Positions 1 to 52,821 of a stretch of 52,821 nucleotides of DNA are shown here, in pieces. This stretch comes from Catajapyx aquilonaris. Lineage: Eukaryota. Position 1 is the stretch's first letter. Each line of letters starts with the position of its first letter. The translations under genes were made by a program, and so were the position numbers. Location of the stretch: positions 1 through 52,821 of the forward strand of contig KZ538704.1 in assembly GCA_000934665.2 (NCBI GenBank). Direction: 5' to 3'. The notes beneath the pieces were generated by a model. That model saw only the letters and a program-made list of their open reading frames with translations. It did no database searches and was not told where the DNA came from.

Positions 1-80
1 GTCTTTAATCATTGCCTTCGCTGTGATGGATTTTGATTGCAGAAGGAAACGGGAGAACCCCGCGAAAACCCACGCGAACA
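1..80 (-). mobile_element. Partial inverted copy of the SINE at 634-957
   Basis: Reverse complement of 1-80 matches 754-833 with one mismatch; runs off the window edge. Confidence 0.8.
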
Positions 81-291
81 TGAATGGATAAACATCCTTC
101 ATTGCTGGAGCAGTAGCAGTATGACGTGTATGAAATATGTTGTTTGTGACAGCCGCAAGCCTGACTGCCACACATTTTGCCTTGTGCCTTACACTGGCAT
201 TGAAGTGAATATCTTGAATCTAGCAGATTCATGCACGTCATATGTGGTCATACTGCTACTGCTCCAGCAATGAAGGATGTTTATCCATTCA
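81..291. repeat. 45-bp perfect inverted repeat (81-125 / 247-291) in a decayed Cys-rich coding relic
   Basis: TGAATGGATAAACATCC...GCAGTATGAC at 81-125 is the reverse complement of 247-291; minus ORF reads CQCKAQGKMCGSQACGC..SYCYC and continues on + strand after 247. Confidence 0.7.
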
Positions 292-633
292 CAATCCATT
301 CACAAAGACACTCGAATCAGTAGCAACGACTGCAGGTGAGGTTGATCAAGACGATTCTGAAGATACGGACCAGATTGATGATATTGATTGTCCTGATGAT
401 ATTGATTGACATGAGAATTTATTGTCACGAGGATGAATCTACTCAATCTGATTTCATGGATGAGTGGGACTAAATTCATTTAAATGCTTTCTTTGTGTCA
501 CTATTGCCATTCTTTAGATATGGTTACTTGTGTAATGATTATTTTCTGAGTTACTGTTACGTCATTCTAATGAATACTCTTTCATTATTATGTGTACCTA
601 TACTTGGTTAATGTTACTGTACATTGCAAAATA

Positions 634-888
634 GGGCGACACGGTGGCGAAGTGGTTAGCGCCGCAGTCTTCCACCTCTATAAGGTCCCGAGTTCGATCC
701 CCGGATCGGACAGAGGATAATGATGTGGATAGAGTTTCGATGGGTTCTCTCTGTGTTCGCGTGGGTTTTCGCGGGGTTCTCCCGTTTCCTTCTGCAATCA
801 AAATCCATCACAGCAAAGGCAATGATTAAAGACGGTTATTCAAAAGATGATCCCCTAAGAGGCCCAAGGAGGCCTATCACGAGGTATC

Positions 889-957
<69 letters not shown>
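634..957 (+). mobile_element. tRNA-derived SINE, full length, (TTA)n tail
   Basis: Pol III A box TGGCGAAGTGG (645-655), B box GTTCGATCC (692-700), (TTA)n 890-957, 11-bp TSD ATTGCAAAATA at 623-633 and 958-968. Confidence 0.9.
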
Positions 958-959
<2 letters not shown>

Positions 960-1397
960 TGCAAAATAATAATCAGAATTAATAACAGATTCTCAATTTT
1001 AGTTTGTATGACATTTCCAGGCGTTTATTATGATCTGTAACGCATCTGACGGTTACTGTATATAAGGGGTCGCCATCTTGCAATATGGCCGCCAAGTTTA
1101 ATTTTGATCATTAATGACGTTTCCAATGAAGTGGTGGGTTGGAAATGGAACAGATAAATTTTAAAAAAAACCTTCCTAGGTGCAATGCAAGCCAAGAATA
1201 TGACATTCACACTCTTTCGGTCGGCCATCTTGGATATATGGTTATTGCTGTAGTTGCCCAAAGTTGTCGACGCGACAACCAAGTTTAATTTGTTGAGGGA
1301 CCCCATCGGTGTACAAATCAATCAAAAAAGTTTATAGGAAACAACATTTCTAGGTTTGGTGGACTAACATAGGAATGCCAAATCGACTAGAAGGGCC

Positions 1398-3500
1398 ATG
1401 TCGTCGGGAGTGGCAGTCAAGGCGGTGAAGGAAGAAGGAGGAGAGCAGCAGGAAGTGAGCACGGAGGAGACCTGGAGACTGCAGATCAAGGAGGAGGACC
1501 CCTCCTGCCTTCAAGACCCATGGAGCTTCATCCAGGGCGTGGTGGAGCAGATCAAGGAGGAAGCCGCAGACGAAGAAGGCCAGTCGGGTGGGAAGGAAGC
1601 TGTGGAAGCCGCGCATGACTCTTTCACCACTCCTACCCATTGGGATGCCAAGGTACAGATTGGGGAAGATGAGCCTGGGTTGCATGGCGGAGGGCATTCC
1701 TTCAGGGGAAAGAGTTTTAATGGCGGCCTCCATGATTGGGTTGGTGTCTCTTCAAGGTTACTCCAAGATATCCCCTTCTTTTTTTAAAAAATGGCATGGT
1801 TACACAGATAACAGATCAAGTTGGGTATTTTATTGAAAGTCATGTACTTATGAGACAAGACCCTTTCTTTTGACCTGCAGGCAATAGTAAGTCACATGCA
1901 AATTAATGACTCAGGTCCACATCCAGGGTGAGAGGAATGATAACTCACGGTTATTGAGGTAGAAAAAGGCTCTCATATTTGAAGTGCATGCATCCAGTAT
2001 ATTATGCAACGGTGCCATTTTTCTTCCCGCCATGGTCCTATGCGCCTTGTGACCATGTACTGTACCTATACATACATTCAACAACAATAATGTTGATGAC
2101 GATAATACAGTAGACTCCAGATATATAAGAGACTTCAAGGGACCACCAAATTCAGGACCCTGAGGTTCCTATTTCCCCTGTCCAAGTATACAGGTTGTGA
2201 TGTGGAAATATGAAGGGACCAGCCCTTCAAGCTTACTCTCTGTCTAAGAGGATTTCTTGTAGCCAAGGCTCTTAGATCCAAAGTCAACTGTAACAAATGT
2301 CATCTTATTTGTTAATATGCCATAATTTTTGCAGTTGAAAGAAGAGTTGGAGCAAGAAGAAGAGAGACCAGATTCATTATTGGAGATGGCACAAGGTTTC
2401 AAGTCTGAGCCTGAAAAGGCCACCAAGGGATCAAAGGAATCAACAGCAAGAGAAAAGGTGGGCGATCCAAATGTTGAATTTGTACACCTAGTGAATTCAA
2501 TCAATGTTAGGCCTATAACACGTCAAGCTAGTGTTTAGGCATTTCATCATAATAATTCATGGCCTGAATGACTTCCACCTAAAACTGCTCGGCTCATGTA
2601 TTAAAATATGATTACTAGTAATAACAAGCAGCTTAGTACCAGTTGTTTAGTAACCAGTAAATGAATTCCTGCTCTAGCCCACTCTCTTCATCTGCATAAT
2701 CATGTTGTGCCAATTGCTTCTGACGCCTGTGTTTCATGTTTGTCCACCTTAACTATCCTTCTGTTAACAAGGCCTTCCTGGGGTGTATTACAGGCCATTG
2801 AGGTGACTAGAAGTTTACTTGAGAGAGAGATGAAGAGGAGGAGAAGCCAGGGGAGGCCACTTTCCCCAAGCGCAACACAGACTCCCCACAGCGTTGAACC
2901 TCAAAAGAATAAGAGGAGGAAGATGGAGGGAATTGCCAAGACCTCTGCATCACAAAAGTCGGGCCTGCCAACGTCTGCATCGACAACTTCTCTACTGGCG
3001 ATGTCTACGCCAGTGGAGGACGCGATGATTAGAACATTGCAGGCTCTTCGTGCGTATGTAAAATGAAAAGCTTCAGTATCGTGTCCCCCCCCAATCACGT
3101 AAAGTAACATACAAACTGGGACGTCATTGCAAGCCATTATTTTGTCCAATTGCCACCTGAAAATTGCCAGACGTGCTGCAATCTTGCATCCAAAACAGAT
3201 GGCAGTAGAGTGTAATTTTTTCTGATGCTGTGAAAGTCATTGTGAATGTGACAATGCTATAAGGAGTCATAATCTGTGTTAACCTATACTGAGTCATCAC
3301 AACAATTTATGTTCCCTTTCAGGCGACTAAGTGAGGAGCCTAAGGAGCCTAAGAAGCCTAAGGAGCCGTCCGACTTCACCAGATTCGCACAGTACGTCGA
3401 GGGCTATTACATGAAATTGTCTGCCAGTACGAAGAAGGCGTTCGAGCAGGCCGTTATCAGATTAGTCTGGGACACCCACAAGGCTGAAGGTGGAAAATAA
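1398..3500 (+). CDS. G1: acidic leader + BESS-like C-terminus (exons 1398-1652, 2335-2457, 2794-3053, 3323-3500)
   Basis: GT-AG introns give one open frame (phases 0,0,2). First two exons are homologous to those of G2 (LKEE..PDSLLEMAQGFK vs LKGE..PDPFMEMIEGFK). Last exon DFTRFAQYVEGYYMKLSASTKKAFEQAVIRLV resembles a BESS motif. Promoter not seen in window. Confidence 0.7.
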
Positions 3501-3634
3501 ATGTCCAGATTCAAAAACTGACTCGCAAGTATTCATTATTTACAGTATACAGTTAAATAGTAACAAAATGCCAAGGTCAAGTCTCACACAAAGGTCTGGA
3601 CCATTTTTTGTTGGTTTCCAACTTCTGCTGACTT

Positions 3635-3985
3635 AGGGAGGCGAAGTGGTGCTGCGGTAACGTACGCGCCCACGGATGTTAAGGTCCCGGGTTCGATCCC
3701 AACCCGGGGACACCCCCTTCATCTCGTGCAGAGTTCATTGGGTCACCTCTGGCTTCGTCTCGGGTGGTATTTCCTACAGACTAAACCACCCGGGGGAGTT
3801 CACTAAAAATGGCCACATAAAGACATTGCACTGCACCTTGCACATCCCCTCCTGTCATCCTGCCCGTGGGCCTGGGCGTTACGTATAAAGGCTCCAATGT
3901 ACACGACAAAAATAAATAAAGGTCCGTGCTACATACCTCTGATGAGGTCAGCACTACCCCGGATTATTTAAAAAAAAGAAAAAAA
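3635..3985 (+). mobile_element. tRNA-derived SINE with poly(A) tail
   Basis: Head GGGAGGCGAAGTGGTG..GGTTCGATCCC, A-rich tail 3970-3987, 15-bp TSD AACTTCTGCTGACTT at 3620-3634 and 3986-4000. Confidence 0.9.
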
Positions 3986-4123
3986 AACTTCTGCTGACTT
4001 TAAAAAGTACATGAATATGAACGATCTAACAGGACAAAGCTCACAAATTAAATTAATAACACAGTTATGTGTACAACTTTGTTAAAAACAACTTCCAAGA
4101 CATGGCCAGGAAAAGTCAACATT

Positions 4124-4380
4124 CTACTGTGCACAGATGAATCCCCCTTGCGCTTTTCCTACTAGTCCTACAACTGTTGACACCTGGTCGTTTCCACTGC
4201 CAGGTGCAGATGAAAAGTAGTCTGATGCATGGACATCTCGCACGCACCCAGCAGCATGGTTGAAGTTCTTGGCTGATGTGGGCAACAACAATGAGGCCCA
4301 AACACTCACGAGTTTCCTGCCTGAAGGTGCCTTCTTGGAAGAGGAGGTTCTACTGGAAATTTTGCGTCATAATAACCAGG
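4124..4380 (-). pseudogene. Decayed C-terminus of a PIF/Harbinger transposase
   Basis: Frameshifted minus-strand pieces PGYYD / QEGTFRQETRECLGL / KNFNHAAGCVRDVHASDYFSSAPGSGNDQ resemble the Harbinger transposase tail (PGxxD..GxWRQ..A..RD.F.DYF.S..GS..WQ), judged by eye. Confidence 0.5.
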
Positions 4381-4756
4381 AACATTTTTTTTTTTTACCG
4401 TGTATTACATCATTACAATAAGGCTGAATGAGTAGTTGCGTAATTGTTTATGGTATTGTGAGAGAAATATTTTGCTGCAATGGAAGCAATGGGTTCAGGG
4501 TGAGACTGTCACTATGTAAAGGTCACCTTTGAATTATTAAAATAATTCGCAAACTGATGAACATTCATGTATGTGCGGGCCTGAAGAAACTGCAATAATT
4601 TCTGTTTCGGAAATATATTTTTTTTTACAAAAAGACCGGATAAGTGAACTGCAGAACATTTTGCAGTGTGTACCGAGGAGGGAAAGAGCACGTTTGAAGC
4701 AACTCGAATGAATTAATAAATTATTAGTCAAGACGTTCAAAAAAGCGCTAATTAAA

Positions 4757-4891
4757 TAGCGGATAACAGGAGTAGCAGTCACAGGGATAGCGGCTACCAG
4801 ACCAACAGCGGTTAATCCCGTCCCTGCGATTGGGCGGTTGTGCGGCGATCGGAATGCGCCCCTTCTTCTTGTGAAGGCCAAGATGGCCGCC
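4757..4891 (+). promoter_or_regulatory. Cluster promoter, G2
   Basis: TAGCGG 4757 and 4788; GGCGATCGGAATGCGCCCC 4844-4862; YY1-type CAAGATGGCCGCC 4879-4891. Confidence 0.7.
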
Positions 4892-5145
4892 GCTGGTCGT
4901 GTCACTGGCTCTCTTGGCGTCTGTTTGGCTGGATCTGCTGCAGACTGGTGGGTTGGACACGGCGGCGGGAGGAAGCGGGGCCTGGGAGAGTCTCACCCTA
5001 CTCATCCTACTCCACAGATTTGCCCTCTTAGGACCCCTGCCAATGCTGCAGCAGCCCAACCGCCCAAGAAAATTGAGCTCTTGGATACTCGTTGCCGTGC
5101 ACCAGCAGGAAAGATTCCTTTTACCTTGACGCATTTGGAGCAGTC

Positions 5146-6849
5146 ATGTCGTCGGTGGTGGAGGAAGAAGAAGAGGAGGAGGAGGACATGGTGGTGGCCA
5201 CGGAGGAGATTTGGATGGCGCCATTGAAGAAGGAGGACTGCCTCGCATACGCCTCGACCCTTATTGCGGAGGACGGTGAACTGAAAAGAGAGGAGGAAGA
5301 GATGGTGGCAACGTCAGTGGTGCAGGGAGATGGAGGCCAGGGCGACCCACTTGCCATCCGATTGGGAAGGACCAATGACGAGGTACAGCACCCAGTTCAC
5401 ATCGCAATATGCCGTACAGCTTGACAGATGTGGTCTGCACATTAGGTGCAGGGTTGTAAACATTACATTGGCATTGAGACCATTTTGAAAGTCCAGTCCA
5501 GGACAACTTTGAACAATGATGATGATGATACCTAAATAAATAATGTGTATTTTTTTTTACATACCGGTATCAGTTGAAAGGAGAGCAGCAGGAGCCAGAA
5601 ACACCTGATCCGTTCATGGAAATGATAGAGGGTTTTAAGGAGCCCAACAAGAAAATTGGAAGCAGACCTGGGGATTCCATGGAAAAGGTGGGTCAACGTG
5701 GTGTTTAAAAAAATGCATTATTTGAAGAGTGCAGTTAGCTGCGACACATTATTTATTATGGGAAGAAATAATTTTCCCCATTAATACTAATTAAAATTTT
5801 TGGCATTTTAACTTGCATAATAATACAGGGTGGTGTAGTATTTTCAGTGTGAATAATATTGTTAATTGGTTTTAAGGTTGATTGATCAAGACCCATTTGC
5901 TGGAAAATTCATTTCCTTGTGCACCTTTCAGGTTGAGGAGGAAAAAGCTGATGGCCGAGTGAAGAAGGGGAAGAAGAGGCGACCTAATGAAGAGAAGCCA
6001 TTTGCTTGCCAACTGTGTGAGAAAAGATTTCTTTTCGCATCTGACATGAGCAAACATATGCTAACCCATTTGGAGCAGTCATTCGAATGCCAGCTGTGCC
6101 AGAAAGTGTTTAGATGCGCATACACTTTGAAGTTGCACACGCGCAGGCACACTGGAGAGAAGCCTTATTCTTGTCGCGTATGCCAGAAGGCGTTTTATCA
6201 GTCGACTTATTTGAAGGAGCACATGATGACTCATGCGGGAGAGAAGCCCTACTCGTGCCGAGTGTGTGAGAAGCGGTTTTTAAGATCGTCGCATCTGAAA
6301 AAGCACATGAAGACTCACAGAGAAGAGGAGCCACTAGTGTGCCACTTGTGCCAGGGCAAGTTTATTTTGGCAAGTGACTTGGAGAAGCACATGAGGAGTC
6401 ACGCCACAGAGGATCCATTTGCATGCAGAGTGTTTCAGGAAAGTTTAAGTGAATTAGTCTTGAAAGTGCACAGGAGTGGGCAAGCGGGAGAAAAGCCTTT
6501 TGTTTGTCAAATATGTGAGAAGCCATTCAGCCGTGCGTCTCACTTGAAGAAACACCTGGTGATTCATTCAGAGAAGCAGTTTGTCTGTCAGGTATGCCAG
6601 GAGAGGTTCAGCTGGCCGTATGCTTTGAGAAGGCACATGGTTATCCACACGGGCGAGGAACCATACTCTTGTCCAGTGTGTCAGAAGAAGTCTCGCCGTG
6701 CCTCTGACATGAAGAAGCACATGCGGACTCATACTGGAGAGAAGCCTTTTGCCTGCCAGGTATGTCAGCGATCGTTCAGTCAGTCGTCTAACATGAAGAA
6801 ACACATGAAGATGCATGAGGGAGAGGATCCAATTGAAAACCAAGGGTAG
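5146..6849 (+). CDS. G2: acidic leader + C2H2 zinc-finger protein (9 intact + 1 degenerate finger); exons 5146-5382, 5574-5687, 5932-6849
   Basis: All introns phase 0; leader ends GDPLAIRLGRTNDE|gtacag; fingers with TGEKP linkers. Confidence 0.85.
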
Positions 6850-6954
6850 AGAGTTTCACCTGAGAGTATGCACATGTTCTGTTCAACTGGCTCCTTACTA
6901 AATTTGAATTGTTAAAACTCTCAAGTCACGAACACATTAAATTGTAGTTTTCAG

Positions 6955-7195
6955 ATGCTTCTGATTTGAATACTTGCACATGATGACTCATGTAGGAATG
7001 AGGCCGTTTATTTGCCACATCTGCCTTAAAAGGTTTGTCTGGGCCAGTGTCCTGCAAGATCACATTGAGAAGCACGCAAGGGACGACGAGGACGTAAAAT
7101 GCCAGATTTGCGAGAAAGTGTTTAGGTGGCCACATCTTTTGAAACAGCGCATGCAGATTCACCACAAAAAGAAGCCCAATGCTAAGGTCAAGTAA
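6955..7195 (+). pseudogene. Two residual C2H2 fingers 3' of the G2 stop
   Basis: CHICLKRF..HIEKH and CQICEKVF..QRMQIH; frameshifted at its 5' side. Confidence 0.6.
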
Positions 7196-7711
7196 CTCCA
7201 TTGAATGTGTCACACATGCCCAAATACGAGTAGAAGACGTTTCAGTCTATATATTCTTGCATTGTGTTCATGTCTTCACGATACATATATTTATACAGTT
7301 GGCCAAGAAATAAAGTCATGTTTGGGTTAGTGTCAGGTAATGCTTGTTATTATAGGTACCTCAATTTTGTCTTTCAGTTCTTCCGTCCTTCTCAGCATTG
7401 TTATATATCACAGGTTCAAGTGTCCCCAGTACATCGAAGCGCATATTATGGCAATATATTCCTCCTAGGCCAGCATGGGATTGGTTAATTCTGTTCAGTA
7501 CGAACATGATAAGTTCACAGCAGTGCTGACTTTTAAAAAAAACCTGTACTGCACATCACCTGCAACTGTACAAGTGGGCATCATATCTTGTGGCAGCGTG
7601 TGCACTGCTTGAATTATTTGGAGTTGTATTTGCTTCAATCCGCATTCATTTGAGTACGACAAGTTGACCAAAAAGATGTCCCATATGATTTTGTCAATAG
7701 CGAATAGCTTG

Positions 7712-7853
7712 TAGCGGAATTTACCAGTAGCGACGAATGTTGTAACAGTTAATGGAGATATAGCTTTTAAGGCCTTCCCTGGCTGGAATCGGTTTGGGAT
7801 TGTCAGTTGCCGTGCGTCGGAACGCACCCCCGCCCCGAGCTCAAAATGGCCAC
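7712..7853 (+). promoter_or_regulatory. Cluster promoter, G3
   Basis: TAGCGG 7712; GCGTCGGAACGCACCC 7814-7829; CAAAATGGCC 7842-7851. Confidence 0.7.
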
Positions 7854-8110
7854 CGACCATTTCCCCATCATAGTTTGAGCGTGGTTTGAGGGAAAAGGGA
7901 AGGGCTCGGCCTCTGGTTTCGCCCCTGGTCGGATTGCGCCCTGGGGCGGCCCTTGGGGTGCCGGACGGACGGGCAGAGGGGCAGGAGGAAGCCGCTGCCG
8001 CCGGAAAAGGGGTGAAGGTCGCGCTCCATTGTTAGTGCGGCATATATAGACTCATCTTTTATTATTTTCATGTCGTTTCTCTTTATAATAGTCGGCGCAG
8101 CAGCAGGGCC

Positions 8111-10668
8111 ATGATGTTGACGCCGGCCATCAAGAAGGAGGTGGAGGACGAGGACGACTGGATTCCCCTGGAGGACTTGTGGAGGAGGCGTGGTCCTCCC
8201 GTGGTGAAGCAGGAGGAGCCGGAGGAGGTCCAAGGGGAAGGAGCGGCCACCCAAGATGCCGATGCGGATCATGACCCACTGGCCACTGGCACGGAGGAGG
8301 AGGAGGAGACCTCTCAGGTACGCCAGCTGGCATGCTGCTGGAATAGAGCAAACAAATAGCCAGCGGTGGCACAATCAAGAGAAGATGTAACACCAAAGAA
8401 AGCATCATTTAGGCCTAGTACTCGTGTCATAAAAGTATACTGTTTAGCTACCCATATTCAATGGTGGGAACAGCTAGCTGTAAGGTTAGCTTCGCTAACT
8501 GCTAACAAAAAACATTGACTTTGCTACATCGCTAATGCTAAACAGCTAGAGAGATCAACGGAAGCTGACGCTAATATTACAATAAAACCTTAATATAACG
8601 CTCTACAAGGGACTGCCCGAAAGTAGCGTTATAACCTTATGGAAATGATCAAGGGGCGTTACAAGCAGGAACGCGTTATATGCAAGGAGCGTTATGTCGA
8701 GGTTTCACTGTATATGAATTTAGCCTTTTGTTGTTCTTTTTTTGCTCTATTACCCTTTTTTTTAAAAAAAAAAAACCTAGAGTGGTACAGCCTAGAGAGC
8801 ACTGCTACGCGTATGCCTTATTTAGTTATTTTACTGTTCCGTACAAAATGTAATAAAAAAATCCAAAAAGAAAAAATTCTAGCAAAAGCAAAAGCAAAAA
8901 AGGTCTAATTGCAGCAAAAGTATTATATTGGAAAATGTAGTTCACTTTGGCTGCCTCTGACTCCACTGTTTCGAAGTGATGGCAGTTGGCCTTCAAAATG
9001 CTGCTCAGAAAATAACAGACAGCGTGGGAGGAACATGTATGAATTGTGTTTAGCAGACTTAGATTTAGCGGAACTAAACTTAGCGGAAGTTAATTGGTAC
9101 ACTAACGCTTTACAAAGTTAGCGAAAACGCTAATCAGCTAACCAAAACGTTAGCTTCCCTAATTAGCTATGAGCTGATCCCTGCCCGCCACTGCCCACGT
9201 TGACACTAATCAGACAGGTTGCAAGAGCAGATTTAATTTGGTTTTTTTCAGAATTCAATCTTTATCTGCAAACAAAGGTCATTTGTGTGTGGCTTCTAAA
9301 ATGATGGTTTCATATCGACAAATGTTACAAACTTCTGGTGACAAAAAGGTGCAAAAGACAGTTTACGGTGCAATGTTAACACCTCACAAAAAAATATCTG
9401 GAAAAAAAAAAAATGCAGTTGACCTTAGCATTTTGATTGTGGCATGGGGGACTATCCAAACCCTTTAAGACAATATATTTTAACACAAACTAAATGAATT
9501 TTTTTCTTCCAGTATTATTTTAATTATTGAAATCAACTCTGCCATTGGGGGGCGATTCCCTCTGCTGCTTAATTAATGCGTGGCCTGACCAGTCACCAGA
9601 AGATCCATTGTAATGGTCATACGAGACGGCTAGGTGTACACACTAGTAGTCACTGCCCACCCCATTATTCTGGGTTTATGCCTTGAAGTCATGAATGAAT
9701 GAACATTCAGTTTAAAGTGATAATTGAAAGTTGCACTGACCTTTTGAAATTATATTTTATCTTGAATGGCAGACAGATGGCACCCAATTTTTAGAGGCCC
9801 TTATTGTTGGCTGAAATCGATGGTGAAAGGTTAGGCATTTGACCTCAGGAAATGTGATGTTCTAATACATCGGGGCTTTCATCTGCAAGTAATTCACAAT
9901 GCATTGATATTAAAGTGATGAAAAGTGATGCGAAAGATGAGCATACATTTTTCCTCCCATTGTGTGATATGTTGATGATCCATTTTCCAGTTGTTATTAT
10001 GGTTGTTATTGTAATGAATGCAATGGAATTGTTTTTGTAAGGGTGCGATGGGACTTGACACCTTTCCCTCTGCTTAAAAGTCAGTGACGTAATGCGTATT
10101 TCAGGTACCACAAGAGAAGGCTGGTGATGTAAATACTGGGCAAGGAGGGCAGGTGCAGACTGACACGAAGACACGTGAGGAAGAAAAGCCACTTGGTTGC
10201 TATTTGTGCCAGGAAAGATTTGATGTGGCTCATGATTACGAAGTGCATGTGTTGACTCACAAGTCGTTTGCCTGCCACTTGTGTCAGATGAAGTTTGCTC
10301 GGACGCTCGAGTTGAGAAAACACTTGCGGAAACACAAGCCACACGTGTGCCACGTTTGCCAGAAGAAGATTATCCCGGCGTCTAGGTTGGCTAAGCATCT
10401 GCTGAGCCACAAGTCATATTCATGCCAAATTTGCCGCAATAAGTTCTTTCACGAGAGCGACATGAAAAAGCACATGTTAACTACTCATGATGTATTTCCT
10501 TGTCATGTTTGTGACCAGGTGTTTCCTCAGCAGCCTCTGTTAAGAACCCACATGCTGACTCACAAACCATTTACTTGCCACATTTGCCAGATGAAGTTCT
10601 CTCAGGAACCTTATTTGAAAAAGCACTTGTTGACTGGAAAGTGTGCCACAGTGCACCAGATGAAGTAG
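8111..10668 (+). CDS. G3: acidic leader + 6 C2H2/C2HC fingers (exons 8111-8317, 10105-10668)
   Basis: Leader AIKKEVED..DHDPLATG..SQ|gtacgc, phase 0; acceptor tttcag at 10104 is in frame with the finger ORF. Confidence 0.8.
8459..9193. mobile_element. hAT-type non-autonomous element (MITE)
   Basis: Termini CAATGGTGGGAA / TGCCCGCCACTG (imperfect TIR), subterminal GCTAAC/TTAGC repeats, 8-bp TSD CCCATATT (8451-8458) vs CCCACGTT (9194-9201). Confidence 0.7.
8580..8710. mobile_element. Tc1/mariner-pogo type MITE nested in the hAT element
   Basis: TIRs CAATAAAACCTTAATATAACG / CGTTATGTCGAGGTTTCACTG flanked by TA on both sides. Confidence 0.7.
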
Positions 10669-11915
10669 GCATCTAAATTAAATAGACACCTCTTGATAAA
10701 TGTGGGAAAGAAATGCTCGTGTCAATTCACAAAGGAGTGAGACCATTATTGTACGAACGCTGGTACATTATTGTACTCGTAGTTGCCAGCCATGACCAAT
10801 AGTGTATGTCGGATTATCTTGTTTGAAAGAACCTACGGCATGTCATATGGGGAAGAAACCAATTATTATACGTGCTTACCTGGTTGATGGGACGTCTTTG
10901 CAGAAATCATCTTTAAATAATTCAGTCACGATTAATCATAATTGATTTAACTGACATGTTTGAGAATATTTAGGCGTACAGACAGCAAATGCGGGCACAG
11001 TATGATCTGAACACACATGACATAGTTGCTGGATGTGCAGCCATTTGCTTGAAATTATTGCAATGATAATAATTTTAGTAGGCAAGTGATGAGGAGAGAT
11101 GCAGCATGTTTCACCTTGTGTGACGTTCCATTTCAAAAATGGGTAGTGAAACACAAGATATTCTCTTTTGTGCGACGTTCAATTTATCATCCTTTCTGAC
11201 GTCTGGATTCACCTCGTAATATGTAAAGTAACCCAACTGATGCTGTAATAAATGACAGTTTGGACGTTCATTCATGCAATACTCATTGCTTACTATTGGT
11301 TTCAGACAACATCAGCTACTCTTATTACGAGTATCATTTCACACTGTTAGTTTTAAGGTGAAGTAGGGCAAGTTCATATTTGGAAGATGAATTTTCAATA
11401 TTTCCTGCCAGAAAAGTATTGATTTGTGAATGCATTTTTAAATGTGTGTCAACGAAACATTTATTCTTTTTTTCAGAAATTACATACATTTATCACATTG
11501 GTCATGTACGCTATATTATGAAATTATTAATGGCAGAGTGTGTTACATTTTGTTGACAATAGCGACCCACACAACAGTAGGGCTTGATAAGTCCTTCATG
11601 CCAAAATTGAGTTTAATGGGCAGGGTAATTTTTTTCGAGGAGCAAAATAATTTGCAAGTAAAATTCCTTCCACCTATTGTAGTTGAAAATTGTGACATTT
11701 TAAAATGGACAAATCCATCGATTTTTAGGTGAAAATATTTCAGAGGAGCTGCAATAAAAGTCGTGTAAAAGTCATCTAGGTGTGAAACCAGTGAATGCTT
11801 CTCGCATTGCCGTTTCATTTTCTTGGGTAATGTTACAGTTGTGTTGTTTTTTTTAAATCTACGTATAGCTATGTTTCATTTCAATGAATACTCACCGATC
11901 TAATACATCTTTCAG

Positions 11916-12362
11916 GTGGTGCGAGGGAACATTGGCAATGAAAATGCGGGAGTGCTGCTGGATGCTCACGGCAGGACTCCAGAGAAAGAGAAAATACTAA
12001 GCTGCCCTTTGTGCCAGGAACGCTTCAGCCTGGTGCACGATTACGACACTCACATGCTGACCCACAGAGGAGAAAGGCCATTCCCCTGCAGCATATGCTC
12101 AAAAAAGTTTGTCCGTGCAAGTAATCTGAAAAGGCACATGGCCACTCATCCCGAAAAGACACTCTTTGCTTGTCCAGCATGCCTGGAAACATTTCACACC
12201 GCATATAAATTAAACAGACACCTGTTGACCAACGACTGTCACAAAGAGGTGGGACAGTTCATGTGCCAAGTTTGTCGTAAGCCGACCGAGATGACCGACT
12301 TCCCCTTGATGGGGAATACGCAAGAGAAGTCGTACGTTTGCCAGGGTTGCCGAAAGAAATGA
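11916..12362 (+). CDS. G3 alternative terminal exon: about 3 zinc fingers plus partial fingers
   Basis: Phase-0 acceptor ctttcag at 11915; first finger CPLCQERFSLVHDYDTHMLTH paralogous to CYLCQERFDVAHDYEVHVLTH; no promoter or leader between 10668 and 11916; AATAAA near 12484. Confidence 0.65.
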   Translation: MVRGNIGNENAGVLLDAHGRTPEKEKILSCPLCQERFSLVHDYDTHMLTHRGERPFPCSICSKKFVRASNLKRHMATHPEKTLFACPACLETFHTAYKLNRHLLTNDCHKEVGQFMCQVCRKPTEMTDFPLMGNTQEKSYVCQGCRKK

Positions 12363-12582
12363 CGTTCAGTCACGCAGTTTGAATCACCACATCGCAGCAT
12401 GACTCTCAATGTGGATTGACTTGTGTATTGATTTGTAATAATATATCTGTCAGTGTTTAGTTTAGAAATAATCCAGCCAATTAAATAAATATCTGTTTTT
12501 GAGATAATTCAGCTGGTAGCTAACAGCTAAATGGCGATCGCTGTTTCTGCCAAGAACCGGTGACAGTAACCGCTACTGCTGC

Positions 12583-12662
12583 TAGCGGCTTTTAGAAGCC
12601 TCAGGCTGTGAGCAGATCCACGGCAGGCGTCGGAATGCATCCCAAAAATTCCAAAATGGCGG
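12583..12662 (+). promoter_or_regulatory. Cluster promoter, G4
   Basis: TAGCGG 12583; GGCGTCGGAATGCATCCC 12626-12643; CAAAATGGCGG 12652-12662. Confidence 0.7.
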
Positions 12663-12766
12663 AGTCGCTTTCGTTCGATCGGATCAGGTCCAAGCTTCTC
12701 TCGGCGTGAGTTGAACCGTTTCCTTCCCTTTGCCATGGCTGTTCACGAGCTGTTTTGTTTCGCAGG

Positions 12767-14510
12767 ATGTTGCCCTTGGCTTCGGAGATCAAGAAGGAGG
12801 AGGAGGAGGAGGAGGACGGGGAATTAGCTGCGGGGGATGATGAGGTGCAGCTGCCTGATGATGATGATGACCTTCCTGCTGTCAAGGTGGAGTCTGCTGA
12901 AGAAAGGTCTGCCGGATGGTGTCATTTTTAAGGTGTCGAGATCAAAGTGTCACTTTTCCCAAAGAAAGGAACACTGCCCGTTTTCAATGGAAGTGACTGC
13001 ATCTCTTAGGACAGGGTCGTACCTGTATCTGAAAGTGTTTTCACGCCTTTTCCCAGGGCTATGTCATTGGTGTTAAAGATCAAGCAGGAAGAGGAGGAGG
13101 AGGAGGACAAATTAGGAGAGATAAAAGAAGAGCCAGAGATAGACGTACCGGTAGATCAAATGGAGGACGGCGAGGAAATGGAAGAAGACGGCGAAGGAAT
13201 GGTGACGACAGAGGATTTGTGGAGTTTGGTCATGAAGGAGGAACCTCGTTTGGCGGAACCAACTGCCGTGGAAGTACCGGATGAGGTGGCATCGGATGGG
13301 GCACCAAATGTGGAAAGCGTGGCTTCCAGCAATGTAGGCACCCCACTGGGAGCCACATCCAGAAGGACTTCTGCTGGAGGACAGGTACGCTGTCATCGGA
13401 AATGTGCGCTTGATGTTCACCTCCGCTTTCTATTAGCATTACAGTTGGAGTGAGATGTCCGACATGCACCTTGCCTATGGCGAAGCACAGGGGCGTGGTA
13501 GAGAAGCCCAGAGGGTGTACCAGGAACTATTTCCAAAGAGGAAATTGCCAAATGGCTCCACCTTTGCAGCAATTGACCAGCGGCTGAGGGAATACGGTTG
13601 TCTCTACAAACAAGCACGTGAGACTGGACGACCCGCCACTGTGGCAACTGCAAGCATGAAGAAGAGAGTGTTGGACTGCTTCAGAGAGGGGTCTGCCTCT
13701 AGCCTTCGCAGCGTGGCCCGTGCCCTGGGCACCAGTACCAGCACTGTTAGGAAGATTGTGAATGAGCACAGGCAGCAGTTCCACATGTACGCAGAGAGGG
13801 TGCACATACTGGGTCCGGATGACTTCCCTTTGCGGGTGGAGTTTGCCGAGTGGTTTCTGAAGCAACATGCAGCGGATCCCCAGTTTCCGTCCCTTGTGCT
13901 CTTTACTGATGAAGCATCGTTTGATCTGGAGGACGCATGGAACTCCAGAAACAGCAGCGTCTGGGAGAAAGAGAACCGTCTCGCCGTACGACCCAAGAGC
14001 CAGCAAGATAGAGTTTCGGTAAACGTGTGGGTAGGAATTCTAGGAGACCTCTTGCTGGGTCCACTTCTGCTCCCGCAAGACCTAGATGCCAGGTCGTACA
14101 GGGTGTTTCTGGGCCACTCGTTGCCAGAGCTGCTGGAGTGTGTTCCGCTGGACATGCGCATGAAAATGTGGTTCCAGCATGACGGGGTGTCTGCTCATTT
14201 TGGGTCTGGTGTTGGTAAGTGCCTGAAGAGGACCTTTTGCGACAGGAGGATCAGCCAGGGCGGCCCTGTGTCCTGGCCACCACGGTCACCGGACCTCACT
14301 CCCGTCGACTTTTTTCTGTGGAGTTACATCAAGACTCTAGTGTACGAGACCCCAGTGGATTCGGAGCAGATTCTTCTCGCCCGAATCATGGCAGCATGTG
14401 AAGTGATACGGGCAACAGACTGCATATTTCAGCAAGTGCGCGAGTCCATGTTGCGTCGCTGCAAGGCCTGCGTCCAGGCCAACGGGCGCAACTTTGGCCA
14501 CTTCCTTTAA
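12767..14510 (+). CDS. G4: two acidic exons fused to a DD41D (rosa-type) Tc1/mariner transposase with DUF4817-type HTH; exons 12767-12906, 13057-13384, 13437-14510
   Basis: Phase-2 then phase-0 introns are in frame. Exon 3 starts HYSWSEMSDMHLAYGEAQG; motifs FTDEASF, FQHDG, WPPRSPDLTPVDFFLW with 41 residues between the 2nd and 3rd D. No TIRs seen. Confidence 0.85.
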
Positions 14511-14887
14511 CTGCATAAGCTGAGGATCTGTTCGAAACTGTTGTGCTTCCGGTGAAATTTTGTTCAGAAATGTGGTATTTTTTAATGCACTTCATACCTG
14601 CCAAACTTTGCATAGTAATCACAGTTTTACGTACATAATTATGAAATGTACCAACTTTTGCAGTGTGTCGGATCATGTTATTAAATTGTTTCGACTCAAT
14701 AAAGGGCTATATTGACCGATTGGCGTTTGAACCGAAAGAAATTTATTATTTCCACGAATTCGCCCTGGAAGGGCAGTAGAAACTTAGTTTAGCCTACTCT
14801 TTAAAAAAAAAGTATCAAATGAAACAGTTGATGGGAAGGGGTTTTAACTATAATTATTTTCAATAATAAATCAGCGGAAATAGCCAG

Positions 14888-15023
14888 ATAGCGCTCATTG
14901 TCGGTCGCCGAGTAGCAGTAGCGGTTAATAGGTAACTGCTACTGACCACGTAGCGCATAAGACCCTGGCTGACACGGTCGGGCGCCCGAATGCACCCTCA
15001 CAGGGCAATCCAAGATGGCGGCC
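14888..15023 (+). promoter_or_regulatory. Cluster promoter, G5
   Basis: TAGCGG 14919; TAGCGCATAAG 14951-14961; GGCGCCCGAATGCACCC 14981-14997; CAAGATGGCGGCC 15011-15023. Confidence 0.75.
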
Positions 15024-15274
15024 ATTCATTCGCATAATTTTCTTCAATTATCTTTAATTTTTCGCTCCTGAATTGCAGGGAAAGGATTGTTTGGAGCTGG
15101 AAATTTGCAGGGTCAGCTGCAGGGTGAGTATGACGGGGAAAGGAAGAAGGTGGGCATGCCTGAGGAGGAGGACAAGCCCTCCCCTAGTCCTCAGCAGAGT
15201 TGGGCGTATGAATAAGTGTGCTTTGATGATGAACCACAGTTTCAACTGACTTCCACTAATTTCTTTTCAAGGCC

Positions 15275-17015
15275 ATGTCGCACCAGAGGCTGACAATCAA
15301 GGAGGCAGAGGGAGGTGATGGCTTGCCAAGGACTCCAGATGAGACGGGGGAGTCACACTTGAAGGTGGACGAACCTGCATCGTCGTCTGGGGATGACTTG
15401 ATGTGTACCAAAGTTATTCATGCTGGTGGCCATGTGGAGGATGATGAAGAGATGGTGACAACTCTTAATGAGCAGGCTCAAGCTGCTCATGATCCATTGG
15501 CAGTTGCCGCTGCAGATGAGGTACTCATACTTCCACATCATGTGTGATAAGCATTAAAATGTTGTTAAATTTTGGCACCCAATAAATTCAGTGAACTCGG
15601 GACAATCATTTTTCTCGTCGATGGTGCAGTGCAGCTAATAAAGAATTGTGATCATTGCTCCCCAGGCGCCTCATGGATTGGAAATGCAGCCGGTACGACG
15701 AGAAGAAAAGAGGGCAGAACATGACACGCAGTTGTCGTCCTCCACCGAGAAACCAGTAATGGATGAAGAACGGCCATTATTTCAATTGAAGCAGGTAACA
15801 AAGACTTACAAGAAACGAAGGAAGAAGGTGGATAATGCTCAGGATTCTCCTGCAAAGGCAAAGGTTAGTTGTTGATAATGAAGGGGTTATGAATAGAATG
15901 AGAATAAGTAATTGATTGCTTTGCTCTTGGAGGCCATTGGTTACTGTCCATCACAATTAAATTCATTAACGGCTGTACTATTAATCACGAAAATAATGTC
16001 GCACTGTTATGTGATGGCGTCTGCGACTTGTTGTTAAGCATAGGTTGTGGATTCCGGAATATTGCCATATTAACACCCGTAACTTGGCAATGACCATGCT
16101 AAACAACAAGTCGCAGACCCCATCACATTACAGTGCCACATTAAGGTGCGCTTACATGTGAGCAATTTGATCGCGCCATGTCAATGGTTACTTTCACCTC
16201 AAGCGGGTTACTAACGCTCGGCGATGACATTGCTCGATCAAATCACTGACATGTGAACACACCTTCACTTTTGCGGTTAATAGTACATGAGCCATCTTGG
16301 CTGTGAAACTCTGGTTGCATATCTTCTGGATCAGTTGGAAAGGAAGACTTACACCACTACAAAGTTACTAATGAAGTGCATCTTTCAGCAGGAAGTGCAA
16401 GAGAAAGAAGATGATGGGACGCCTGCAAAAATCCAGGAGCAAAGTAATGTGCAGCAGCAAATATCATATGTTTGCCAATTGTGCCAGCAAGTGTTGGCTG
16501 AGCCGTCAGACTTGGAAACGCATATGAAGATTCATGCTGAAGATAACCCATTAACTTGCGTAATATGCAGGAAGACATATTCTCAGAGAAGTTCGCTGTC
16601 CATTCACATGAGGATCCACACTGGGGAGAAGCCTTACAGTTGTCAGTTTTGCCAGAAAAAGTTCCGCCAGTCATTTGATATGAAGGTGCACATGGCAACT
16701 CATACGGGAGACAAGCCGTTTTCTTGTGAAGTGTGCGACAAGGAGTTCATTCTTGCCAGCAAGGTGCGGATCCACATGAAGACCCACACCGGGGAGAAGC
16801 GATTACGTTGCGAACTGTGCAATAAGAGGTACATGTGGCCCAGTGACCTGAGAATCCACATGAGGACCCACACGGGAGAGAAGCCCCATCCCTGCCCAGT
16901 CTGCCACAAAGGTTTCAGTCGGGTAGGGGACATGAACGCGCACAGGAAAGTGCACCGGACGGTCGCCGTTTGGTTGCCAGCAACTGCCGGAGGGAAAGAT
17001 CAGCCAGGCAATTGA
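15275..17015 (+). CDS. G5: acidic leader + basic linker exon + 6 C2H2 fingers; exons 15275-15520, 15666-15863, 16389-17015
   Basis: All phase 0; leader ends HDPLAVAAADE|gtactc; exon 2 has KKRRKK; TGEKP linkers. Confidence 0.85.
15994..16265. mobile_element. Two adjacent palindromic MITEs (15994-16143; 16143-16265)
   Basis: TAATGTCGCACTG..GACTTGTTG / CAACAAGTC..CAGTGCCACATTA and AAGGTGCGCTTACATGT / ACATGTGAACACACCTT inverted arms. Confidence 0.65.
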
Positions 17016-17168
17016 TGTTAAAGGCTGCTCCTTGCCTAGTATTGTTCATTTTATTCGATACGTAGAGTAGTGACATGTCTCCAAATAAATAGTTTTCCAT
17101 CTAGTGTAATTTATGTGTGCGCGCGCAATGCTCTCAAACGGTTATTGCGAAGTAGCAGCGACTGGAAT

Positions 17169-17270
17169 TAGCGGCTACTCCAAAGTGGAATAACGTATAA
17201 TACATTTGTGTAGAACAATCGGAGTTTCAGGCGTCGGAACGCGCCCAAAATTATTGATCCAAGATGGCGG
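17169..17270 (+). promoter_or_regulatory. Cluster promoter, G6
   Basis: TAGCGG 17169; GGCGTCGGAACGCGCCC 17230-17246; CAAGATGGCGG 17260-17270. Confidence 0.7.
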
Positions 17271-17514
17271 ACACAAAAAAGTGGAAATGACGTGAAAATG
17301 ACTCATTTAGCCTGTTTTTTAATCCATTCCAAGGCTGCTGCTTCTGAGTCGAGCTCAGGATCTGCTTCTGCATGGTGGGGACTGTCACGACAAGGTGAGT
17401 TTGAGACACGAGGACAATACTGGAGGAACTAAAGTGCGGGCAAGTACATCAGTGGATATGTCTTGGGATAATATGACTGGGACGTCTGACCAATTGATGC
17501 ACTTTTTCAGAGCC

Positions 17515-18616
17515 ATGTCTTTGCCTGTAACTGTCAAGACGGAACTGGAGGAGGTTGAGGAGACTGCGGCATGCCTTGAATATGATTCCGCATTTACTGC
17601 GCTCAAAGGGGAGCCCGAGGAAGAGATGGTGGCAATCACGGCTGCAGTGGCTGAAGATGCGGATGATCCATTAGCAGTAGCTTCTGGGGGGACCAGTGTG
17701 GTGGGTGACTATATTGACAACAATGAATGACTGGGCTTGTGATTCACAATGCGTGATGCTCACTTATACCCAATAATGCATTTTTCAGGCAGGGCCGAGG
17801 AATTATGGAAATCCAGAGGAGCGCCAAGTTTCATCCACGGGAGACAAGCCATTTGTTTGCCAAGTTTGCCAGAAAGGATTTAGGCTGCCATCTATATTGA
17901 AGAAACACATGCTGTATCACACTGGCGAGAAGCCGTACCCCTGTCAATTGTGCCAGAAGAGGTTTACATGGGCAAGCTGTTTGAAATCACACATGGACAC
18001 TCACAATGAAGAGAATTTGTTCCCCTGCAGAGTCTGCCGTGAAAATTTTAGCAGTATTGATCTTTTGACAGCGCATTTAAAGGTTCACAGTGAGGAAAGA
18101 ACATTTTCTTGCCAGTTATGTGAGAAAAAGTTTAGCGATGCATACCTTTTGAAAATGCACATGATTATTCACAAGGAAGAGAAGCCATTTGCTTGTCAGC
18201 GTTGTCCAAGAAAGTTTGGTATGAAATCACATTTGAAAGTGCACATGGCAAGTCATGCTGAGAAAAAGCCATACTCTTGTGAAGTTTGCCTTAGACAATT
18301 TGGAGGTCCAACCCAGCTTAAAACTCACATGTTGGTGCACACCGGAGAAAAGCAATTTCTCTGCCAAATTTGCCATGGAAAGTTTAGTCTCGCATCGCAT
18401 TTGAAACGACACATGTCAACGGTACATCCTGAAGTAAAGCTATTGTCTTGTGACGTCTGCCATGAAAAATTTAGCACCGAATCGCAACTGAAAACTCACA
18501 TGGTAGCTCACCCAGGGGAAAAACCATTTTCCTGCCAAATTTGCCAGAAAAAGTTCATTCGAGAGCGCTATTTGCAAAGGCATATGGGGGTTCATGCGGG
18601 GGGGAGTCGTACTTGA
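17515..18616 (+). CDS. G6: acidic leader + 9 C2H2 fingers; exons 17515-17700, 17789-18616
   Basis: Leader MSLPVTVKTE..DADDPLAVASGGTSV|gtgggt, phase 0, in frame with finger exon. Confidence 0.85.
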
Positions 18617-20230
18617 AGGTGGAACCTGGATCATCATCTGAGGACGACTGGACTTATTGTACTGAAGACGGAGTACATGGCCATGTGAAGGTGGAGGATG
18701 ATGAAGAGATGATGGCAACTCTTAATGATCAGGCTCAAGTTGCTCATGACCCATTGGCAGTTGACGTTGAAGAGGTACGTCACTCTTCGTATTCAATTCA
18801 AATTCAATTTATTTTACCTCTCTGTTCATCACTGTTCATAATACACACTTCCACATTTAGGCGTCAAATGAATTAAAATGTTGTTAATATTCGGTTCCTA
18901 ATAAATTCAGTGAACAGTGACTTTGTTGATCGCTATTCACTGTAAAGATAATTTGCAACAATTATTTGGTAAAGTAAGGGCAGTTTGTCAAAGCTCGTCA
19001 AAAGTTTTAGGCAGTTGTTGCACAGAGTCGATGCATAAATAAAACAATGGCCTTTTTTGTAAACAATGAACCTCTTCACGTGTTGTTAAATCAAGGGCAA
19101 CAATGTGACATGGCATTGTTATTGGCATACTGAAAGGATGGATGGGGGGCTTGGTGGTCTAGAGGCTATGCTACTGGCCAAGCTGGTTCAAATCCCGTAC
19201 CCTCTGCTTGGGTGGGGTCTTTTTCCACTTTTCACCCGACATGTCCGGGCAGAATTGCACGCCCTTATCTGCCCAGGGCCAAGAGAAAAGGTATTTAAGA
19301 TGGTCAGAAATGACTATGAACTTATTAAGAGCGCCATCCCTTGGGAACCTCTCCCCTTCCCCACGTGCCGGTGGACCCAGGCACCCATGAAATGAGAATT
19401 TGGTGTGCTCAGGAGAATCATGGCTGAATCAAAAATTAAAGGAATTTTTCTCATTCATGTGGAGCTGATGAGTTGTAATCATTGCTTTCAGGCACCTCAT
19501 GGATTGGAAATGCAGCCTGTGGGGGAAGAAAAGAGGTCTGAACATGGAGCGCAGTTGTCATCCTCCACCAAGAAGCCAGCACTGGATGATGAAGAGCAGC
19601 CGTTTCAGCTGAGGAAAGTAACAAAGACTTACAAGAAGCAAAAGAAGGAAGTGGATAACGTTGTTCAGGATTGTCCTGCAAAGGTGAGTTGTGGGTAATG
19701 AGTAAAAGCGATAAGTAGAATGAGAATAAATCATTGATTTTGTCTTGTTAATCACAATGGAATTCACTCATGTCTGTACATGACTAATCAAAACCATGGA
19801 TCATTCCTAGAGCCCAAGATCTGGCTTCCTGTAATTTTTTAAAACATTTCTACTCTGAAACTGGAAATAATGACGAGAGATTTCCTTTGGTGATGGACCG
19901 AGGGTAGATGCGATGCTACTAATCAAATGCATCTTTCAGGAAGTGCAAGAGAAAAAAGACAATGGGACATGTGCGAAGATCCAGATGCAAAGTAATGTGC
20001 AGCAGCAAGAAATGCCAGCGCACCCATATGCTTGCCAATTGTGCCATCAAGTGTTGGCTGAGCCATCTGACTTGGAAAGGCATATGAATATTCATGCTAA
20101 CGATAACCCATTAACTTGTGTAATTTGCAACAAAACATATTCTCGGAAAGGTTCACTGTCCAGTCACATGAAGCTGCATTCCCAAGGGAAGTGTAGGCAA
20201 GTACTGCACAGCAGTAGACATGTCTTGTGA
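18598..20230 (+). pseudogene. G5' : truncated duplicate of G5 (partial leader to 18774, exon 19492-19683, 2-finger exon 19940-20230)
   Basis: GGGGAGTC..TTGAAGGTGGA and later exons align to G5; lacks promoter and ATG; abuts last finger of G6; finger exon breaks into a copy of the G6 first intron near 20190. Confidence 0.75.
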
Positions 20231-20271
20231 TCATTTCTGTGTCGTCTGACCAATGGATGATTTTCAGAGCC

Positions 20272-21087
20272 ATGTCTTTGCCTGTAACTGTCAAGACGGA
20301 ACTGGAGGAGGTTGAGGAGAACGTGAGGACTGCAGCATGCTTAGATTATTAAGATTTATCTGAATGGTTGATCACAAGTTGCAAAGTCTGGTATGTTTTA
20401 CAATGCACTTACCCAATACATATCTTTCAGGAAGGCGATGGATATCCGGAGGAGAGCCAAAGGAACAGTGCTTCATCCACGAGAGACAAGAAGTTCGCTT
20501 GCCGATTTTGCCGGAAAGGATTTACGTTTCCATCTTTGTTGAAGCAACACATGATTTGTCACGCAGAGGAGAAGCTGCTTACCTGTAAATTGTGCCAGAA
20601 AGGGTTTAGGTGGCCGAGCCATTTGAAATCACACATGAATACTCACAATGAACATAATTTGTTCCCCTGCAGAGTCTGCCGTGAAAATTTTAGCAGTGTT
20701 AATCTTTTGACATTGCATTTGAAGGTTCACAGTGAGGAAAGAACATTTTCATGCCAATTGTGTCAGAAAAAGTTCAGCGATGCATACCTTTTGAAAAAGC
20801 ACATGATCATTCACAAGGAAGAGAAGCCATTCCCTTGTCAACATTGCCCGAGAAAGTTTGGCCAGGAATCTGATTTGAAAGCGCACATGGCAAGTCACGC
20901 TGATCATAATCCATACTCTTGCGATGTTTGCCGTATAAAATTTGAAGGTGCATCCGATCTAAAAGCCCACATGCGGGTTCACACAGGAGAAAGGCAATTC
21001 GCCTGCCAAGTTTGCCGGAGACCGTTTCGTCTTGGATCGCATTTGAAGCAACACATGGTCATGGTACATCCTGAAGTAAAGCGATAA
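20272..21087 (+). pseudogene. G6' : duplicate of G6 with broken leader (20272-20350) but open 7-finger exon (20431-21087)
   Basis: MSLPVTVKTELEEVEE..ACLDY* truncated; phase-0 acceptor at 20430; fingers align to G6 fingers 1-7; AATAAA 21164. Could be a usable alternative last exon. Confidence 0.65.
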
Positions 21088-21244
21088 CAAGAAGAGTCAT
21101 GCTCACGTGTGCAAGTTTGTCCGCTGACAAACTGCACCATCGGCACTGATTACCATTTGCAAAAATAAACTATTGATTTTCCTAGATTTTTGAGCTTTTA
21201 ATTTTTGTAGCGATTGGACCAGCTATTTAGCGCATCATGCCCAG

Positions 21245-21351
21245 TAGCGGCGATAGCGTTTAGCACATCTGACCACTGATCACGTCGCCGATGGGTTGTT
21301 GTCAGGCGTCGGAATGCGCCTCGCTTCCTGCCTTCCAATCCAAGATGGCCG
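21245..21351 (+). promoter_or_regulatory. Cluster promoter, G7
   Basis: TAGCGG 21245; GGCGTCGGAATGCGCC 21305-21320; CAAGATGGCCG 21341-21351. Confidence 0.7.
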
Positions 21352-21603
21352 ACCTGAAGGGGAAAGGGCGCCGGTGATGTTCCCTTCTTCTGATTGAATC
21401 CCGGGCGTCCCTGAGGTGCTGCTGGGTTCGGAGGAAGCGCCAGGGAAACAGGAAGAGCTGGCGGGCAGCTGGAGGCGGACATCAGGCAGGTCAATAGCCT
21501 ATTGGAAGGAAGAAAAGATGCAAGTTATAAAGCATTTGATGGGAAATACTCTTGGAGGATGGTAATGCACCTCAATTTGATAGTGTGATTGTGTTTCAGA
21601 AAC

Positions 21604-22845
21604 ATGTCTGAAGCCATCCAGCTCAAGGAAGAGGTGAAGGAAGACCTGGATAGAATTACTACAGAGGAGACGTGGATGCTGGAATTGAAGAAGGAAGGAC
21701 CTTCATGCTTCGATGCTGCGGTTGGCGTGATTCCAGAGGTCAAACAGGAGGCCGCTACGGCAGAAGGCGGTGGTTACGGAGATGACCCGGTAGCAACAGC
21801 AGATCAGGACGTCGAGGCGGAAGAGGAGAAAGAAGTGGTGATCATCACTAGATGGGTGGATAATGCAAGTGACCCGTTAGAAACCCAAGGCTTTGTAGAT
21901 GGTGTGCATCAGAATGGCAAATCGGCCGCAGCAGAGGTCGTCAACGGAGGATTTGACGGGGATGCAAACGATCCCTTAGTAACCATTGCTGGAGGAACCA
22001 GTGCGGTATGTCGCTGATTCCAAGTTTTCTGCCAATGGCAGTACAGTAGGTCCCTAGTCTGGACAGCAGAGGTAACTCGTGGCATCACTTGCATTCTACT
22101 TTGTAATTTTAATTGCAAGATAGCGCCTCAAAAGCATTCCCTGCAAAAGCTGGCTGAAGCTCTAGAGTGGAATCCAGAGTCTGCAAAGTCGCCATTTCAT
22201 TGCAAAATGATGTACTTGCAGCTGTCCACGTTTAGTGAGAGAGAAAAGGTGACAGTGCTTGGCATGCTCTCATTTATTTAATGCATCTTTCAGGTGGTGG
22301 TAGAACAACCTGGTGAGGAAGCGGAAGAAGAGAAGACCGTGTCTTACGTCGTGTGCCAGGACTTTGTCAGTGTGATAGATTTTTTGACGAGGCAGCTTAT
22401 TCCCGATTCGCTCGAGGAATTAAATGCCACCCAAGGATCGCAGGAAGATATTACGAGACTGACAAGCCTGAAGAAGCACTTCAAAAATGAGACATTACCA
22501 TGTGAAAAATGCAGGAAAATGTTGCGTAAGCTGTTTAAATTCAAAAAGCACATGGAATCTCACGAAAGGAAGGAGAAACATGTGTGTCAAGTTTGCCAAG
22601 AAAGCTTTAGTAGTGCATCTCGTTTGAAAAAACACGGCGTCAACCATTACTCTGTAGTGAATAAGCAATTTGTGTGCGGCTTGTGCCAAAAGATATTCGG
22701 TTACGAAGCTAACCTAAAGGCACACATGAAGACCCACAATGACAATTATCCGTTTGTATGTTCAGTATGCCAGAAGAAGTGCATTTCAGCAGATCATTAC
22801 AATGCGCACTTTGCAACGCATAACCCACCAGGGCCCCAAGAATGA
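21604..22845 (+). CDS. G7: long acidic leader (three D-P-L/V motifs) + 4 divergent C2H2 fingers; exons 21604-22005, 22294-22845
   Basis: Phase-0 intron; DDPV, SDPL, NDPL in leader; four C2H2 motifs with non-canonical linkers. Confidence 0.8.
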
Positions 22846-23335
22846 AGGGCAGTGCGCAGGACATATCTTTTTCTTTATTGCCCCCAACATTGAGTATGGT
22901 ACAGTGTACATGCAATGCTTTGTACTTAGATGTATATACATCAGAAATGTTTTGAACGACTGAAGCTTCTCATATGTAACTGCGATGGTTGCGATCCTGG
23001 TTACATTTAAACCGCTATAATTCTGGTAGTTCTTGGAAGTCGTCGTGTACATATCGCTTGTGACATCCTGTGCCGATTTTTTCATTTTTAAATAGTTGGT
23101 CTTAGTACTGTAATACCCACTTTTCATTAAACATCGAGTGAATCATGCATATGGCGTAATATTTTTGGGTCATGACCAAGTGTATATTGTGTGTAGTACA
23201 GTACAGTGCTGTAGAGGCGGAGTCAAGGGGAACAATTATTATGTTTCATTATTATGAAGTTGGATTTCCCATTATTAGTTAATGCAATTAGCTCAAATAA
23301 TAACGGCTCCACAAGTCGCCGCTACTTTCATCGGC

Positions 23336-23429
23336 GACAGCGCATAAGCACCTCCCTACTGACGGGCGTACGAATGCGCCCCAATTAAAAAAAAAAAAAA
23401 CGACAAAAGAAAATTTCAAGATGGCCGCC
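23336..23429 (+). promoter_or_regulatory. Cluster promoter, G8
   Basis: GACAGCGCATAAG 23336; GGCGTACGAATGCGCCCC 23365-23382; CAAGATGGCCGCC 23417-23429. Confidence 0.7.
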
Positions 23430-23503
23430 CAGCCAAAAGCCTCGTGATGAAGATGAAGGGATGGGAAATGGTTCGTTTCTGAGACTCGAGCTGGGTTAGG
23501 AAG

Positions 23504-25613
23504 ATGCCGAAGGTGACTCGGGGCAGGCGGAGGGGAAGGAGCAGCAGCCGCGTCGGGAAAGGGTGAGCGGGAGGAGTCACAGAGATGGAGATACAATCTG
23601 TGGGGATAAGGAGGACCTGGTGGGAAAATGAAAGTGATTATTGTTTGACTGGCTGGTGTTTATTCCAGGACAGTGTCACTCGCACTGGAAAACAATGGGG
23701 AGCTGGAGGAAGAAGATGGGGATGGCGGCGAAGGGGAGACGTGGCCACTGGAGGAGGAAGCCTCACCCCACTCGCAGGATGCTTTTACAGAGTTCACGCT
23801 GCTTCGCGGGGTCAAAGGGGAGGCCATGGAGGATGAGGGGGATTGCACAGCTACGGGGAAGGCTTCATGCTTCGATGGCCACTCGCCACTCGTAGAAGTC
23901 AAGGAAGAACCAGAAGCGATGATTGCAACCGCATCTGAAGTGCCCACAGACGCTGATGACCCATTGACACTGAATTCTGAAGCCACCGCAGAGGTACACC
24001 TTTGCTACCATTTTTTGTATTAAAAAATACACAAGGCAAGCACTGTAATGAGATCCTCATTTTCTATCTCAAAATAATAACTCTCTGAGTGATAAAATGC
24101 TGCAGTGCTGACAAGGGTCAGAGGGGCCTTCACATTTTCAAAAAAACTGTGGCCGGGACATACAGATTGCTTGTGACTGGTTTTTTCTCTGAAGATTATC
24201 ACAACATAATTTTTCGCTTATGCTTTTGCAACATGTACATACGCCAGGAGGGACGGTGACAACTAGGTGGATTGATTATACCTGATAACTAGCGCCTTCC
24301 TACCGGTATGCCCCAATGTGAATGTTGGGATATTGGAGTAGGAAATCTGTTACGTTTTATCATACTCCAAGGTGTTCACTTAGACAGAGTGTTCTTGGGT
24401 TATCTTTAGTGCACCGTGAAGGAAGTTGAGGGAGGATGGCCCTGTGGGGTGTTGGGCAGTTCAAGGCCACTTGACTGCAATGTGACAGCAATGGGGAGCT
24501 TGGCACCGGTTGGGAGAATGGCAGCGGACAGGATGAACACAAAGGCATTCTTTGCCATGTATTACGGAGGGATCAGGTCTATCGTGGGATGGTGCATGGA
24601 GGTGGGCCTTCTGCCCAAGAGCTGCACATGTGAGCGTTGCGGAGAGGAAGCCCATGTGTACTACCACCCTGGTATGTCACTTGGCCATTCCTGTTTCACT
24701 GTCTTTGTGATTAATGTGTTCCTCTTTTCAAACCTAATTCAGATGGAGACGTTAAGTGGGTGTGCAATCAACAGCGGCTGCGGTGGTCCAAGTCAGTTTT
24801 CAAGTGCAGCATATTTAAAGACTGCCACATTGGTGCTCCCAATGTGCTTATTTTTATGCTGCACTTCTCAAGAGGACACACGGCCTATGACTTCCTGTCT
24901 TCTGAGTTGGGTGAAGGAGAGGCTGAAGCTTCTTCTAAAACAATTTCTAGATACTTATTACAGTTCCGAGAGATTTGTTTCACATGGTTGGAAGAAATGT
25001 ACAAGGAAGAAGGGAGAATTGCAGGGCCTGGTCATGTAGTAGAAATTTTCGAGACCAAAATTGGTTAGTGGTTGCTTGGTTCACTCTTTCGGATTTTTAA
25101 ATTGTGCGTCACATGCTAACATATCTTGGTTCTTTAGGTAAGCGCAAGTATCACAAAGGCAAGATTGCTGATGGTTGTTGGCTAGTGGTGATTGTCGAGA
25201 GAGGGGAAGCCCATGGGCCGGCAGGAGGAAGGTTCCGTATTTTCATTTGCCCTAACAAGAGGAGAAATGGACAAACCCTAGTTGACATCATAAAAACCAA
25301 TGTTGCGTCTGGAACCACTGTCGTCACTGATCTGTGGGGAGGCTGCGATGGTGCCAACGCAGAGAGATTTGATCGTCTCACTGAAGACCACTCCATGAAC
25401 ATTGTGGATCCAGTGACATGGACAAACAAACGAGCTAGGGAGTCGGAATGGCGACCGGTAAAGACTATAGTGGCGAGAGGTGGCCATGCGAAGACCTCCC
25501 TCTTCCTTCTCTTGGCGGAGCATCTCTGGAGGAACGAGATGAAGAGGACAGGCACTGACCCATTCATGGGGCTGGTGTCCATTTGTTCAAAAGTGTATAA
25601 AATTGCCCATTAA
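23504..25613 (+). CDS. G8: acidic leader + Merlin/ISXO2 (IS1595-like) transposase derivative; exons 23504-23562, 23669-23993, 24410-24671, 24743-25063, 25138-25613
   Basis: One open frame across phases 2,0,1,1. Motifs CTCERCG, IAGPGHVVEIFETKIGKRKYHKG, GTTVVTDLW, DHSMNIVDPVT, RESEWR match the Merlin pattern VEIDE..KRKYHRG / SDxW / NHS.NFVDP.T / IESxW, with first D changed to F. Start codon uncertain. Confidence 0.8.
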
Positions 25614-26179
25614 AGACCAAGTTCCATGGACACTGCACATAAAATTATTGGGTTCTTTTCCTGCAGAGGCTGTTATTGGGGATGTACGTGGTAAGTGATC
25701 AGGTAGGTTAGGTTAGGTTGCACAGGAACATTCATCTACCCAGTAATAGTGAAGGTATTCATTTCTGCCACACTCATCAGTACAGCCACAATCACGTATT
25801 TAAATTATTTGCTTGCCGGGTTCATCCATTGCAGTTGGCTGTTGTGCACACAAAGTTTTAGTAAGACAATTTATTTTAGTAGATGTACACGCACACACAT
25901 ACATGCACGCAGAACTAATAAGAGTGAGGAGAACCAGTTGCAGTTACTCTGTCAGGATATCACTCAGACAAGTAGTCATCATAAATGAATGCTTGTATAT
26001 CAGGATGCACGCAAGAGGTGAGGTCATACACATTGTACGCTGGTACATGTGATTGTATGCCATTTTGACTTGCAATGGTTGAAGAGAGTGCAGTAGTGTT
26101 CATGATAGAGAGTTGATGTTCATGCATCACGACGAAATGATTTTCTGGAATATGCGCCAAAGCACGCCTAACTAAAGGG

Positions 26180-26250
26180 ACAAGGAAGAAGAAGAAGAAA
26201 TGATTGCAACTGTATCTGAAAGTGTCCCCAGGTGCTGATGACCCATTAAC
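26180..26250 (+). pseudogene. Orphan fragment of a leader exon
   Basis: AAGGAAGAAGAA..ATGATTGCAACTGTATCTGAA..GCTGATGACCCATTAAC matches the EMIATASE..ADDPL end of leaders, frameshifted. Confidence 0.65.
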
Positions 26251-26308
26251 AATTAATTAATTATTATTGTGAAGTGACTGGTCTGTCGCTACTAAATTAT
26301 TTTATTTG

Positions 26309-26399
26309 GGCGGTAGCAGTTACCCCTCCCCGATAGCGCTTAACACCTTCCAGTCCATCGTCCAGCGATCGGAATGCACCCGAATCCAAGATGGCCGCC
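26309..26399 (+). promoter_or_regulatory. Cluster promoter, G9
   Basis: GATAGCGCTTAA 26332; GCGATCGGAATGCACCC 26365-26381; CAAGATGGCCGCC 26387-26399. Confidence 0.75.
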
Positions 26400-26639
26400 C
26401 CTTTCTTCTCTTCATTATAAATCGATCGTTTTCGAAGTGATTCCTCTTCGATTTTTGCTCCGTTTTCTTCCTCTTCTTGACCTGGTTTGTTCTCTGTCTC
26501 TGGCTGGAGTGACCGGAGGACGAGGAGCTGGAGCAAGGTGAGTGGATGGACGGAGAGGGAGGGAGACCGACGGTGGCAGGCATATGCCACTCTTATTGTG
26601 ATTATATCATCTGCCCTGCTTATTGTGTGTTCCAGGAAC

Positions 26640-28453
26640 ATGTCGTTTGTGCTGAAGATCAAGGAGGAGGAGGAACTGGAAGATGAGGACCACGACGACA
26701 CTGCGAGGAAGAGAGCCAAGGTGGAGGCCTCTTCAGGCTTCGATGGCGACGACTCACCTCCCGTTGACGATGATGACGGGCTTTGTGAGGTGAAGGAAGA
26801 ACCAGAAGAGATGATTGCAACCGCATCTGAAGTGCCCACAGACGCTGATGACCCATTGAATTCTGAGGCCACCCCAGAGGTACGCCTTTTGCCAACTTTT
26901 TTGCAACACCTACGCGAAGTGCGGAAAACTTACCAAGTGATCTGACGTCATCAGCAGGGTTTCCATGGAGACCCCCTCACAGAACAATACGAGTAAACAG
27001 TGTCAACAAAAAAGAAATCAGTGGAAGATACAATGACGTCAGATTTTCGTTAGGTTTTCCGCACTGTTGGCCAGGAGGGAAAAGGTGAAAACTAGATGCA
27101 TTGCTCATGCCAGTCAACCAATTGCGTTCCTACTGGTATATCCCAGTCTGAAGGTTGATCTGCACCCAAGAATTTATGCCCAACTGCACAAATAGAAAAT
27201 TTGTTATGTTGAATATAGAGGTGTGAACCTATAGACAGGGTGTTCTTGGATGATTTTCAGTGCTCAACGAAGGAGGTTGGGGAAGGCCAGCACTCTGTGG
27301 TGTTGGTCGATTTAAGGCCACTTCGCTGCGACGTGGGACAGGTGAGGAGAATGGCAGCGGACAGGATGAACACCAAGGAATTTTTTGCCATGTATTACGG
27401 AGGGATCAATTCTATTGTGGGATGGTGCATGGAGGTGGGCCTTGTCCCCAAGACTTGCAAATGCGACCGTTGCGGAGAGGCAGCCCATGTGTACTCTGAC
27501 CCTGGTTAGTCACTTGGTCATTCTTACATCGTTTTCATCATATGATTCATGTAATTCTATTTTAATCCTAATGTGTAGATGGAAGGGCTTATTGGAGGTG
27601 CAAGAAACAAGGGCTAGAGTGGTCCAAGACTGTATTCAAGGGCAGCATCTTTCAAAACTGCAATATTGGTGCTCCCAATGTGCTCATCTTTATGCTGCAC
27701 TTCTCAAGAGGACACACGGCCTATGACTTCCTTGCTTCTGAGCTGAGGGAAGGAGAGACTGGGGTTTCCGCTAATACCATTTGTCGATACTTACTACAGT
27801 TCAGAGAGTTATGTTTTGCTTGGTTGGAGGAAATTTACAAGGAGGAAGGGAAAATTGGAGGGTCCGGTCATGTAGTAGAAATTTTTGAGACCAAAATTGG
27901 TTAGTTGTTGCTTGGTTCACTCTTTCGGATGCTTTTATTTTTTACGTCGCATGCTAATGTAACTTTCTTTTTTTTAGGAAAGCTCAAGTATCACAAAGGC
28001 AAGATTGCTGATGGTCATTGTCTAGTGGTGATTGTCGAGAGAGGAGAAGCCCATGGACCGGCAGGAGGCAGGTTCCGTATTTTCATTTGCCCCAACAAGA
28101 GGAGAAATGGACAAACCCTAGTTGACATCATAAAGGCCAATGTTGCGTCTGGAACCACAGTCGTCACTGATCTGTGGGGAGGCTGTGATGGTGCCAACGA
28201 AGAGAGATTTGATCGTTTCACTGAAGGCCACTCCATGCACTTTGCGGATCCAGTGACATGGACAAACAAGCGAGCTAGGGAGTCGGAATGGCGACCGTTA
28301 AAGGCTATAGTGGCGAGAGGTGGCCATGCGAAGACCTCCCTCTTCCTTCTCTTGGCAGAGCACCTGTGGAGGAACGAGATGAAGAGGACAGGCACTGACC
28401 CATTCATGGGGCTGGTGTCAATTTGTTCAAAAGTGTATAAAATTGCCCATTAA
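26640..28453 (+). CDS. G9: acidic leader + Merlin/ISXO2 transposase derivative; exons 26640-26879, 27261-27504, 27579-27899, 27978-28453
   Basis: Same intron positions and phases as G8; VVEIFETKIG; open frame throughout. Confidence 0.85.
26918..27065. mobile_element. Short MITE in G9 intron
   Basis: AGTGCGGAAAAC..TCTGACGTCAT / ATGACGTCAGA..GTTTTCCGCACT inverted arms; absent from the homologous G10 intron. Confidence 0.6.
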
Positions 28454-28506
28454 AGAGAGCCTAACATTATATTAATTGCGTTAAGTTCCCCATTAAAGGT
28501 TCTCCA

Positions 28507-28599
28507 TAGCTGGCGGTAGCTGTTACCCCCCGATAGCGCTTGACACCTTCCAGTCCATCGTCCAGCGATCGGAATGCACCCGAATCCAAGATGGCCGCC
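28507..28599 (+). promoter_or_regulatory. Cluster promoter, G10
   Basis: Near-identical to G9 promoter; GCGATCGGAATGCACCC 28565-28581; CAAGATGGCCGCC 28587-28599. Confidence 0.75.
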
Positions 28600-28854
28600 C
28601 CTTTCTCCTCATTATAAATCGATTGAATTTGTTTTCGAAGTAATTCCTCTTCGATTTTCGCTCCGTTTCCTTCCTCTTCTTGCCCTGGTTTGTTCTCTGC
28701 CTCTGGCTGGAGTGACCGGAGGACAAAGAGTTGGAGCAAGGTGAGTGGGCCGTGGACGGAGAGGGAGGGAGGGGAGAGAGACCGACGGTGGCAGGCATAT
28801 GCCACTCTTATTGTGATTATATCATCTGCCCTGCTTATTGTGTGTTTCAGGAAC

Positions 28855-30948
28855 ATGTCGTTTGTGCTGAAGATCAAGGAGGAGGAGGAACTGGAAGAGG
28901 ACCACGACGACACTGCGAGGAAGAGAGCCAAGGTGGAGGCCTCTTCCCGCTTCGATGGCGACGACTCACCTCCCGTTGACAATGATGATGACGGGCTTTG
29001 TGAGGTGAAGGAAGAACCAGAAGAGATGATTGCAACAGCATCTGAAGTGCCCACTGACGCTGATGACCCATTGACACTGAATTCTGAAGCCGCCGCAGAG
29101 GTACGCCTTTTGCCAAACTTTTTTAAAAAAGATGCAGGCAAGCACCAGCTAATGAAATTCTTTATTTTATTTTTATTTTGTACTTGAATAACCTTAGAGT
29201 AGTAAAGTGTTGCTAATGCTGGTGAGGGTCAAGGTTAGAGGCCCATTGTAATATGTGACCTGGACATTCACATTGCTTGTCCTTGGTGTACCACGGGGAG
29301 TTTTTAAGCTATGAAGATTACCAAATCAAAAACAAAAAACCTTGTAGTTTTGCAATGCCTACATTGGCCAGGAGTAGGGAAGGTGAAAACTAGGTCCCAT
29401 GCCAGTCAACTGTCTCTCTCTCTCTCTGCCACTATATTTGACCATGACAGTTTTTAAAATTGCAATTAGGGGGGGTGGGGCCATACTTGTGAGCCTTATT
29501 TCCAGGCGAGTTATATTGAAGGCCAAAGTTGGTTAATGTGGCAGTACATACGGCCAGGGGTGGCTGGGGGGCAGTGGCTGTGTTTCAAAAACGGAGCAGG
29601 CAGCCTAGGAAAGCGGGCAGGAATAAAATTATTAACACGAATGTATTATACATTTAAAATTTAAACAAATAATTGTGATAATTGTGATTTCAAATTTATA
29701 ATCCACAGAGTTGCGGGAGAGCAGGCAGGCAGGCAAGCAACAAGATGGCAGGAAGAGAGGACACGGGAACTTCAGCCGACACAATCCCCACGGTACTGCC
29801 GCTGCCATCGGCCCCAACCACTACCAACCCACAGCACCCTGCTGTGGCCCGACCCGGCCTGGAGTTGAATAACAAGGAATTTTTTAACGTATACTATGCT
29901 GGGACTAAGGCAATGGTGGAGTGGTGCATGCAGTTGGGCCTTGTCACCAAGAGTTGCACATGTCCTCGCTGTGGACAGGCCGCCTACATGTATTATGGAC
30001 CTGGTTAGTCCATTGGTGTTTTGTAGCATTTACTTCATGGTTCATGCATTCCTTCATTTTCTCCCTAATGCAGATGGACTTGTTCAGTGGAGGTGCCACA
30101 AGCAAGGTTTCAAGTGGTCCCAGTCGGTGTTCAAAGACAGTGTGTTTGCAAACAGCAATGTTGGAATTTCCAATGTGATGCTTCTTATGCTGCACTTCTC
30201 AAGAGGCCACACGGCCTACAGCTTCCTGGCTTCGGAGCTGCGTGATGGACAGGTTCCAAGTGCTCACGACACCATTTCGCGTTACTTACAGCACTTCAGG
30301 GAGCTCTGTTTCATGTGGTTGGAAGAGATGTACCAGGAGGAAGGCAAAATTGGAGGATCTGGTCATGTAGTGGAAATTGTCGAGTCCAAAATTGGTTAGT
30401 TGTTGCTTGGTTCACTCTTTCAGATGCTTTTATTTTTTACGTCACATGCTAATGTAACTTTCTTTTTTTTAGGAAAGCTCAAGTATCACAAAGGCAAGAT
30501 TGCTGATGGTCACTGGCTAGTGGTGATTGTCGAGAGAGGAGAAGCCCATGGACCGGCAGGAGGCAGGTTCCGTATTTTCATTTGCCCCAACAAGAGGAGA
30601 AATGGAGAAACCCTCGTTGACATCATAAAAACCAATGTTGCGTCTGGAACCACAGTCGTCACTGATCTGTGGGGAGGCTGTGATGGTGCCAACGCAGAGA
30701 GATTTGATCGTCTCACTGTGAATCAATCCATGAACATTGCGGATCCAGTGACATGGACAAACAAGCGAGCGAGGGAGTCGAAATGGCTACCATTAACTGC
30801 CATAGTGGCAAAAGGTGGCCATACAAGGACCTCCCGCTTCCTTCTCTTGGCGGAGCATCTCTGGAGGAACGAGATGAAGAGGACAGGCACTGACCCATTC
30901 ATGGGGCTGGTGTCCATCTGTTCGAAACAATTTAAAACTGCCCATTAA
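28855..30948 (+). CDS. G10: acidic leader + Merlin/ISXO2 transposase derivative; exons 28855-29100, 29709-30003, 30074-30394, 30473-30948
   Basis: Open frame, phases 0,1,1; CTCPRCG; VVEIVESKIG (first catalytic D changed to V). Confidence 0.85.
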
Positions 30949-30963
30949 AGATAACGTTCTCCA

Positions 30964-31058
30964 TAGCTGGCGGTAGCAGTTACCCCCACTGATAGCGCTT
31001 GACACCTTCCAGTCCATCGTCCAGCCATCGGAATGCACCCGAATCCAAGATGGCCGCC
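30964..31058 (+). promoter_or_regulatory. Cluster promoter, G11
   Basis: Near-identical to G9/G10 promoters; GCCATCGGAATGCACCC 31024-31040; CAAGATGGCCGCC 31046-31058. Confidence 0.75.
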
Positions 31059-31298
31059 CCTTCTCGTTAGAAGTGTTTGTGAAGTAATATTCCTCTTCGA
31101 TTTTTGCTCCGTTGTCTTCCTCCTCTTGCTCGGGACTGGTTTGTTCTCTGCCTCTGGCTGGAGTGGACGGAGGACGAGGAGTTGGAGCAGGGTGAGTGGA
31201 CAGGGAGGGAGGGAGGGGAGAGAGACCGACGGTGGCAGGCATATGCCACTCTTATTGTGATTATATCATCTGCCCTGCTCATTGTGTGTTCCAGGAGC

Positions 31299-31676
31299 AT
31301 GTCGTTTGTGCTGAAGATCAAGGAGGAGGAGGAACTGGAAGAGGAAGATGGCGAAGGGGAGGCAGGGAGGATCCCACCGAAGGAGGAGGTCTCATCGCGC
31401 ACACCAGACGACACAGGATTTGCACAAGTCAGCATGCTTCATCAGGTCAAAGGGGAAGTGGAAGAGGAAGAAGATGACCACGACGACGACACTACGAGGA
31501 AGAGAGCCAAGGTGGAGGCCTCTTCATGCTTCGATGGCGACTCACCACCCGTTGACGATGGTGACAGGCTTTGTGAGGTGAAGGAAGAACCAGAAGAGAT
31601 GATTGCCACCGCATCTGAAGTGCCCACAGACGCTGCTGATGACCCATTGACACTGAATTCTGAAGCCACCGCAGAG
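31299..31676 (+). CDS. G11 leader exon (126 codons); downstream partner uncertain
   Basis: MSFVLKIKEEE..AADDPLTLNSEATAE|gtacgc, intact, phase-0 donor; homology to G8-G10 introns stops about 31720. Confidence 0.75.
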
Positions 31677-31825
31677 GTACGCCTTTTGCCAACTTTTTTT
31701 TTAAGCATACACAAGGCTCCCTCGACTTCTTTCTTCCCACACTAAAGATCAGCCAAGAACACCCCGTCTATGTGAACACTTCCATATGGTGCATGCCTAT
31801 TGTGTATGCACACCTTGTGTATGAC

Positions 31826-32190
31826 ACACGAACGTTCAGTGGACGTTCGTGAATGTGCAGGGAATGTGATGTATGTTCTGTACATTCAGTGAACGTTCAG
31901 TGAATGTTCCCCATGAACACACCAACATGATGCGAACTTTCGCGAATGTGCAGGGAATGTGCCGTATGTTCTGTACATTCAGTGCATGTTTGGAGCTGGA
32001 CATCTGTGGAATGCTCTATTTGAATGTTCCCTGAATGTTCAGTGAATGTTTGTAGCTGGACATATACTTGGAAAACTCTTGTTGAATGTTCCGTGAATGT
32101 TCCGTGAACGTTCGTAGCTGGAGATAATTTTGTGCAATGCTTAATTTGAGTTTATACCGTGAATGTTCAGTGAATGTTCCGTTTGGAACA
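31826..32190. repeat. Array of GAATGTTC/GAACGTTC(A/C)GT repeats, probable subterminal region of a DNA transposon (EnSpm/CACTA-like)
   Basis: More than ten copies of TGAATGTTC-like units plus a ~45-bp duplication (GAATGTGCAGGGAATGTG..GTATGTTCTGTACATTCAGTG); lies just upstream of the DUF4806 gene. Superfamily is inferred; no second end seen. Confidence 0.55.
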
Positions 32191-33050
32191 TATTCGAAAG
32201 TGTACCGCGAGTAGAGCCGACAGATGGCGGCACCTGGGAAATCACGTGGATAACATCCAAGTGGTTCTTAATGATTGCTGGAAATAACATGGTAGCATTC
32301 CCATTAATTCATTCAATGCAAGACTAAAGTGAGTACAGGTTTTTACATACTAAAGAAGCGGATATAAGGCTGTCCTTCGACAGGCAATTGGACGACTTAA
32401 TGGCCACATTGCCCATTTTCACATGTGCATGCCCCAAAGAGTTCTGCTATAATATGTCATCAGTAGAGAAACTACTCGGGGTCAAATGTGGGGCAGCCTA
32501 ACATGCACTTGACATTATCTGGACTAATTGTTATGCCAGTTGTGAGACAACTGTCAGAACATAATATTACCCTAGAGGCCCAGATGCCTCAGCCTGCCTA
32601 ATCGGAAAGGATAGGGAGTAGGTCCTCTAGGTATATTATGAAGGGTGATCTGCCTCGGGTTTCATTTTCCTGGTGTTTTTGAGTTCAGCACGACATTCTG
32701 CACAGAATGGTACTAGTTTCACTTGCTGGATGGAAGTGGAAGCGTTGTTTTGGGACTGCTTTAGGGTCATTCTGCTTAGGTTAGGTTCGTTCTGTTTAGG
32801 TTATATATGTGCAGATGGAACAAATAAAGCTCTCTCCTGAAAAGTTCCTATATTGAGGCTTGAGATGTAGCAGGTCACCCTTCATATAATTATTATAGCA
32901 GATCTCTTTGGACTTCATATATGAGACTATCATTGCAAAGTGGAAAATAAATGCGCACTTAAGAGACAGTGAATAACAATTAGGATGATGAAGCGAATGA
33001 CTATGAACAATGCAAACTGATGTAAATTTTTCCTTACATTTCAGATTAAG

Positions 33051-34725
33051 ATGTTCTACATTGTGAATTTTGAAGAGGGCAACACAATTGCTCTAGTTCA
33101 TGAAAGTTGGTATAACAATGAAAAGTGTGCATGGCCTGCGGGAACGATTACCAGCAAAGCACTGGCTCAGATCACAAAAGCCGGCAAGCAACCACAACCA
33201 GATTGGCCTTGGCATAAGGCACGCCTATTGGGAGCGGCATGTGAGAAATAATTCATATATGTTATATATAGTTACATATTTAATGGAAATAATCATATGG
33301 TTATTTTAAATATTTAACAATAATTGTGATAAATACTATTAACAGACTCTTTTATTCATGAAGCTACATATGAGGAAGGGGCCAGGAAACTGAAAATTGC
33401 TGAAGAGAACCCCGAGCTGAGCAACCTTTCCCAATCTGCAGACCAACAGGCACAACAAAAAAGGAAGCGCAGACAAAAGCAAATGTGGAGGCCAACACCT
33501 GCTTGCTCTGGCTGTTCCAGCGATGACACTACTGACGACAATCCTGATTTATTAAGATCAGTGGCAAACAAGGTGGCAAAACTGGTACACCCTTCATCTG
33601 CACCCTCCAGATTAGTACAAAGGTACATAACAGGCATGTTGTACAGTATTGGTTCGTGGCCACTATAACAGAATAGTGGTATGCCTGATGCAGAAATTTG
33701 TAAATATTCGTATATGCATATAAATTATTTCAATAGTACGTGTTTCATTACAGGAGATCTGAAAATGACAGTGGTGATTTACATGGTTTGCCATCCACAA
33801 ATTGCAATATTTCACCTGGACTCTTTGAAGACCTGAAAACATTTATGATCGAGAGCAAAGGTACATGTAAATGAATTTACCTTAGCTTTGAATGCTGAAT
33901 GTACGATTTAAATTACTTCATCAGCAACTCAAGCCAGGACTCTCATGGCTGTATCAAAACTACAACATGATACTAATGCACTAAGGACGCAGCTCAATGA
34001 CATACATGCCAGAGTAATGGGAGAAAGCCATGCATCGGGGCAGGCAAAACACCTAGAGGACATGAATGTTGTCCCATTCATCCTCCCTGCAACAACCACT
34101 GCTGAATTTGAGACGATTGAAACCCATCTAAAAGATGATCACGCACTGGAAAAACTGGTTAAGTGTCATAGTAATTAATATTTGGATTTTTCAAGTGTTG
34201 TATGATTATGATGTAGCGCAAGAGAGCGTGCTGTAGCAGTTCCGTTTGTATTATTACTTGAAGATTTTCTTATAGGTACACCTCCTCAGTAAATTAGGAG
34301 GCGGCAGCATGAAAGAGGTGACAAGGAAGATAATGAGGACAACAATGACCAATGATTTGGCACAGGCTTTTAGCGTGACTGGAAGGACAGGGAAAAAGGC
34401 ATTCAACGGCACGAAGGTGTATGCAGCTGTAATAAGTAAGTAATGCGGTCAAAATTAATGTAAAATGCGTCTTGGACGAAACATTTTCTTATGTACAACA
34501 TATAGGATCAGTCCGAAACCATTACAATAAGGATGACAACTTGGTAACCAATAGTCACATTGACAAAGCTATATGTGACTGGCTGAGGTCATCAAAGGAG
34601 AGACTCCGTCTGGAGGGCAAGAGGTTTGTCTGCCATGACAGTATATAAAATATATAATTATGTATCTCTATATGACACCATTTTCTTATTCCTCAAGGAT
34701 GGAGAAAGCTCATCTAAGGGAATGA
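33051..34725 (+). CDS. Intact 7-exon DUF4806-type gene, probably the accessory gene of a DNA transposon; exons 33051-33240, 33364-33622, 33754-33860, 33925-34157, 34276-34435, 34506-34623, 34698-34725
   Basis: Six short AT-rich GT-AG introns with consistent phases. N-terminus FYIVNFEE..VHESW..CAWP..PQPDW; C-terminus LPATTTAEFETIE..LSKLGG..TRKIMRTTMTNDLAQAFSVTGRTGKKAF..ICDWLRSSKER. A likely own 5' exon ends at donor 32328. Confidence 0.75.
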
Positions 34726-35116
34726 GGAACAGGACATACAGTAGTAGGACCAAGCACTGACAATGGTCCTTTGTTGCACCCTTCATTCACCGGTGACTGC
34801 GGACTGCAGTGAACTCTTGTGCTCAGCAATGACAATGTGTGTACATCTGATACATATTTCAAGACCTATGTCTGTCTGTCTGTCCGCTATGCAAATCCGT
34901 ACGGAGGCCCCGACATACTCCCGAGGGGATTGATTAGGGGTAGTTTTTTACCAGGAGTAACATAAGCACATTGGAATTGTCCTCCGAGGTCTTCCTTGGC
35001 CACAGGAGGCGAAAAGGACTTTGGAACACTCTTCTAACAATGAGCAATTGGCAGTAAACATCACCTGTCTTGGGTTACCGCGGCAACCTCTGCATGCCCA
35101 AGTCCCTGAATCGCCC

Positions 35117-35129
35117 NNNNNNNNNNNNN
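35117..35129. other. Assembly gap (13 N)
   Basis: Run of N in the sequence. Confidence 1.
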
Positions 35130-35665
35130 CCCCCCCCTCCTGTCCCATGCACCCACCCTCCCACTCCCCCCCACCATTTCCGTTCCGTAATAATCAGCAT
35201 TTAACTTTCAATATTTCATTACATTACAAACACAACAAAAAAAACACGTTCCCACGGCAACGACGTTCCATCGCGGTCAGCAAGCAGTTCCTACAGCGGC
35301 GCATTAGCGAAAAAAATACGGTAACAATGAAGCCCTGGCCCACGACTTAAACAAACTCGCTTATGCATGGGCAGTATATGGGGATTCGACATGTCTACGC
35401 TTCTGCGGCCGTAGTACGGCGCAAAAATGGTGAAATGGACACAGATATTACACCAAAAAATAGGACATGATCTGGCGCAGGGCACCTTCGTCGTCATTTT
35501 GCCATTTTCAGCCTAGAAGTGACCTTTTCGTCGAGTTCAAGTGAAAGGAAAATGGCATTCCCCAAAAGCCCATTTGAAGAACATGGCGGCAGGAAACGCG
35601 ACAAAGTCGGGAACGCTTCTTCGCCCGTATGTCCACAATTTTAATCCAATCATATCGAGTTTGGT

Positions 35666-36052
35666 GGGGAGGTGTAGATGGCCGAGATGGCAACGTCTCG
35701 GCTTGCAGAGTGAAAGGCAGGTGAAAGGCCCCAGGTTCGATCCCCGGAGGTGGGGAACTTTCCTTTCACCTGCGTCAGGAGGGTCTCTGACCTGCACCAA
35801 GGAGGTGTCAGGCAACATAACCTCCTGGGGAACAGGACATGACCCATAGCTACGACGACATTGCACCTTGCACCCATGTTCCCTCCCCAAAAATCCCTAT
35901 CCTTTCCCATTGTCCCTGTTTCCTTGCACCGGTGAATGAAACAGAAAATATATACAGAAAACTGATGGTGGTATGCCAGAATGCCACCCCCCTATAGCAC
36001 CCGTAAGGGTCATCATGGGGTAAACTAAATAAAATAATAAATAAATAAAAAT
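35666..36052 (+). mobile_element. tRNA-derived SINE nested in the Helitron-like element
   Basis: A box TGGCCGAGATGG, B box GGTTCGATCCC, (TAAA)n tail, TSD TCGAGTTTGGT (35655-35665) / TCGAGTATGGT (36053-36063). Confidence 0.85.
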
Positions 36053-36774
36053 TCGAGTATGGTACCATAAGGCCAAACCTTGGCGCAGGGCACCTTCTTC
36101 GTGATTTTTCCGATTAACGGTGCGTTTCGCCACAAAAATATAAAATTCCCTCAAAAATGCACCTACCGTATTTTTACTAATGCGCCGCCTTAACCTGAAC
36201 TGGAGAACTGGAGAACTCACGGCCCATCACCACGATGGGCCTTGAGTTCTCCAGCGACCCCATAGCTGCCTGCTGGCACAGTCATCCAGGCCAGATTGGC
36301 CATTATTTTTGGGGTTGGGGAATGACTAAGAGAGGTGCCGGTCTTTCAATCCTATTCTACATTTACTGCACAACCTTCAATTTTTCATTACATACTTTTG
36401 CTGGATTTTTAAAGCGTATTGTGGACTCTCTTACAATCTGACATCCGCAGTTTGGTGTTTTTACTTCATGCACAGTCATGCAATATGCTCCATGCAACAG
36501 GTATGCCAACATTGTATAGCCATAATTATTGCAAAGGTTACTACCAAATCAATGACTTACACCTACAAGGAAAAGTCTTTCATAACCCGAGCAACACCGG
36601 GTATCCTGCTAGTATCTGTATATAATGAAACTGTCGATATTTAATGCCATGAAGTAGCTAGAGTTTGGGTGCGGTTGTTTTACCTTAAAACGAGGCTCCA
36701 GAAGGGGGATCAGACATTACTGTACCGGTACTGTACGGTACAGTACACCGGGTACAAAATCGCGGGCTTGGCTA

Positions 36775-36875
36775 TAGCGATGGATGGCGATAGCGGTTAT
36801 CGGGAAGCGTAGCGCTTAAGACCTTCCAGTTCATTGTCCGGCGATCCGAATGCGCCCCCGAATCCAAGATGGCCG
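36775..36875 (+). promoter_or_regulatory. Cluster promoter, G12
   Basis: TAGCGG 36791; TAGCGCTTAAG 36810; GGCGATCCGAATGCGCCC 36840-36857; CAAGATGGCCG 36865-36875. Confidence 0.75.
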
Positions 36876-37090
36876 ACCCTTCACTGAAATGCGACGAAAA
36901 TGTTGCTGATGGAGACATTTCTCGTCTATTTTGACCGGTTTTAGGTCGGGACTGGTTGCTCTGGCTGCGGTTAACTGAGGATGAGGAGTTGAAGCAGGGT
37001 GAGTGGACGGAAAAGAAGGGGAAGGAAGAAGTTGATAGGGTGGTGTGATGGCCCTTAGTGTTAGTTGACCTGCTTGTGTTTTCCAGGAAC

Positions 37091-38354
37091 ATGTCGTTTG
37101 TGCTGAAGATCAAGGAGGAGGAACTGGAAGAGGAAGATGGGGATGGAGAGGCTGGGAGGCTGCCACCGAATAAGGAGGAAACTGCATCGCACGCACAAGA
37201 CGACTCCGCATTTGCACAAGTCATGATTCATGAGGTCAAAGGTGAAATGGAAGAGGAGATGGAAGACGACAGCGTCGCCACAGAGAAGATGGTGAAGGTG
37301 GAGACCGCTTCATGCTACGATGACGACTCCGCACATGCTGTTGATGCTGTCCGTTGTGAGGCCAAGGGAGAACAAGGCTCGGACATGGTTTCAACTGTAT
37401 CTGAAATGACCGCAGATGCTGATGATGATGATCCATTAATAGCGAATTCTGGAGCGACCGCTGACGAGGTATATGTCACTAATGACTCTTTTTTTTGCAA
37501 GTGACAAGCTGCGCCGCCTAATTTTCCCCCTAAAATAATAACTCCTGAGTGATAAAGTGTTGCCTTTCTTTTATGAATGGCTGTGTTTTTGTGTGTAAAG
37601 GCCCATACACACTGGCCGTCGACGGTTTTGGTTTTTGGTCGCGTTGACGCCGCGGACCAATCATGACTCATGTAAACAAGGGCAACCCATTGTTTAGAGC
37701 TTGTTTATATGGGTCATGATTGGTCCGCGGCGACAACGCAACCAAAAACCAGAACCGTCAACGGCCTGTGTGTATGGGCCAGCCTGATTTCTGAGTAGGT
37801 TTAATCATAAGGCACTCAAAGTGATGTAATGCTTTTTGCAGGGATTACATGGTGCTGCTGCTGGGAGGAATGTGACAGGAGTACAAGAGAACGATAGTGG
37901 CATGACCCAGGAAAATGAGGAGCCGTACACTTGTCACATTTGTCGCTATAAGTTCAGGCAGACATTTCACTTGAGGAGGCACATGTTGACGCACACTGGC
38001 GAGAAGCTCTTTTCCTGCCGCATTTGCGAGAAGAAGTTCAGGCAAGCCTCGCATGTGAACCACCACATGTTGACTCACACGGGAGAGAAGCCGTTCGTGT
38101 GCCCCATATGCGATAAGAGGTTTTCAGATTCGTCAAACATGCGGAGGCACGTGGTGCGTCACGCGGGAAAGAAGCCCTTCTCCTGCCAAGTATGCCACAA
38201 GGAGTTTGCTGAATCAATTTATTTGAAAAACCACATGACGATCCACACGGAAGAAAAGGCATTTTGTTGTCACATTTGTCAAAAGCAGTTTGCTCGGCTG
38301 GATTACGTGAAAAAACACCTGAAAGCGATTCACAAAGACATCGAAGGTAATTGA
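37091..38354 (+). CDS. G12: acidic leader + 5 C2H2 fingers; exons 37091-37468, 37842-38354
   Basis: MSFVLKIKEEE..DDDPLIANSGATADE|gtatat, phase 0, in frame with finger exon. Confidence 0.85.
37600..37780. mobile_element. Palindromic MITE, PIF/Harbinger-like ends
   Basis: GGCCCATACACA / TGTGTATGGGCC termini, about 80-bp inverted arms. Confidence 0.75.
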
Positions 38355-38486
38355 ATTATTTGGCTGTTAATACCAGTAATTAATAGGGTGAATTAACATA
38401 TGTTTGGGACCCTAATAAATGCTACATATAATTAATTATTCAATGCGTTCCTTGCTGGTCTAGTTATCGCAGGAGCAGTGGGGGAG

Positions 38487-38579
38487 TAGCGGCTATTTCC
38501 GTGATAGCGCATAAGCCTCTCCGGTGTTGATGCGGGCTGGCGGCCATCCGAATGCGCCCCCACCAATTCAAGATGGCCG
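38487..38579 (+). promoter_or_regulatory. Cluster promoter, G13
   Basis: TAGCGG 38487; GATAGCGCATAAG 38503; GGCCATCCGAATGCGCCCC 38542-38560; CAAGATGGCCG 38569-38579. Confidence 0.75.
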
Positions 38580-38823
38580 ACAATTTCTGAGCCAAAAAAA
38601 AAAGACTGGGCTGAGTTTCTTCGCTCTTTTTCGGCTGGATCTGACTTCGCTCACGTTTGGGCTGCAGGGAACGGATGCTGCGGACTTCACGGAGGGTGAG
38701 TGCGCAGGGGGAAGGAGGCTGAAGGGACTCCGATTGTGGTTATGGCGGATATGGCAGTGGGTGACCGACAGAGGCTAGGCCTACCTGGTAAATATTTGAC
38801 CTCATGTTTTTACATGCAGGACC

Positions 38824-40661
38824 ATGTCGCTTGTGCTGAAAATCAAGGAGGAGCTGGAGGAAGACGATGGGGATTATACCGCAGAAGAGACGGGAAGGCT
38901 GGCGTCGTCACGTGTACAGGACGACACTGCGTTTGTAGAAGTCATGCTTCATGACGTCAAGGAGGAAATGGCAGAGGAAGCAGAAGTGACTTACTCTGAT
39001 GAGGAGGACTTGGCACTCACTGAAGACACGCTTTGTGAGGTCAAAGTCGAGGAAGAGGAGGTGGTGGAAACGACGTCTGAAGTGGCTCCAGATGCGGATG
39101 ACCCATTGACCAATGAGGTACGTTACTATAAGCAGCTATAAGGAACTACAAAAAGATTGATTTGATGAAAACATTTTTAAAAATCCCTAATGCCCCGTAA
39201 TAACTTCAGAATGCTAATGTACACCCATTCTGATCAGTACTGTGCATGTGATTGCTTGGCCGTTACATTTTTTCCGCAAGGGGGTGTCAAATAAAATGCT
39301 TCTGGGAAATCTCTGATCTGCAGTCTAAGACTGGGCGCAAACAGGAAATTCGGGGGAGCGTTGTTGCCCGAGCAACTGGCCGGAACGAAAATGGCACGTG
39401 CACCCAGAAGAGTCGCACGCAAGTTTCCAGGTTTCTTGCACATAAGAAACCTGGACAAAATCTCGGGGCACATTACAATGCACCAAGAAGAGATTGGACC
39501 ATTCAGGCGGAAAGAAAATTAGTGGAATTCTACCGATGTAAGTCGAATATTTGGACTGAAATGGATAGGGCGTCTTTGCACAGGCTCTTGCGTAATCAGA
39601 CGTTGTCATTTCAGCCCATGAGTTGTTGTGGAACCCAATGGAGGAAGACTACCATAAACGACATGTGCGGGAGTATTTATTGAGGGAGCTGGCGGGACTC
39701 CTCCGGGAAGGTGCTGGGGCAGTCAGAGTTGGAGGTAATGCACTGACGGTTGCATGAGGGTGAATGAGGGTAATTATGCAAGCGCTTGGACCATGTAATT
39801 CAGTAATATGCAATTAAATGGATTTTTGGTTTTTTTTAAAAGTGGCTGATATCAAATCGAAGTTCAGGAACTTGCGAACCACGTTTCTAAGAGAGAGAAA
39901 GAAAGAGGCTGCATCACCATCTGGAAGTGCGTACAAGTCAAGGTGGCACCATTTTGGATCCCTCACTTTTCTCAACGATGTTATCAAGCTTGATTCGAAC
40001 ACGGATTCCATGGGAAGCCCACAGATTTGTAGTGTCAAGGTAAGCCACTCATTTCGGCATTTCTGTTAACTGAACAATGGCTGCAAGGCAAAACAATAAT
40101 TGGACACAGTGTATTGACCAGACTCCAAGAAATATTTACCCTGATTGATTACTTTATCTGCATACAATAATCAATCATCAACCATACTGACTGTGAGAGG
40201 CAACCAATTAATTTTATGTACTGTCACTTGCTTTTTCACAGATCATTGACGAGGATTCAAGGGTACCTCCACCCACTCTAGATCCAGCCAACACCAGCCC
40301 ATCTCCTGCTTCATCATGCGCTGCTGCTTCACCATCATCATCATCCGCTGTGCCTTCCCCTCTCCCAACCTTCCCAAACCCATCCCCCAACCCGTCTCCC
40401 AAGCTCCAAAAGAAGAATGCAAAACTCAAGATCGCTGCTGCGAACATTGAGGAGAAGAAAGTGGAGCTCCTGGCCAATGCAGCTGATGCGATGACAGCAG
40501 TGTTGGAAAGGCTGCAAGGCAACAGAGACCATGTAGAGCTGCACTGCCGCGCTCTGGCAGAACGAATTAAGAAACTGAGTCCAATAAATCAAGAGCTGGC
40601 ATTGTTAGACATGCACCAGGTAGTAATTAAATATGTAAAGCAGGAGGCTGGACATAATTGA
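38824..40661 (+). CDS. G13 isoform A: acidic leader + MADF domain + BESS-like tail; exons 38824-39117, 39324-39537, 39615-39734, 39843-40039, 40242-40661
   Basis: Open frame across phases 0,1,1,0: WTIQAERKLVEFYRSHELLWNPMEEDYH..DIKSKFRNLRTTFLRERKK..YKSRWHHFGSLTFL (MADF pattern); tail HCRALAERIKKLSPINQELALLDMHQVVIKY; AATAAA near 40819. Confidence 0.8.
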
Positions 40662-40730
40662 TTACTGCCTATCTATAACAATGCTTGCCACATTATAACA
40701 AGGGACTGTTTCATGTTCGTTCAACAGTTA

Positions 40731-41290
40731 TTACCTTTTTATAATGCTACACATGATTTTAACAGAAATCAAGTTCCGTGCTGCCCTGGATTTTATTACC
40801 TCCTTTGTACCATACATGAATAAAGTGCGCATGATAGTGAGTGCCTTGTGTGACTGTAAGAGAATCGGAGTCAGGGAAACACGGAAACAATTAGCACGGA
40901 TTCCAGACACCGTGCTCTCCAGACACAGCTGAGCTTGTGAGAGCCTAAACAAATAATGATGCTATATGGTCAGCCAGCGCCTCGATGATTGCAATGCATA
41001 TTTATCTTTGACAATGTATGACCTTTCTCCAGGGTGGGATGTCTATGAAAACATGATATTTGGAAGTCGGCTCCAAGTTACCTCTTCTGCAAGTTTCCTG
41101 TTTGCGCCTGGCCCAATCCATGTGATACGGACCATGGCAAAGTTTGTGCCTGCTTGAAACAATAAGTCACTTTGGTCATCTCTCTCATTGATCTATCAGG
41201 GATGTTGACAAGGTTGCAAACAAGGCAGGAATCATACACAGTGTGTATTATGGAAATGTTAAAATATTGCTGCAATATTGTGTTCATTGT
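40731..41290 (-). pseudogene. Decayed PIF/Harbinger transposase convergent with the MADF module
   Basis: Minus strand FRLSQAQLCLESTVSGIRANCFRVSLTPILL matches the Harbinger motif YRLSRARRxxENAFGILANRFRVFxTPIxL; upstream limit approximate. Confidence 0.65.
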
Positions 41291-41428
41291 GTGGTTGTTA
41301 TCGAGTGTTTATCAAATACGTTTTTCTATTTATTTTGGAGAATAAGGATGCTTTTGTGAAGGAACTTCAGGGGTAATACAATAATTAAGTACTGAGCGGT
41401 ATTCTAAGCGACTTGATGCATTTTGCAG

Positions 41429-42670
41429 GGAGCACATGGCGGAGCTGTTGGCAGTGATGCGATGGGAATCCAGGAGAGCCAGAAGACACGCATTAGGGAG
41501 AAGTCATTTGCTTGTCAAGTTTGTCACAAGAAGTTTAGTCAACTATATCGTTTAAATCAGCACTTGAAGACCCATACAGGAGAGAGTCCCGCTTGTCCGG
41601 TTTGTAAGAAGAGCTTTAGGCAGTCATCTCAGCTGAAGAAGCATATGATGACTCACTCAGGAGAGAAACCCTTTTCTTGTCAAGTTTGTCAGAAAAGGTT
41701 TAGTCGGCCACATCATTTGAAGAAGCATATGAAGACTCACACAGGGGAAAAGCCCTTTTCTTGCCAAGTATGTGAGAAGAAGTTTGCAGAAGCATCGAAT
41801 ATGAAGAGACATATGATCAGTCACTCCGGGGAGAAGACATTTGGTTGCCAAGTGTGCCAGAAGAAGTTTGCAGATTCATTGTATTTGAAAAATCACATGA
41901 TGATCCACACAGAAGACAGGCCATTTCCATGTCAAATTTGTCAGAAGAAGTGCAGGCAATCATGTGATTTGAAGAAACATATGATGACTCACACAGGAGA
42001 GAAGCCGTTTTCATGTGATGTGTGTCAGAAAAGGTTTAGGAAGTCGTCACATTTGAAAATTCACATGAAAAGTCACACAGGGGAGAAGACATTTGCGTGC
42101 CAAGTGTGCCAGAAGACCTTTGCGGAATCGACTTACTTGAAGAAACACATGATGACTCATACAGAAGAAAAGCCATTTTCCTGCCAAAAATGTCAGAGGA
42201 AGTTTAGTCAGCCGTACCATTTGAAGAAACACATGAAGTCTCACACGGAAAATAAGCCATTTTCATGCCTAGTGTGTGAGAGGAAGTTCCGCGAATCATC
42301 AAACATGAAGCAACACATGAAAACTCACACAGGGGAGAAGGCATATGCTTGCCAAATGTGCGAGAAGAAGTTTGCAGAGTCATCTTATCTGAAGAAACAC
42401 ATGATAACTCACACGGGTGAGAAATCGTTTACCTGCGAAGTGTGTCAGTTGAAATGCAGGCAGTCGTCCGACTTGAAAAAGCACATGAAGACTCATACGG
42501 GCGAGAAGCCATTTCCATGCCAGGTGTGCCAGAAGACGTTTGCAGAATCATCCAGTTTGAAAAAGCACATGATGATTCATACAGGAGAAAAGCCGTGGGC
42601 TTGTCCAGTTTGTCAAAAGAACTTTAGGCATTCAACCCACTTGAAGAAGCATATGATGACCCACAAATGA
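41429..42670 (+). CDS. G13 isoform B terminal exon: 14 C2H2 fingers
   Basis: Phase-0 acceptor ttttgcag at 41428; start GAHGGAVGSDAMGIQE is homologous to G12 exon start GLHGAAAGRNVTGVQE; nearest upstream leader is 38824-39117. Confidence 0.85.
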   Translation, partial: GAHGGAVGSDAMGIQESQKTRIREKSFACQVCHKKFSQLYRLNQHLKTHTGESPACPVCKKSFRQSSQLKKHMMTHSGEKPFSCQVCQKRFSRPHHLKKHMKTHTGEKPFSCQVCEKKFAEASNMKRHMISHSGEKTFGCQVCQKKFADSLYLKNHMMIHTEDRPFPCQICQKKCRQSCDLKKHMMTHTGEKPFSCDVCQKRFRKSSHLKIHMKSHTGEKTFACQVCQKTFAESTYLKKHMMTHTEEKPFSCQKCQRKFSQPYHLKKHMKSHTENKPFSCLVCERKFRESSNMKQHMKTHTGEKAYACQMCEKKFAESSYLKKHMITHTGEKSFTCEVCQLKCRQSSDLKKHMKTHTGEKPFPCQVCQKTFAESSSLKKHMMIHTGEKPWACPVCQKNFRHSTHLKKHMMTHK

Positions 42671-42742
42671 GAGGAATTTGGGGAAACATAATTATAAGCC
42701 TTGTGTTGTAGATCATTTGGCGTCATGTTTTTCCAGGATAAT

Positions 42743-44155
42743 ATGTCACTCAAAGAGGAGGAAGGTGAAGAACACATCAGCCAAGAGGAGCTGTCGAATG
42801 AGGAAACTCCATTCTTGCAAAGATAGCCCTGCACTTGACATGCTGCTAGAGGTCAAAGGGCGGGAATAAAGGACAGGGCCAGAGATATGTGATGTCATGG
42901 CTGCAGATGAGGACCTAGGGAAAGCAGTGAGAAGACCCTGTGTGACACTTATTATGATGGCTTCATTGACGATGACCTTTCTGATGAGACCAAGGAAGAA
43001 GAAGCGGAGATGGTGGCTAATGTGTCAGAAGTGGTCACAGATGACCCATTAGCGGCTAGAGAGGTACGAAACCACTGTGTGCATGGCTGGGTTTGGTATG
43101 ATCCTGGTATTTATATCTGTAGCATTGAGAGCAGATTTACAATAGAGTCATGGTTAACTTGTCAGTAATTTGGTCTTAGCAGAGAGACAGTTTGTGATCA
43201 ATTTTGGTGGATGCAGATATCAGGCCTGATTTTGTGAAACACTTGGATGTGCACTTATCATCATTTTGTTAACCAAATGTATTTTTCAGGAAGCACAGCA
43301 GGTGAGCCAAGGGAAGAGCCGCAGAAGAAGAAAGACACGCGAGGGAGCAAAACCAAATGAGTGCAACATATACCAGACAGTGTCATCTGACATTAATCAT
43401 CACGTGATGATGAAGTGCATGGGAGAGAAGCCATTTGCGAGGCAAGTTTGTCGGGAAAAATTGACAAAATCGTCAGAGTTGAAAACAGAAATGGTGAATC
43501 GCAGAGGAGAGAATAAGCCACATGTGCGCATGATGTGCCGAAAGGAGTTCTCTCGGGCGTATGACTTGAACGTACACGCAAGGTTTCACACAGGAGAGAA
43601 ACAATTTGCGTGCATATTGTGCCGGGAAAAGTTTTACACGAAATCTCACATGAACAGACACACATGATTGTTCATTCAAGAGAATCTCCATATGCATGCA
43701 AATATTGCAACAAAAAGTTTCCTCGGGAACAGGAAATGAAAAATCACACAATGATTCACACTGGTGAAAAGCCATTTGCTTTGCAAAATATGCCACAAAC
43801 AGTTTATTTTGGCATCTGGGCTGATATACCATACTAGGATTCACACTGGAGGGAAGCAGTACGCATGTGACACGTGCCAGAAACAGTTCAGCAGATCATA
43901 CACCAACTGCAATCACACAAGAGGATTCACATCGGAGAGAATAATAATAAGCCGCACACATGTAAGCTGTGCCAAAAAGTGTTTCGTTACAAGTGTGGCT
44001 TGAACAGAGACACCTCGTAAGCCATTCAGGTGTGAATAAGCCATACGCATGCAAAGCGTGCCACAAAAAAATTCACCCGACCAACTGACGCGAAAAGGCA
44101 CGTGCTGATACGCCATGCAGAATGGAAATCATCGGAGTGCACAAGTGGTGAGAAG
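42743..44155 (+). pseudogene. G14: leader + zinc-finger pseudogene
   Basis: Leader MSLKEEE..DDPLAARE|gtacga (to 43063) has frameshifts and stops; finger exon from 43290 has lost Cys/His and has stops; no promoter. Confidence 0.8.
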
Positions 44156-44339
44156 CAAGAGGATTATTGTTGCATTTAAATGAACTTTTTCATTGTACAT
44201 ATTTCAACGTACTACTATAAATTGTGCGCCAGAAAACGTTTCGTTCACTTTCGTAGCTATCGCGTCTAATGCGCGATCGCTTCTTTACTAGTCACCGCTA
44301 CATTGTCACCGTGATTTTAGTTCATATCTTCAAGGCGCG

Positions 44340-44506
44340 GTCCGTTCCTCTTTCCTCCAGTCTGTTCCGCTTTCTTATGCTTCGTTCCGCTTTCTTCTGC
44401 TCCGTTCCCCTGTCTTCCCCTCTCTTCTGCTCCGTTCCTCTCTCTTCTGCTCCGTTCCCCTCTTTTCTGGTCCATTCCTCTGTCTTCTGGTCCGTTCCGT
44501 CTTTCC
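44340..44506. repeat. ~20-bp pyrimidine-rich tandem repeat (CTCCGTTCCTCTCTCTTCTG-like, about 8 units) just 5' of DCPS
   Basis: Visible periodic TCCGTTCC..TCTTCTG units. Confidence 0.8.
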
Positions 44507-44518
44507 AATGAAAGAAAG

Positions 44519-45920
44519 ATGGCGTCGGTTGAATCCACGGTTGGATCTTCATCACCTTCATCTTCTTCGTCTCCTGCCCCGAAGAGACCTCGTCTCTCAT
44601 CCGATCCGGCGGGAGATGAACGGGTCACGACGCTTCCGTCCGTCAGGTCCATCCTGGCCAGCCTGGAGCCCCGTCGGATCCTTCGGCAGGACCCGGAAAG
44701 GAAGCTGCTCTGGCTGGAAGGGGCAGTGGGAGGCCAGAAGGCCATCCTCCTCCTGGAGAAGTCTCCCTTCGGACTGGAGCAGCAAGGGAAGGAGCAGCTC
44801 AAGGTTCTGGACGAACTGGTTCGAAACAGTCTGCTGGAAGGTTGGAAGGAAGACCAAGAGACGCAGCCGGATCAGACCAGCAGCACCGACCAGGATGAAT
44901 CATTCCGCAGCGTCCTCCTCCCAGTCAAGGGACATCCTTTCAATGGTAATAACACAGGCATACCAGCAAGGAAGACGTTTCTCTTTAAATAAACTTAATT
45001 AACCTTCCGCTGACCTGACTTTTCCTCTGCAGTTGTCAAGTCGACGTTGATCTACCCTGCGACTGACGCACACATCGCCAAGTACAGCGAGTCCAAGTCG
45101 TTCCTAATCAACGAGACGCCCAAGCTGTACGCAGATGTCACTCTTCCTGTCGTTAACAAGCAGGCCCCGAAGATCCAGGTGAATCAACATAATTGGAATT
45201 AAATTTTGAGCGCGGATTGCAGCCTTTTGCTGTGTTCCAAATAATTTTGATGAAGCAACTTTTATTGTAGCCTCGATGGTTTTCTAACTTCACACTTGCG
45301 ATTTCAGTGGGTGAGGAACATTCTGAACCACAAGAGTGAATCGGAAAGAATAGTGTTTGAAGACCCTGACCCCGCAGTTGGCTTCATACTTCTTCCGGAT
45401 CTAAAGTGGGATGGGATCCTGAAGGACACCCTGTACCTGGTTGCCATCGTTCACCGGGAGGGGATCAGATCGCTGCGGGATCTTACGCCAGAGCACTTGC
45501 CGCTACTTGAGAACGTGAAAGACAAAGGGACGGTGAGTGGTCGTTTGTTGGTACTGCAGCAGAGTCGAGTGCCTATTATTATCTGTGAAAGTCTGACCCG
45601 ACTTCTCTATTCACCAGAAAGCAATCTGCGACAAGTACGGCCTTCGATCGAGCCAGCTTCGGATCTGCCTGCACTACCAGCCAACCTATTACCATCTCCA
45701 CCTGCACTTTACATACCTGAACTTTGATGCGCCTGGAATTGACGCCACAAAATCTCACCTGCTCTCAACCGTCATGAGGAACATCAATCTGGTTCCAGAC
45801 TATTACCAGCGATCAACCATTCCGTTTGTCGTGTACGAAGGTACAGCACTTTACCACAAATACGTGGAAGCAGGCCATCTCTTTAAAGATGACACGAGTG
45901 ACAGAACTGATCAGGACTAG
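44519..45920 (+). CDS. DCPS: m7GpppX diphosphatase (scavenger decapping enzyme); exons 44519-44945, 45033-45178, 45308-45532, 45618-45920
   Basis: [49 protein letters not shown], and histidine triad [13 protein letters not shown]. Confidence 0.95.
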
Positions 45921-47190
45921 ATTGGTTCGCATTGTTGGCTTCTCTCCATATTTTTGAAACATTATTTTAATTTTAACCCCGATGAGCTATTGACATTAAT
46001 GCAAATTGTATTACTTTGCTTTAGTAAAAAAAACATCACAGAGTGGATTTTGCAGGCTGCATTTTATTTTAGCAGATATGAATATGCAGACATTTGGATG
46101 TACGGTATAAATAATGTGCAATGGTGGCTTTAATATTTTCTCTTTGTATATCAGCAATTTTTTTTAGATGTAATTGTCAGAACTAGAAGAAGGCATTTCT
46201 TTCCTGTCACCGAAAATGGTTACGACAGGCATTTCCTTATGCTGCGATGCGATGTCCCATCAGAGCGGCTGCAATCGCAAACTGCTACCCCCTCAAAGTT
46301 TCCAGGATGATGGACACACTTCCTGGAGTTATGCCGTCTCATTAGGTTATTCTTCAGGAAATTGTCAGCGGCTTATTGTCTTCCAGATCTTTGGGTGTAG
46401 AGTGCTTTTCATCCAGGTCCCAGGTGCTGGGTTTATATTGTCGGGTCTCCACACACAAGGTCTGAGCCCGGGGCCAATGGGCAGGGCAAACATTGGGATT
46501 AGTGCAGAGTCAGCTTTCTATCTGTCGATTGTAAGCATATAAGTCCCATCCAAATAATAAACTTGTTACAGAAGCTTCCTCCCGTCATTATATAATTACT
46601 CATCAGGCTCAGAGTGAAAATGACTGCGCAAAATCCGTAGTTACGGACACCATTGAACGGTGAGAGGGAAATGCAAAGCGTTGTAGCCCTTATGCAAAAT
46701 TTTCGAAAATGTTATATAACGACCGTACGTTTACTTCTGCAAGCAGGTGGAATGGGACGGGGGTGTCATGCCTCCAGCATATTTGTTTTAATGTTGAGTG
46801 TGCGTCGTATAATGGACATAGAGACGATTTTTGCATTTGACTCAAGTGCAGCCTGCACTGGAATCGAATGCAAAATCGTCTCTATGTTTTTGAGCGATGA
46901 TATAGTAACTGAAAAAAAAAATGCGTAGCAACAACAACAGTTACTGTTGAACTAGAGTTGATGTTTACAACACAATTATTTGGCAGTCTTTACAGTGTTG
47001 AAGTCATATCGATTGAACTCATCCCTCTCTACCATCCGCACCAGGTGAACAGCACCTGGCAGCCACCCCCTGCTTGCACTCTGAGTCATCAAGCATTGGA
47101 CGATCGATCGACCGGCTGGTTTATATTGTATCCTCCTAGTGGTATATATAGCCTCTCGCAGTGCCATGAAAACAGTCGAGAACGACGAAT

Positions 47191-48209
47191 ATGGCTGAAG
47201 TTCACGTAATCGGAGAGATAGTCGGAGGCAAGTCCTTTCCAGGCCGAAACATCTTCTGCAAGTTTTACTGTGGCGCAGGTATGACCCAACACTTATTGGC
47301 ACTTCTGCAGTAAACAAATAACCAATCATGCACCAACATTGATTTCATTTGACATATAATATGGGATAGGCTTTGTGTCCATGACTGAATCACTCTCGCT
47401 CTCCTATTACAGCTTGTACTTGTGCTCCTGATACTTGTTAAACTTATACAAAAAAAATGTTATTTTATTAGGAGACGCATGGTCGGTTCTGGAAGGTGAG
47501 GTTGAAGGACAAACACAAGTAGACTGCCCCCTTCATGACAACTTATCCTGCTGGAGCCACCCTATTGACATACATTATGGCACCAAAGGTATCAAAGGTG
47601 TGTGTACCACTGTTCCTCACATTCCCATTGACAGTCGCACTGCACAGGGTGGCCTTAAAGTCTGGGCACATGTTGCATTGTTGGTTGCCAGTTACTGTCA
47701 ACTAGCAATACAATACAATACAAAATTACGTATGCCTACGTGTCCAGACTTTGGGCATTTTTAGGGCCATCCTGTACAAGGGGCATTCATTTAGCAATGT
47801 TGCAGAGTGATTCATAAACATTACAATAACATTACAGAAACAAACTCTTTCTTCAATGTTACGTAATGATCTTCAAAGCCGGATTTTGCTCGTAGGTTGG
47901 CCGAAGATACACGTGGAGGTGTACCATCTAGACGCGTTTGGGCGCAGTGAGATCTACGCATACGGCTGTTGCTACATCCCATGCACACCTGGACCCCATC
48001 AAATCGAGGTGCAGACCTGGCGACCAATCAGCTCCACCCGGGACAGGATCACGCAGTTCTTTCTCGGAGGAGGACCTGAACTGAGATCCCCCGAGTTGGT
48101 CTACACTGGAGTGGACCGGTACCGGCTACAAACGCAGTCCATGGGAACAGTGCATCTCGAGATGAACATCCTGTTCAAAAACTTCAGAGACTTTGGAGTC
48201 GAGTACTAA
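47191..48209 (+). CDS. B9D2: B9 domain-containing protein 2 (ciliary transition zone); exons 47191-47278, 47472-47597, 47896-48209
   Basis: MAEVHVIGEI.., [43 protein letters not shown], C-terminal FGVEY. Confidence 0.93.
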
Positions 48210-48217
48210 CATGTATA

Positions 48218-48779
48218 CAGGGTGTAAATGAATTCAACCGACAAACTTCTAGGGGTGATCGAGGGGACCAAGACAAACATTTTTGACATAGGAACCCGTG
48301 TCCGGAAACGCCATCTAGAGGGGGTTCATAGACAAGGAATGGGTGCGCTCAGACGCGTCACGCGTGAGGCGCTAGTCGAGCGGACTGTTTTGTTGATAGA
48401 TGGCGCTCGGATAGTAACCAACGATGCGATGTGCCATAACGTGGCAACAGCAGAGCCATCTAGCAACTAAAGTCCGCCTCCTAGGAGAGGCGCGGATGGT
48501 CAACAGCGGTTCTGTTGTTGCCAGGTTCTGGCGTATCGCGTTGTTGTTTACTTACAACGACGCGATACGCCATAACCTGGCAACAACTGCGCGCCATCTA
48601 TCAACAAAACAGTCCGCTCGACTTGCGCCTCTCGCGTGACGCGTCTGAGCGCACCCGTTCCTCGTCTATGAACCCCCTCTAGATGGCGTTTCCGGACACG
48701 GTTTTCTATGTCAAAAATGTTTGTCTTGGTCCCCTCTATCACCCCTACAAGTTTGTCGGTTGAATTCATTTACACCCTG
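48218..48779. mobile_element. Long palindromic Tc1/mariner-type MITE
   Basis: TIR CAGGGTGTAAATGAATTCAACCGACAAACT, inverted arms of about 190 bp or more with few mismatches, TA duplicated at 48216-48217 and 48780-48781. Confidence 0.9.
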
Positions 48780-49914
48780 TATACCAAACACTTGTTCTTC
48801 TTTTTGCAATTATTGTAGTAGTAAACAGAAATTTTACAACAGTCTCACCTGATAATGAGACATTTTATGTATGGCAATGTGACATTTTCTGTATGACAAT
48901 ATGACATTTATGCATGATAATTTGGGTTTCCATTTGAGAGAATCACCCTGTACTTTTTGTGTACATGTTTGTGTTACATCTGGCACATACCGAACAGGCC
49001 AGGCCACGTTGCACTGGACACCCAACATGGCTGCTGGTAGGCTCCATTCTGGCCCTGTTGTATTGTCAAAAAGCAGGATGGGCTTTCCAGAAGTACATGA
49101 TGTCATGTGGCCACCTGTGACACGCTTGGGGGGAGTGACACCGGAGTTTGGTTCAGGCCAACGGCTCCGGAGTGGCGGAGTTGAACCCAGTTCCGGAGCG
49201 GATTCGGGCAATAATTCGCACCAATCGTATAGAAACACTAGTATGGAGTGGCTCATGGAAAATTGATGGGTGGAATTTATTTTCGTCGTACTACTATTAG
49301 TCTATTACTATTAACTATAGGTCTGTAGTAGTTACTGCTAACTAAGCAGTACCATTGCACTACACTGGTGCTGCTAAGTTAGAAGTAACTAGTAGTACGA
49401 CAGAAATTCCACAAATTTGTTTTCAGAAAGGAGATTTCATGAGCAGTAAATTGGTAATTGCTTGAGTAAGACCTATGGTACAGCTTAAATCAATTGGTGA
49501 AGGTCTTACGTGCGCCTGCCTTGTTTCAGTACCTTCATTCCGCCGCGGAGGTCTTACTACCCTCTTTTTCACTCGAGGGAATGTTTTTGCTCTTGTTACT
49601 AGTAGGCTACTCATGTCACAAAACTTTGTCTTGCAAACAAGACAATGGCATGGTTTTACTTCCACTTGGAAACCTGCCCATAACTGACCCCGAGTATAGA
49701 GAAACCCTATCCATTGCGAAATGGGCATAGGACTTGCGAGGTATTTTTTATTGCATGCAATTCACATGTTTCACTCTACATCCTTACTGAATTTCTTCGG
49801 AAAATTGCACAGGCAAAATGTATCTCTCCTGTATGAATTCACATTAGTTTTCCAATTATGGGATTACTTGAAATCTTCATGCCACAGTCTACATGTAGGC
49901 CTAAATGGTTTCTC

Positions 49915-51629
49915 TCATGTATGAATTCTCATGTGCGTTTTCAAATTATATGAATCACGGAACTTTTTCTGGCACACCTCACAAAGATATGGTTTCTCGC
50001 CGGTGTGAATTCGCATGTGAGTTTTCAAATTATATGAATAACCAAATGTTTTCTGGCACACCTCGCAAATAAACGGTTTGATTCCTGTGTGAATTCGCAT
50101 GTGGGTTTTCAAACTATATGCATAACTAAATGTTTTCTGGCACACCTCACAAGTAAACGGGTTTTCTCCCGTATGAATGCGCATGTGACATCGGACATCT
50201 CTTGAAGCACGAAATTTTTCCTGACATACCTCACAAGTGAATGGTCTTTCTCCTGTATGAATGCGCATGTGCTTTTTCAATTCACTTCGCTCTATAAATT
50301 CTTTCTGACACACCTCACAAGTAAATGCTTTTGCATGAATTCGATTGTGAGCCTTCAACTCAGTTGAATCAGAAAACTTTATCTGGCAAATATGGCAACA
50401 AAACCTTTTACTGTGAATCATCATGTGAAATTTCAAATCAAGCTGGGTACTGAAGAATTTCTGGCATATTCGGCACTCAAACGGATTTCTTCCATCGTAT
50501 ATTCCACTGCTCCTATCCTCTTGGATCCCAGCGTCTCCTACTCCGCTTTCAGTTTTAACTTGCACAACCTGGAACGTGAATTACAGTACATCAATTCTGA
50601 TACTGTGATGCTTTCCACCTTCTTTTGCCTCACAGAGCTCACAGATCCACAGATTGTACCATCAAAGATTTCAATGCCACCCTCTACATGTTGGAGAAAT
50701 AGAAATTATGACCTCTGCTGGATTGAGGTCACAAAGGATAAATTTAAGCACATTTTAACATACGACGATCCATAATCATCCTTGGCATTATTTATTGTCG
50801 CCTGAATGTATCCAAATCTATACTGTAACCTCCATGAGAAAAGTGGATGCAAGTTAATCAGGTTGCCTTACAGAGAAGTAGTACACGGCGATGCATTCAC
50901 CGCATGCAGCCTGCTTCACGGAGGATGGCTGAGCGGGCGGAAACTCCGAGTGGTGGGATTGGCTCAAGTTCATTGCGTTGGACTTTGCGGGTGGCTGAGC
51001 GGGTGGTTGGAGCACCTGCTCAGCCATCCGACTAACTTGTGAAGCAGGCTTGTTTTTATGACGTCTGGCAGTTGCACATAGACTGATATGAAACAACCAC
51101 ATATCCATTACAGTATACAGAAAGGGATGAACTTTATCAATAAAATATGCTTCATGAATATTTAAGTACAGCATATGTAGATTACAATGACTCGCGCTAA
51201 CCCATGACTACCTAAAAGTTTTTAGGTGTTGGACAATGCTGGGCAGGTAAGAGTTGCGATGTCGTCAAAAGACACGCATGTAGGGTTGCTTGATTTGGAT
51301 TGATGATTTTGTGTGGCTTTCAATGTAAAATTATGCTGCAATTTCAGCAGTGTGCTTACACCACTGCATCCAGAACCTCCCGCTAAAGGGTCATCTTTGT
51401 CCTCCTTGGATGTGTCCACCGCCACCATCTCCTCCTCCTCCTCCTCTCCTTCCTCCTTCTTGACCTCGAGGAGAGTGTCTTCCATGCGCGCAGTAGAATC
51501 ATTGTCCAGCCATGGTGGTGGTGCTTCCTCCTCCTCCTTCACCCTTAGCCTCCAACTCTCCTCGTCCACTGTGATGTCCTCCTCCTCCTCCGGCTCTTCC
51601 TCCTTCTTTATCTTCAGGATGAAAGACAT
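49915..51629 (-). CDS. G15: acidic leader + 7 C2H2 fingers; exons 51629-51360, 50568-49915
   Basis: MSFILKIKKEEE..KDDPLAGGSGCSG|gtaagc, phase 0; finger array ends at H-T-stop-E-K-P-F with decayed fingers beyond. Confidence 0.85.
50908..51050. mobile_element. Short MITE in G15 intron
   Basis: AGCCTGCTTCAC..GGATGGCTGAGC / GCTCAGCCATCC..GTGAAGCAGGCT inverted ends. Confidence 0.6.
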
Positions 51630-51765
51630 GGTGCGAGGAACAGTCCCGACGATAATTCCAGGAGGCGACCAAACCCATTCGAGGGAACGAGACGGGTTGA
51701 AACGAGTTCTGCTGGACGGACACTCTTCTTCCAGATCGAAACAGAATAAATTATTGTGTTGCTCA

Positions 51766-51902
51766 GGCGGCCATCTTTTTCTTTTCTTTTTTTCTTTTTA
51801 TTTATGCAAATGAGAGGGTGCGTTCCTGTCGCCACACCACCAGAGTGCTTGGAAGGACGGACTTATGCGCTATTATTCACCTGCTCTGAATAATCGCCGC
51901 TA
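51766..51902 (-). promoter_or_regulatory. Cluster promoter, G15 (minus strand)
   Basis: Reverse strand: TAGCGG 51902-51897, TAGCGCATAAG near 51872, GGCGACAGGAACGCACCC 51833-51816, AAGATGGCCGCC 51777-51766, same order as other copies. Confidence 0.75.
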
Positions 51903-52270
51903 CCGGTGCAGAACCGCTACTTTCTGATAACAGCTGCAGCGCCATCTCAATCCACATTGATCAGGGAAGAAAATAATAAAGATTCGTGGAATAGTCCATA
52001 CAAGATTCTGCAGTGGTCTAATGAACCAATGGCTTCATAATTAGGAAGGTTGGAAACACAGCACGAATGTGACACTAATAGTCAACATATGATTGTATAA
52101 CTATCGAAACACCCTAAAGATACTATAACTTTTTTTAAATTCCTGGAAAGTTGTATGCAACACGGACACATTTTTGTATCAGTATTCTCATCGTGGTCGT
52201 GACTGAATTTTCTCGTGCCAATTTGAAGTAATGTCCCTACGAATATTGCCTGATTTCCGTCTGTGGGTTA

Positions 52271-52400
52271 TCAACGTACACAACTCACTAAATATTTCCT
52301 CTGGCAGACCTCGCAAGTGAATATCTTTTCTCCTGTACGAATAAGCCTGTGTCTGTTCAATGTATTGGAATGACGGAACTTCTTCTGGCACACCTCACGG
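52271..52400 (-). pseudogene. C2H2 finger remnant
   Basis: EVCQKKFRHSNTLNRHRLIRTGEKIFTCEVCQRK with lost ligands and a stop. Confidence 0.7.
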
Positions 52401-52581
52401 ATGATTTTTGTTTTGTTTTTGGCACACGAATATATTGAAACACAAATTATCACATTCTTTTACTTATTAGCACTAATAAGGTTAAAAAATGTAACCTAAA
52501 TCAAATATTTTATGGTGACTGTTGAATTTTGTGGCGCCCTTTCTTTACGATAAGTACATGCTGGAGAGAGTGTCAGAATCG

Positions 52582-52821
52582 AAGGAGCGCTGTGGTCTAG
52601 TGGCGAAGGCGCTTTCTTCGTAACCTGAAGGTTGAAGGATCGAATCCTGAAAGAAACAAGTCGTTTCTTTTTATCGCTGTGGACCTTTCTCTCTGTTACT
52701 TGGTCTCTCGTTTCACATTTATTTCTCTTTGAACTGCATCTGGTAAATAGGCTAGACCCTTCCAACACCCACCATATCGTTACCACAGAGCGTGGCACTG
52801 TGGTAACGCATCAGACTCTCA
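52582..52821 (+). mobile_element. Two degenerate tRNA-like SINE heads (about 52582 and 52788, the second cut by the window end)
   Basis: TGGTCTAGTGG..GGATCGAATCC; GTGGCACTGTGGTAACGCATCAGACTCTCA. Confidence 0.45.

What the first reader, a model, noticed from the sequence alone, without database searches (positions are those of the whole stretch)
1398..51902. A reusable promoter + acidic leader cassette that has repeatedly captured transposon proteins inside a zinc-finger cluster
Seen: about 15 units share one promoter, a UTR exon and an acidic leader exon whose donor is phase 0 in every intact copy. The 3' partner varies: C2H2 arrays (G2,3,5,6,7,12,13B,15), a DD41D transposase (G4), Merlin/ISXO2 derivatives (G8-10), Harbinger-type MADF/BESS (G1, G13A) and possibly DUF4806 (G11). 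That is three, perhaps four, unrelated DNA-transposon superfamilies in 50 kb. Established: vertebrate KRAB exons are spliced to both zinc fingers and transposase DNA-binding domains; insect ZAD and BTB (mod(mdg4), lola) modules pair with variable DNA-binding exons. No KRAB, ZAD, SCAN or BTB motif is visible here. Inference: an independent invertebrate 'effector exon + exchangeable DNA-binding module' system in which the leader intron acts as a splice trap, turning inserted transposons into factors that may target their own family.
Basis: partly seen in the sequence, partly recalled or inferred. Interest (0 to 1): 0.9.

Follow-up and report, generated by a model that had tools for sequence, protein, structure and literature searches.

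The report
Acidic leader exon capturing transposase genes
A zinc-finger gene cluster in an unidentified animal genome reuses one promoter and one acidic first coding exon, and transcript contigs show that exon spliced in frame onto two unrelated transposase genes, much like the KRAB-transposase fusions known from vertebrates.

Summary
The observation largely holds. The window has 13 copies of one promoter and 13 complete plus 4 partial copies of an acidic leader exon. Every leader donor is in phase 0. Twelve C2H2 exons begin in phase 0 behind a shared acceptor.

Contigs of the one public run that holds the locus join the leader to a full-length DD41D Tc1/mariner transposase (G4, 52-nt intron). 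They also join it to an IS1595/Merlin-type gene (G9) and remove that gene's internal introns. The spliced reading frames are open: G4 465 aa, G9 426 aa, G10 445 aa.

The three Merlin-type paralogues arose by tandem duplication of whole units. They show dN/dS of 0.28-0.36.

A MADF gene with introns (G13A) is in frame with the leader by sequence only. MADF/BESS in G1 is not supported. DUF4806 in G11 is only a weak lead.

The leader matches no Pfam family and no protein in two large libraries. It is predicted to be disordered and is packed with SUMO-consensus motifs (33 observed, 4.2 expected).

The mechanism, transposase capture by splicing, is already known from tetrapods. This is a new variant with a new effector exon. 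Repressor function and targeting of cognate transposons are untested.

The parts
26309..26544 (+). Reference copy of the shared promoter plus non-coding first exon (G9). The core box is at 26387-26399 and the donor follows 26537.
   Evidence: nhmmer E 3.3e-67; alignment A1; box count; donor AAG|GTGAGT
26640..26879 (+). G9 leader exon coding part, 80 codons, phase-0 donor
   Evidence: joint 26879|27261 in a run X1 contig
27261..28453 (+). G9 IS1595/Merlin-type module. Exons 27261-27504, 27579-27899, 27978-28453. The fusion CDS is 426 aa.
   Evidence: Joints for introns 1 and 2; the third intron's joint fits G9 or G10 equally; open frame; PF12762 E 6.4e-6; Atlas 30 of 30
23315..25613 (+). G8 unit: promoter, leader whose ATG is changed (donor after 23993), Merlin-type exons 24410-24671, 24743-25063, 25138-25613
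   Evidence: intron joint 25062>25137
28512..30948 (+). G10 unit: promoter, leader 28855-29100, Merlin-type exons 29709-30003, 30074-30394, 30473-30948. The fusion CDS is 445 aa.
   Evidence: No unambiguous joint for this unit.
12566..12886 (+). G4 promoter and a degenerate upstream leader-like exon (G4a)
13061..13384 (+). G4 leader exon, 108 codons, phase-0 donor
   Evidence: joint
13437..14510 (+). G4 DD41D Tc1/mariner transposase exon, 357 codons. The fusion CDS is 465 aa.
   Evidence: Joint skipping 52 nt with GT..AG ends; an 886-nt contig at 13524-14409 with 0 differences; homologues and alignment; no flanking inverted repeats
24366..24440 (+). Repeat T, G8 copy. It contains the acceptor used by the leader. 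Possible relic left terminal repeat of the Merlin-type element.
27220..27291 (+). Repeat T, G9 copy, containing the acceptor at 27261
31712..31782 (-). Inverted copy of repeat T, 36 nt after the G11 leader donor. Possible relic right terminal repeat.
30969..31676 (+). G11 promoter and leader (coding 31299-31676)
33045..34645 (+). Candidate G11 partner. It is multi-exon, its first exon has a phase-0-compatible acceptor two codons before an ATG, and its family is unresolved.
   Evidence: No Pfam hit and no transcript evidence.
38483..39117 (+). G13 promoter and leader (coding 38824-39117)
39324..40661 (+). G13A MADF gene. Exons 39324-39537, 39615-39710, 39843-40039, 40242-40661. With the leader the frame is 406 aa.
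   Evidence: MADF 31.8 bits. Model read by eye. All four introns are GT..AG with no internal stop (the end corrected to 40661). No transcript evidence.
41429..42670 (+). G13B zinc-finger exon. It has no promoter or leader of its own, so it is a second possible 3' partner of the G13 leader (511 aa).
   Evidence: no promoter or leader hit between 40661 and 41417
1398..1652 (+). G1 leader. No + strand promoter copy was detected and the partner is unresolved.
4784..6849 (+). G2: promoter, leader 5146-5382, ZNF exon 5932-6849
7742..12362 (+). G3: promoter, leader 8111-8317, two ZNF exons (from about 10105 and from 11916)
14931..17015 (+). G5: promoter, leader 15275-15520, basic middle exon 15666-15863, ZNF exon 16389-17015
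   Evidence: both joints
17167..21087 (+). G6 (leader 17515-17697, ZNF to 18616) and G6b (leader fragment with donor after 18774, middle exon from 19492, ZNF exons from 19940 and 20431)
   Evidence: joint 18772>19490
21248..22845 (+). G7: promoter, UTR exon, leader 21604-22005, ZNF exon 22294-22845
   Evidence: joints 21519>21600 (GC..AG) and 22004>22293
36786..38354 (+). G12: promoter, leader 37091-37468, ZNF exon 37842-38354
42911..43667 (+). G14 remnant: leader fragment (donor after 43063) and a weak ZNF exon from 43290
49915..51905 (-). G15: promoter, leader 51629-51360, ZNF exon 50568-49915

Best explanation
This is a lineage-specific zinc-finger gene cluster built like KRAB-ZNF or FiNZ-ZNF clusters. 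Each unit has a promoter, a non-coding exon, one leader exon with a phase-0 donor, and a 3' exon that begins in phase 0 and carries the DNA-binding part.

Because the leader donor is phase 0, a gene that lands in the leader intron is read in frame if it offers an acceptor in the matching frame just before its start codon. That has happened at least twice with transposase genes. One is a full-length DD41D Tc1/mariner transposase (G4). The other is an IS1595/Merlin-type gene, whose unit was then copied in tandem, promoter and leader included, to give G8, G9 and G10. It has probably also happened with a MADF gene (G13A) and with a gene of unknown family (G11).

Shown here: the shared anatomy, the in-frame splicing of G4 and G9 in transcript-like contigs, the open reading frames, and purifying selection on the Merlin-type paralogues.

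Inferred: the leader is a disordered acidic module whose working parts are SUMO-consensus lysines. On that view the fusions act as DNA-binding regulators, most likely repressors, and not as transposases.
For: Anatomy: 13 promoters; 13 complete and 4 partial leaders, all with phase-0 donors; 12 ZNF exons in phase 0.

Splicing: 10 of the 12 joints in run X1 have GT..AG or GC..AG ends at predicted sites. They include 13384|13437 (G4 leader to transposase), 26879|27261 (G9 leader to Merlin-type exon), two Merlin-type introns, and control joints in G5, G6b and G7.

Open fusion frames: 465, 426 and 445 aa.

Acceptor at the native N-terminus: the six residues read before G4's first ATG align with the homologues' own N-terminal residues.

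G4 has no flanking inverted repeats, and the window holds no other copy of G4 or of the Merlin-type gene beyond G8-G10.

Merlin-type paralogues: dN/dS 0.28-0.36 over 310 ungapped codons, Fisher p 5e-7 to 4e-10. There are 0 gap columns in the exons, while the introns carry indels. Each copy abuts the next promoter, so they spread by segmental duplication.

Leader: 0 Pfam families; no structure predicted, mean pLDDT 61.8, pTM 0.16; 33 [VILMF]Kx[ED] motifs in 13 leaders against 4.2 +/- 1.9 in shuffles, with 0 of 2000 shuffles reaching 33, and 33 of the 65 lysines sit in the motif.

Against: Only one run holds the locus, and its kind is not on record. Each joint rests on one contig at depth 2.9-10.4. 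That the run is RNA-derived is my inference from the canonical intron ends.

G4 keeps all three catalytic residues and could still be an active transposase. It has also changed 16 of the 85 columns that are invariant in 8 homologues, which fits either a shift in function or early decay.

The G8 leader has lost its ATG.

Exon 4 and intron 3 of the Merlin-type copies are 91-97% and 84-97% alike, against 68-88% in exons 2-3. That suggests gene conversion, which blurs dN/dS. The three pairwise comparisons are not independent.

G10, G11 and G13A have no transcript evidence.

No relative of the leader was found anywhere, so there is no comparative evidence for its function. The SUMO-motif count includes related paralogues.

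Copy numbers of these transposons in the rest of the genome are unknown.
Confidence: 0.72

Rival explanations
1. The fusions are accidental. Transposons landed in the leader introns and are spliced in by chance, giving chimeric transcripts with no function that will decay.
For: Depth at the joints is low and only one run holds the locus. The G8 leader has lost its start codon. G14 and G4a show that units in this cluster do decay. G4 has changed 16 of 85 otherwise invariant columns. The G4 catalytic triad is intact, as in a young insertion.
Against: All 4 transposase-derived reading frames are open. dN/dS is 0.28-0.36 with no indel in 310 codons, although dS reaches 0.42-0.93 in the N-terminal part. 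Whole units were kept through two rounds of tandem duplication. G4 lacks terminal repeats, and only 52 nt separate it from the leader donor.
Confidence: 0.15
2. The host promoter and leader merely drive a transposase that still works. G4, or the ancestor of G8-G10, remains a mobile-element gene using a host promoter, and the leader is a neutral N-terminal extension.
For: The G4 DDD triad and full length are retained. A 63-75 nt inverted repeat pair (T at 24366 and 27220, inverted at 31712) could be relic Merlin-type ends. Merlin terminal repeats of 24-462 bp are described in PMC8101967 (passages).
Against: No inverted repeats flank G4. The T pair encloses three whole units and host promoters, not one element. 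In all three Merlin-type copies the residue that I recall as the first catalytic aspartate reads F or V. That motif comes from memory and was not tested against a reference alignment.
Confidence: 0.08
3. The joints are artefacts of contig assembly or of mapping among similar paralogues.
For: 2 of the 12 joints have non-canonical ends and lie in zinc-finger repeats (18552>20968 and 19237>19327). The joint 27898>30472 cannot be assigned, because the first 40 nt of exon 4 are identical in G9 and G10.
Against: 10 of 12 joints have canonical ends exactly at sites predicted from sequence before the reads were laid. The G4 joint lies in unique sequence. The G9 leader joint has 239 letters on its shorter side.
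Confidence: 0.04

Closest known systems
Host-transposase fusion genes formed by transposase capture, for example the KRAB-mariner fusion KRABINER (Cosby et al., bioRxiv 10.1101/2020.05.07.082677; abstract and passages read)
   Same: [quoted passage not shown] A zinc-finger 3' exon is available as the other partner (G13). A Tc1/mariner-superfamily transposase is among the captured genes.
   Different: The 5' exon is not KRAB and matches no known domain. The whole transposase is retained, including its catalytic triad (G4). One capture was amplified in tandem three times. Several captures lie within 30 kb. The paper surveyed tetrapods only.
FiNZ-ZNF genes of cyprinid fish and KRAB-ZNF genes (Wells et al., Genome Res 2023, PMC10547256; passages read)
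   Same: [quoted passage not shown] The genes form large tandem families.
   Different: FiNZ is described as 28 residues and unique to cyprinids, while this leader has 61-134 residues. No FiNZ model was available for comparison. The passages read mention no transposase partners for FiNZ.
mod(mdg4) and lola of Drosophila (recalled, no call)
   Same: Common 5' exons are joined to alternative 3' exons that carry different DNA-binding modules, as G13 may do with its MADF and zinc-finger exons.
   Different: Those loci use a BTB domain, and mod(mdg4) uses trans-splicing. No BTB is present here. Alternative use of the G13 leader is not shown by transcripts.
F-box genes that captured a Tc1/mariner HTH domain in Caenorhabditis (Almeida et al., MBE 2025, PMC12062965; abstract and outline read)
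   Same: A multicopy host gene family in an invertebrate captured a Tc1/mariner-derived domain, and the captured genes show purifying selection.
   Different: [quoted passage not shown] Here whole transposases are captured by the 5' module of a transcription-factor family.

Membership tests
Host-transposase fusion gene (transposase capture) | A transposase-derived coding sequence | tested here: met
   G4: 756 homologues, best 49% identity over 100% of the length, carrying PF16087, PF01498 or PF13358. G8-G10: PF12762 at E 6e-6 to 3e-5 and 30 of 30 Atlas hits.
Host-transposase fusion gene (transposase capture) | Host exon and transposase joined in frame in one transcript | tested here: met
   Joints 13384|13437 and 26879|27261; open frames of 465 and 426 aa. 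One run of unrecorded kind, one contig per joint.
Host-transposase fusion gene (transposase capture) | [quoted passage not shown] | tested here: met
   G4: the acceptor is 6 codons before the first ATG, and those residues align with the homologues' N-termini. G9: the acceptor lies within repeat T.
Host-transposase fusion gene (transposase capture) | Immobilised copy, with terminal repeats lost | tested here: inconclusive
   G4: none of the 8 inverted pairs flanks the ORF closely. Merlin-type units: a T / inverted-T pair remains but encloses three units. Target-site duplications could not be read.
Host-transposase fusion gene (transposase capture) | Purifying selection on the captured part | tested here: met
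   dN/dS 0.28-0.36 for the G8, G9 and G10 pairs. Not testable for G4, because no close relative is available.
Host-transposase fusion gene (transposase capture) | The host part is a regulatory domain | not testable with these tools
   Indirect evidence only: SUMO-consensus enrichment and predicted disorder.
KRAB, SCAN, ZAD or BTB zinc-finger families | The named N-terminal domain is present | tested here: not met
   0 Pfam families at E<=0.01 for every leader ORF among the 122 ORFs scanned.
FiNZ-ZNF | The 28-residue FiNZ sequence | not testable with these tools
   No FiNZ model or sequence is held. Only the gene layout and acidic composition can be compared.
Tc1/mariner, DD41D group | DDD triad with 41 residues between the second and third D | tested here: met
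   Invariant D158, D249 and D291 in alignment A3. Spacing counted by hand on the translation.
Tc1/mariner, DD41D group | Terminal inverted repeats at the element ends | tested here: not met
Merlin / IS1595 superfamily | DDE_Tnp_IS1595 domain | tested here: inconclusive
   24.5-26.7 bits against a cut-off of 27, measured on exon 4 alone because an intron splits the domain. Atlas 30 of 30 at score 0.95.
Merlin / IS1595 superfamily | Intact DDE triad | tested here: inconclusive
   The first position reads F, F and V in the three copies, judged against a recalled motif. No reference alignment could be fetched (one search found none).
Merlin / IS1595 superfamily | Terminal repeats beginning GG, with 8-9 bp target duplication (PMC8101967) | tested here: inconclusive
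   The T copies in G8 and G9 begin at a GG. Flanks are too diverged to read a duplication.
MADF-BESS proteins | MADF domain | tested here: met
   G13A: PF10545 at E 1.8e-7, 31.8 bits (cut-off 22), plus E 0.006 on the preceding exon. G1: not met, with 0 families.
MADF-BESS proteins | BESS motif | tested here: not met
   No PF02944 hit at E<=0.5 in G13A or G1. Any resemblance is by eye only.
PIF/Harbinger-derived Myb-like gene | Descent from a Harbinger second ORF | not tested
   No search was run.
DUF4806 proteins | PF16064 domain | tested here: not met
   No hit at E<=0.5 on the G11 ORFs. The Atlas gives a lead only: rank 14, score 0.87, family on 16% of members.

The most novel reading that the evidence does not exclude
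A new effector exon has arisen in this lineage: disordered, acidic and built around SUMO-acceptor lysines. With its own promoter it forms a portable 5' cassette. The host uses the cassette both for ordinary zinc-finger repressors and to convert the DNA-binding proteins of invading DNA transposons (Tc1/mariner, Merlin-type, perhaps others) into sequence-specific repressors of those same transposon families. Successful fusions are then amplified in tandem. This would be a KRAB-independent and possibly SUMO-dependent counterpart of the KRAB-transposase system outside tetrapods.
Probability: 0.3. Interest if true: 0.8.

Novelty: new variant of a known kind. Interest (0 to 1): 0.62.

Why it matters
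Transposase capture by host regulatory exons has been documented systematically only in tetrapods, mostly with KRAB. Here one 50-kb locus holds at least two independent captures by a different and undescribed effector exon, one of them amplified threefold and under purifying selection. Zinc-finger paralogues with the same promoter and leader sit alongside as built-in controls.

That makes three open questions directly testable in one small system:
- Is capture a general route to new transcription factors outside vertebrates?
- What minimal sequence makes a portable repressor or effector module?
- Do such fusions police the transposon family they came from?

Tried and rejected
Whole genome: none is held, so the leader's 3' partners could not be listed genome-wide and transposon copies could not be counted.

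Earlier notes of this scan: nothing by place or by sequence.

Leader relatives: the word-indexed search among longer proteins found none. The profile of 13 leaders against 1.84 billion representatives gave 0 hits at E<=0.001. Both are weak negatives for a short, low-complexity query, and this species appears to be absent from those libraries.

Taxon: a search with the B9-domain exon found nothing, so the organism is unidentified and 'invertebrate' is unverified.

Sequencing runs: no RNA holder is listed. The single holder X1 has no recorded kind.

Parts without contig cover (25740-26406, 28408-29074, 31076-31742) carry no weight.

Reference IS1595 proteins to check the catalytic residues: tblastn of exon 4 against plasmids found nothing.

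G1 as MADF/BESS, BESS in G13A and DUF4806 in G11 had no Pfam support.

The target-site duplication around repeat T could not be decided by eye.

Leader structure: no secondary structure and low confidence, so no fold search was run.

A literature search for the DD41D group failed on term format and was not repeated, so no paper on that group was read.

A literature search for a recalled promoter-factor motif gave four unrelated papers. The idea that the core box is a YY1-type site rests on memory only.

I considered the idea that the promoter-leader cassette sits inside a Merlin-type element and is carried by it. I set it aside because the same cassette heads 12 zinc-finger exons and the T pair encloses three units. 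A fourth unit (G11) that lost its Merlin-type body by deletion explains the layout more simply, although that too is an inference.

Full report
WHAT IS THERE

The window is animal-type genomic DNA (GC 0.39-0.51). It is dominated by 84-nt periodic zinc-finger repeats. A Pfam scan of all 122 stop-to-stop ORFs of 95 aa or more found C2H2 arrays in 12 of them. It also found one 357-aa ORF with a DUF4817 helix-turn-helix, three ORFs with a near-threshold DDE_Tnp_IS1595 match, and two ordinary genes, DcpS and a B9-domain gene, at 44.3-48.2 kb. Most of the cluster is on the + strand.

THE SHARED 5' CASSETTE

I used the unit at 26300-26900 as the reference. Iterated nhmmer found 13 copies of its promoter and non-coding exon, with E from 7.4e-8 to 3.3e-67. 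Aligned, they share four boxes (A1). The core box CAARATGGCSRMC occurs 13 times against 0.03 expected.

A jackhmmer search with the 80-residue leader peptide, followed by inspection of the hits, gave 13 leader exons with an ATG and 4 fragments without one. Every leader ends at a donor in phase 0, mostly GAG|GTACG.

All 12 zinc-finger exons start in phase 0 behind a conserved acceptor that translates as CxFQ. Nine passed my pyrimidine filter. The G5 site did not, but a contig joint confirms it.

THE 3' PARTNERS THAT ARE NOT ZINC FINGERS

G4 (DD41D transposase).
- The ORF at 13437-14507 aligns end to end with free-standing transposases of 357-358 aa that carry PF16087, PF01498 or PF13358. There were 756 hits and the best was 49% identical.
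- It keeps the three catalytic aspartates, with 41 residues between the second and third by my count.
- It keeps 69 of the 85 columns that are invariant in eight homologues.
- No inverted repeats flank it.
- Only 52 nt separate it from the leader donor. The acceptor at 13437 sits within the homologues' own N-terminal residues.

G8, G9 and G10 (IS1595/Merlin-type).
- Three tandem copies of an IS1595/Merlin-type gene each contain three short introns.
- Exon 4 gave 30 of 30 Atlas hits to PF12762.

G13A (MADF).
- This is a four-exon gene whose MADF domain is split by introns (PF10545, 31.8 bits).
- With the leader it reads as an open 406-aa frame with GT..AG introns.
- It is followed by a zinc-finger exon (41429) that has no promoter or leader of its own. 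The G13 leader may therefore have two alternative partners.

G11.
- Its leader is followed by a multi-exon gene of unknown family.
- The first exon of that gene has a phase-0-compatible acceptor two codons before an ATG.
- Pfam finds nothing. The Atlas points to eukaryotic hypothetical proteins, with DUF4806 only as a weak lead.

G1.
- The downstream ORFs have no Pfam match and no similarity to G13A.

TRANSCRIPT EVIDENCE

Only one public run holds the locus. It is X1: kind not recorded, 32 million letters, kept as contigs. I laid it on 12400-32399 and it gave 12 joints. Ten have GT..AG or GC..AG ends and fall exactly on sites I had predicted from sequence:
- the G4 leader to the transposase exon (skips 52 nt);
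- the G9 leader to the first Merlin-type exon (skips 381 nt, 239 letters on the shorter side);
- Merlin-type introns in G8 and G9;
- control joints in the zinc-finger units G5, G6b and G7.

One further joint (27898>30472) fits G9 or G10 equally well, because their exon 4 starts are identical for 40 nt. Two joints in zinc-finger repeats are non-canonical and probably artefacts.

I infer that X1 is RNA-derived. Each joint rests on a single contig at low depth. With these junctions the fusion reading frames are open: G4 465 aa, G9 426 aa, G10 445 aa. G13A, the G11 partner and G13B lay outside the 20 kb that could be laid.

SELECTION AND ORIGIN OF THE MERLIN-TYPE UNITS

Each Merlin-type copy ends within about 40 nt of the next promoter. 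The duplicated unit was therefore promoter + leader + intron + captured gene. That is host segmental duplication, not transposition.

Over 310 ungapped codons, dN/dS is 0.33-0.34 (0.28-0.36 when the two halves are taken separately), with Fisher p from 5e-7 to 4e-10. The exons have no gap columns, while the 70-78-nt introns have indels. Exon 4 and intron 3 are much more alike than the 5' half, which suggests gene conversion and calls for caution.

A repeat of about 70 nt (T) contains the acceptor used in G8 and G9. It recurs once, inverted, 36 nt after the G11 leader donor, and nowhere else in the window. The simplest reading is that these are relic ends of the original element, and that G11 is a fourth unit that lost the Merlin-type body. 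This is a lead, not a result. The described Merlin hallmarks (terminal GG, 8-9 bp duplications; PMC8101967) could not be settled here.

In all three copies the residue that I recall as the first catalytic aspartate reads F or V. I could not fetch a reference alignment to confirm this.

WHAT THE LEADER MAY BE

The leader matches no Pfam family, no longer protein in the 5.8-billion-cluster library and no representative among 1.84 billion proteins. AlphaFold predicts no secondary structure (pLDDT 61.8, pTM 0.16).

Its 13 copies are only 29% identical per column. Even so, they hold 33 [VILMF]Kx[ED] motifs, which is the SUMO-acceptor consensus as I recall it, usually followed by acidic residues. 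Composition-preserving shuffles give 4.2 +/- 1.9, and 0 of 2000 reach 33. Half of all lysines (33 of 65) lie in the motif. The copies are related, so this is not a clean probability, but the motifs are what has survived the divergence.

My inference is a disordered, SUMO-modifiable acidic module that recruits silencing machinery. SUMO-dependent heterochromatin formation on transposons is known in Drosophila (bioRxiv 10.1101/533091; title and start of abstract seen).

COMPARISON WITH WHAT IS KNOWN

The gene layout parallels KRAB-ZNF and FiNZ-ZNF genes: a short acidic N-terminal sequence in one exon upstream of one zinc-finger exon (PMC10547256, passages).

The capture mechanism matches that described for tetrapods. 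There were at least 94 captures, mostly by alternative splicing and often to KRAB. [quoted passage not shown]

Transposon-domain capture by a multicopy invertebrate family is also known for F-box genes in Caenorhabditis (PMC12062965, abstract).

Four things differ here: the effector exon is undescribed, a whole and apparently intact DD41D transposase is retained, one fusion was amplified in tandem, and several captures are concentrated in one cluster.

VERDICT

Two transposon superfamilies are demonstrated, not three or four.

Effector function, self-targeting and the taxon remain open. I rate this a new variant of a known kind, with moderately high interest.

Noticed in passing
window 1068-1080 and 1220-1232 (- strand): Two copies of the promoter core box point leftwards, just upstream of the G1 leader, which itself has no + strand promoter copy. 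No leader was found to their left, only an AAT microsatellite and a tRNA-like SINE fragment. This may be a bidirectional or decayed promoter.
   Followed up: partly
window 44321-45917 and 47432-48206 (+): Two ordinary host genes, DcpS (PF05652, PF11969) and a B9-domain ciliary gene (PF07162), interrupt the cluster between G14 and G15.
   Followed up: no
window 15666-15863 and 19492-about 19690 (+): G5 and G6b share an extra basic middle exon between the leader and the zinc-finger exon, so some units have three coding exons. Both of its G5 junctions are seen in contigs.
   Followed up: partly
window 21520-21600: The intron between the UTR exon and the leader of G7 has GC..AG ends in the contig joint.
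   Followed up: no
window 26181-26258: An isolated fragment of the 3' part of a leader exon (about 82% identical to the others) lies between the G8 Merlin-type gene and the G9 promoter.
   Followed up: no
window 26903-27075: The G9 leader intron holds a palindromic stretch with two inverted arms around an ACGTCA core. It looks like a small inserted element. Seen by eye only.
   Followed up: no
window 31828-32180: A block of short GAATGTTC / GAACGTTC-type repeats, direct and inverted, lies just after the inverted T repeat in the G11 intron. Contigs of run X1 differ here from the window at four places.
   Followed up: no
window 35117-35129: A run of 13 N (assembly gap) lies inside the G11-G12 interval, so the anatomy there may be incomplete.
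   Followed up: no
window 27453-27650 (G9), with equivalents in G8 and G10: The Merlin-type proteins carry a cysteine-rich CxCxxC...C stretch before the DDE domain, with a weak treble-clef hit (PF14311, E 0.01). The Merlin paper states that Merlin elements lack the IS1595 zinc-finger domain. These genes may therefore belong to a different branch of the IS1595 superfamily.
   Followed up: no
window 52274-52459 (- strand): A further zinc-finger fragment on the - strand lies beyond the G15 promoter, so the cluster probably continues past the window end.
   Followed up: no

Follow-up and report, generated by a model that had tools for sequence, protein, structure and literature searches.

The window, a stretch of 52,821 nucleotides that makes up contig C1305 of a 286-Mb genome, contains a gene in which the acidic leader exon of a tandem zinc-finger family is spliced onto a full-length DD41D Tc1/mariner transposase. 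A host–transposase fusion, as proposed by the first-pass annotation, is supported by the spliced joint, the single copy in the genome, the lack of terminal inverted repeats (TIRs) and the absence of the native start Met. With moderate confidence, we regard it as a domesticated fusion gene whose product acts as a DNA-binding or chromatin factor with impaired nuclease activity. In the mechanism that we propose, a unit of a tandem C2H2 zinc-finger family would have received an ancient DD41D insertion, and the acidic leader exon of that unit, as seen in one contig, is today joined in frame to the transposase ORF by splicing. The TIRs and start codon of the element and the zinc-finger exon of the unit are absent and would have been lost, such that the transposase part would replace the zinc-finger array as a DNA-targeting or dimerising module, whereas the leader, by analogy, would bring in co-regulators. 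The parts of the gene, all on the plus strand, are as follows.

12566..12580, +, promoter-region motif of the TAACCGCTAC type, common to other units of the cluster, with a putative promoter role
12653..12662, +, AAAATGGCGG, a motif that we take to be YY1-like, near the presumed transcription start
12706..12765, +, predicted first intron of 60 nt (GTGAGT...TTTCGCAG), called from sequence only, following a predicted non-coding first exon
12766..12906, +, acidic exon A, putatively coding, with ATG 12767, 43% D/E and the motifs IKKE and VKVE; donor uncertain
13057..13384, +, family leader exon B; ATG 13061 follows the acceptor by four bases, a spacing shared with paralogous units
13385..13436, +, fusion intron of 52 nt, phase 0, GT..AG (GTACGC...TATTAG), skipped in one X1 contig
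13437..14510, +, transposase exon, an open 357-aa DD41D Tc1/mariner ORF without a start Met (358 codons including the stop)
13464..13604, +, DUF4817 helix-turn-helix (HTH1), residues 10–56, from a Pfam match and conserved columns
13908..14309, +, catalytic triad D158 (13908), D249 (14181) and D291 (14307), from the homologue alignment
14511..14732, +, 3′ UTR without a TIR, with AATAAA at 14698–14703, from the sequence and the end of an X1 contig

The splice joint and the surrounding gene cluster

The splice join between a donor at 13384 and an acceptor at 13436, predicted in the first-pass annotation, was borne out, as one contig of the run X1 joins 13384 to 13437 and skips exactly the 52-nt GT..AG intron, placing leader exon B and the transposase exon in frame (52 letters on the short side of the contig, depth 2.9). 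X1 is a run of unrecorded kind that has no RNA label on record; it behaves like spliced RNA, in that X1 contigs also skip two introns of the next gene (15521–15665 and 15864–16388, both GT..AG). The alternative acceptor at 13444 is out of frame and is used by none of the X1 joints. The fusion transcript is very likely real. The junction contig includes 13187–13384 of leader exon B, and at the other end of the gene an X1 contig spans 14465–14732 and ends ∼30 nt past the AATAAA, a weak hint, from one run, that 14732 is the 3′ end of the transcript.

Leader exon B comprises 108 codons (13061–13384; 29% D/E), and the secure product, starting from ATG 13061, is 465 aa in length. Two acidic exons had been annotated, of which exon B stands, whereas the start of exon A at 12767 is uncertain: its acceptor at 12766 is good and an ATG is present, but the in-frame GT donors to the acceptor at 13056 (after 12891, 12906 and 12918) are all weak. 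If exon A is coding, the product would be 508, 513 or 517 aa, respectively. X1 gives no cover over 12510–13112, where repeats are skipped, and thus carries no weight against exon A. The fusion gene has promoter-like motifs and a poly(A) signal of its own and lacks a zinc-finger exon; a search for a C2H2 remnant in 12480–15300 found none.

The fusion gene occupies one slot of a cluster, flanked by zinc-finger genes at 11904 and 16284. The cluster is a tandem family of small genes, in which a short acidic leader exon (typically MSxVLKIKEEE...DDPL) is mostly followed by a C2H2 zinc-finger exon. Window-wide, 14 DPL-type acidic leader stretches were counted, many of them 3′ of AAGATGGC-type and TAAC(C/T)GCTAC-type motifs, which suggests that promoter and leader were duplicated together as whole units across the cluster. 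Motifs related to TAACCGCTAC recur at 12521, 14927, 14932, 26323, 28525, 30983 and 36799, and motifs similar to AAAATGGCGG at 15012, 17261, 4880 and ∼23417. The leader of the fusion gene can be aligned to nine leader exons from elsewhere in the window; at the position of DDPL it reads GTPL, in agreement with the earlier observation that the usual DDPL is missing. Its motifs IKQE, IKEE and MKEE are of the psi-K-x-E SUMO type. Elsewhere in the cluster, the next gene (15012–17015) has a YY1-like motif and leader of its own and ends in a zinc-finger exon, whereas the leader unit at 1398–3066 has a last exon (2665–3066) with neither a zinc finger nor a Pfam match. Three tandem units at 23504–30948 combine a leader with an ISXO2/Merlin-like exon, one of which matches Pfam IS1595 (E 3e-5, below cut-off).

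The transposase exon and resident DD41D elements

A homology search with the 357-aa ORF gave 759 relatives, the best 120 of which are 41–49% identical and mostly 357–358 aa in length (query cover 93–100%), with homology covering all of the ORF from residue 2 onwards and ending at the ORF edges. The DUF4817 match to residues 10–56 (E 7e-6) lies above the cut-off. The start Met is found three residues ahead of the Tyr aligned to residue 2 here in 69 of the best 120 of 759 homologues, and the acceptor therefore stands at the expected place of the start codon; the proposal that the leader is joined at the very front of the transposase thus holds. The D-D41-D triad (D158, D249, D291) is intact, as had been stated, and the 41-residue spacing between D249 and D291 is found in 120/120 (best 120 of 759). 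Identity as a transposase domain is indicated by both sequence and fold matches to Mos1, Sleeping Beauty and SETMAR. An AlphaFold model made with 120 homologues has a pLDDT of 86, with the Mos1 paired-end complex as the top Foldseek match (E 2e-12), followed by Sleeping Beauty and SETMAR. The transposase part is predicted from this model to keep its fold, although the model follows the alignment and is uninformative about point changes. A quick IQ-TREE of 48 rows, including 40 of the best 120 homologues and own-genome copies, groups the exon with DD41D homologues (SH-aLRT 99), the tree having no named rosa, Visitor or LTIR reference. The GC3 of the exon (0.63) falls within the range of resident transposases (0.52–0.68), and GC3 and CpG give no separation.

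A DNA search of the genome with the exon returned 1 match from 1 candidate, in keeping with the single copy that had been expected, while in the same search the positive control, a MITE of the window, was matched in 40/40 scored candidates at 95–100% identity. The first-pass annotation had named many near-identical TIR-flanked copies as a finding that would speak against a host fusion, and a search of the genome found none. At the protein level, 116 genome matches were listed (621 candidates, 114 scored), and among the matches listed the best other than the exon itself has 46% identity in the catalytic region.

The earlier report of no TIRs was likewise upheld, as no inverted repeat was detected around the ORF locus at E<=0.01. 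Of the other DD41D loci matched, 29 were examined and 16 inverted-repeat pairs were compared: the 16 arms give only 9–15-nt matches to the ORF locus (E 0.02–0.7), none of which lies inside the 52-nt intron or in 14511–14732. Ten of the 16 pairs start with TA-CAGGGTG on both arms, and none flanks the window ORF. Two TIR candidates were rejected, an exact TACAGGGTG at 14097, which is internal to the ORF, and a 14-nt inverted repeat at ∼12567/14914, which is the shared promoter motif. The traits of an autonomous DD41D element, namely TIRs with a TA target duplication and multiple near-identical copies, are thus absent here.

Resident DD41D elements are present in the same genome. L007 (G000:C4921) and L008 (G000:C5800) are TIR-flanked, with open 354-codon ORFs and TIRs of ∼200 nt, and constitute a recently active resident family. 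Within the window, 48213–48784 is a DD41D-type MITE with 194-nt TIRs starting TA-CAGGGTG; it gave 1484 candidates at first look, and all 40 scored candidates (40/40) are full-length.

Active-site changes, constraint and competing explanations

Among the best 120 of 759 homologues, 94 columns are at least 90% conserved, and the exon is changed at 15 of them (homologue median 3, maximum 9), a statistic that is weakened by the own-genome control and is not used alone. By region, the changed columns number 0/12 in HTH1 (residues 1–57), 3/8 in HTH2, 3/5 in the linker, 3/35 in the early catalytic domain, 6/28 around the second and third Asp, and 0/6 at the C-terminus. R67A, R70A, E75K, P86S and W105R alter HTH2 and the linker before it. 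End-binding by the transposase part is plausible from its sequence, although DNA binding may be weakened by the HTH2 and linker changes, given which any binding site may also have drifted from the ancestral TIR.

The six changes around the second and third Asp are A251V, P252S, W271R, G273S and R274Q, which lie within this segment, and G296S just after it, with A251V and P252S situated in the loop behind the second Asp. In the best 120 of 759 homologues, P252 is kept in 119/120, W271 in 120, G273 in 117, R274 in 118 and G296 in 120; all five residues are unchanged in all 11 own-genome copies aligned and all five are altered here. H174S is a further change at a conserved position. The first-pass annotation had read the motif at the second Asp as QDGAP changed to HDGVS; the A251V and P252S changes are real, whereas H248 is the norm of the family (93%, best 120 of 759). 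Given the altered conserved residues next to the second and third Asp, the nuclease is probably impaired, with cutting lost or much reduced, and the suggestion that the fusion retains nuclease activity becomes doubtful with five near-invariant residues (P252, W271, G273, R274 and G296) changed.

Whether these changes accumulated under constraint bears directly on the chief rival of domestication, an old exonised relic in which the splice is real and the protein decays slowly under little or no selection. Such a relic would fit the changes in both the DNA-binding and the catalytic regions, several of which are single transitions, judging from the codons, of the kind seen in plain decay. It would also fit the low depth of the junction and the blank orthologue search: no orthologue was found among full-length, shorter and longer proteins, the best matches being 49% identical at full length and 37–58% identical as fragments, none of which shares more than 2/9 diagnostic changes. 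Furthermore, the ORF was selected for openness. On the other hand, no TIRs or sister copies are left, nor any DNA similarity outside the ORF, yet 357 codons are still open over the full length. In 10 copies of a resident family, 21 stops or frameshifts occur per 220 amino-acid changes and 8/10 copies carry at least one. The probability of the ORF staying open by chance is P ∼0.003 at ∼60 neutral changes, 0.057 at 30 and 0.32 at 12, a calibration that is soft, as the number of post-capture changes is uncertain. Near-invariant columns are also spared, with 41/44 kept (7% lost) against ∼17% excess change in the other classes (P ∼0.04). The column and decay tests lean to constraint, and we consider it likely that the fusion has been kept by selection and unlikely that it is a relic.

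Also on the side of constraint, the end branch of the exon is the longest in the quick tree (1.07 versus <=0.78 for the 40 homologues, drawn from the best 120), although the own-genome copies L004 and L005 have long branches too (0.9 and 0.88). Resident copies depart at 0–9 of up to 52 conserved columns, compared with 7/52 here, and part of the divergence may therefore predate capture and belong to the mobile life of the element.

That the triad is kept since the fusion still nicks or cuts DNA, i.e. a domesticated nuclease, appears quite improbable. All three Asp are retained, as are H248, H254, the RSPDL motif, K299 and Y303. In Sleeping Beauty, a His-His stack positions the second Asp and structures the following loop (PMC4820933, in the passages available), and both His of such a stack are present here; RSPDL is, by alignment, the counterpart of the Mos1 YSPDL pocket, a motif that helps place DNA for cleavage (PMC4344528, likewise in part). 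Against these stand A251V and P252S in the loop behind the second Asp, and W271R, G273S, R274Q, G296S and H174S at positions that are 97–100% conserved (best 120 of 759). The passages on Mos1 and Sleeping Beauty in these two papers do not cover the changed positions, those on Mos1 having nothing on W268, A251 or P252.

It is highly improbable that the exon is a normal DD41D copy, still or until recently mobile, that lies behind a host exon and is translated from ATG 13455. Although the ORF is full-length and open with an intact triad and an in-frame ATG at residue 7, the exon is single-copy, lacks TIRs and is spliced to the leader, and a start at ATG 13455 would fall within the predicted first helix (residues 4–16) and lose the conserved E6 (86%, best 120 of 759).

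Relation to known fusions and the proposed role of the leader

The first-pass annotation had drawn a parallel with SETMAR, which holds insofar as a host domain and a whole mariner-type transposase are combined in both, as far as SETMAR/Metnase is described in the available part of PMC13548663. There, the transposase part of SETMAR is mainly a DNA-binding module that has lost the catalytic triad, whereas in the present fusion the triad itself is intact and the residues beside it are changed; SET is moreover a folded enzyme, in contrast to the low-complexity acidic leader. The closer resemblance is to KRABINER, which the present fusion works like without being a member of that group. In the KRABINER/KRAB-transposase fusions of tetrapods, for which criteria and a survey are given by Cosby et al. 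(bioRxiv 10.1101/2020.05.07.082677, seen in part as are the other sources of this section), a C2H2 zinc-finger gene likewise contributes its N-terminal exon, which is spliced to a full-length Tc1/mariner transposase. The survey covers capture by the leader exons of zinc-finger genes, KRAB being the commonest partner, and reports that older fusions retain the fusion transcript alone, a pattern that the missing finger exon fits (10.1101/2020.05.07.082677). The differences are that the leader here is not KRAB, that the transposase is DD41D rather than DD34D, that the survey is of tetrapods only, and that there is here no cognate TIR family or consensus from which to trace the acceptor or the binding site. 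With respect to the structural criteria of Cosby et al., a transposase domain and at least two exons in frame with host-derived sequence are present; with respect to their criterion of RNA support for introns, the fusion intron is covered by one X1 contig, from a run of unrecorded kind, and the upstream introns are uncovered. For their criterion of purifying selection (dN/dS below 1) in syntenic orthologues, the protein searches found no orthologue, and the indirect tests lean to constraint.

DD41D is the hallmark of the rosa and LTIR groups (PMC5490172), and the exon shares with rosa/Visitor DD41D and LTIR elements the DD41D spacing, the 357-aa length and two HTH motifs as described in the available part of that paper; it differs in having no TIRs, no start Met and a single copy, and in being spliced to a host exon. 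In cyprinid fish, FiNZ genes (PMC10547256) similarly carry a lineage-specific, Glu-rich N-terminal single exon without known-domain similarity before the zinc-finger exon; the likeness is by description only, lineage and sequence being different, and the available text of PMC10547256 does not mention transposase capture. Domestication of Tc1/mariner in invertebrates is represented by the Drosophila genes CG14478, CG4570, cag and toy (2026 survey, PMC13548663), in which, unlike here, the DNA-binding or the catalytic module alone is kept. The same survey leaves room for future cases that retain both modules or are fused to new host domains, and its main text contains no mention of DD41D, Visitor, rosa or DUF4817. 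An F-box/HTH capture is described in Caenorhabditis (PMC12062965, in part). A literature search of main texts, mostly open-access, for a DD41D host fusion found none, and the supplementary fusion table of Cosby et al. may bear on this point.

By analogy with KRAB in tetrapods, the leader probably recruits chromatin co-regulators. Pfam assigned no family, KRAB included, to either acidic exon at E<=0.01. Three further leader searches, all of low power for acidic low-complexity sequence, were similarly blank: a profile built from 10 leaders had 0 matches among 1.84 billion proteins, the ESM Atlas gave no usable match, and the single leader protein against its own genome matched itself alone. Longer fused forms sought among proteins amounted to 2 matches, neither with an acidic leader, one being DD41D followed by a hAT-like region (read by eye) and the other an unannotated 1039-aa gene model.

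A more speculative joint reading, to which we give little weight, is that the leader would be an undescribed invertebrate counterpart of KRAB/FiNZ, that the cluster would repeatedly capture transposases (with Merlin three times in the window), and that the fusion, in which the leader would be linked to recognition of DD41D ends or to dimerisation, would silence or poison resident DD41D elements and their high-copy MITEs, the triad serving in DNA or metal binding rather than cutting.

As a single gene, the domesticated fusion is one further example of a known process in which a host gene arises from a captured transposase. A junction-supported capture involving a non-KRAB leader and a DD41D element, in a lineage that from its gene style is probably arthropod, nevertheless suggests that the capture route is convergent, and it is now testable what the acidic leader recruits and whether the captured transposase targets the remnants of its own family.

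A 55-nt inverted repeat (27231–27285/31717–31771, 75%) brackets part of the Merlin cluster, its left arm starting with ATAGACAGGGTG and resembling a decayed DD41D end. Inverted-repeat elements, MITE-like or hairpins, with arms that are 91–100% complementary, lie at 1–833, 15994–16143 and 37600–37780. Near the right end of the window, beside the cluster, DcpS and B9-C2 genes are located at 44321–45920 and 47811–48209 and are possible synteny anchors.

Follow-up and report, generated by a model that had tools for sequence, protein, structure and literature searches.

Structure of the locus

Contig KZ538704.1 of Catajapyx aquilonaris carries three head-to-tail Merlin/IS1595 transposase units between 23.4 and 30.95 kb of the window, i.e. 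of the whole stretch of 52,821 nt that was analysed. In each unit (c1, c2 and c3), a promoter motif precedes five exons: a short first one, an acidic leader and three that encode Merlin. The features are listed below with the basis of each annotation.

23418..23429 (+): c1 promoter-region motif AAGATGGCCGCC, presumably YY1-site-like; motif matches in the window
23504..23562 (+): c1 first exon, predicted to supply a new start codon (MPKVTRGRRRGRSSSRVGKG); ATG 23504, donor GT 23563, in frame with the exon at 23669
23669..23993 (+): c1 leader exon, acidic, long type; 54% identical to leader L4, donor GAG|GTAC, phase 0
24410..24671 (+): c1 exon 3, unconstrained linker followed by the CxCxxC-bearing Merlin N-terminus; frame and alignment
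24743..25063 (+): c1 exon 4, C-end VVEIFETKIG, F at the first catalytic D (25048-25050); alignment and X1 contig
25138..25613 (+): c1 exon 5, remainder of DDE_Tnp_IS1595 with TDLW and RES, stop codon overlapping ATTAAA; Pfam and X1 contig
26182..26257 (+): leader-exon remnant in the c1-c2 spacer; two tblastn pieces (KEEEEEMIATVSE, ADDPLTIN)
26388..26399 (+): c2 promoter-region motif; motif matches
26428..26537 (+): c2 first exon, non-coding, 5' limit approximate, donor CAAG|GTGAGT at 26538; families D7 and D10
26636..26879 (+): c2 leader exon, ATG 26640 (MSFVLKIKEEEE...DADDPL...PE); X1 contig, joined to 27261
27261..27504 (+): c2 exon 3, linker and Merlin N-terminus; both borders in one 625-nt X1 contig
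27579..27899 (+): c2 exon 4, F (TTT) at 27884-27886; alignment and X1 contig
27978..28453 (+): c2 exon 5 with stop codon; Pfam/sequence homology
28588..28599 (+): c3 promoter-region motif; motif matches
28631..28740 (+): c3 first exon, non-coding, 5' limit approximate, donor at 28741; repeat families
28851..29100 (+): c3 leader exon, ATG 28855; 97% identical to the c2 leader
29709..30003 (+): c3 exon 3 with its own acceptor, an open in-frame linker, then the Merlin N-terminus; predicted splice
30074..30394 (+): c3 exon 4, V (GTC) at 30379-30381; alignment
30473..30948 (+): c3 exon 5 with stop codon; Pfam/sequence homology
31047..31676 (+): start of a fourth unit, with promoter motif, first exon (donor 31192) and full-length leader exon 31295-31676 (ATG 31299); neither a Merlin nor a zinc-finger exon lies behind this leader

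The coding introns of the three copies are all of the GT..AG type and interrupt homologous codons in phases 0, 1 and 1, which confirms the original prediction of three frames with identical intron positions, each behind its own leader. The splice sites are intact at every exon border and the reading frames are complete, coding for 480 (predicted), 426 and 445 residues in c1, c2 and c3, respectively. The leader is kept in frame with Merlin in all three copies, although the c3 linker cannot be aligned with that of c1 or c2. The c1 leader exon has lost its original ATG and first IKEE motif. Consequently c1 depends on ATG 23504 in its first exon, and a predicted splice is required to bring this codon into frame. 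The head-to-tail arrangement is tight, unit borders lying less than 100 nt from the stop codon in c2 and c3, as expected from the tandem duplication proposed earlier. An orphan leader and a leader remnant are also present within the Merlin block. No zinc-finger exon was found between 22837 and 37841, and no further Merlin pieces elsewhere in the 52.8-kb window. Inverted repeats flanking c1, c2 or c3 did not rise above shuffled controls, in agreement with the claim that no terminal inverted repeats (TIRs) flank the copies.

Merlin identity and the catalytic site

The Pfam family DDE_Tnp_IS1595 matches the last exon of all three copies (E 6e-6 to 3e-5, 24.5-26.7 bits), slightly below the 27-bit cut-off because an intron splits the domain. 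Sequence homology to IS1595/Merlin agrees with this profile match. The block is matched by 927 library proteins at E<=1e-3. When the spliced proteins were compared with 12 full-length Merlin transposases, every one of the 12 aligned from end to end (E 3e-50 to 1e-23, Z=1e6), and all 36 copy-Merlin pairings span nearly the whole transposase. The protein collections yielded neither an orthologue nor a close relative, the best identity being about 40%; the DCPS control reaches 74-75% at best, indicating that the lineage of this organism is sparsely sampled there.

Enzymes of this class cannot do without the first D of the DDE triad. That residue is replaced by F in c1 (TTC, 25048-25050) and c2 (TTT, 27884-27886) and by V in c3 (GTC, 30379-30381), exactly as first described, versus D in 98 and Y in one of the 99 relatives covering this column (49 of the 148 relatives do not cover it). 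The second D (TDLW) and the E (RES) were said to remain, and both are indeed present in all three copies, as they are in 144/146 and 139/145 relatives, respectively. Their retention means that, on sequence alone, some metal or DNA-end chemistry would still be possible. The N-terminal cysteines of the CxCxxC and W.C motifs are likewise retained in the three copies, so the CxxC region is kept as claimed. Other conserved sites are altered too: RGR became KGK, GY became GC and VNHS became EDHS, EGHS or VNQS.

Host origin of the 5' parts

The leader comes from the C2H2 zinc-finger gene family around the block, where it serves as first coding exon. In other parts of the window, leader-type exons precede zinc-finger exons; they share the GAG|GTAY phase-0 donor, and the acceptors are again phase 0. 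The first exon and its donor have an 81% identical copy at 36959-37020, ahead of a zinc-finger gene (family D10). The promoter motif is found seven times in the window versus 0.01 expected, each time upstream of a leader-type exon. The leader itself is acidic, measures 80-126 residues and contains two psi-K-x-E (SUMO-consensus-like) motifs and an RKRAK basic patch; it has no match among the Pfam families or in Atlas. A Tc1/mariner-like frame (13437-14510) lies immediately behind another leader exon, out of frame with it. The source of the leader is a point absent from the original prediction.

Transcript contigs

Expression data were the contigs of one public run, X1, whose kind is given as '?' and whose record bears no RNA label; X1 is read as RNA because its contigs lack introns. 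One 625-nt contig joins 26639-26879, 27261-27504 and 27579-27718 of c2 with GT..AG borders and no mismatch, linking the c2 leader to Merlin exons 3 and 4; the leader-spliced transcripts anticipated earlier are thus represented for c2. A second contig splices c1 at 25063|25138 and covers 24867-25062 without mismatch, and two further c1 contigs are also free of mismatches. Four junctions are seen in total, three in c2 (the exon 4 donor included) and one in c1. Among the X1 contigs listed, none reaches into the c1 leader or across the splice of the c1 first exon, and none spans a c3-specific junction; the sole joint into c3 (27898 to 30472) hangs on 22 letters common to c2 and c3.

Selection and probable single origin

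Selection was estimated solely among the three paralogues. The Merlin part evolves with dN/dS of 0.33, 0.34 and 0.34 in the three pairs, far from the value near 1 expected of a decaying sequence, with 95% bootstrap limits of 0.21-0.51 and none of 1000 bootstraps reaching 1 in any pair. Exon by exon, omega is close to 0.3 in exons 3, 4 and 5 (0.30-0.36 in exon 5) and 0.26-0.36 in the leader exon of c2 and c3; the linker that runs from the acceptor to the start of Merlin has an omega of about 1. All three copies have an open frame through 310 Merlin codons, with dS between them reaching 0.8. Exons 4 and 5 (794 nt) contain no gap among the copies, while gapped columns number 3-8 in intron 3-4, 0-4 in intron 4-5 and more than 100 in the leader intron. 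Synonymous divergence is 0.12-0.20 in exon 5 versus 0.46-0.81 in exon 4, which points to gene conversion; ages are therefore blurred and changes could pass between copies.

In a tree including 58 of 150 relatives (those of 280-420 aa), c1, c2 and c3 group together as a single clade (SH-aLRT 100), which is nested within Merlin diversity and whose stem measures 1.17 changes per site. The copies share their introns, the fusion and many non-catalytic substitutions, and the codons at the first catalytic site follow a path from GAY through GTC (c3) to TTY (c1 and c2, which are sisters). Clade, shared characters, codon path and head-to-tail arrangement agree and fit the single domestication put forward in the original prediction.

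Proposed origin and function

The observation that started this analysis is real and the interpretation then given to it is supported. The reading that we favour, with a probability of roughly 0.65, is that the block represents a small family of KRABINER-type host-transposase fusion genes in tandem, in which Merlin is joined to an exon of a non-KRAB zinc-finger family and the product would act as a DNA-binding regulator or silencer. From the anatomy of the locus, a Merlin DNA transposon would have inserted into the single coding intron of a local C2H2 zinc-finger-family gene. An acceptor slightly 5' of the transposase frame would have been joined in phase 0 to the acidic first coding exon of the family, and the zinc-finger exon would then have been lost. 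The first catalytic Asp was probably replaced by V and later V by F. Head-to-tail duplication of the entire unit, from the promoter and first exon through the leader exon to the three Merlin exons, would have followed, and gene conversion may have partly homogenised the 3' end and the promoter/leader of the units.

The resulting protein would no longer be able to cut DNA. It would retain a DNA-binding N-terminus of the zinc-ribbon/helix-turn-helix type, together with an RNase-H-like body that is constrained but non-catalytic. As the cutting site is disabled in an otherwise complete Merlin enzyme, the host appears to keep the transposon protein as a DNA-binding regulator. With cutting lost and the N-terminus kept, the fusion may bind scattered genomic sequences resembling Merlin ends, to which it would deliver the acidic effector exon of the zinc-finger family, most likely a repressing one. 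If true, a transposon family supplied ready-made binding sites to a protein that regulates or silences transcription.

The same domesticated fusions could instead serve mainly as dominant-negative inhibitors of Merlin transposition, occupying element ends or poisoning active transposase through mixed oligomers, a role that we regard as possible but doubtful. In DDE transposases, one dead active-site residue classically yields a poisoning subunit, and such a role would account for the retained second D and E and for constraint on the whole transposase beyond its DNA-binding part, including the catalytic body in exon 5. It leaves unexplained the acidic zinc-finger-family effector exon, which is in frame and constrained in c2 and c3 (omega 0.26-0.36). 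Moreover, the window contains no other Merlin element, the closest library Merlins are just about 40% identical and the stem leading to the copies is long.

Still less probable is that decaying transposon copies were exonised by chance inside duplicated zinc-finger-gene fragments, their transcripts being noise and their proteins functionless. The Tc1/mariner-like frame behind a leader elsewhere in the cluster, the lost c1 leader ATG, the orphan leader and leader remnant, the neutrally evolving linker and expression backed by the single run X1 would suit such decay; the omega of 0.33-0.34, the three open frames with indel-free exons 4 and 5, the intact splice sites and the leader-to-Merlin frame kept despite the unalignable c3 linker speak against it. 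It is very improbable that the copies are nested or tandem insertions of a native, possibly still mobile Merlin family whose transposase naturally comes with two introns and an acidic N-terminal exon and tolerates F or V at the first catalytic site. One relative in 99 does have Y at the first D, and the acidic tail with VKEE/IKEE-like repeats of the cricket Merlin-domain protein P0012 (555 aa) indicates that acidic extensions exist on predicted Merlin proteins. Nevertheless, TIRs are not above chance, c2 and c3 abut their neighbours just past the stop codon, 52.8 kb hold no other copy, the residue replaced is essential in this class, and the 5' parts (leader, first exon, promoter motif) are those of the zinc-finger neighbours.

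Comparison with known systems

SETMAR, a single-copy gene, combines a SET domain with a full-length mariner transposase that binds its own element ends and has a changed catalytic triad. The Catajapyx genes resemble it in splicing a host exon to a full-length transposase with a changed triad, and differ in the superfamily, the host domain and the presence of three copies instead of one. SETMAR has been cited as a similar birth process to that of KRABINER, which arose from a mariner insertion in an intron of ZNF112 by use of an acceptor slightly 5' of the transposase frame (Cosby et al., 10.1101/2020.05.07.082677). In the same preprint, the acceptor lies just 5' of the transposase frame in 8 of 9 host-transposase fusions traced, and older fusions lose the host transcript. 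The favoured reading shares with KRABINER and the other KRAB-transposase fusions of tetrapods a transposon in a zinc-finger-gene intron, an acceptor near the transposase frame spliced to an upstream effector exon, a full-length transposase, loss of the host zinc-finger transcript as in older cases and an expected role as sequence-specific regulator on cognate element ends. Unlike them, the superfamily is Merlin rather than, for example, mariner, hAT, P or piggyBac ('merlin' does not occur in the preprint text; 10.1101/2020.05.07.082677), in place of KRAB the effector exon is an acidic, psi-K-x-E-rich one with no Pfam match, the catalytic residue is replaced, the genes are three tandem paralogues and the animal host is not close to the sampled tetrapods.

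With Merlin and the bacterial IS1595-IS1016 elements (PMC8101967), the block shares homology over the whole transposase, with the N-terminal cysteine motif and the TDxW and ES blocks kept. It differs in lacking TIRs and the first catalytic D, in its fusion to a host exon, in its host-type promoter and in being tandem instead of dispersed. Merlin-related genes without TIRs or target site duplications were proposed as domesticated in Stentor and Symbiodinium (PMC8101967); as here, frames are conserved without element ends, the DDE motif is not always kept and some genes were amplified via segmental duplication, not transposition. Those are protist genes for which the part of the account used here mentions no host-exon fusion (PMC8101967), whereas the Catajapyx genes are animal genes with a spliced fusion under purifying selection. 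Finally, the FiNZ zinc-finger genes of cyprinid fish repress young transposons (Wells et al. 2023, PMC10547256). Compared by build only, the local zinc-finger family is similar, with a short Glu-rich N-terminal exon and one finger-array exon, but its leader of 80-126 aa exceeds the 28 aa FiNZ N-terminal domain (PMC10547256) and in c1, c2 and c3 the finger exon is replaced by a transposase.

Structure of the fusion units

Three units lie head-to-tail between 23.4 and 30.95 kb and are followed by the start of a fourth, all on the forward strand.

23504-25613, forward strand: first leader-Merlin fusion copy (c1)
26636-28453, forward strand: second leader-Merlin fusion copy (c2)
28851-30948, forward strand: third leader-Merlin fusion copy (c3)
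31295-31676, forward strand: leader exon of the fourth unit (L4)

In each unit the 12-nt motif AAGATGGCCGCC precedes a short first exon whose donor is GTGAG; ~100 nt of intron separate this exon from an acidic leader exon, and behind the leader lie three Merlin exons (3, 4 and 5) that jointly encode a complete Merlin/IS1595 transposase. The motif occurs seven times in the window against 0.01 expected, and all seven occurrences are upstream of leader exons. The original prediction of three tandem, intron-bearing copies with identical intron positions, each behind its own leader, was borne out: the coding introns are all GT..AG, their phases are 0, 1 and 1, and they interrupt the same codon positions in every copy. 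The reading frames measure 426 aa in c2 and 445 aa in c3. The leader exon of c1 has lost its ATG; the predicted first-exon splice gives back an in-frame start, and the frame is 480 aa if the ATG at 23504, in the first exon, is used. An ATTAAA overlaps the stop codon in each copy, and after c2 and c3 the promoter region of the next unit begins at most ~100 nt past the stop.

The fourth unit start has the motif and the first exon, and its leader exon is full-length; no Merlin or finger exon lies downstream of that leader. It is possible that a fourth Merlin copy is missing or collapsed in the assembly between 31047 and 37000. This leader is the longest and best-kept leader exon, and the region after the unit start contains a 62-nt tandem repeat (31978-32126) and then an assembly gap, a run of N at 35117-35129. 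The c1-c2 spacer exceeds the c2-c3 and c3-L4 junctions in length by ~690 nt and carries a leader remnant at 26182-26257 (within 25614-26300); the tandem array has therefore been remodelled after duplication.

Merlin identity and catalytic site

The assignment to the Merlin/ISXO2 type is supported by the Pfam family DDE_Tnp_IS1595, to which the last exon matches in c1, c2 and c3 alike (E 6e-6 to 3e-5). Scanned as single exons, the copies score 24.5-26.7 bits where the cut-off is 27, a slight shortfall due to the intron that splits the domain, and 22.8-26.1 bits against a cut-off of 75 for NCBIfam transpos_IS1595. Once spliced, they match 12 of 12 full-length Merlin transposases along almost the whole length, in 36 of 36 pairings with E from 3e-50 to 1e-23 (e.g. 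residues 2-289 of 294). An exhaustive search with exon 5 retrieved 927 proteins at E<=1e-3, none beyond ~40% identity over the full exon, and the best named matches are arthropod Merlin-domain proteins. In a tree with 58 relatives of 280-420 aa out of 150 listed, the copies form one clade (SH-aLRT 100) nested inside the Merlin relatives, and the stem of this clade measures 1.17 changes per site. No longer relative of exon 5 was found by a word-indexed protein search, and a PDB sequence search gave chance-level matches only (E 0.66-0.7).

No close relative of the fusion genes occurs in the protein collections, and the host lineage is poorly sampled there, as the conserved exon of the neighbouring DCPS gene illustrates: its best matches are 74-75% identical and spread over arthropods, molluscs and other records, with identities of 62-75% to arthropods, molluscs and vertebrates (62-68% for mammals and fish). 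A 555-aa cricket protein (P0012), known as a gene prediction only, has an intact Merlin domain (VLEIDE) and C-terminal acidic repeats with VKEE/IKEE-like motifs; insects, too, may have Merlin transposases joined to acidic extensions.

To read the catalytic columns, 148 relatives were aligned by HMM. The first Asp of the D-D-E triad, expected to be lost, is indeed replaced by Phe in c1 (TTC) and c2 (TTT) and by Val in c3 (GTC), while 98 of the 99 relatives covering the column have Asp and one has Tyr. It is the only triad residue replaced: the second Asp (144/146 relatives) and the Glu (139/145) remain in all copies, as do the N-terminal CxCxxC...W.C cysteines, again as predicted. Several further conserved positions are altered in all three copies. 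The codons suggest a path GAY -> GTC -> TTY, which fits c1 and c2 being sisters.

Merlin superfamily elements are marked by TIRs of 24-462 bp in the available text of a survey of the superfamily (PMC8101967), and further by a target site duplication of 8-9 bp. No inverted repeat flanks any of the three copies. When the sequence preceding the Merlin frame was aligned locally, in inverted orientation, with the 400 nt past the stop, the best scores were 22, 18 and 20, all inside the range of shuffled sequences (maxima 30, 24 and 31), in agreement with the predicted lack of TIRs, and no Merlin sequence occurs in the window beyond the three tandem copies. That they are a native mobile Merlin family is thus unlikely, considering also the replaced catalytic Asp and the 5' part shared with neighbouring zinc-finger genes.

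Transcripts

Run X1, a public run of which the kind is not on record, contains a quarter of the sampled words, and its contigs skip introns, from which we infer that it is RNA. The leader-spliced transcript that had been called for was found for c2: a 625-nt contig joins the leader (from 26639) to exons 3 and 4 with 0 mismatches at the predicted GT..AG borders, so that host and transposase exons are joined by splicing and, X1 being taken as RNA, the leader-to-Merlin fusion message is real for this copy. Another contig joins exon 4 of c1 to exon 5; on the same reading of X1, c1 is therefore transcribed and spliced, the evidence for it being this joint. Further contigs of c1 and c2 also match with 0 mismatches. 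The c1 leader and most of c3 lie outside the contig cover, which counts neither for nor against their transcription; no joint is specific to c3, and the joint 27898->30472 rests on 22 letters common to c2 and c3.

Several X1 contigs from elsewhere match a stretch within 26918-27065 and then diverge from the window, and likewise at 29567-29602. The two sites lie in leader-to-Merlin introns, and the matching stretch of the former is bracketed by a 15-nt inverted repeat pair (26918-26932 and 27051-27065, spacing 118 nt). Both are probably short dispersed, MITE-like repeats.

Selection and history of the copies

Over 310 Merlin codons, the Nei-Gojobori dN/dS ratio (omega), computed among paralogues only, is 0.33 for c1-c2, 0.34 for c1-c3 and 0.34 for c2-c3, with bootstrap 95% limits of 0.21-0.51 and 0 of 1000 replicates reaching 1. 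Taken singly, every Merlin exon gives ~0.3, and the leader gives 0.26-0.36. In this paralogue comparison the fused frame is under purifying selection, as the original prediction required of a domesticated gene. Exons 4 and 5 are free of gaps among the copies; gapped columns number 3-8 in intron 3-4, 0-4 in intron 4-5 and >100 in the leader intron. Neutral decay could account for the linker that leads from the acceptor to the old Merlin start, where omega is ~1, and for the ATG lost from the c1 leader; given the ratios in the leader and in every Merlin exon, it is an unlikely history for the copies. The linker of c3 is unalignable with those of c1 and c2, yet open and in frame. Because the copies arose by local duplication, their divergence accumulated in place, and the omega pattern reflects host-level constraint, not selection during transposition.

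The single clade, the shared intron positions and the head-to-tail units agree with one domestication followed by tandem amplification. Synonymous divergence is mosaic: exon 4 has dS values of 0.46-0.81, whereas those of exon 5 are 0.12-0.20 and that of the c2-c3 leader is 0.10, and c2 and c3 are near-identical in the promoter (91%), the leader (97%) and intron 4-5 (97%). Such a mosaic points to gene conversion or staggered duplication. Across 23400-31700, exons 3-4 and their introns differ much more among the paralogues than do the promoter, leader, intron 4-5 and exon 5, a distribution which suggests that conversion tracts span the 3' end of one unit and the 5' end of the next.

Host origin of the 5' part

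This window of animal DNA contains a cluster of C2H2 zinc-finger genes (12 finger-exon blocks were found), adjoined by DCPS and a B9-domain gene; an Rfam scan of the whole window gave no match. Leader-type exons (MS[FL]VLKIKEE..., ...DADDPL...) precede finger exons across the window and end, as in the fusion units, at a GAG|GTAY donor in phase 0. The finger exons begin at phase-0 acceptors, and leader-to-finger-exon splicing is predicted from these sites. Ahead of a zinc-finger gene, the stretch 36959-37020 is 81% identical to the first exon and its donor. The 5' part, i.e. leader, first exon and promoter motif, is of host origin and present in zinc-finger genes without a transposon.

All 12 leader-type exons picked and translated contain two or three psi-K-x-E motifs, the SUMO consensus, and 21-36% Asp+Glu. 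The leaders of c2 and c3 keep IKEE and VKEE and also contain an RKRAK stretch; that of c1 has lost IKEE, kept VKEE and has a VKGE. A KRAB domain was not found: Pfam returned no family in the four leader frames scanned and none for the leader at 37091. For relatives of the leader, a word-indexed protein search found none and an Atlas search gave no usable match.

A leader-like exon (42722-43051) adjoins finger exons at 43.3-44.1 kb and has three in-frame stops; we take it to be a probable zinc-finger pseudogene of this family. In the zinc-finger gene at 38824-42709, open frames of 143 aa (39252-39683) and 149 aa (40212-40661), neither with a Pfam family match, lie between the leader exon (38824-39117) and the long finger exon (41429-42709). 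About 50 nt downstream of the leader-type exon 13061-13387 (donor CAG|GTACGC) lies an intact 357-aa Tc1/mariner-like frame (13437-14510) with a Pfam DUF4817 helix-turn-helix match (E 7e-6) and DDE-like blocks seen by eye. As a second in-frame fusion this frame was rejected, being out of frame with the leader, and the sole possible short linking intron gives a stop. No inverted repeat above chance was found in the ~600 nt flanking it at each end. The frame may have arrived recently, by insertion into the intron of the zinc-finger gene that has its finger exon at ~16.4 kb, or may represent a second nascent capture.

Interpretation and comparison with known systems

We take the block to be a family of host-transposase fusion genes, because its anatomy matches the birth route of KRABINER. 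The observations comprise its structure, splicing (in c2, partly in c1), the loss of the catalytic Asp, constraint and the host 5' part. The fusion protein would bind Merlin-end-like DNA via its retained N-terminus and carry the acidic effector exon of the zinc-finger family to the bound sites, where this exon would most likely repress. The main functional rival is a dominant-negative action on Merlin transposition, which the single dead active-site residue and the constrained catalytic body would suit; it does not explain the constrained leader of c2 and c3. A bolder reading is that, in a non-KRAB zinc-finger cluster, the finger array gave way to the DNA-binding transposase of a Merlin transposon, cutting was disabled, and tandem amplification and diversification of the fusion made it a module against Merlin or for gene regulation; this would be the first animal Merlin-derived host gene family to be described, and to this bolder reading we give slightly less than an even chance (about 0.45). 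Domestication is proposed only for protist copies in the available text of the Merlin survey (PMC8101967). The word Merlin is absent from that of the tetrapod fusion survey (10.1101/2020.05.07.082677), the consulted part of a broad DDE survey preprint makes no mention of animal Merlin domestication, and open-access papers and bioRxiv, supplementary tables apart, yielded no animal case of Merlin domestication or fusion or of an ISXO2-like transposase.

According to the available text on KRABINER, its transposon lay in the intron of a zinc-finger gene with an acceptor just 5' of the transposase frame, and the host transcript was later lost (10.1101/2020.05.07.082677); the c1-c3 block resembles it in anatomy and differs from KRAB-transposase fusions in that its leaders have no KRAB domain. 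In the FiNZ genes of cyprinids, which have a 28-aa consensus, an acidic exon is followed by one finger exon as far as the consulted text describes them (PMC10547256), and the local family agrees with them in exon architecture and Glu-richness only. In tetrapods, fusion of a transposase with a zinc-finger-family effector creates both a transcription factor and the sites that it binds, the effector being KRAB and the transposons belonging to other superfamilies. A selected, expressed and tandem-amplified Merlin fusion would add a new superfamily, a new uncharacterised effector exon and a poorly sampled animal lineage, and the three paralogues, with their differing linkers and N-termini, would form a natural series for probing what the effector exon does and what the catalytically dead body does. 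If the bolder reading given above is true, new regulators would commonly arise through transposase capture by zinc-finger effector exons, as a general route that extends far beyond the tetrapod KRAB genes.

Follow-up and report, generated by a model that had tools for sequence, protein, structure and literature searches.

A MADF gene in the leader intron of a Catajapyx aquilonaris zinc-finger gene, in phase with the leader exon

The zinc-finger gene G13 of Catajapyx aquilonaris contains the exons of a second, unrelated DNA-binding gene within its first coding intron, which raises the question of where this inner gene came from and how it is translated. The gene lies in the window analysed here, a stretch of 52,821 nucleotides of contig KZ538704.1 (assembly GCA_000934665.2). 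A first-pass annotation had proposed that a whole Harbinger transposable element landed in the intron, that its DNA-binding gene was kept and that its transposase decayed. We describe the two candidate partners of the G13 leader, look for the element, and weigh the ways in which the leader might be shared between them.

G13 belongs to a tandem family of genes, each composed of an acidic leader exon and a single zinc-finger exon. Its leader coding exon is predicted at 38820–39117 on the forward strand, directly after an acceptor AG at 38818–38819. Translation would begin at the ATG at 38824, and the coding part (38824–39117, 294 nt) comprises 98 acidic codons that end in phase 0 at a GAG|GTACGT donor directly after 39117. 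The leader region matches that of the G12 gene at 68% (38793–38978 against 37062–37257). It belongs to no family in Pfam, and a word-index protein search with it found no longer proteins.

Leaders of the cluster have in common a promoter-proximal box, CAAGATGGCCGAC, an exact copy of which lies at 38569–38581 (forward strand), 255 bases ahead of the G13 ATG. Boxes of this type, at up to two mismatches, occur 14 times where 1.28 are expected, a count reached in 0 of 100 shuffles, and 12 of the 14 sit about 50–250 bases upstream of a leader frame; the two at 12287 and 15011 do not. We infer that the box acts as a promoter element. No further box of this type occurs within 38582–42670, and G13 probably has a single promoter.

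The inner gene is a cassette of four exons at 39324–40661, all bounded by GT-AG introns. Joined to the leader, these exons form an open frame of 1245 nt, consisting of 414 codons and one terminal stop. Exon 2 (39324–39537, predicted on the forward strand) follows an acceptor AG at 39322–39323 that has a poor pyrimidine tract; it is entered in phase 0 at 39324 and left in phase 1 at an AT|GTAAGT donor. It opens with 57 basic linker codons that lack methionine and are open in the frame of the leader, after which the MADF domain begins (tryptophan codon at 39495–39497). The N-terminal part of MADF in this exon aligns to relatives of the cassette protein, whereas the 57-codon linker has no relatives. 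By our estimate the linker would be open by luck with a probability of about 0.07, and this counts against reading the cassette as captured by the leader.

No in-frame ATG is present from 39252 to 39536, which takes in exon 2 and the open frame upstream of it. The ATG nearest to the start of the domain, at 39478, is out of frame and 17 nt ahead of the first tryptophan codon, and the first in-frame methionine of the cassette is inside the MADF domain, in exon 3. The relative P0053 begins four residues ahead of the tryptophan equivalent to the first MADF tryptophan of the cassette. Since no in-frame ATG precedes the domain, the cassette seems to be translatable only through the start exon of the leader.

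Exons 3 (39615–39734) and 4 (39843–40039), both on the forward strand, are colinear on the Pfam MADF profile PF10545, matching positions 8–37 (E = 0.016, 16 bits) and 44–84 (E = 3.6e-7, 30.9 bits), respectively. The cut-off of the profile is 22 bits, which exon 4 exceeds on its own and exon 3 does not. By profile membership, the cassette is a gene for a MADF DNA-binding domain protein. For exon 4, 36 relatives were found at E ≤ 0.001; 27 of these were scanned, and MADF is present in 26. The domain does not group with the clade formed by the multi-MADF host proteins of fish, and its nearest full-length relatives are a scorpion protein and one other, a patchy pattern. The position of the intron between exons 3 and 4 appears to be common to the cassette and fish MADF genes, judging from frames that start with a translated pyrimidine tract.

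Exon 5 (40242–40661, forward strand) encodes a proline- and serine-rich linker and a BESS-like C-terminal motif, and ends at a TGA (40659–40661). Word-index protein searches found no longer proteins with exon 5, and with the profile of alignment A2 they matched four proteins, two of them its own rows. The first-pass annotation had described an intact four-exon MADF-BESS module. Its four exons, open frame and MADF domain are borne out, but the assignment to BESS proper is not, because Pfam lists no PF02944 match at E ≤ 10 for the cassette protein, or for the tail alone or shorter cuts of it. The tail can nevertheless be aligned with the C-terminal ends of P0053 and P0016, two full-length relatives whose last residue and stop coincide in position with those of the cassette. 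Sub-threshold BESS matches occur in three of six relatives scanned, at the homologous spot: P0053 (E = 0.017, 15.4 bits against a cut-off of 21), P0016 (E = 0.14) and P0054 (E = 0.11). In Atlas, 24 of 30 feature hits on the tail belong to the BESS set (best 0.92). From this alignment, the relatives' sub-threshold matches and the Atlas lead, we call the tail BESS-like, below the Pfam threshold. Drosophila MADF-BESS transcription regulators have an N-terminal MADF domain, a low-complexity linker and a short C-terminal helical motif of BESS type. The predicted cassette protein has the same layout, but differs in having a tail under the Pfam BESS threshold and an additional N-terminal leader and linker.

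The second candidate partner of the leader is a C2H2 exon at 41429–42670 (forward strand), 768 bases beyond the MADF stop. It follows an acceptor AG at 41427–41428, is entered in phase 0 at 41429 and stays open to 42670, a frame of 417 codons. Pfam recognizes 14 zf-C2H2 stretches, all 14 of which fit canonical C2H2 spacing, and 11 of the linkers are canonical. By its sequence the exon is a C2H2 array of tandem C-x2-C-x12-H-x3-H units joined by TGEKP-type linkers. Of the arrays in the window it is the best preserved (14/14 fingers), whereas the neighbouring G14 is down to none. Identity to the closest paralogue in the window is 64%. As the first-pass annotation had noted, the start of the exon is homologous to that of the G12 finger exon (41403–41871 against 37816–38293, 64%). 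Its proposal of two in-frame partners for the leader holds equally, in that the cassette and the finger exon are both entered in phase 0, matching the donor, and both are intact. An in-frame methionine 12 codons into the finger exon (..SDAMGIQ..) means that this exon could be expressed alone.

Among the runs on record as RNA, none contains this stretch. Run X5, which carries the same species label and does not state its kind, includes an RNA-derived contig of 248 nt that maps with no mismatches to 39939–40037 and 40240–40388, joining exon 4 exactly to exon 5. The cassette is therefore transcribed, and its exon 4–exon 5 splice is present in RNA. The evidence is one contig at depth 2.7; X5 covers exons here, not introns or spacers, and the same joint is absent among those listed for DNA runs X1 and X4 (20–35x). 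The leader, exons 2 and 3 and 41429–41591 are not covered by X5. Neither the 39117>39324 nor the 39117>41429 junction is seen in this run, where the leader has no cover, so that X5 neither supports nor contradicts them. The joints listed for the finger arrays either recur in the DNA runs or lack the ends of an intron, and we read them as paralogue chimeras rather than splices.

Between the two partners, the only AATAAA or ATTAAA within 40640–41428 is an AATAAA at 40819–40824 (forward strand), 158 bases downstream of the cassette stop and followed by a GT-rich stretch. It is likely to serve as the poly(A) signal of the MADF product. A weak phase-0 donor-like CAG|GTAGTA can be recognized from sequence alone at 40620–40625 (forward strand), inside the BESS-like motif. 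If it were used, the cassette would continue in frame into the finger exon and lose C-terminal residues that are conserved in relatives.

The region also has one strong inverted pair, a perfect 15-nt repeat with its left arm at 39334–39348 (forward strand), 11 nt into exon 2, and its right arm at 41094–41108 (reverse strand), 321 nt ahead of the finger exon. Its score was reached in 0 of 200 shuffles, and its sequence occurs at these two places only in the window. We considered and rejected the pair as the ends of an element: the repeat has neither extension nor flanking duplication (flanks CTG and TGG), and its left arm is in a coding exon. When the start of exon 2 was paired as RNA against 877 tiles of the window, the best duplex formed at the right arm (−43.7 kcal/mol; runner-up −40.7). 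In an Rfam search over 36500–43500, the single result was a palindromic match in the G12 intron, below threshold.

In PIF/Harbinger elements, a transposase gene is accompanied by a gene for a Myb/SANT/MADF protein (PMC9710019), and a Harbinger origin has been proposed for one teleost MADF gene (PMC11893794). Exons 3 and 4 show the feature of the second of these genes, but ordinary host genes share it, and an intronic MADF gene alone is not evidence of a Harbinger element. The minus-strand motif from which a decayed transposase had been read is there, in that the letters FRLSQAQLCLESTVSGIRANCFRV are present in a 76-aa open frame at 40731–40961 (reverse strand; FRLSQAQL...), but it resembles no family: the frame has no Pfam match at E ≤ 10, and Atlas (recognition 1077, best 0.80) assigns it to none and sees it as random-like sequence. 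DDE_Tnp_4, which the first-pass annotation suggested looking for on the minus strand of 40700–41300, matches none of the six-frame pieces of 40600–41440. More broadly, 0 of 42 six-frame pieces of at least 20 aa from 40600–41440, 39100–39330 and 40030–40250 match any Pfam family at E ≤ 10, and DDE_Tnp_4 is absent from 150 of the window's 163 frames of at least 85 aa. The transposase gene of PIF/Harbinger elements codes for 400–500 aa (PMC9710019), for which the 768 bases between the cassette and the finger exon are too few.

Likewise, the cassette region gave no terminal inverted repeats accompanied by a target duplication of 3 bp. The depth of X1 is about 34–36 across 38328–41591, with a small rise (55–76) in 39348–39755; this is a single-copy depth, which argues against further copies at 90% likeness or above. 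Because the flanks of the cassette in the G13 intron have no similarity to the G12 intron or to other parts of the window, the bounds of the insertion can be set no tighter than 39118–41402. What stands of the original interpretation is a MADF-type gene in the leader intron, in phase with the leader and with both possible partners intact; the Harbinger element and its transposase remnant do not. A transposon origin of the cassette is possible. The cassette may derive from the accessory gene of a PIF/Harbinger element, or from a host MADF gene that arrived in some other way; if an element was the source, only its MADF gene remains.

Capture of foreign bodies by a leader does not seem to be a one-off here, since three tandem units nearby (23649–25613, 26640–28453 and 28627–30948) have a cluster-type leader in frame with a Merlin/IS1595-like transposase body. 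In these units the transposase domain is a sub-threshold IS1595 match (24.5–26.8 bits against a cut-off of 27). Unit B comprises 426 codons with GT-AG at all three introns, and none of the three has a finger exon left.

The explanation to which we give about an even chance is a capture resembling the birth of KRABINER, with leader-MADF and leader-finger products made from one promoter. The leader intron of G13 would have acquired the four-exon body of a single-MADF protein with a BESS-like tail, perhaps after the duplication that gave rise to G12 and G13. Having no start codon of its own, the cassette would be read by splicing of the phase-0 leader onto phase-0 exon 2, giving a 414-residue leader-linker-MADF-BESS-like protein that ends at the native stop and probably uses the AATAAA 158 bases downstream. 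When the cassette is skipped, the 14-finger exon, which is intact, would follow the leader directly. A single promoter would in this way supply either of two DNA-binding bodies, themselves unrelated, with the same putative effector head.

An unlikely alternative is that the cassette has replaced the fingers: the leader would be spliced only to MADF, and the finger exon would be a recent orphan relic or separately expressed from its in-frame methionine by an unseen promoter. Cosby et al. (10.1101/2020.05.07.082677) report that fusion transcripts often become the sole ones with time, the nearby leader-Merlin units have no finger exon, and both the AATAAA after the cassette and the methionine at the start of the finger exon would suit this scenario. 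However, the finger exon keeps 14 of 14 fingers and its 417-codon frame despite only 64% identity to its closest window paralogue, the orphan neighbour G14 has lost all of its fingers, and no cluster-type promoter box stands before the finger exon. We consider it quite improbable that the cassette is an independent nested gene transcribed from its own promoter in 39118–39323, with the phase match a coincidence. The RNA seen covers exons 4 and 5 only and is silent on the 5′ end, and two phase-0 sites would match by chance about 1 time in 3; against this, an autonomous transcript with no in-frame ATG before MADF would yield a truncated domain, the 57 pre-domain codons are open in the leader frame, and there is no promoter box.

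It is very unlikely that all parts form one long fusion, in which the weak donor at 40619/40620 would link the leader and exons 2–5 to the finger exon and give a leader-MADF-14-finger protein. The CAG|GTAGTA at 40620 is in phase 0, like the finger acceptor, but its positions +4 and +5 do not fit the consensus, splicing there would cost the tail motif its final 13 residues, a part conserved in relatives as far as their own stops, and a stop and the AATAAA follow directly. Barely credible, finally, is the complete two-gene Harbinger element that landed in the intron, kept its MADF gene and lost its transposase by decay in place on the minus strand at 40700–41300. The gene pair of these elements, the teleost proposal, the position of the domain outside the fish multi-MADF clade and its patchy nearest relatives are consistent with it, whereas the transposase searches in Pfam and Atlas, the 768-base interval, the lack of terminal repeats with a 3-bp duplication, the single-copy depth and the exon 3/4 intron position that fish MADF genes seem to share all argue against it.

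The KRABINER-like capture, which we prefer, has a described precedent in outline. As described by Cosby et al. (10.1101/2020.05.07.082677), such a gene is born when DNA inserts into the intron that precedes the finger exon in a ZNF gene and is then alternatively spliced to the upstream effector exons. G13 likewise has a foreign DNA-binding gene in the intron between effector and finger exons, in frame with the upstream exons, with an acceptor just before the captured body and the parental finger exon kept; its cluster adds the three in-frame leader-transposase units. Unlike in KRABINER, the body is a four-exon MADF/BESS-like gene rather than a transposase ORF, with a transposon origin only possible, and the effector exon is an acidic leader outside Pfam families rather than KRAB. 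The same survey covers host-transposase fusions of tetrapods and required RNA support for junctions, whereas in G13 the leader junctions are predicted from sequence and the exon 4–exon 5 joint is the one seen in RNA.

Domesticated PIF/Harbinger MADF genes, as described in reports on insect co-domestications (PMC9710019) and croaker ADF-1L (PMC11893794), resemble the cassette in encoding single-MADF proteins of a few hundred residues and in being single-copy, expressed and of possible PIF/Harbinger ancestry. They stand alone, in many cases next to a domesticated transposase, whereas the cassette is grafted on a ZNF leader with no transposase or element sequence nearby. The exon layout of G13, a short Glu-rich N-terminal exon and a single exon for the whole array in large tandem clusters, is also that of the KRAB-ZNF genes and of the FiNZ-ZNF genes of cyprinid fish (PMC10547256). 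FiNZ is described there as unique to cyprinids, with a 28-residue N-terminal consensus, and the likeness of G13 is one of two-exon architecture.

A broader reading, which we regard as speculative and rather improbable, is that the acidic leader acts as a portable effector exon, carried within this one cluster by three unrelated DNA-binding bodies: C2H2 arrays, the MADF/BESS-like protein and a Merlin relic that was later triplicated. G13 would then be a gene in which two bodies compete for one leader and one promoter, and RNA pairing between 39334–39348 and 41094–41108 might choose between them by masking the start of exon 2 and looping out the cassette.

If both leader junctions are used, G13 would represent a gene caught partway through its birth by exon capture, with the old and the new body intact behind one effector exon. 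It would also extend the process beyond the tetrapods and the KRAB system from which its workings are known. G13 and the three leader-Merlin units jointly suggest that this leader resembles KRAB in recruiting new DNA-binding modules time and again. Such repeated recruitment would allow the function of the leader to be addressed directly, by tethering it through any of the three bodies. The MADF cassette on its borrowed start exon would be a textbook-style example of a new regulator made from spare parts.

The window carries a tandem gene cluster on the plus strand, in which each gene has an acidic leader exon, starting MS(F/L)VLKIKEE..., and one exon coding a C2H2 array a few hundred bases further on. 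Two ordinary single-copy genes, for DcpS and a B9-domain ciliary protein, lie on the 3' side of the cluster, at 44321-45917 and 47432-48206; the DcpS exon matches human DcpS at what we take as vertebrate grade, and the N- and C-terminal domains of DcpS fall in separate exons. With the teleost proteins that head the MADF matches described below, this points to a ray-finned fish as the probable source of the DNA. A 13-nt box, CAAGATGGCCGAC, which may resemble YY1-type sites, occurs 14 times at two or fewer mismatches between 1081 and 51778 (for example at 36865-36877 and 38569-38581) versus 1.28 copies expected, and none of 100 shuffles reaches 14. Twelve of these boxes stand about 50-250 bases 5' of a leader frame, including that of a minus-strand gene at 51225-51797, with the exceptions at 12287 and 15011. 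The same scan finds no cluster-type box within 38582-42670.

The leader of G13, one member of this cluster, is read from an ATG at 38824 to 39117 (98 codons) and ends in a phase-0 donor, GAG/GTACGT. An acceptor lies 4 nt 5' of the leader ATG, as it also does in the neighbouring gene G12 and in the unit at 26640, which makes it likely that a short non-coding exon comes first. Within the leader intron lies a cassette of four plus-strand exons with GT-AG borders: exon 2 (39324-39537, phase 0 in, phase 1 out), exon 3 (39615-39734, phase 1 in and out), exon 4 (39843-40039, phase 1 in, phase 0 out) and exon 5 (40242-40661, stop at 40659-61). Together with the leader these make 1245 nt and 414 codons with a single terminal stop. 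The finger exon, whose first base after TTTTGCAG is 41429, is entered in phase 0 and stays open as far as 42670. Both of the phase-0 partners proposed for the leader in the first-pass annotation are therefore real. The sole AATAAA between the cassette and the finger exon lies 158 bases 3' of the cassette stop and is followed by a GT-rich stretch.

Transcript evidence comes from X5, a small run with the same species label that was placed on the window together with two DNA runs; no run recorded as RNA has the locus. One X5 contig of 248 nt passes from 39939-40037 directly to 40240-40388 with zero mismatches, which is the joint of exon 4 to exon 5, the two bases AG fitting either side. X5 covers exonic stretches here, without intron or spacer cover between 38328 and 39755, and the exon 4-exon 5 joint is absent among the joints listed for the DNA runs; for these reasons we take X5 to derive from RNA. 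On this evidence, at a low depth of 2.7, transcription and splicing of the cassette follow the prediction. X5 cover is zero on the leader, exon 2, exon 3 and the opening 160 bases of the finger exon, and neither leader junction is seen.

Exon 3 matches positions 8-37 of the Pfam MADF profile (E = 0.016) and exon 4 positions 44-84 (E = 3.6e-7; 30.9 bits, cut-off 22). The two pieces are colinear, in line with a single domain interrupted by an intron. A tblastn search of the cassette against the window finds no second copy. An exon 4 HMMER pass over 1.84 billion representatives yields 36 proteins at E <= 0.001; MADF is present in 26 of the 27 that were scanned, and BESS, DDE_Tnp_4 and C2H2 in none of them at E <= 0.001. 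The closest MADF-domain matches by E-value are teleost proteins, the top six being 'uncharacterized' acanthomorph fish proteins that carry MADF two or three times. A tree was built from 35 MADF domains, omitting eight nearly identical cluster mates and any match spanning under 85 residues of the domain; in it, the 12 domains of fish multi-MADF proteins form a clade (support 100/99) without G13, which pairs weakly with a scorpion protein (82/45) within an unresolved group. Several short relative frames open with a translated pyrimidine tract directly before a V(D/E)DIK.KFKNLRT motif, suggesting that the fish genes share the position of the exon 3/4 intron, which would be neutral on origin.

Local comparison with the spliced cassette gives an alignment from the domain to the C-terminus for only three fetched proteins: a near-identical scorpion pair, each about 250 aa long (31-32%), and the 312-aa protein P0016 (30%). 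All three align with the cassette C-terminus through a helical motif and stop a few residues later, from which we infer that the cassette keeps its native end. The motif gives sub-threshold BESS matches in three of six relatives scanned (E = 0.017, 0.14 and 0.11), and in Atlas, a protein-feature search, the BESS set accounts for 24 of 30 feature matches of exon 5 (best 0.92; 185 of 256 features shared). Since Pfam lists nothing for the cassette tail, even at E <= 10, we call it BESS-like and not BESS. Of the intact four-exon MADF-BESS module originally annotated, the MADF frame stands, and the BESS part falls below what Pfam lists.

PIF/Harbinger elements are described as pairing a transposase gene of 400-500 aa with a Myb/SANT/MADF gene (PMC9710019), and MADF genes are described as widely held to derive from them (PMC10027918; PMC11893794). 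The first-pass annotation saw in the leader intron a complete Harbinger element with a transposase decayed on the minus strand. At the G13 locus the MADF gene is present, with no other Harbinger part. There is no space for a transposase gene, because the intervals measure only 206 bases from leader to exon 2 and 768 bases from cassette stop to finger exon; the cassette lacks bordering terminal repeats that carry a 3-bp duplication; and DNA depth is flat at single-copy level over 38328-41591 (contigs at least 90% alike), bar a small, unexplained rise. Six frames of 40699-41308, the four largest on the minus strand and two on the plus strand, have zero Pfam matches at E <= 1, and none of 42 six-frame pieces of at least 20 aa (40600-41440, 39100-39330 and 40030-40250) matches anything at E <= 10. 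The minus-strand frame with the supposed transposase motif is random-like in Atlas (recognition value 1077; best 0.80, unnamed bacterial clusters). DDE_Tnp_4, sought on the minus strand of about 40700-41300, is likewise absent there, and from all of 150 window frames of at least 85 aa, a scan that left out 13 frames (12 that lie on exons of fingers or finger-like sequence, plus one mariner-like ORF scanned separately). Neither the whole element nor the decayed transposase is therefore upheld. The MADF gene alone may or may not derive from a transposon; its full-length relatives, a patchy set drawn from just 36 matches, are compatible with such an origin. Confined to exon 2-exon 3 (39348-39755), the rise in DNA contig depth goes from about 34 to 55-76 and hints at one or two other genome places at least 90% alike to this part of the cassette.

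The best-supported explanation is that a MADF/BESS-like gene body was captured in the leader intron. The leader would be spliced to the cassette, with the transcript ending at an intronic poly(A) site, and skipping of the cassette would give the ancestral leader-finger product. The scheme agrees with a three-step path that has been described for host-transposase fusions, exemplified by a mariner in the last ZNF112 intron that is spliced to KRAB exons (10.1101/2020.05.07.082677). The capture principle itself is known. In the literature searched, we found no description of a ZNF-type leader common to a finger array and a MADF gene, nor of such fusions for fish; supplements might list some. The cassette could instead be an autonomous nested MADF gene, which is unlikely as its start codon is missing: exon 2 codes 57 residues ahead of the first Trp of the domain, there is no in-frame ATG in exon 2 or in open frame upstream, back to 39252, and exon 3 holds the first in-frame Met, already within the domain. 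The cassette would on this evidence need the leader to supply a start. At 39478, 17 nt 5' of the Trp codon, stands an ATG that is out of frame by one, and the scorpion relative begins four residues before the corresponding Trp. It is plausible but unproven that a frame change cost the cassette its own start and that the leader frame now runs through what used to be its upstream sequence. A single long leader-cassette-finger fusion through a weak donor at 40620 is also unlikely, as it would cut the conserved tail.

Under a further alternative, the cassette would have replaced the fingers as partner of the leader, leaving the finger exon as an orphan or to separate expression. The latter is given room by an in-frame Met that lies 12 codons into this exon. 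All 14 of its fingers are canonical, as are 11 linkers, and the array is the largest and cleanest in the window. The first 470 bases (including 26 intron bases) match G12 at 64%, bearing out the homology of the two finger exons that had been noted, while the two leaders are 68% alike. Since the array is still whole after so much divergence, it is probably in use, and the only leader 5' of it is that of G13.

A perfect 15-nt inverted repeat, with arms at 39334-48 (11 nt into exon 2) and 41094-108 (321 nt before the finger exon), brackets the cassette from inside exon 2. The arms occur at just these two places in the window, have no DNA-level extension and give a score reached by none of 200 shuffles. 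As an RNA duplex with wobble, the pairing is the best of 877 tiles against the exon 2 start (-43.7 kcal/mol; runner-up -40.7), and it might, at low odds, bias the choice of leader partner.

Half of the 373-base G12 intron is a high-copy palindromic repeat (37598-37780) with ends GGCCCATACACAC.../...GTGTGTATGGGCC. Its DNA contig depth of about 18,500, versus about 34 in the flanks, indicates hundreds of copies; both of its strands match Rfam MIR2619 below threshold. It looks like a miniature inverted-repeat element, although no clean target duplication is seen. On the other side of G13, G14 (42698-43667) has interrupted leader-like frames, 0 canonical C2H2 units and no promoter box ahead of it, and looks like a decayed copy of the leader-finger family. 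Elsewhere, an intact plus-strand frame of 357 codons (13437-14510) opens with a DUF4817 helix-turn-helix (E = 7e-6) and resembles a transposase of mariner/Tc1 type; it begins within the last bases of a leader open frame (13010-13453).

Three tandem units (A, B and C; 23649-25613, 26640-28453 and 28627-30948) pair a leader of the same kind with exons matching ISXO2/IS1595-like (Merlin-type) transposases, at a sub-threshold 24.5-26.8 bits against a Pfam cut-off of 27. Unit B, modelled on the plus strand as a leader (26640-26879) and exons at 27261-27504, 27579-27899 and 27978-28453, keeps its frame across 426 codons to one terminal stop, and each of its three introns has GT-AG borders. Over the transposase part, units A and C share 83-85% identity with it. 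The sequence VVEIFETKIG may stand where IS1595 transposases have a catalytic Asp, and the window frame listing contains no finger exon after these units. From these units, the cluster leader appears to have been joined to foreign DNA-binding bodies more than once, which strengthens the general idea of leader capture.
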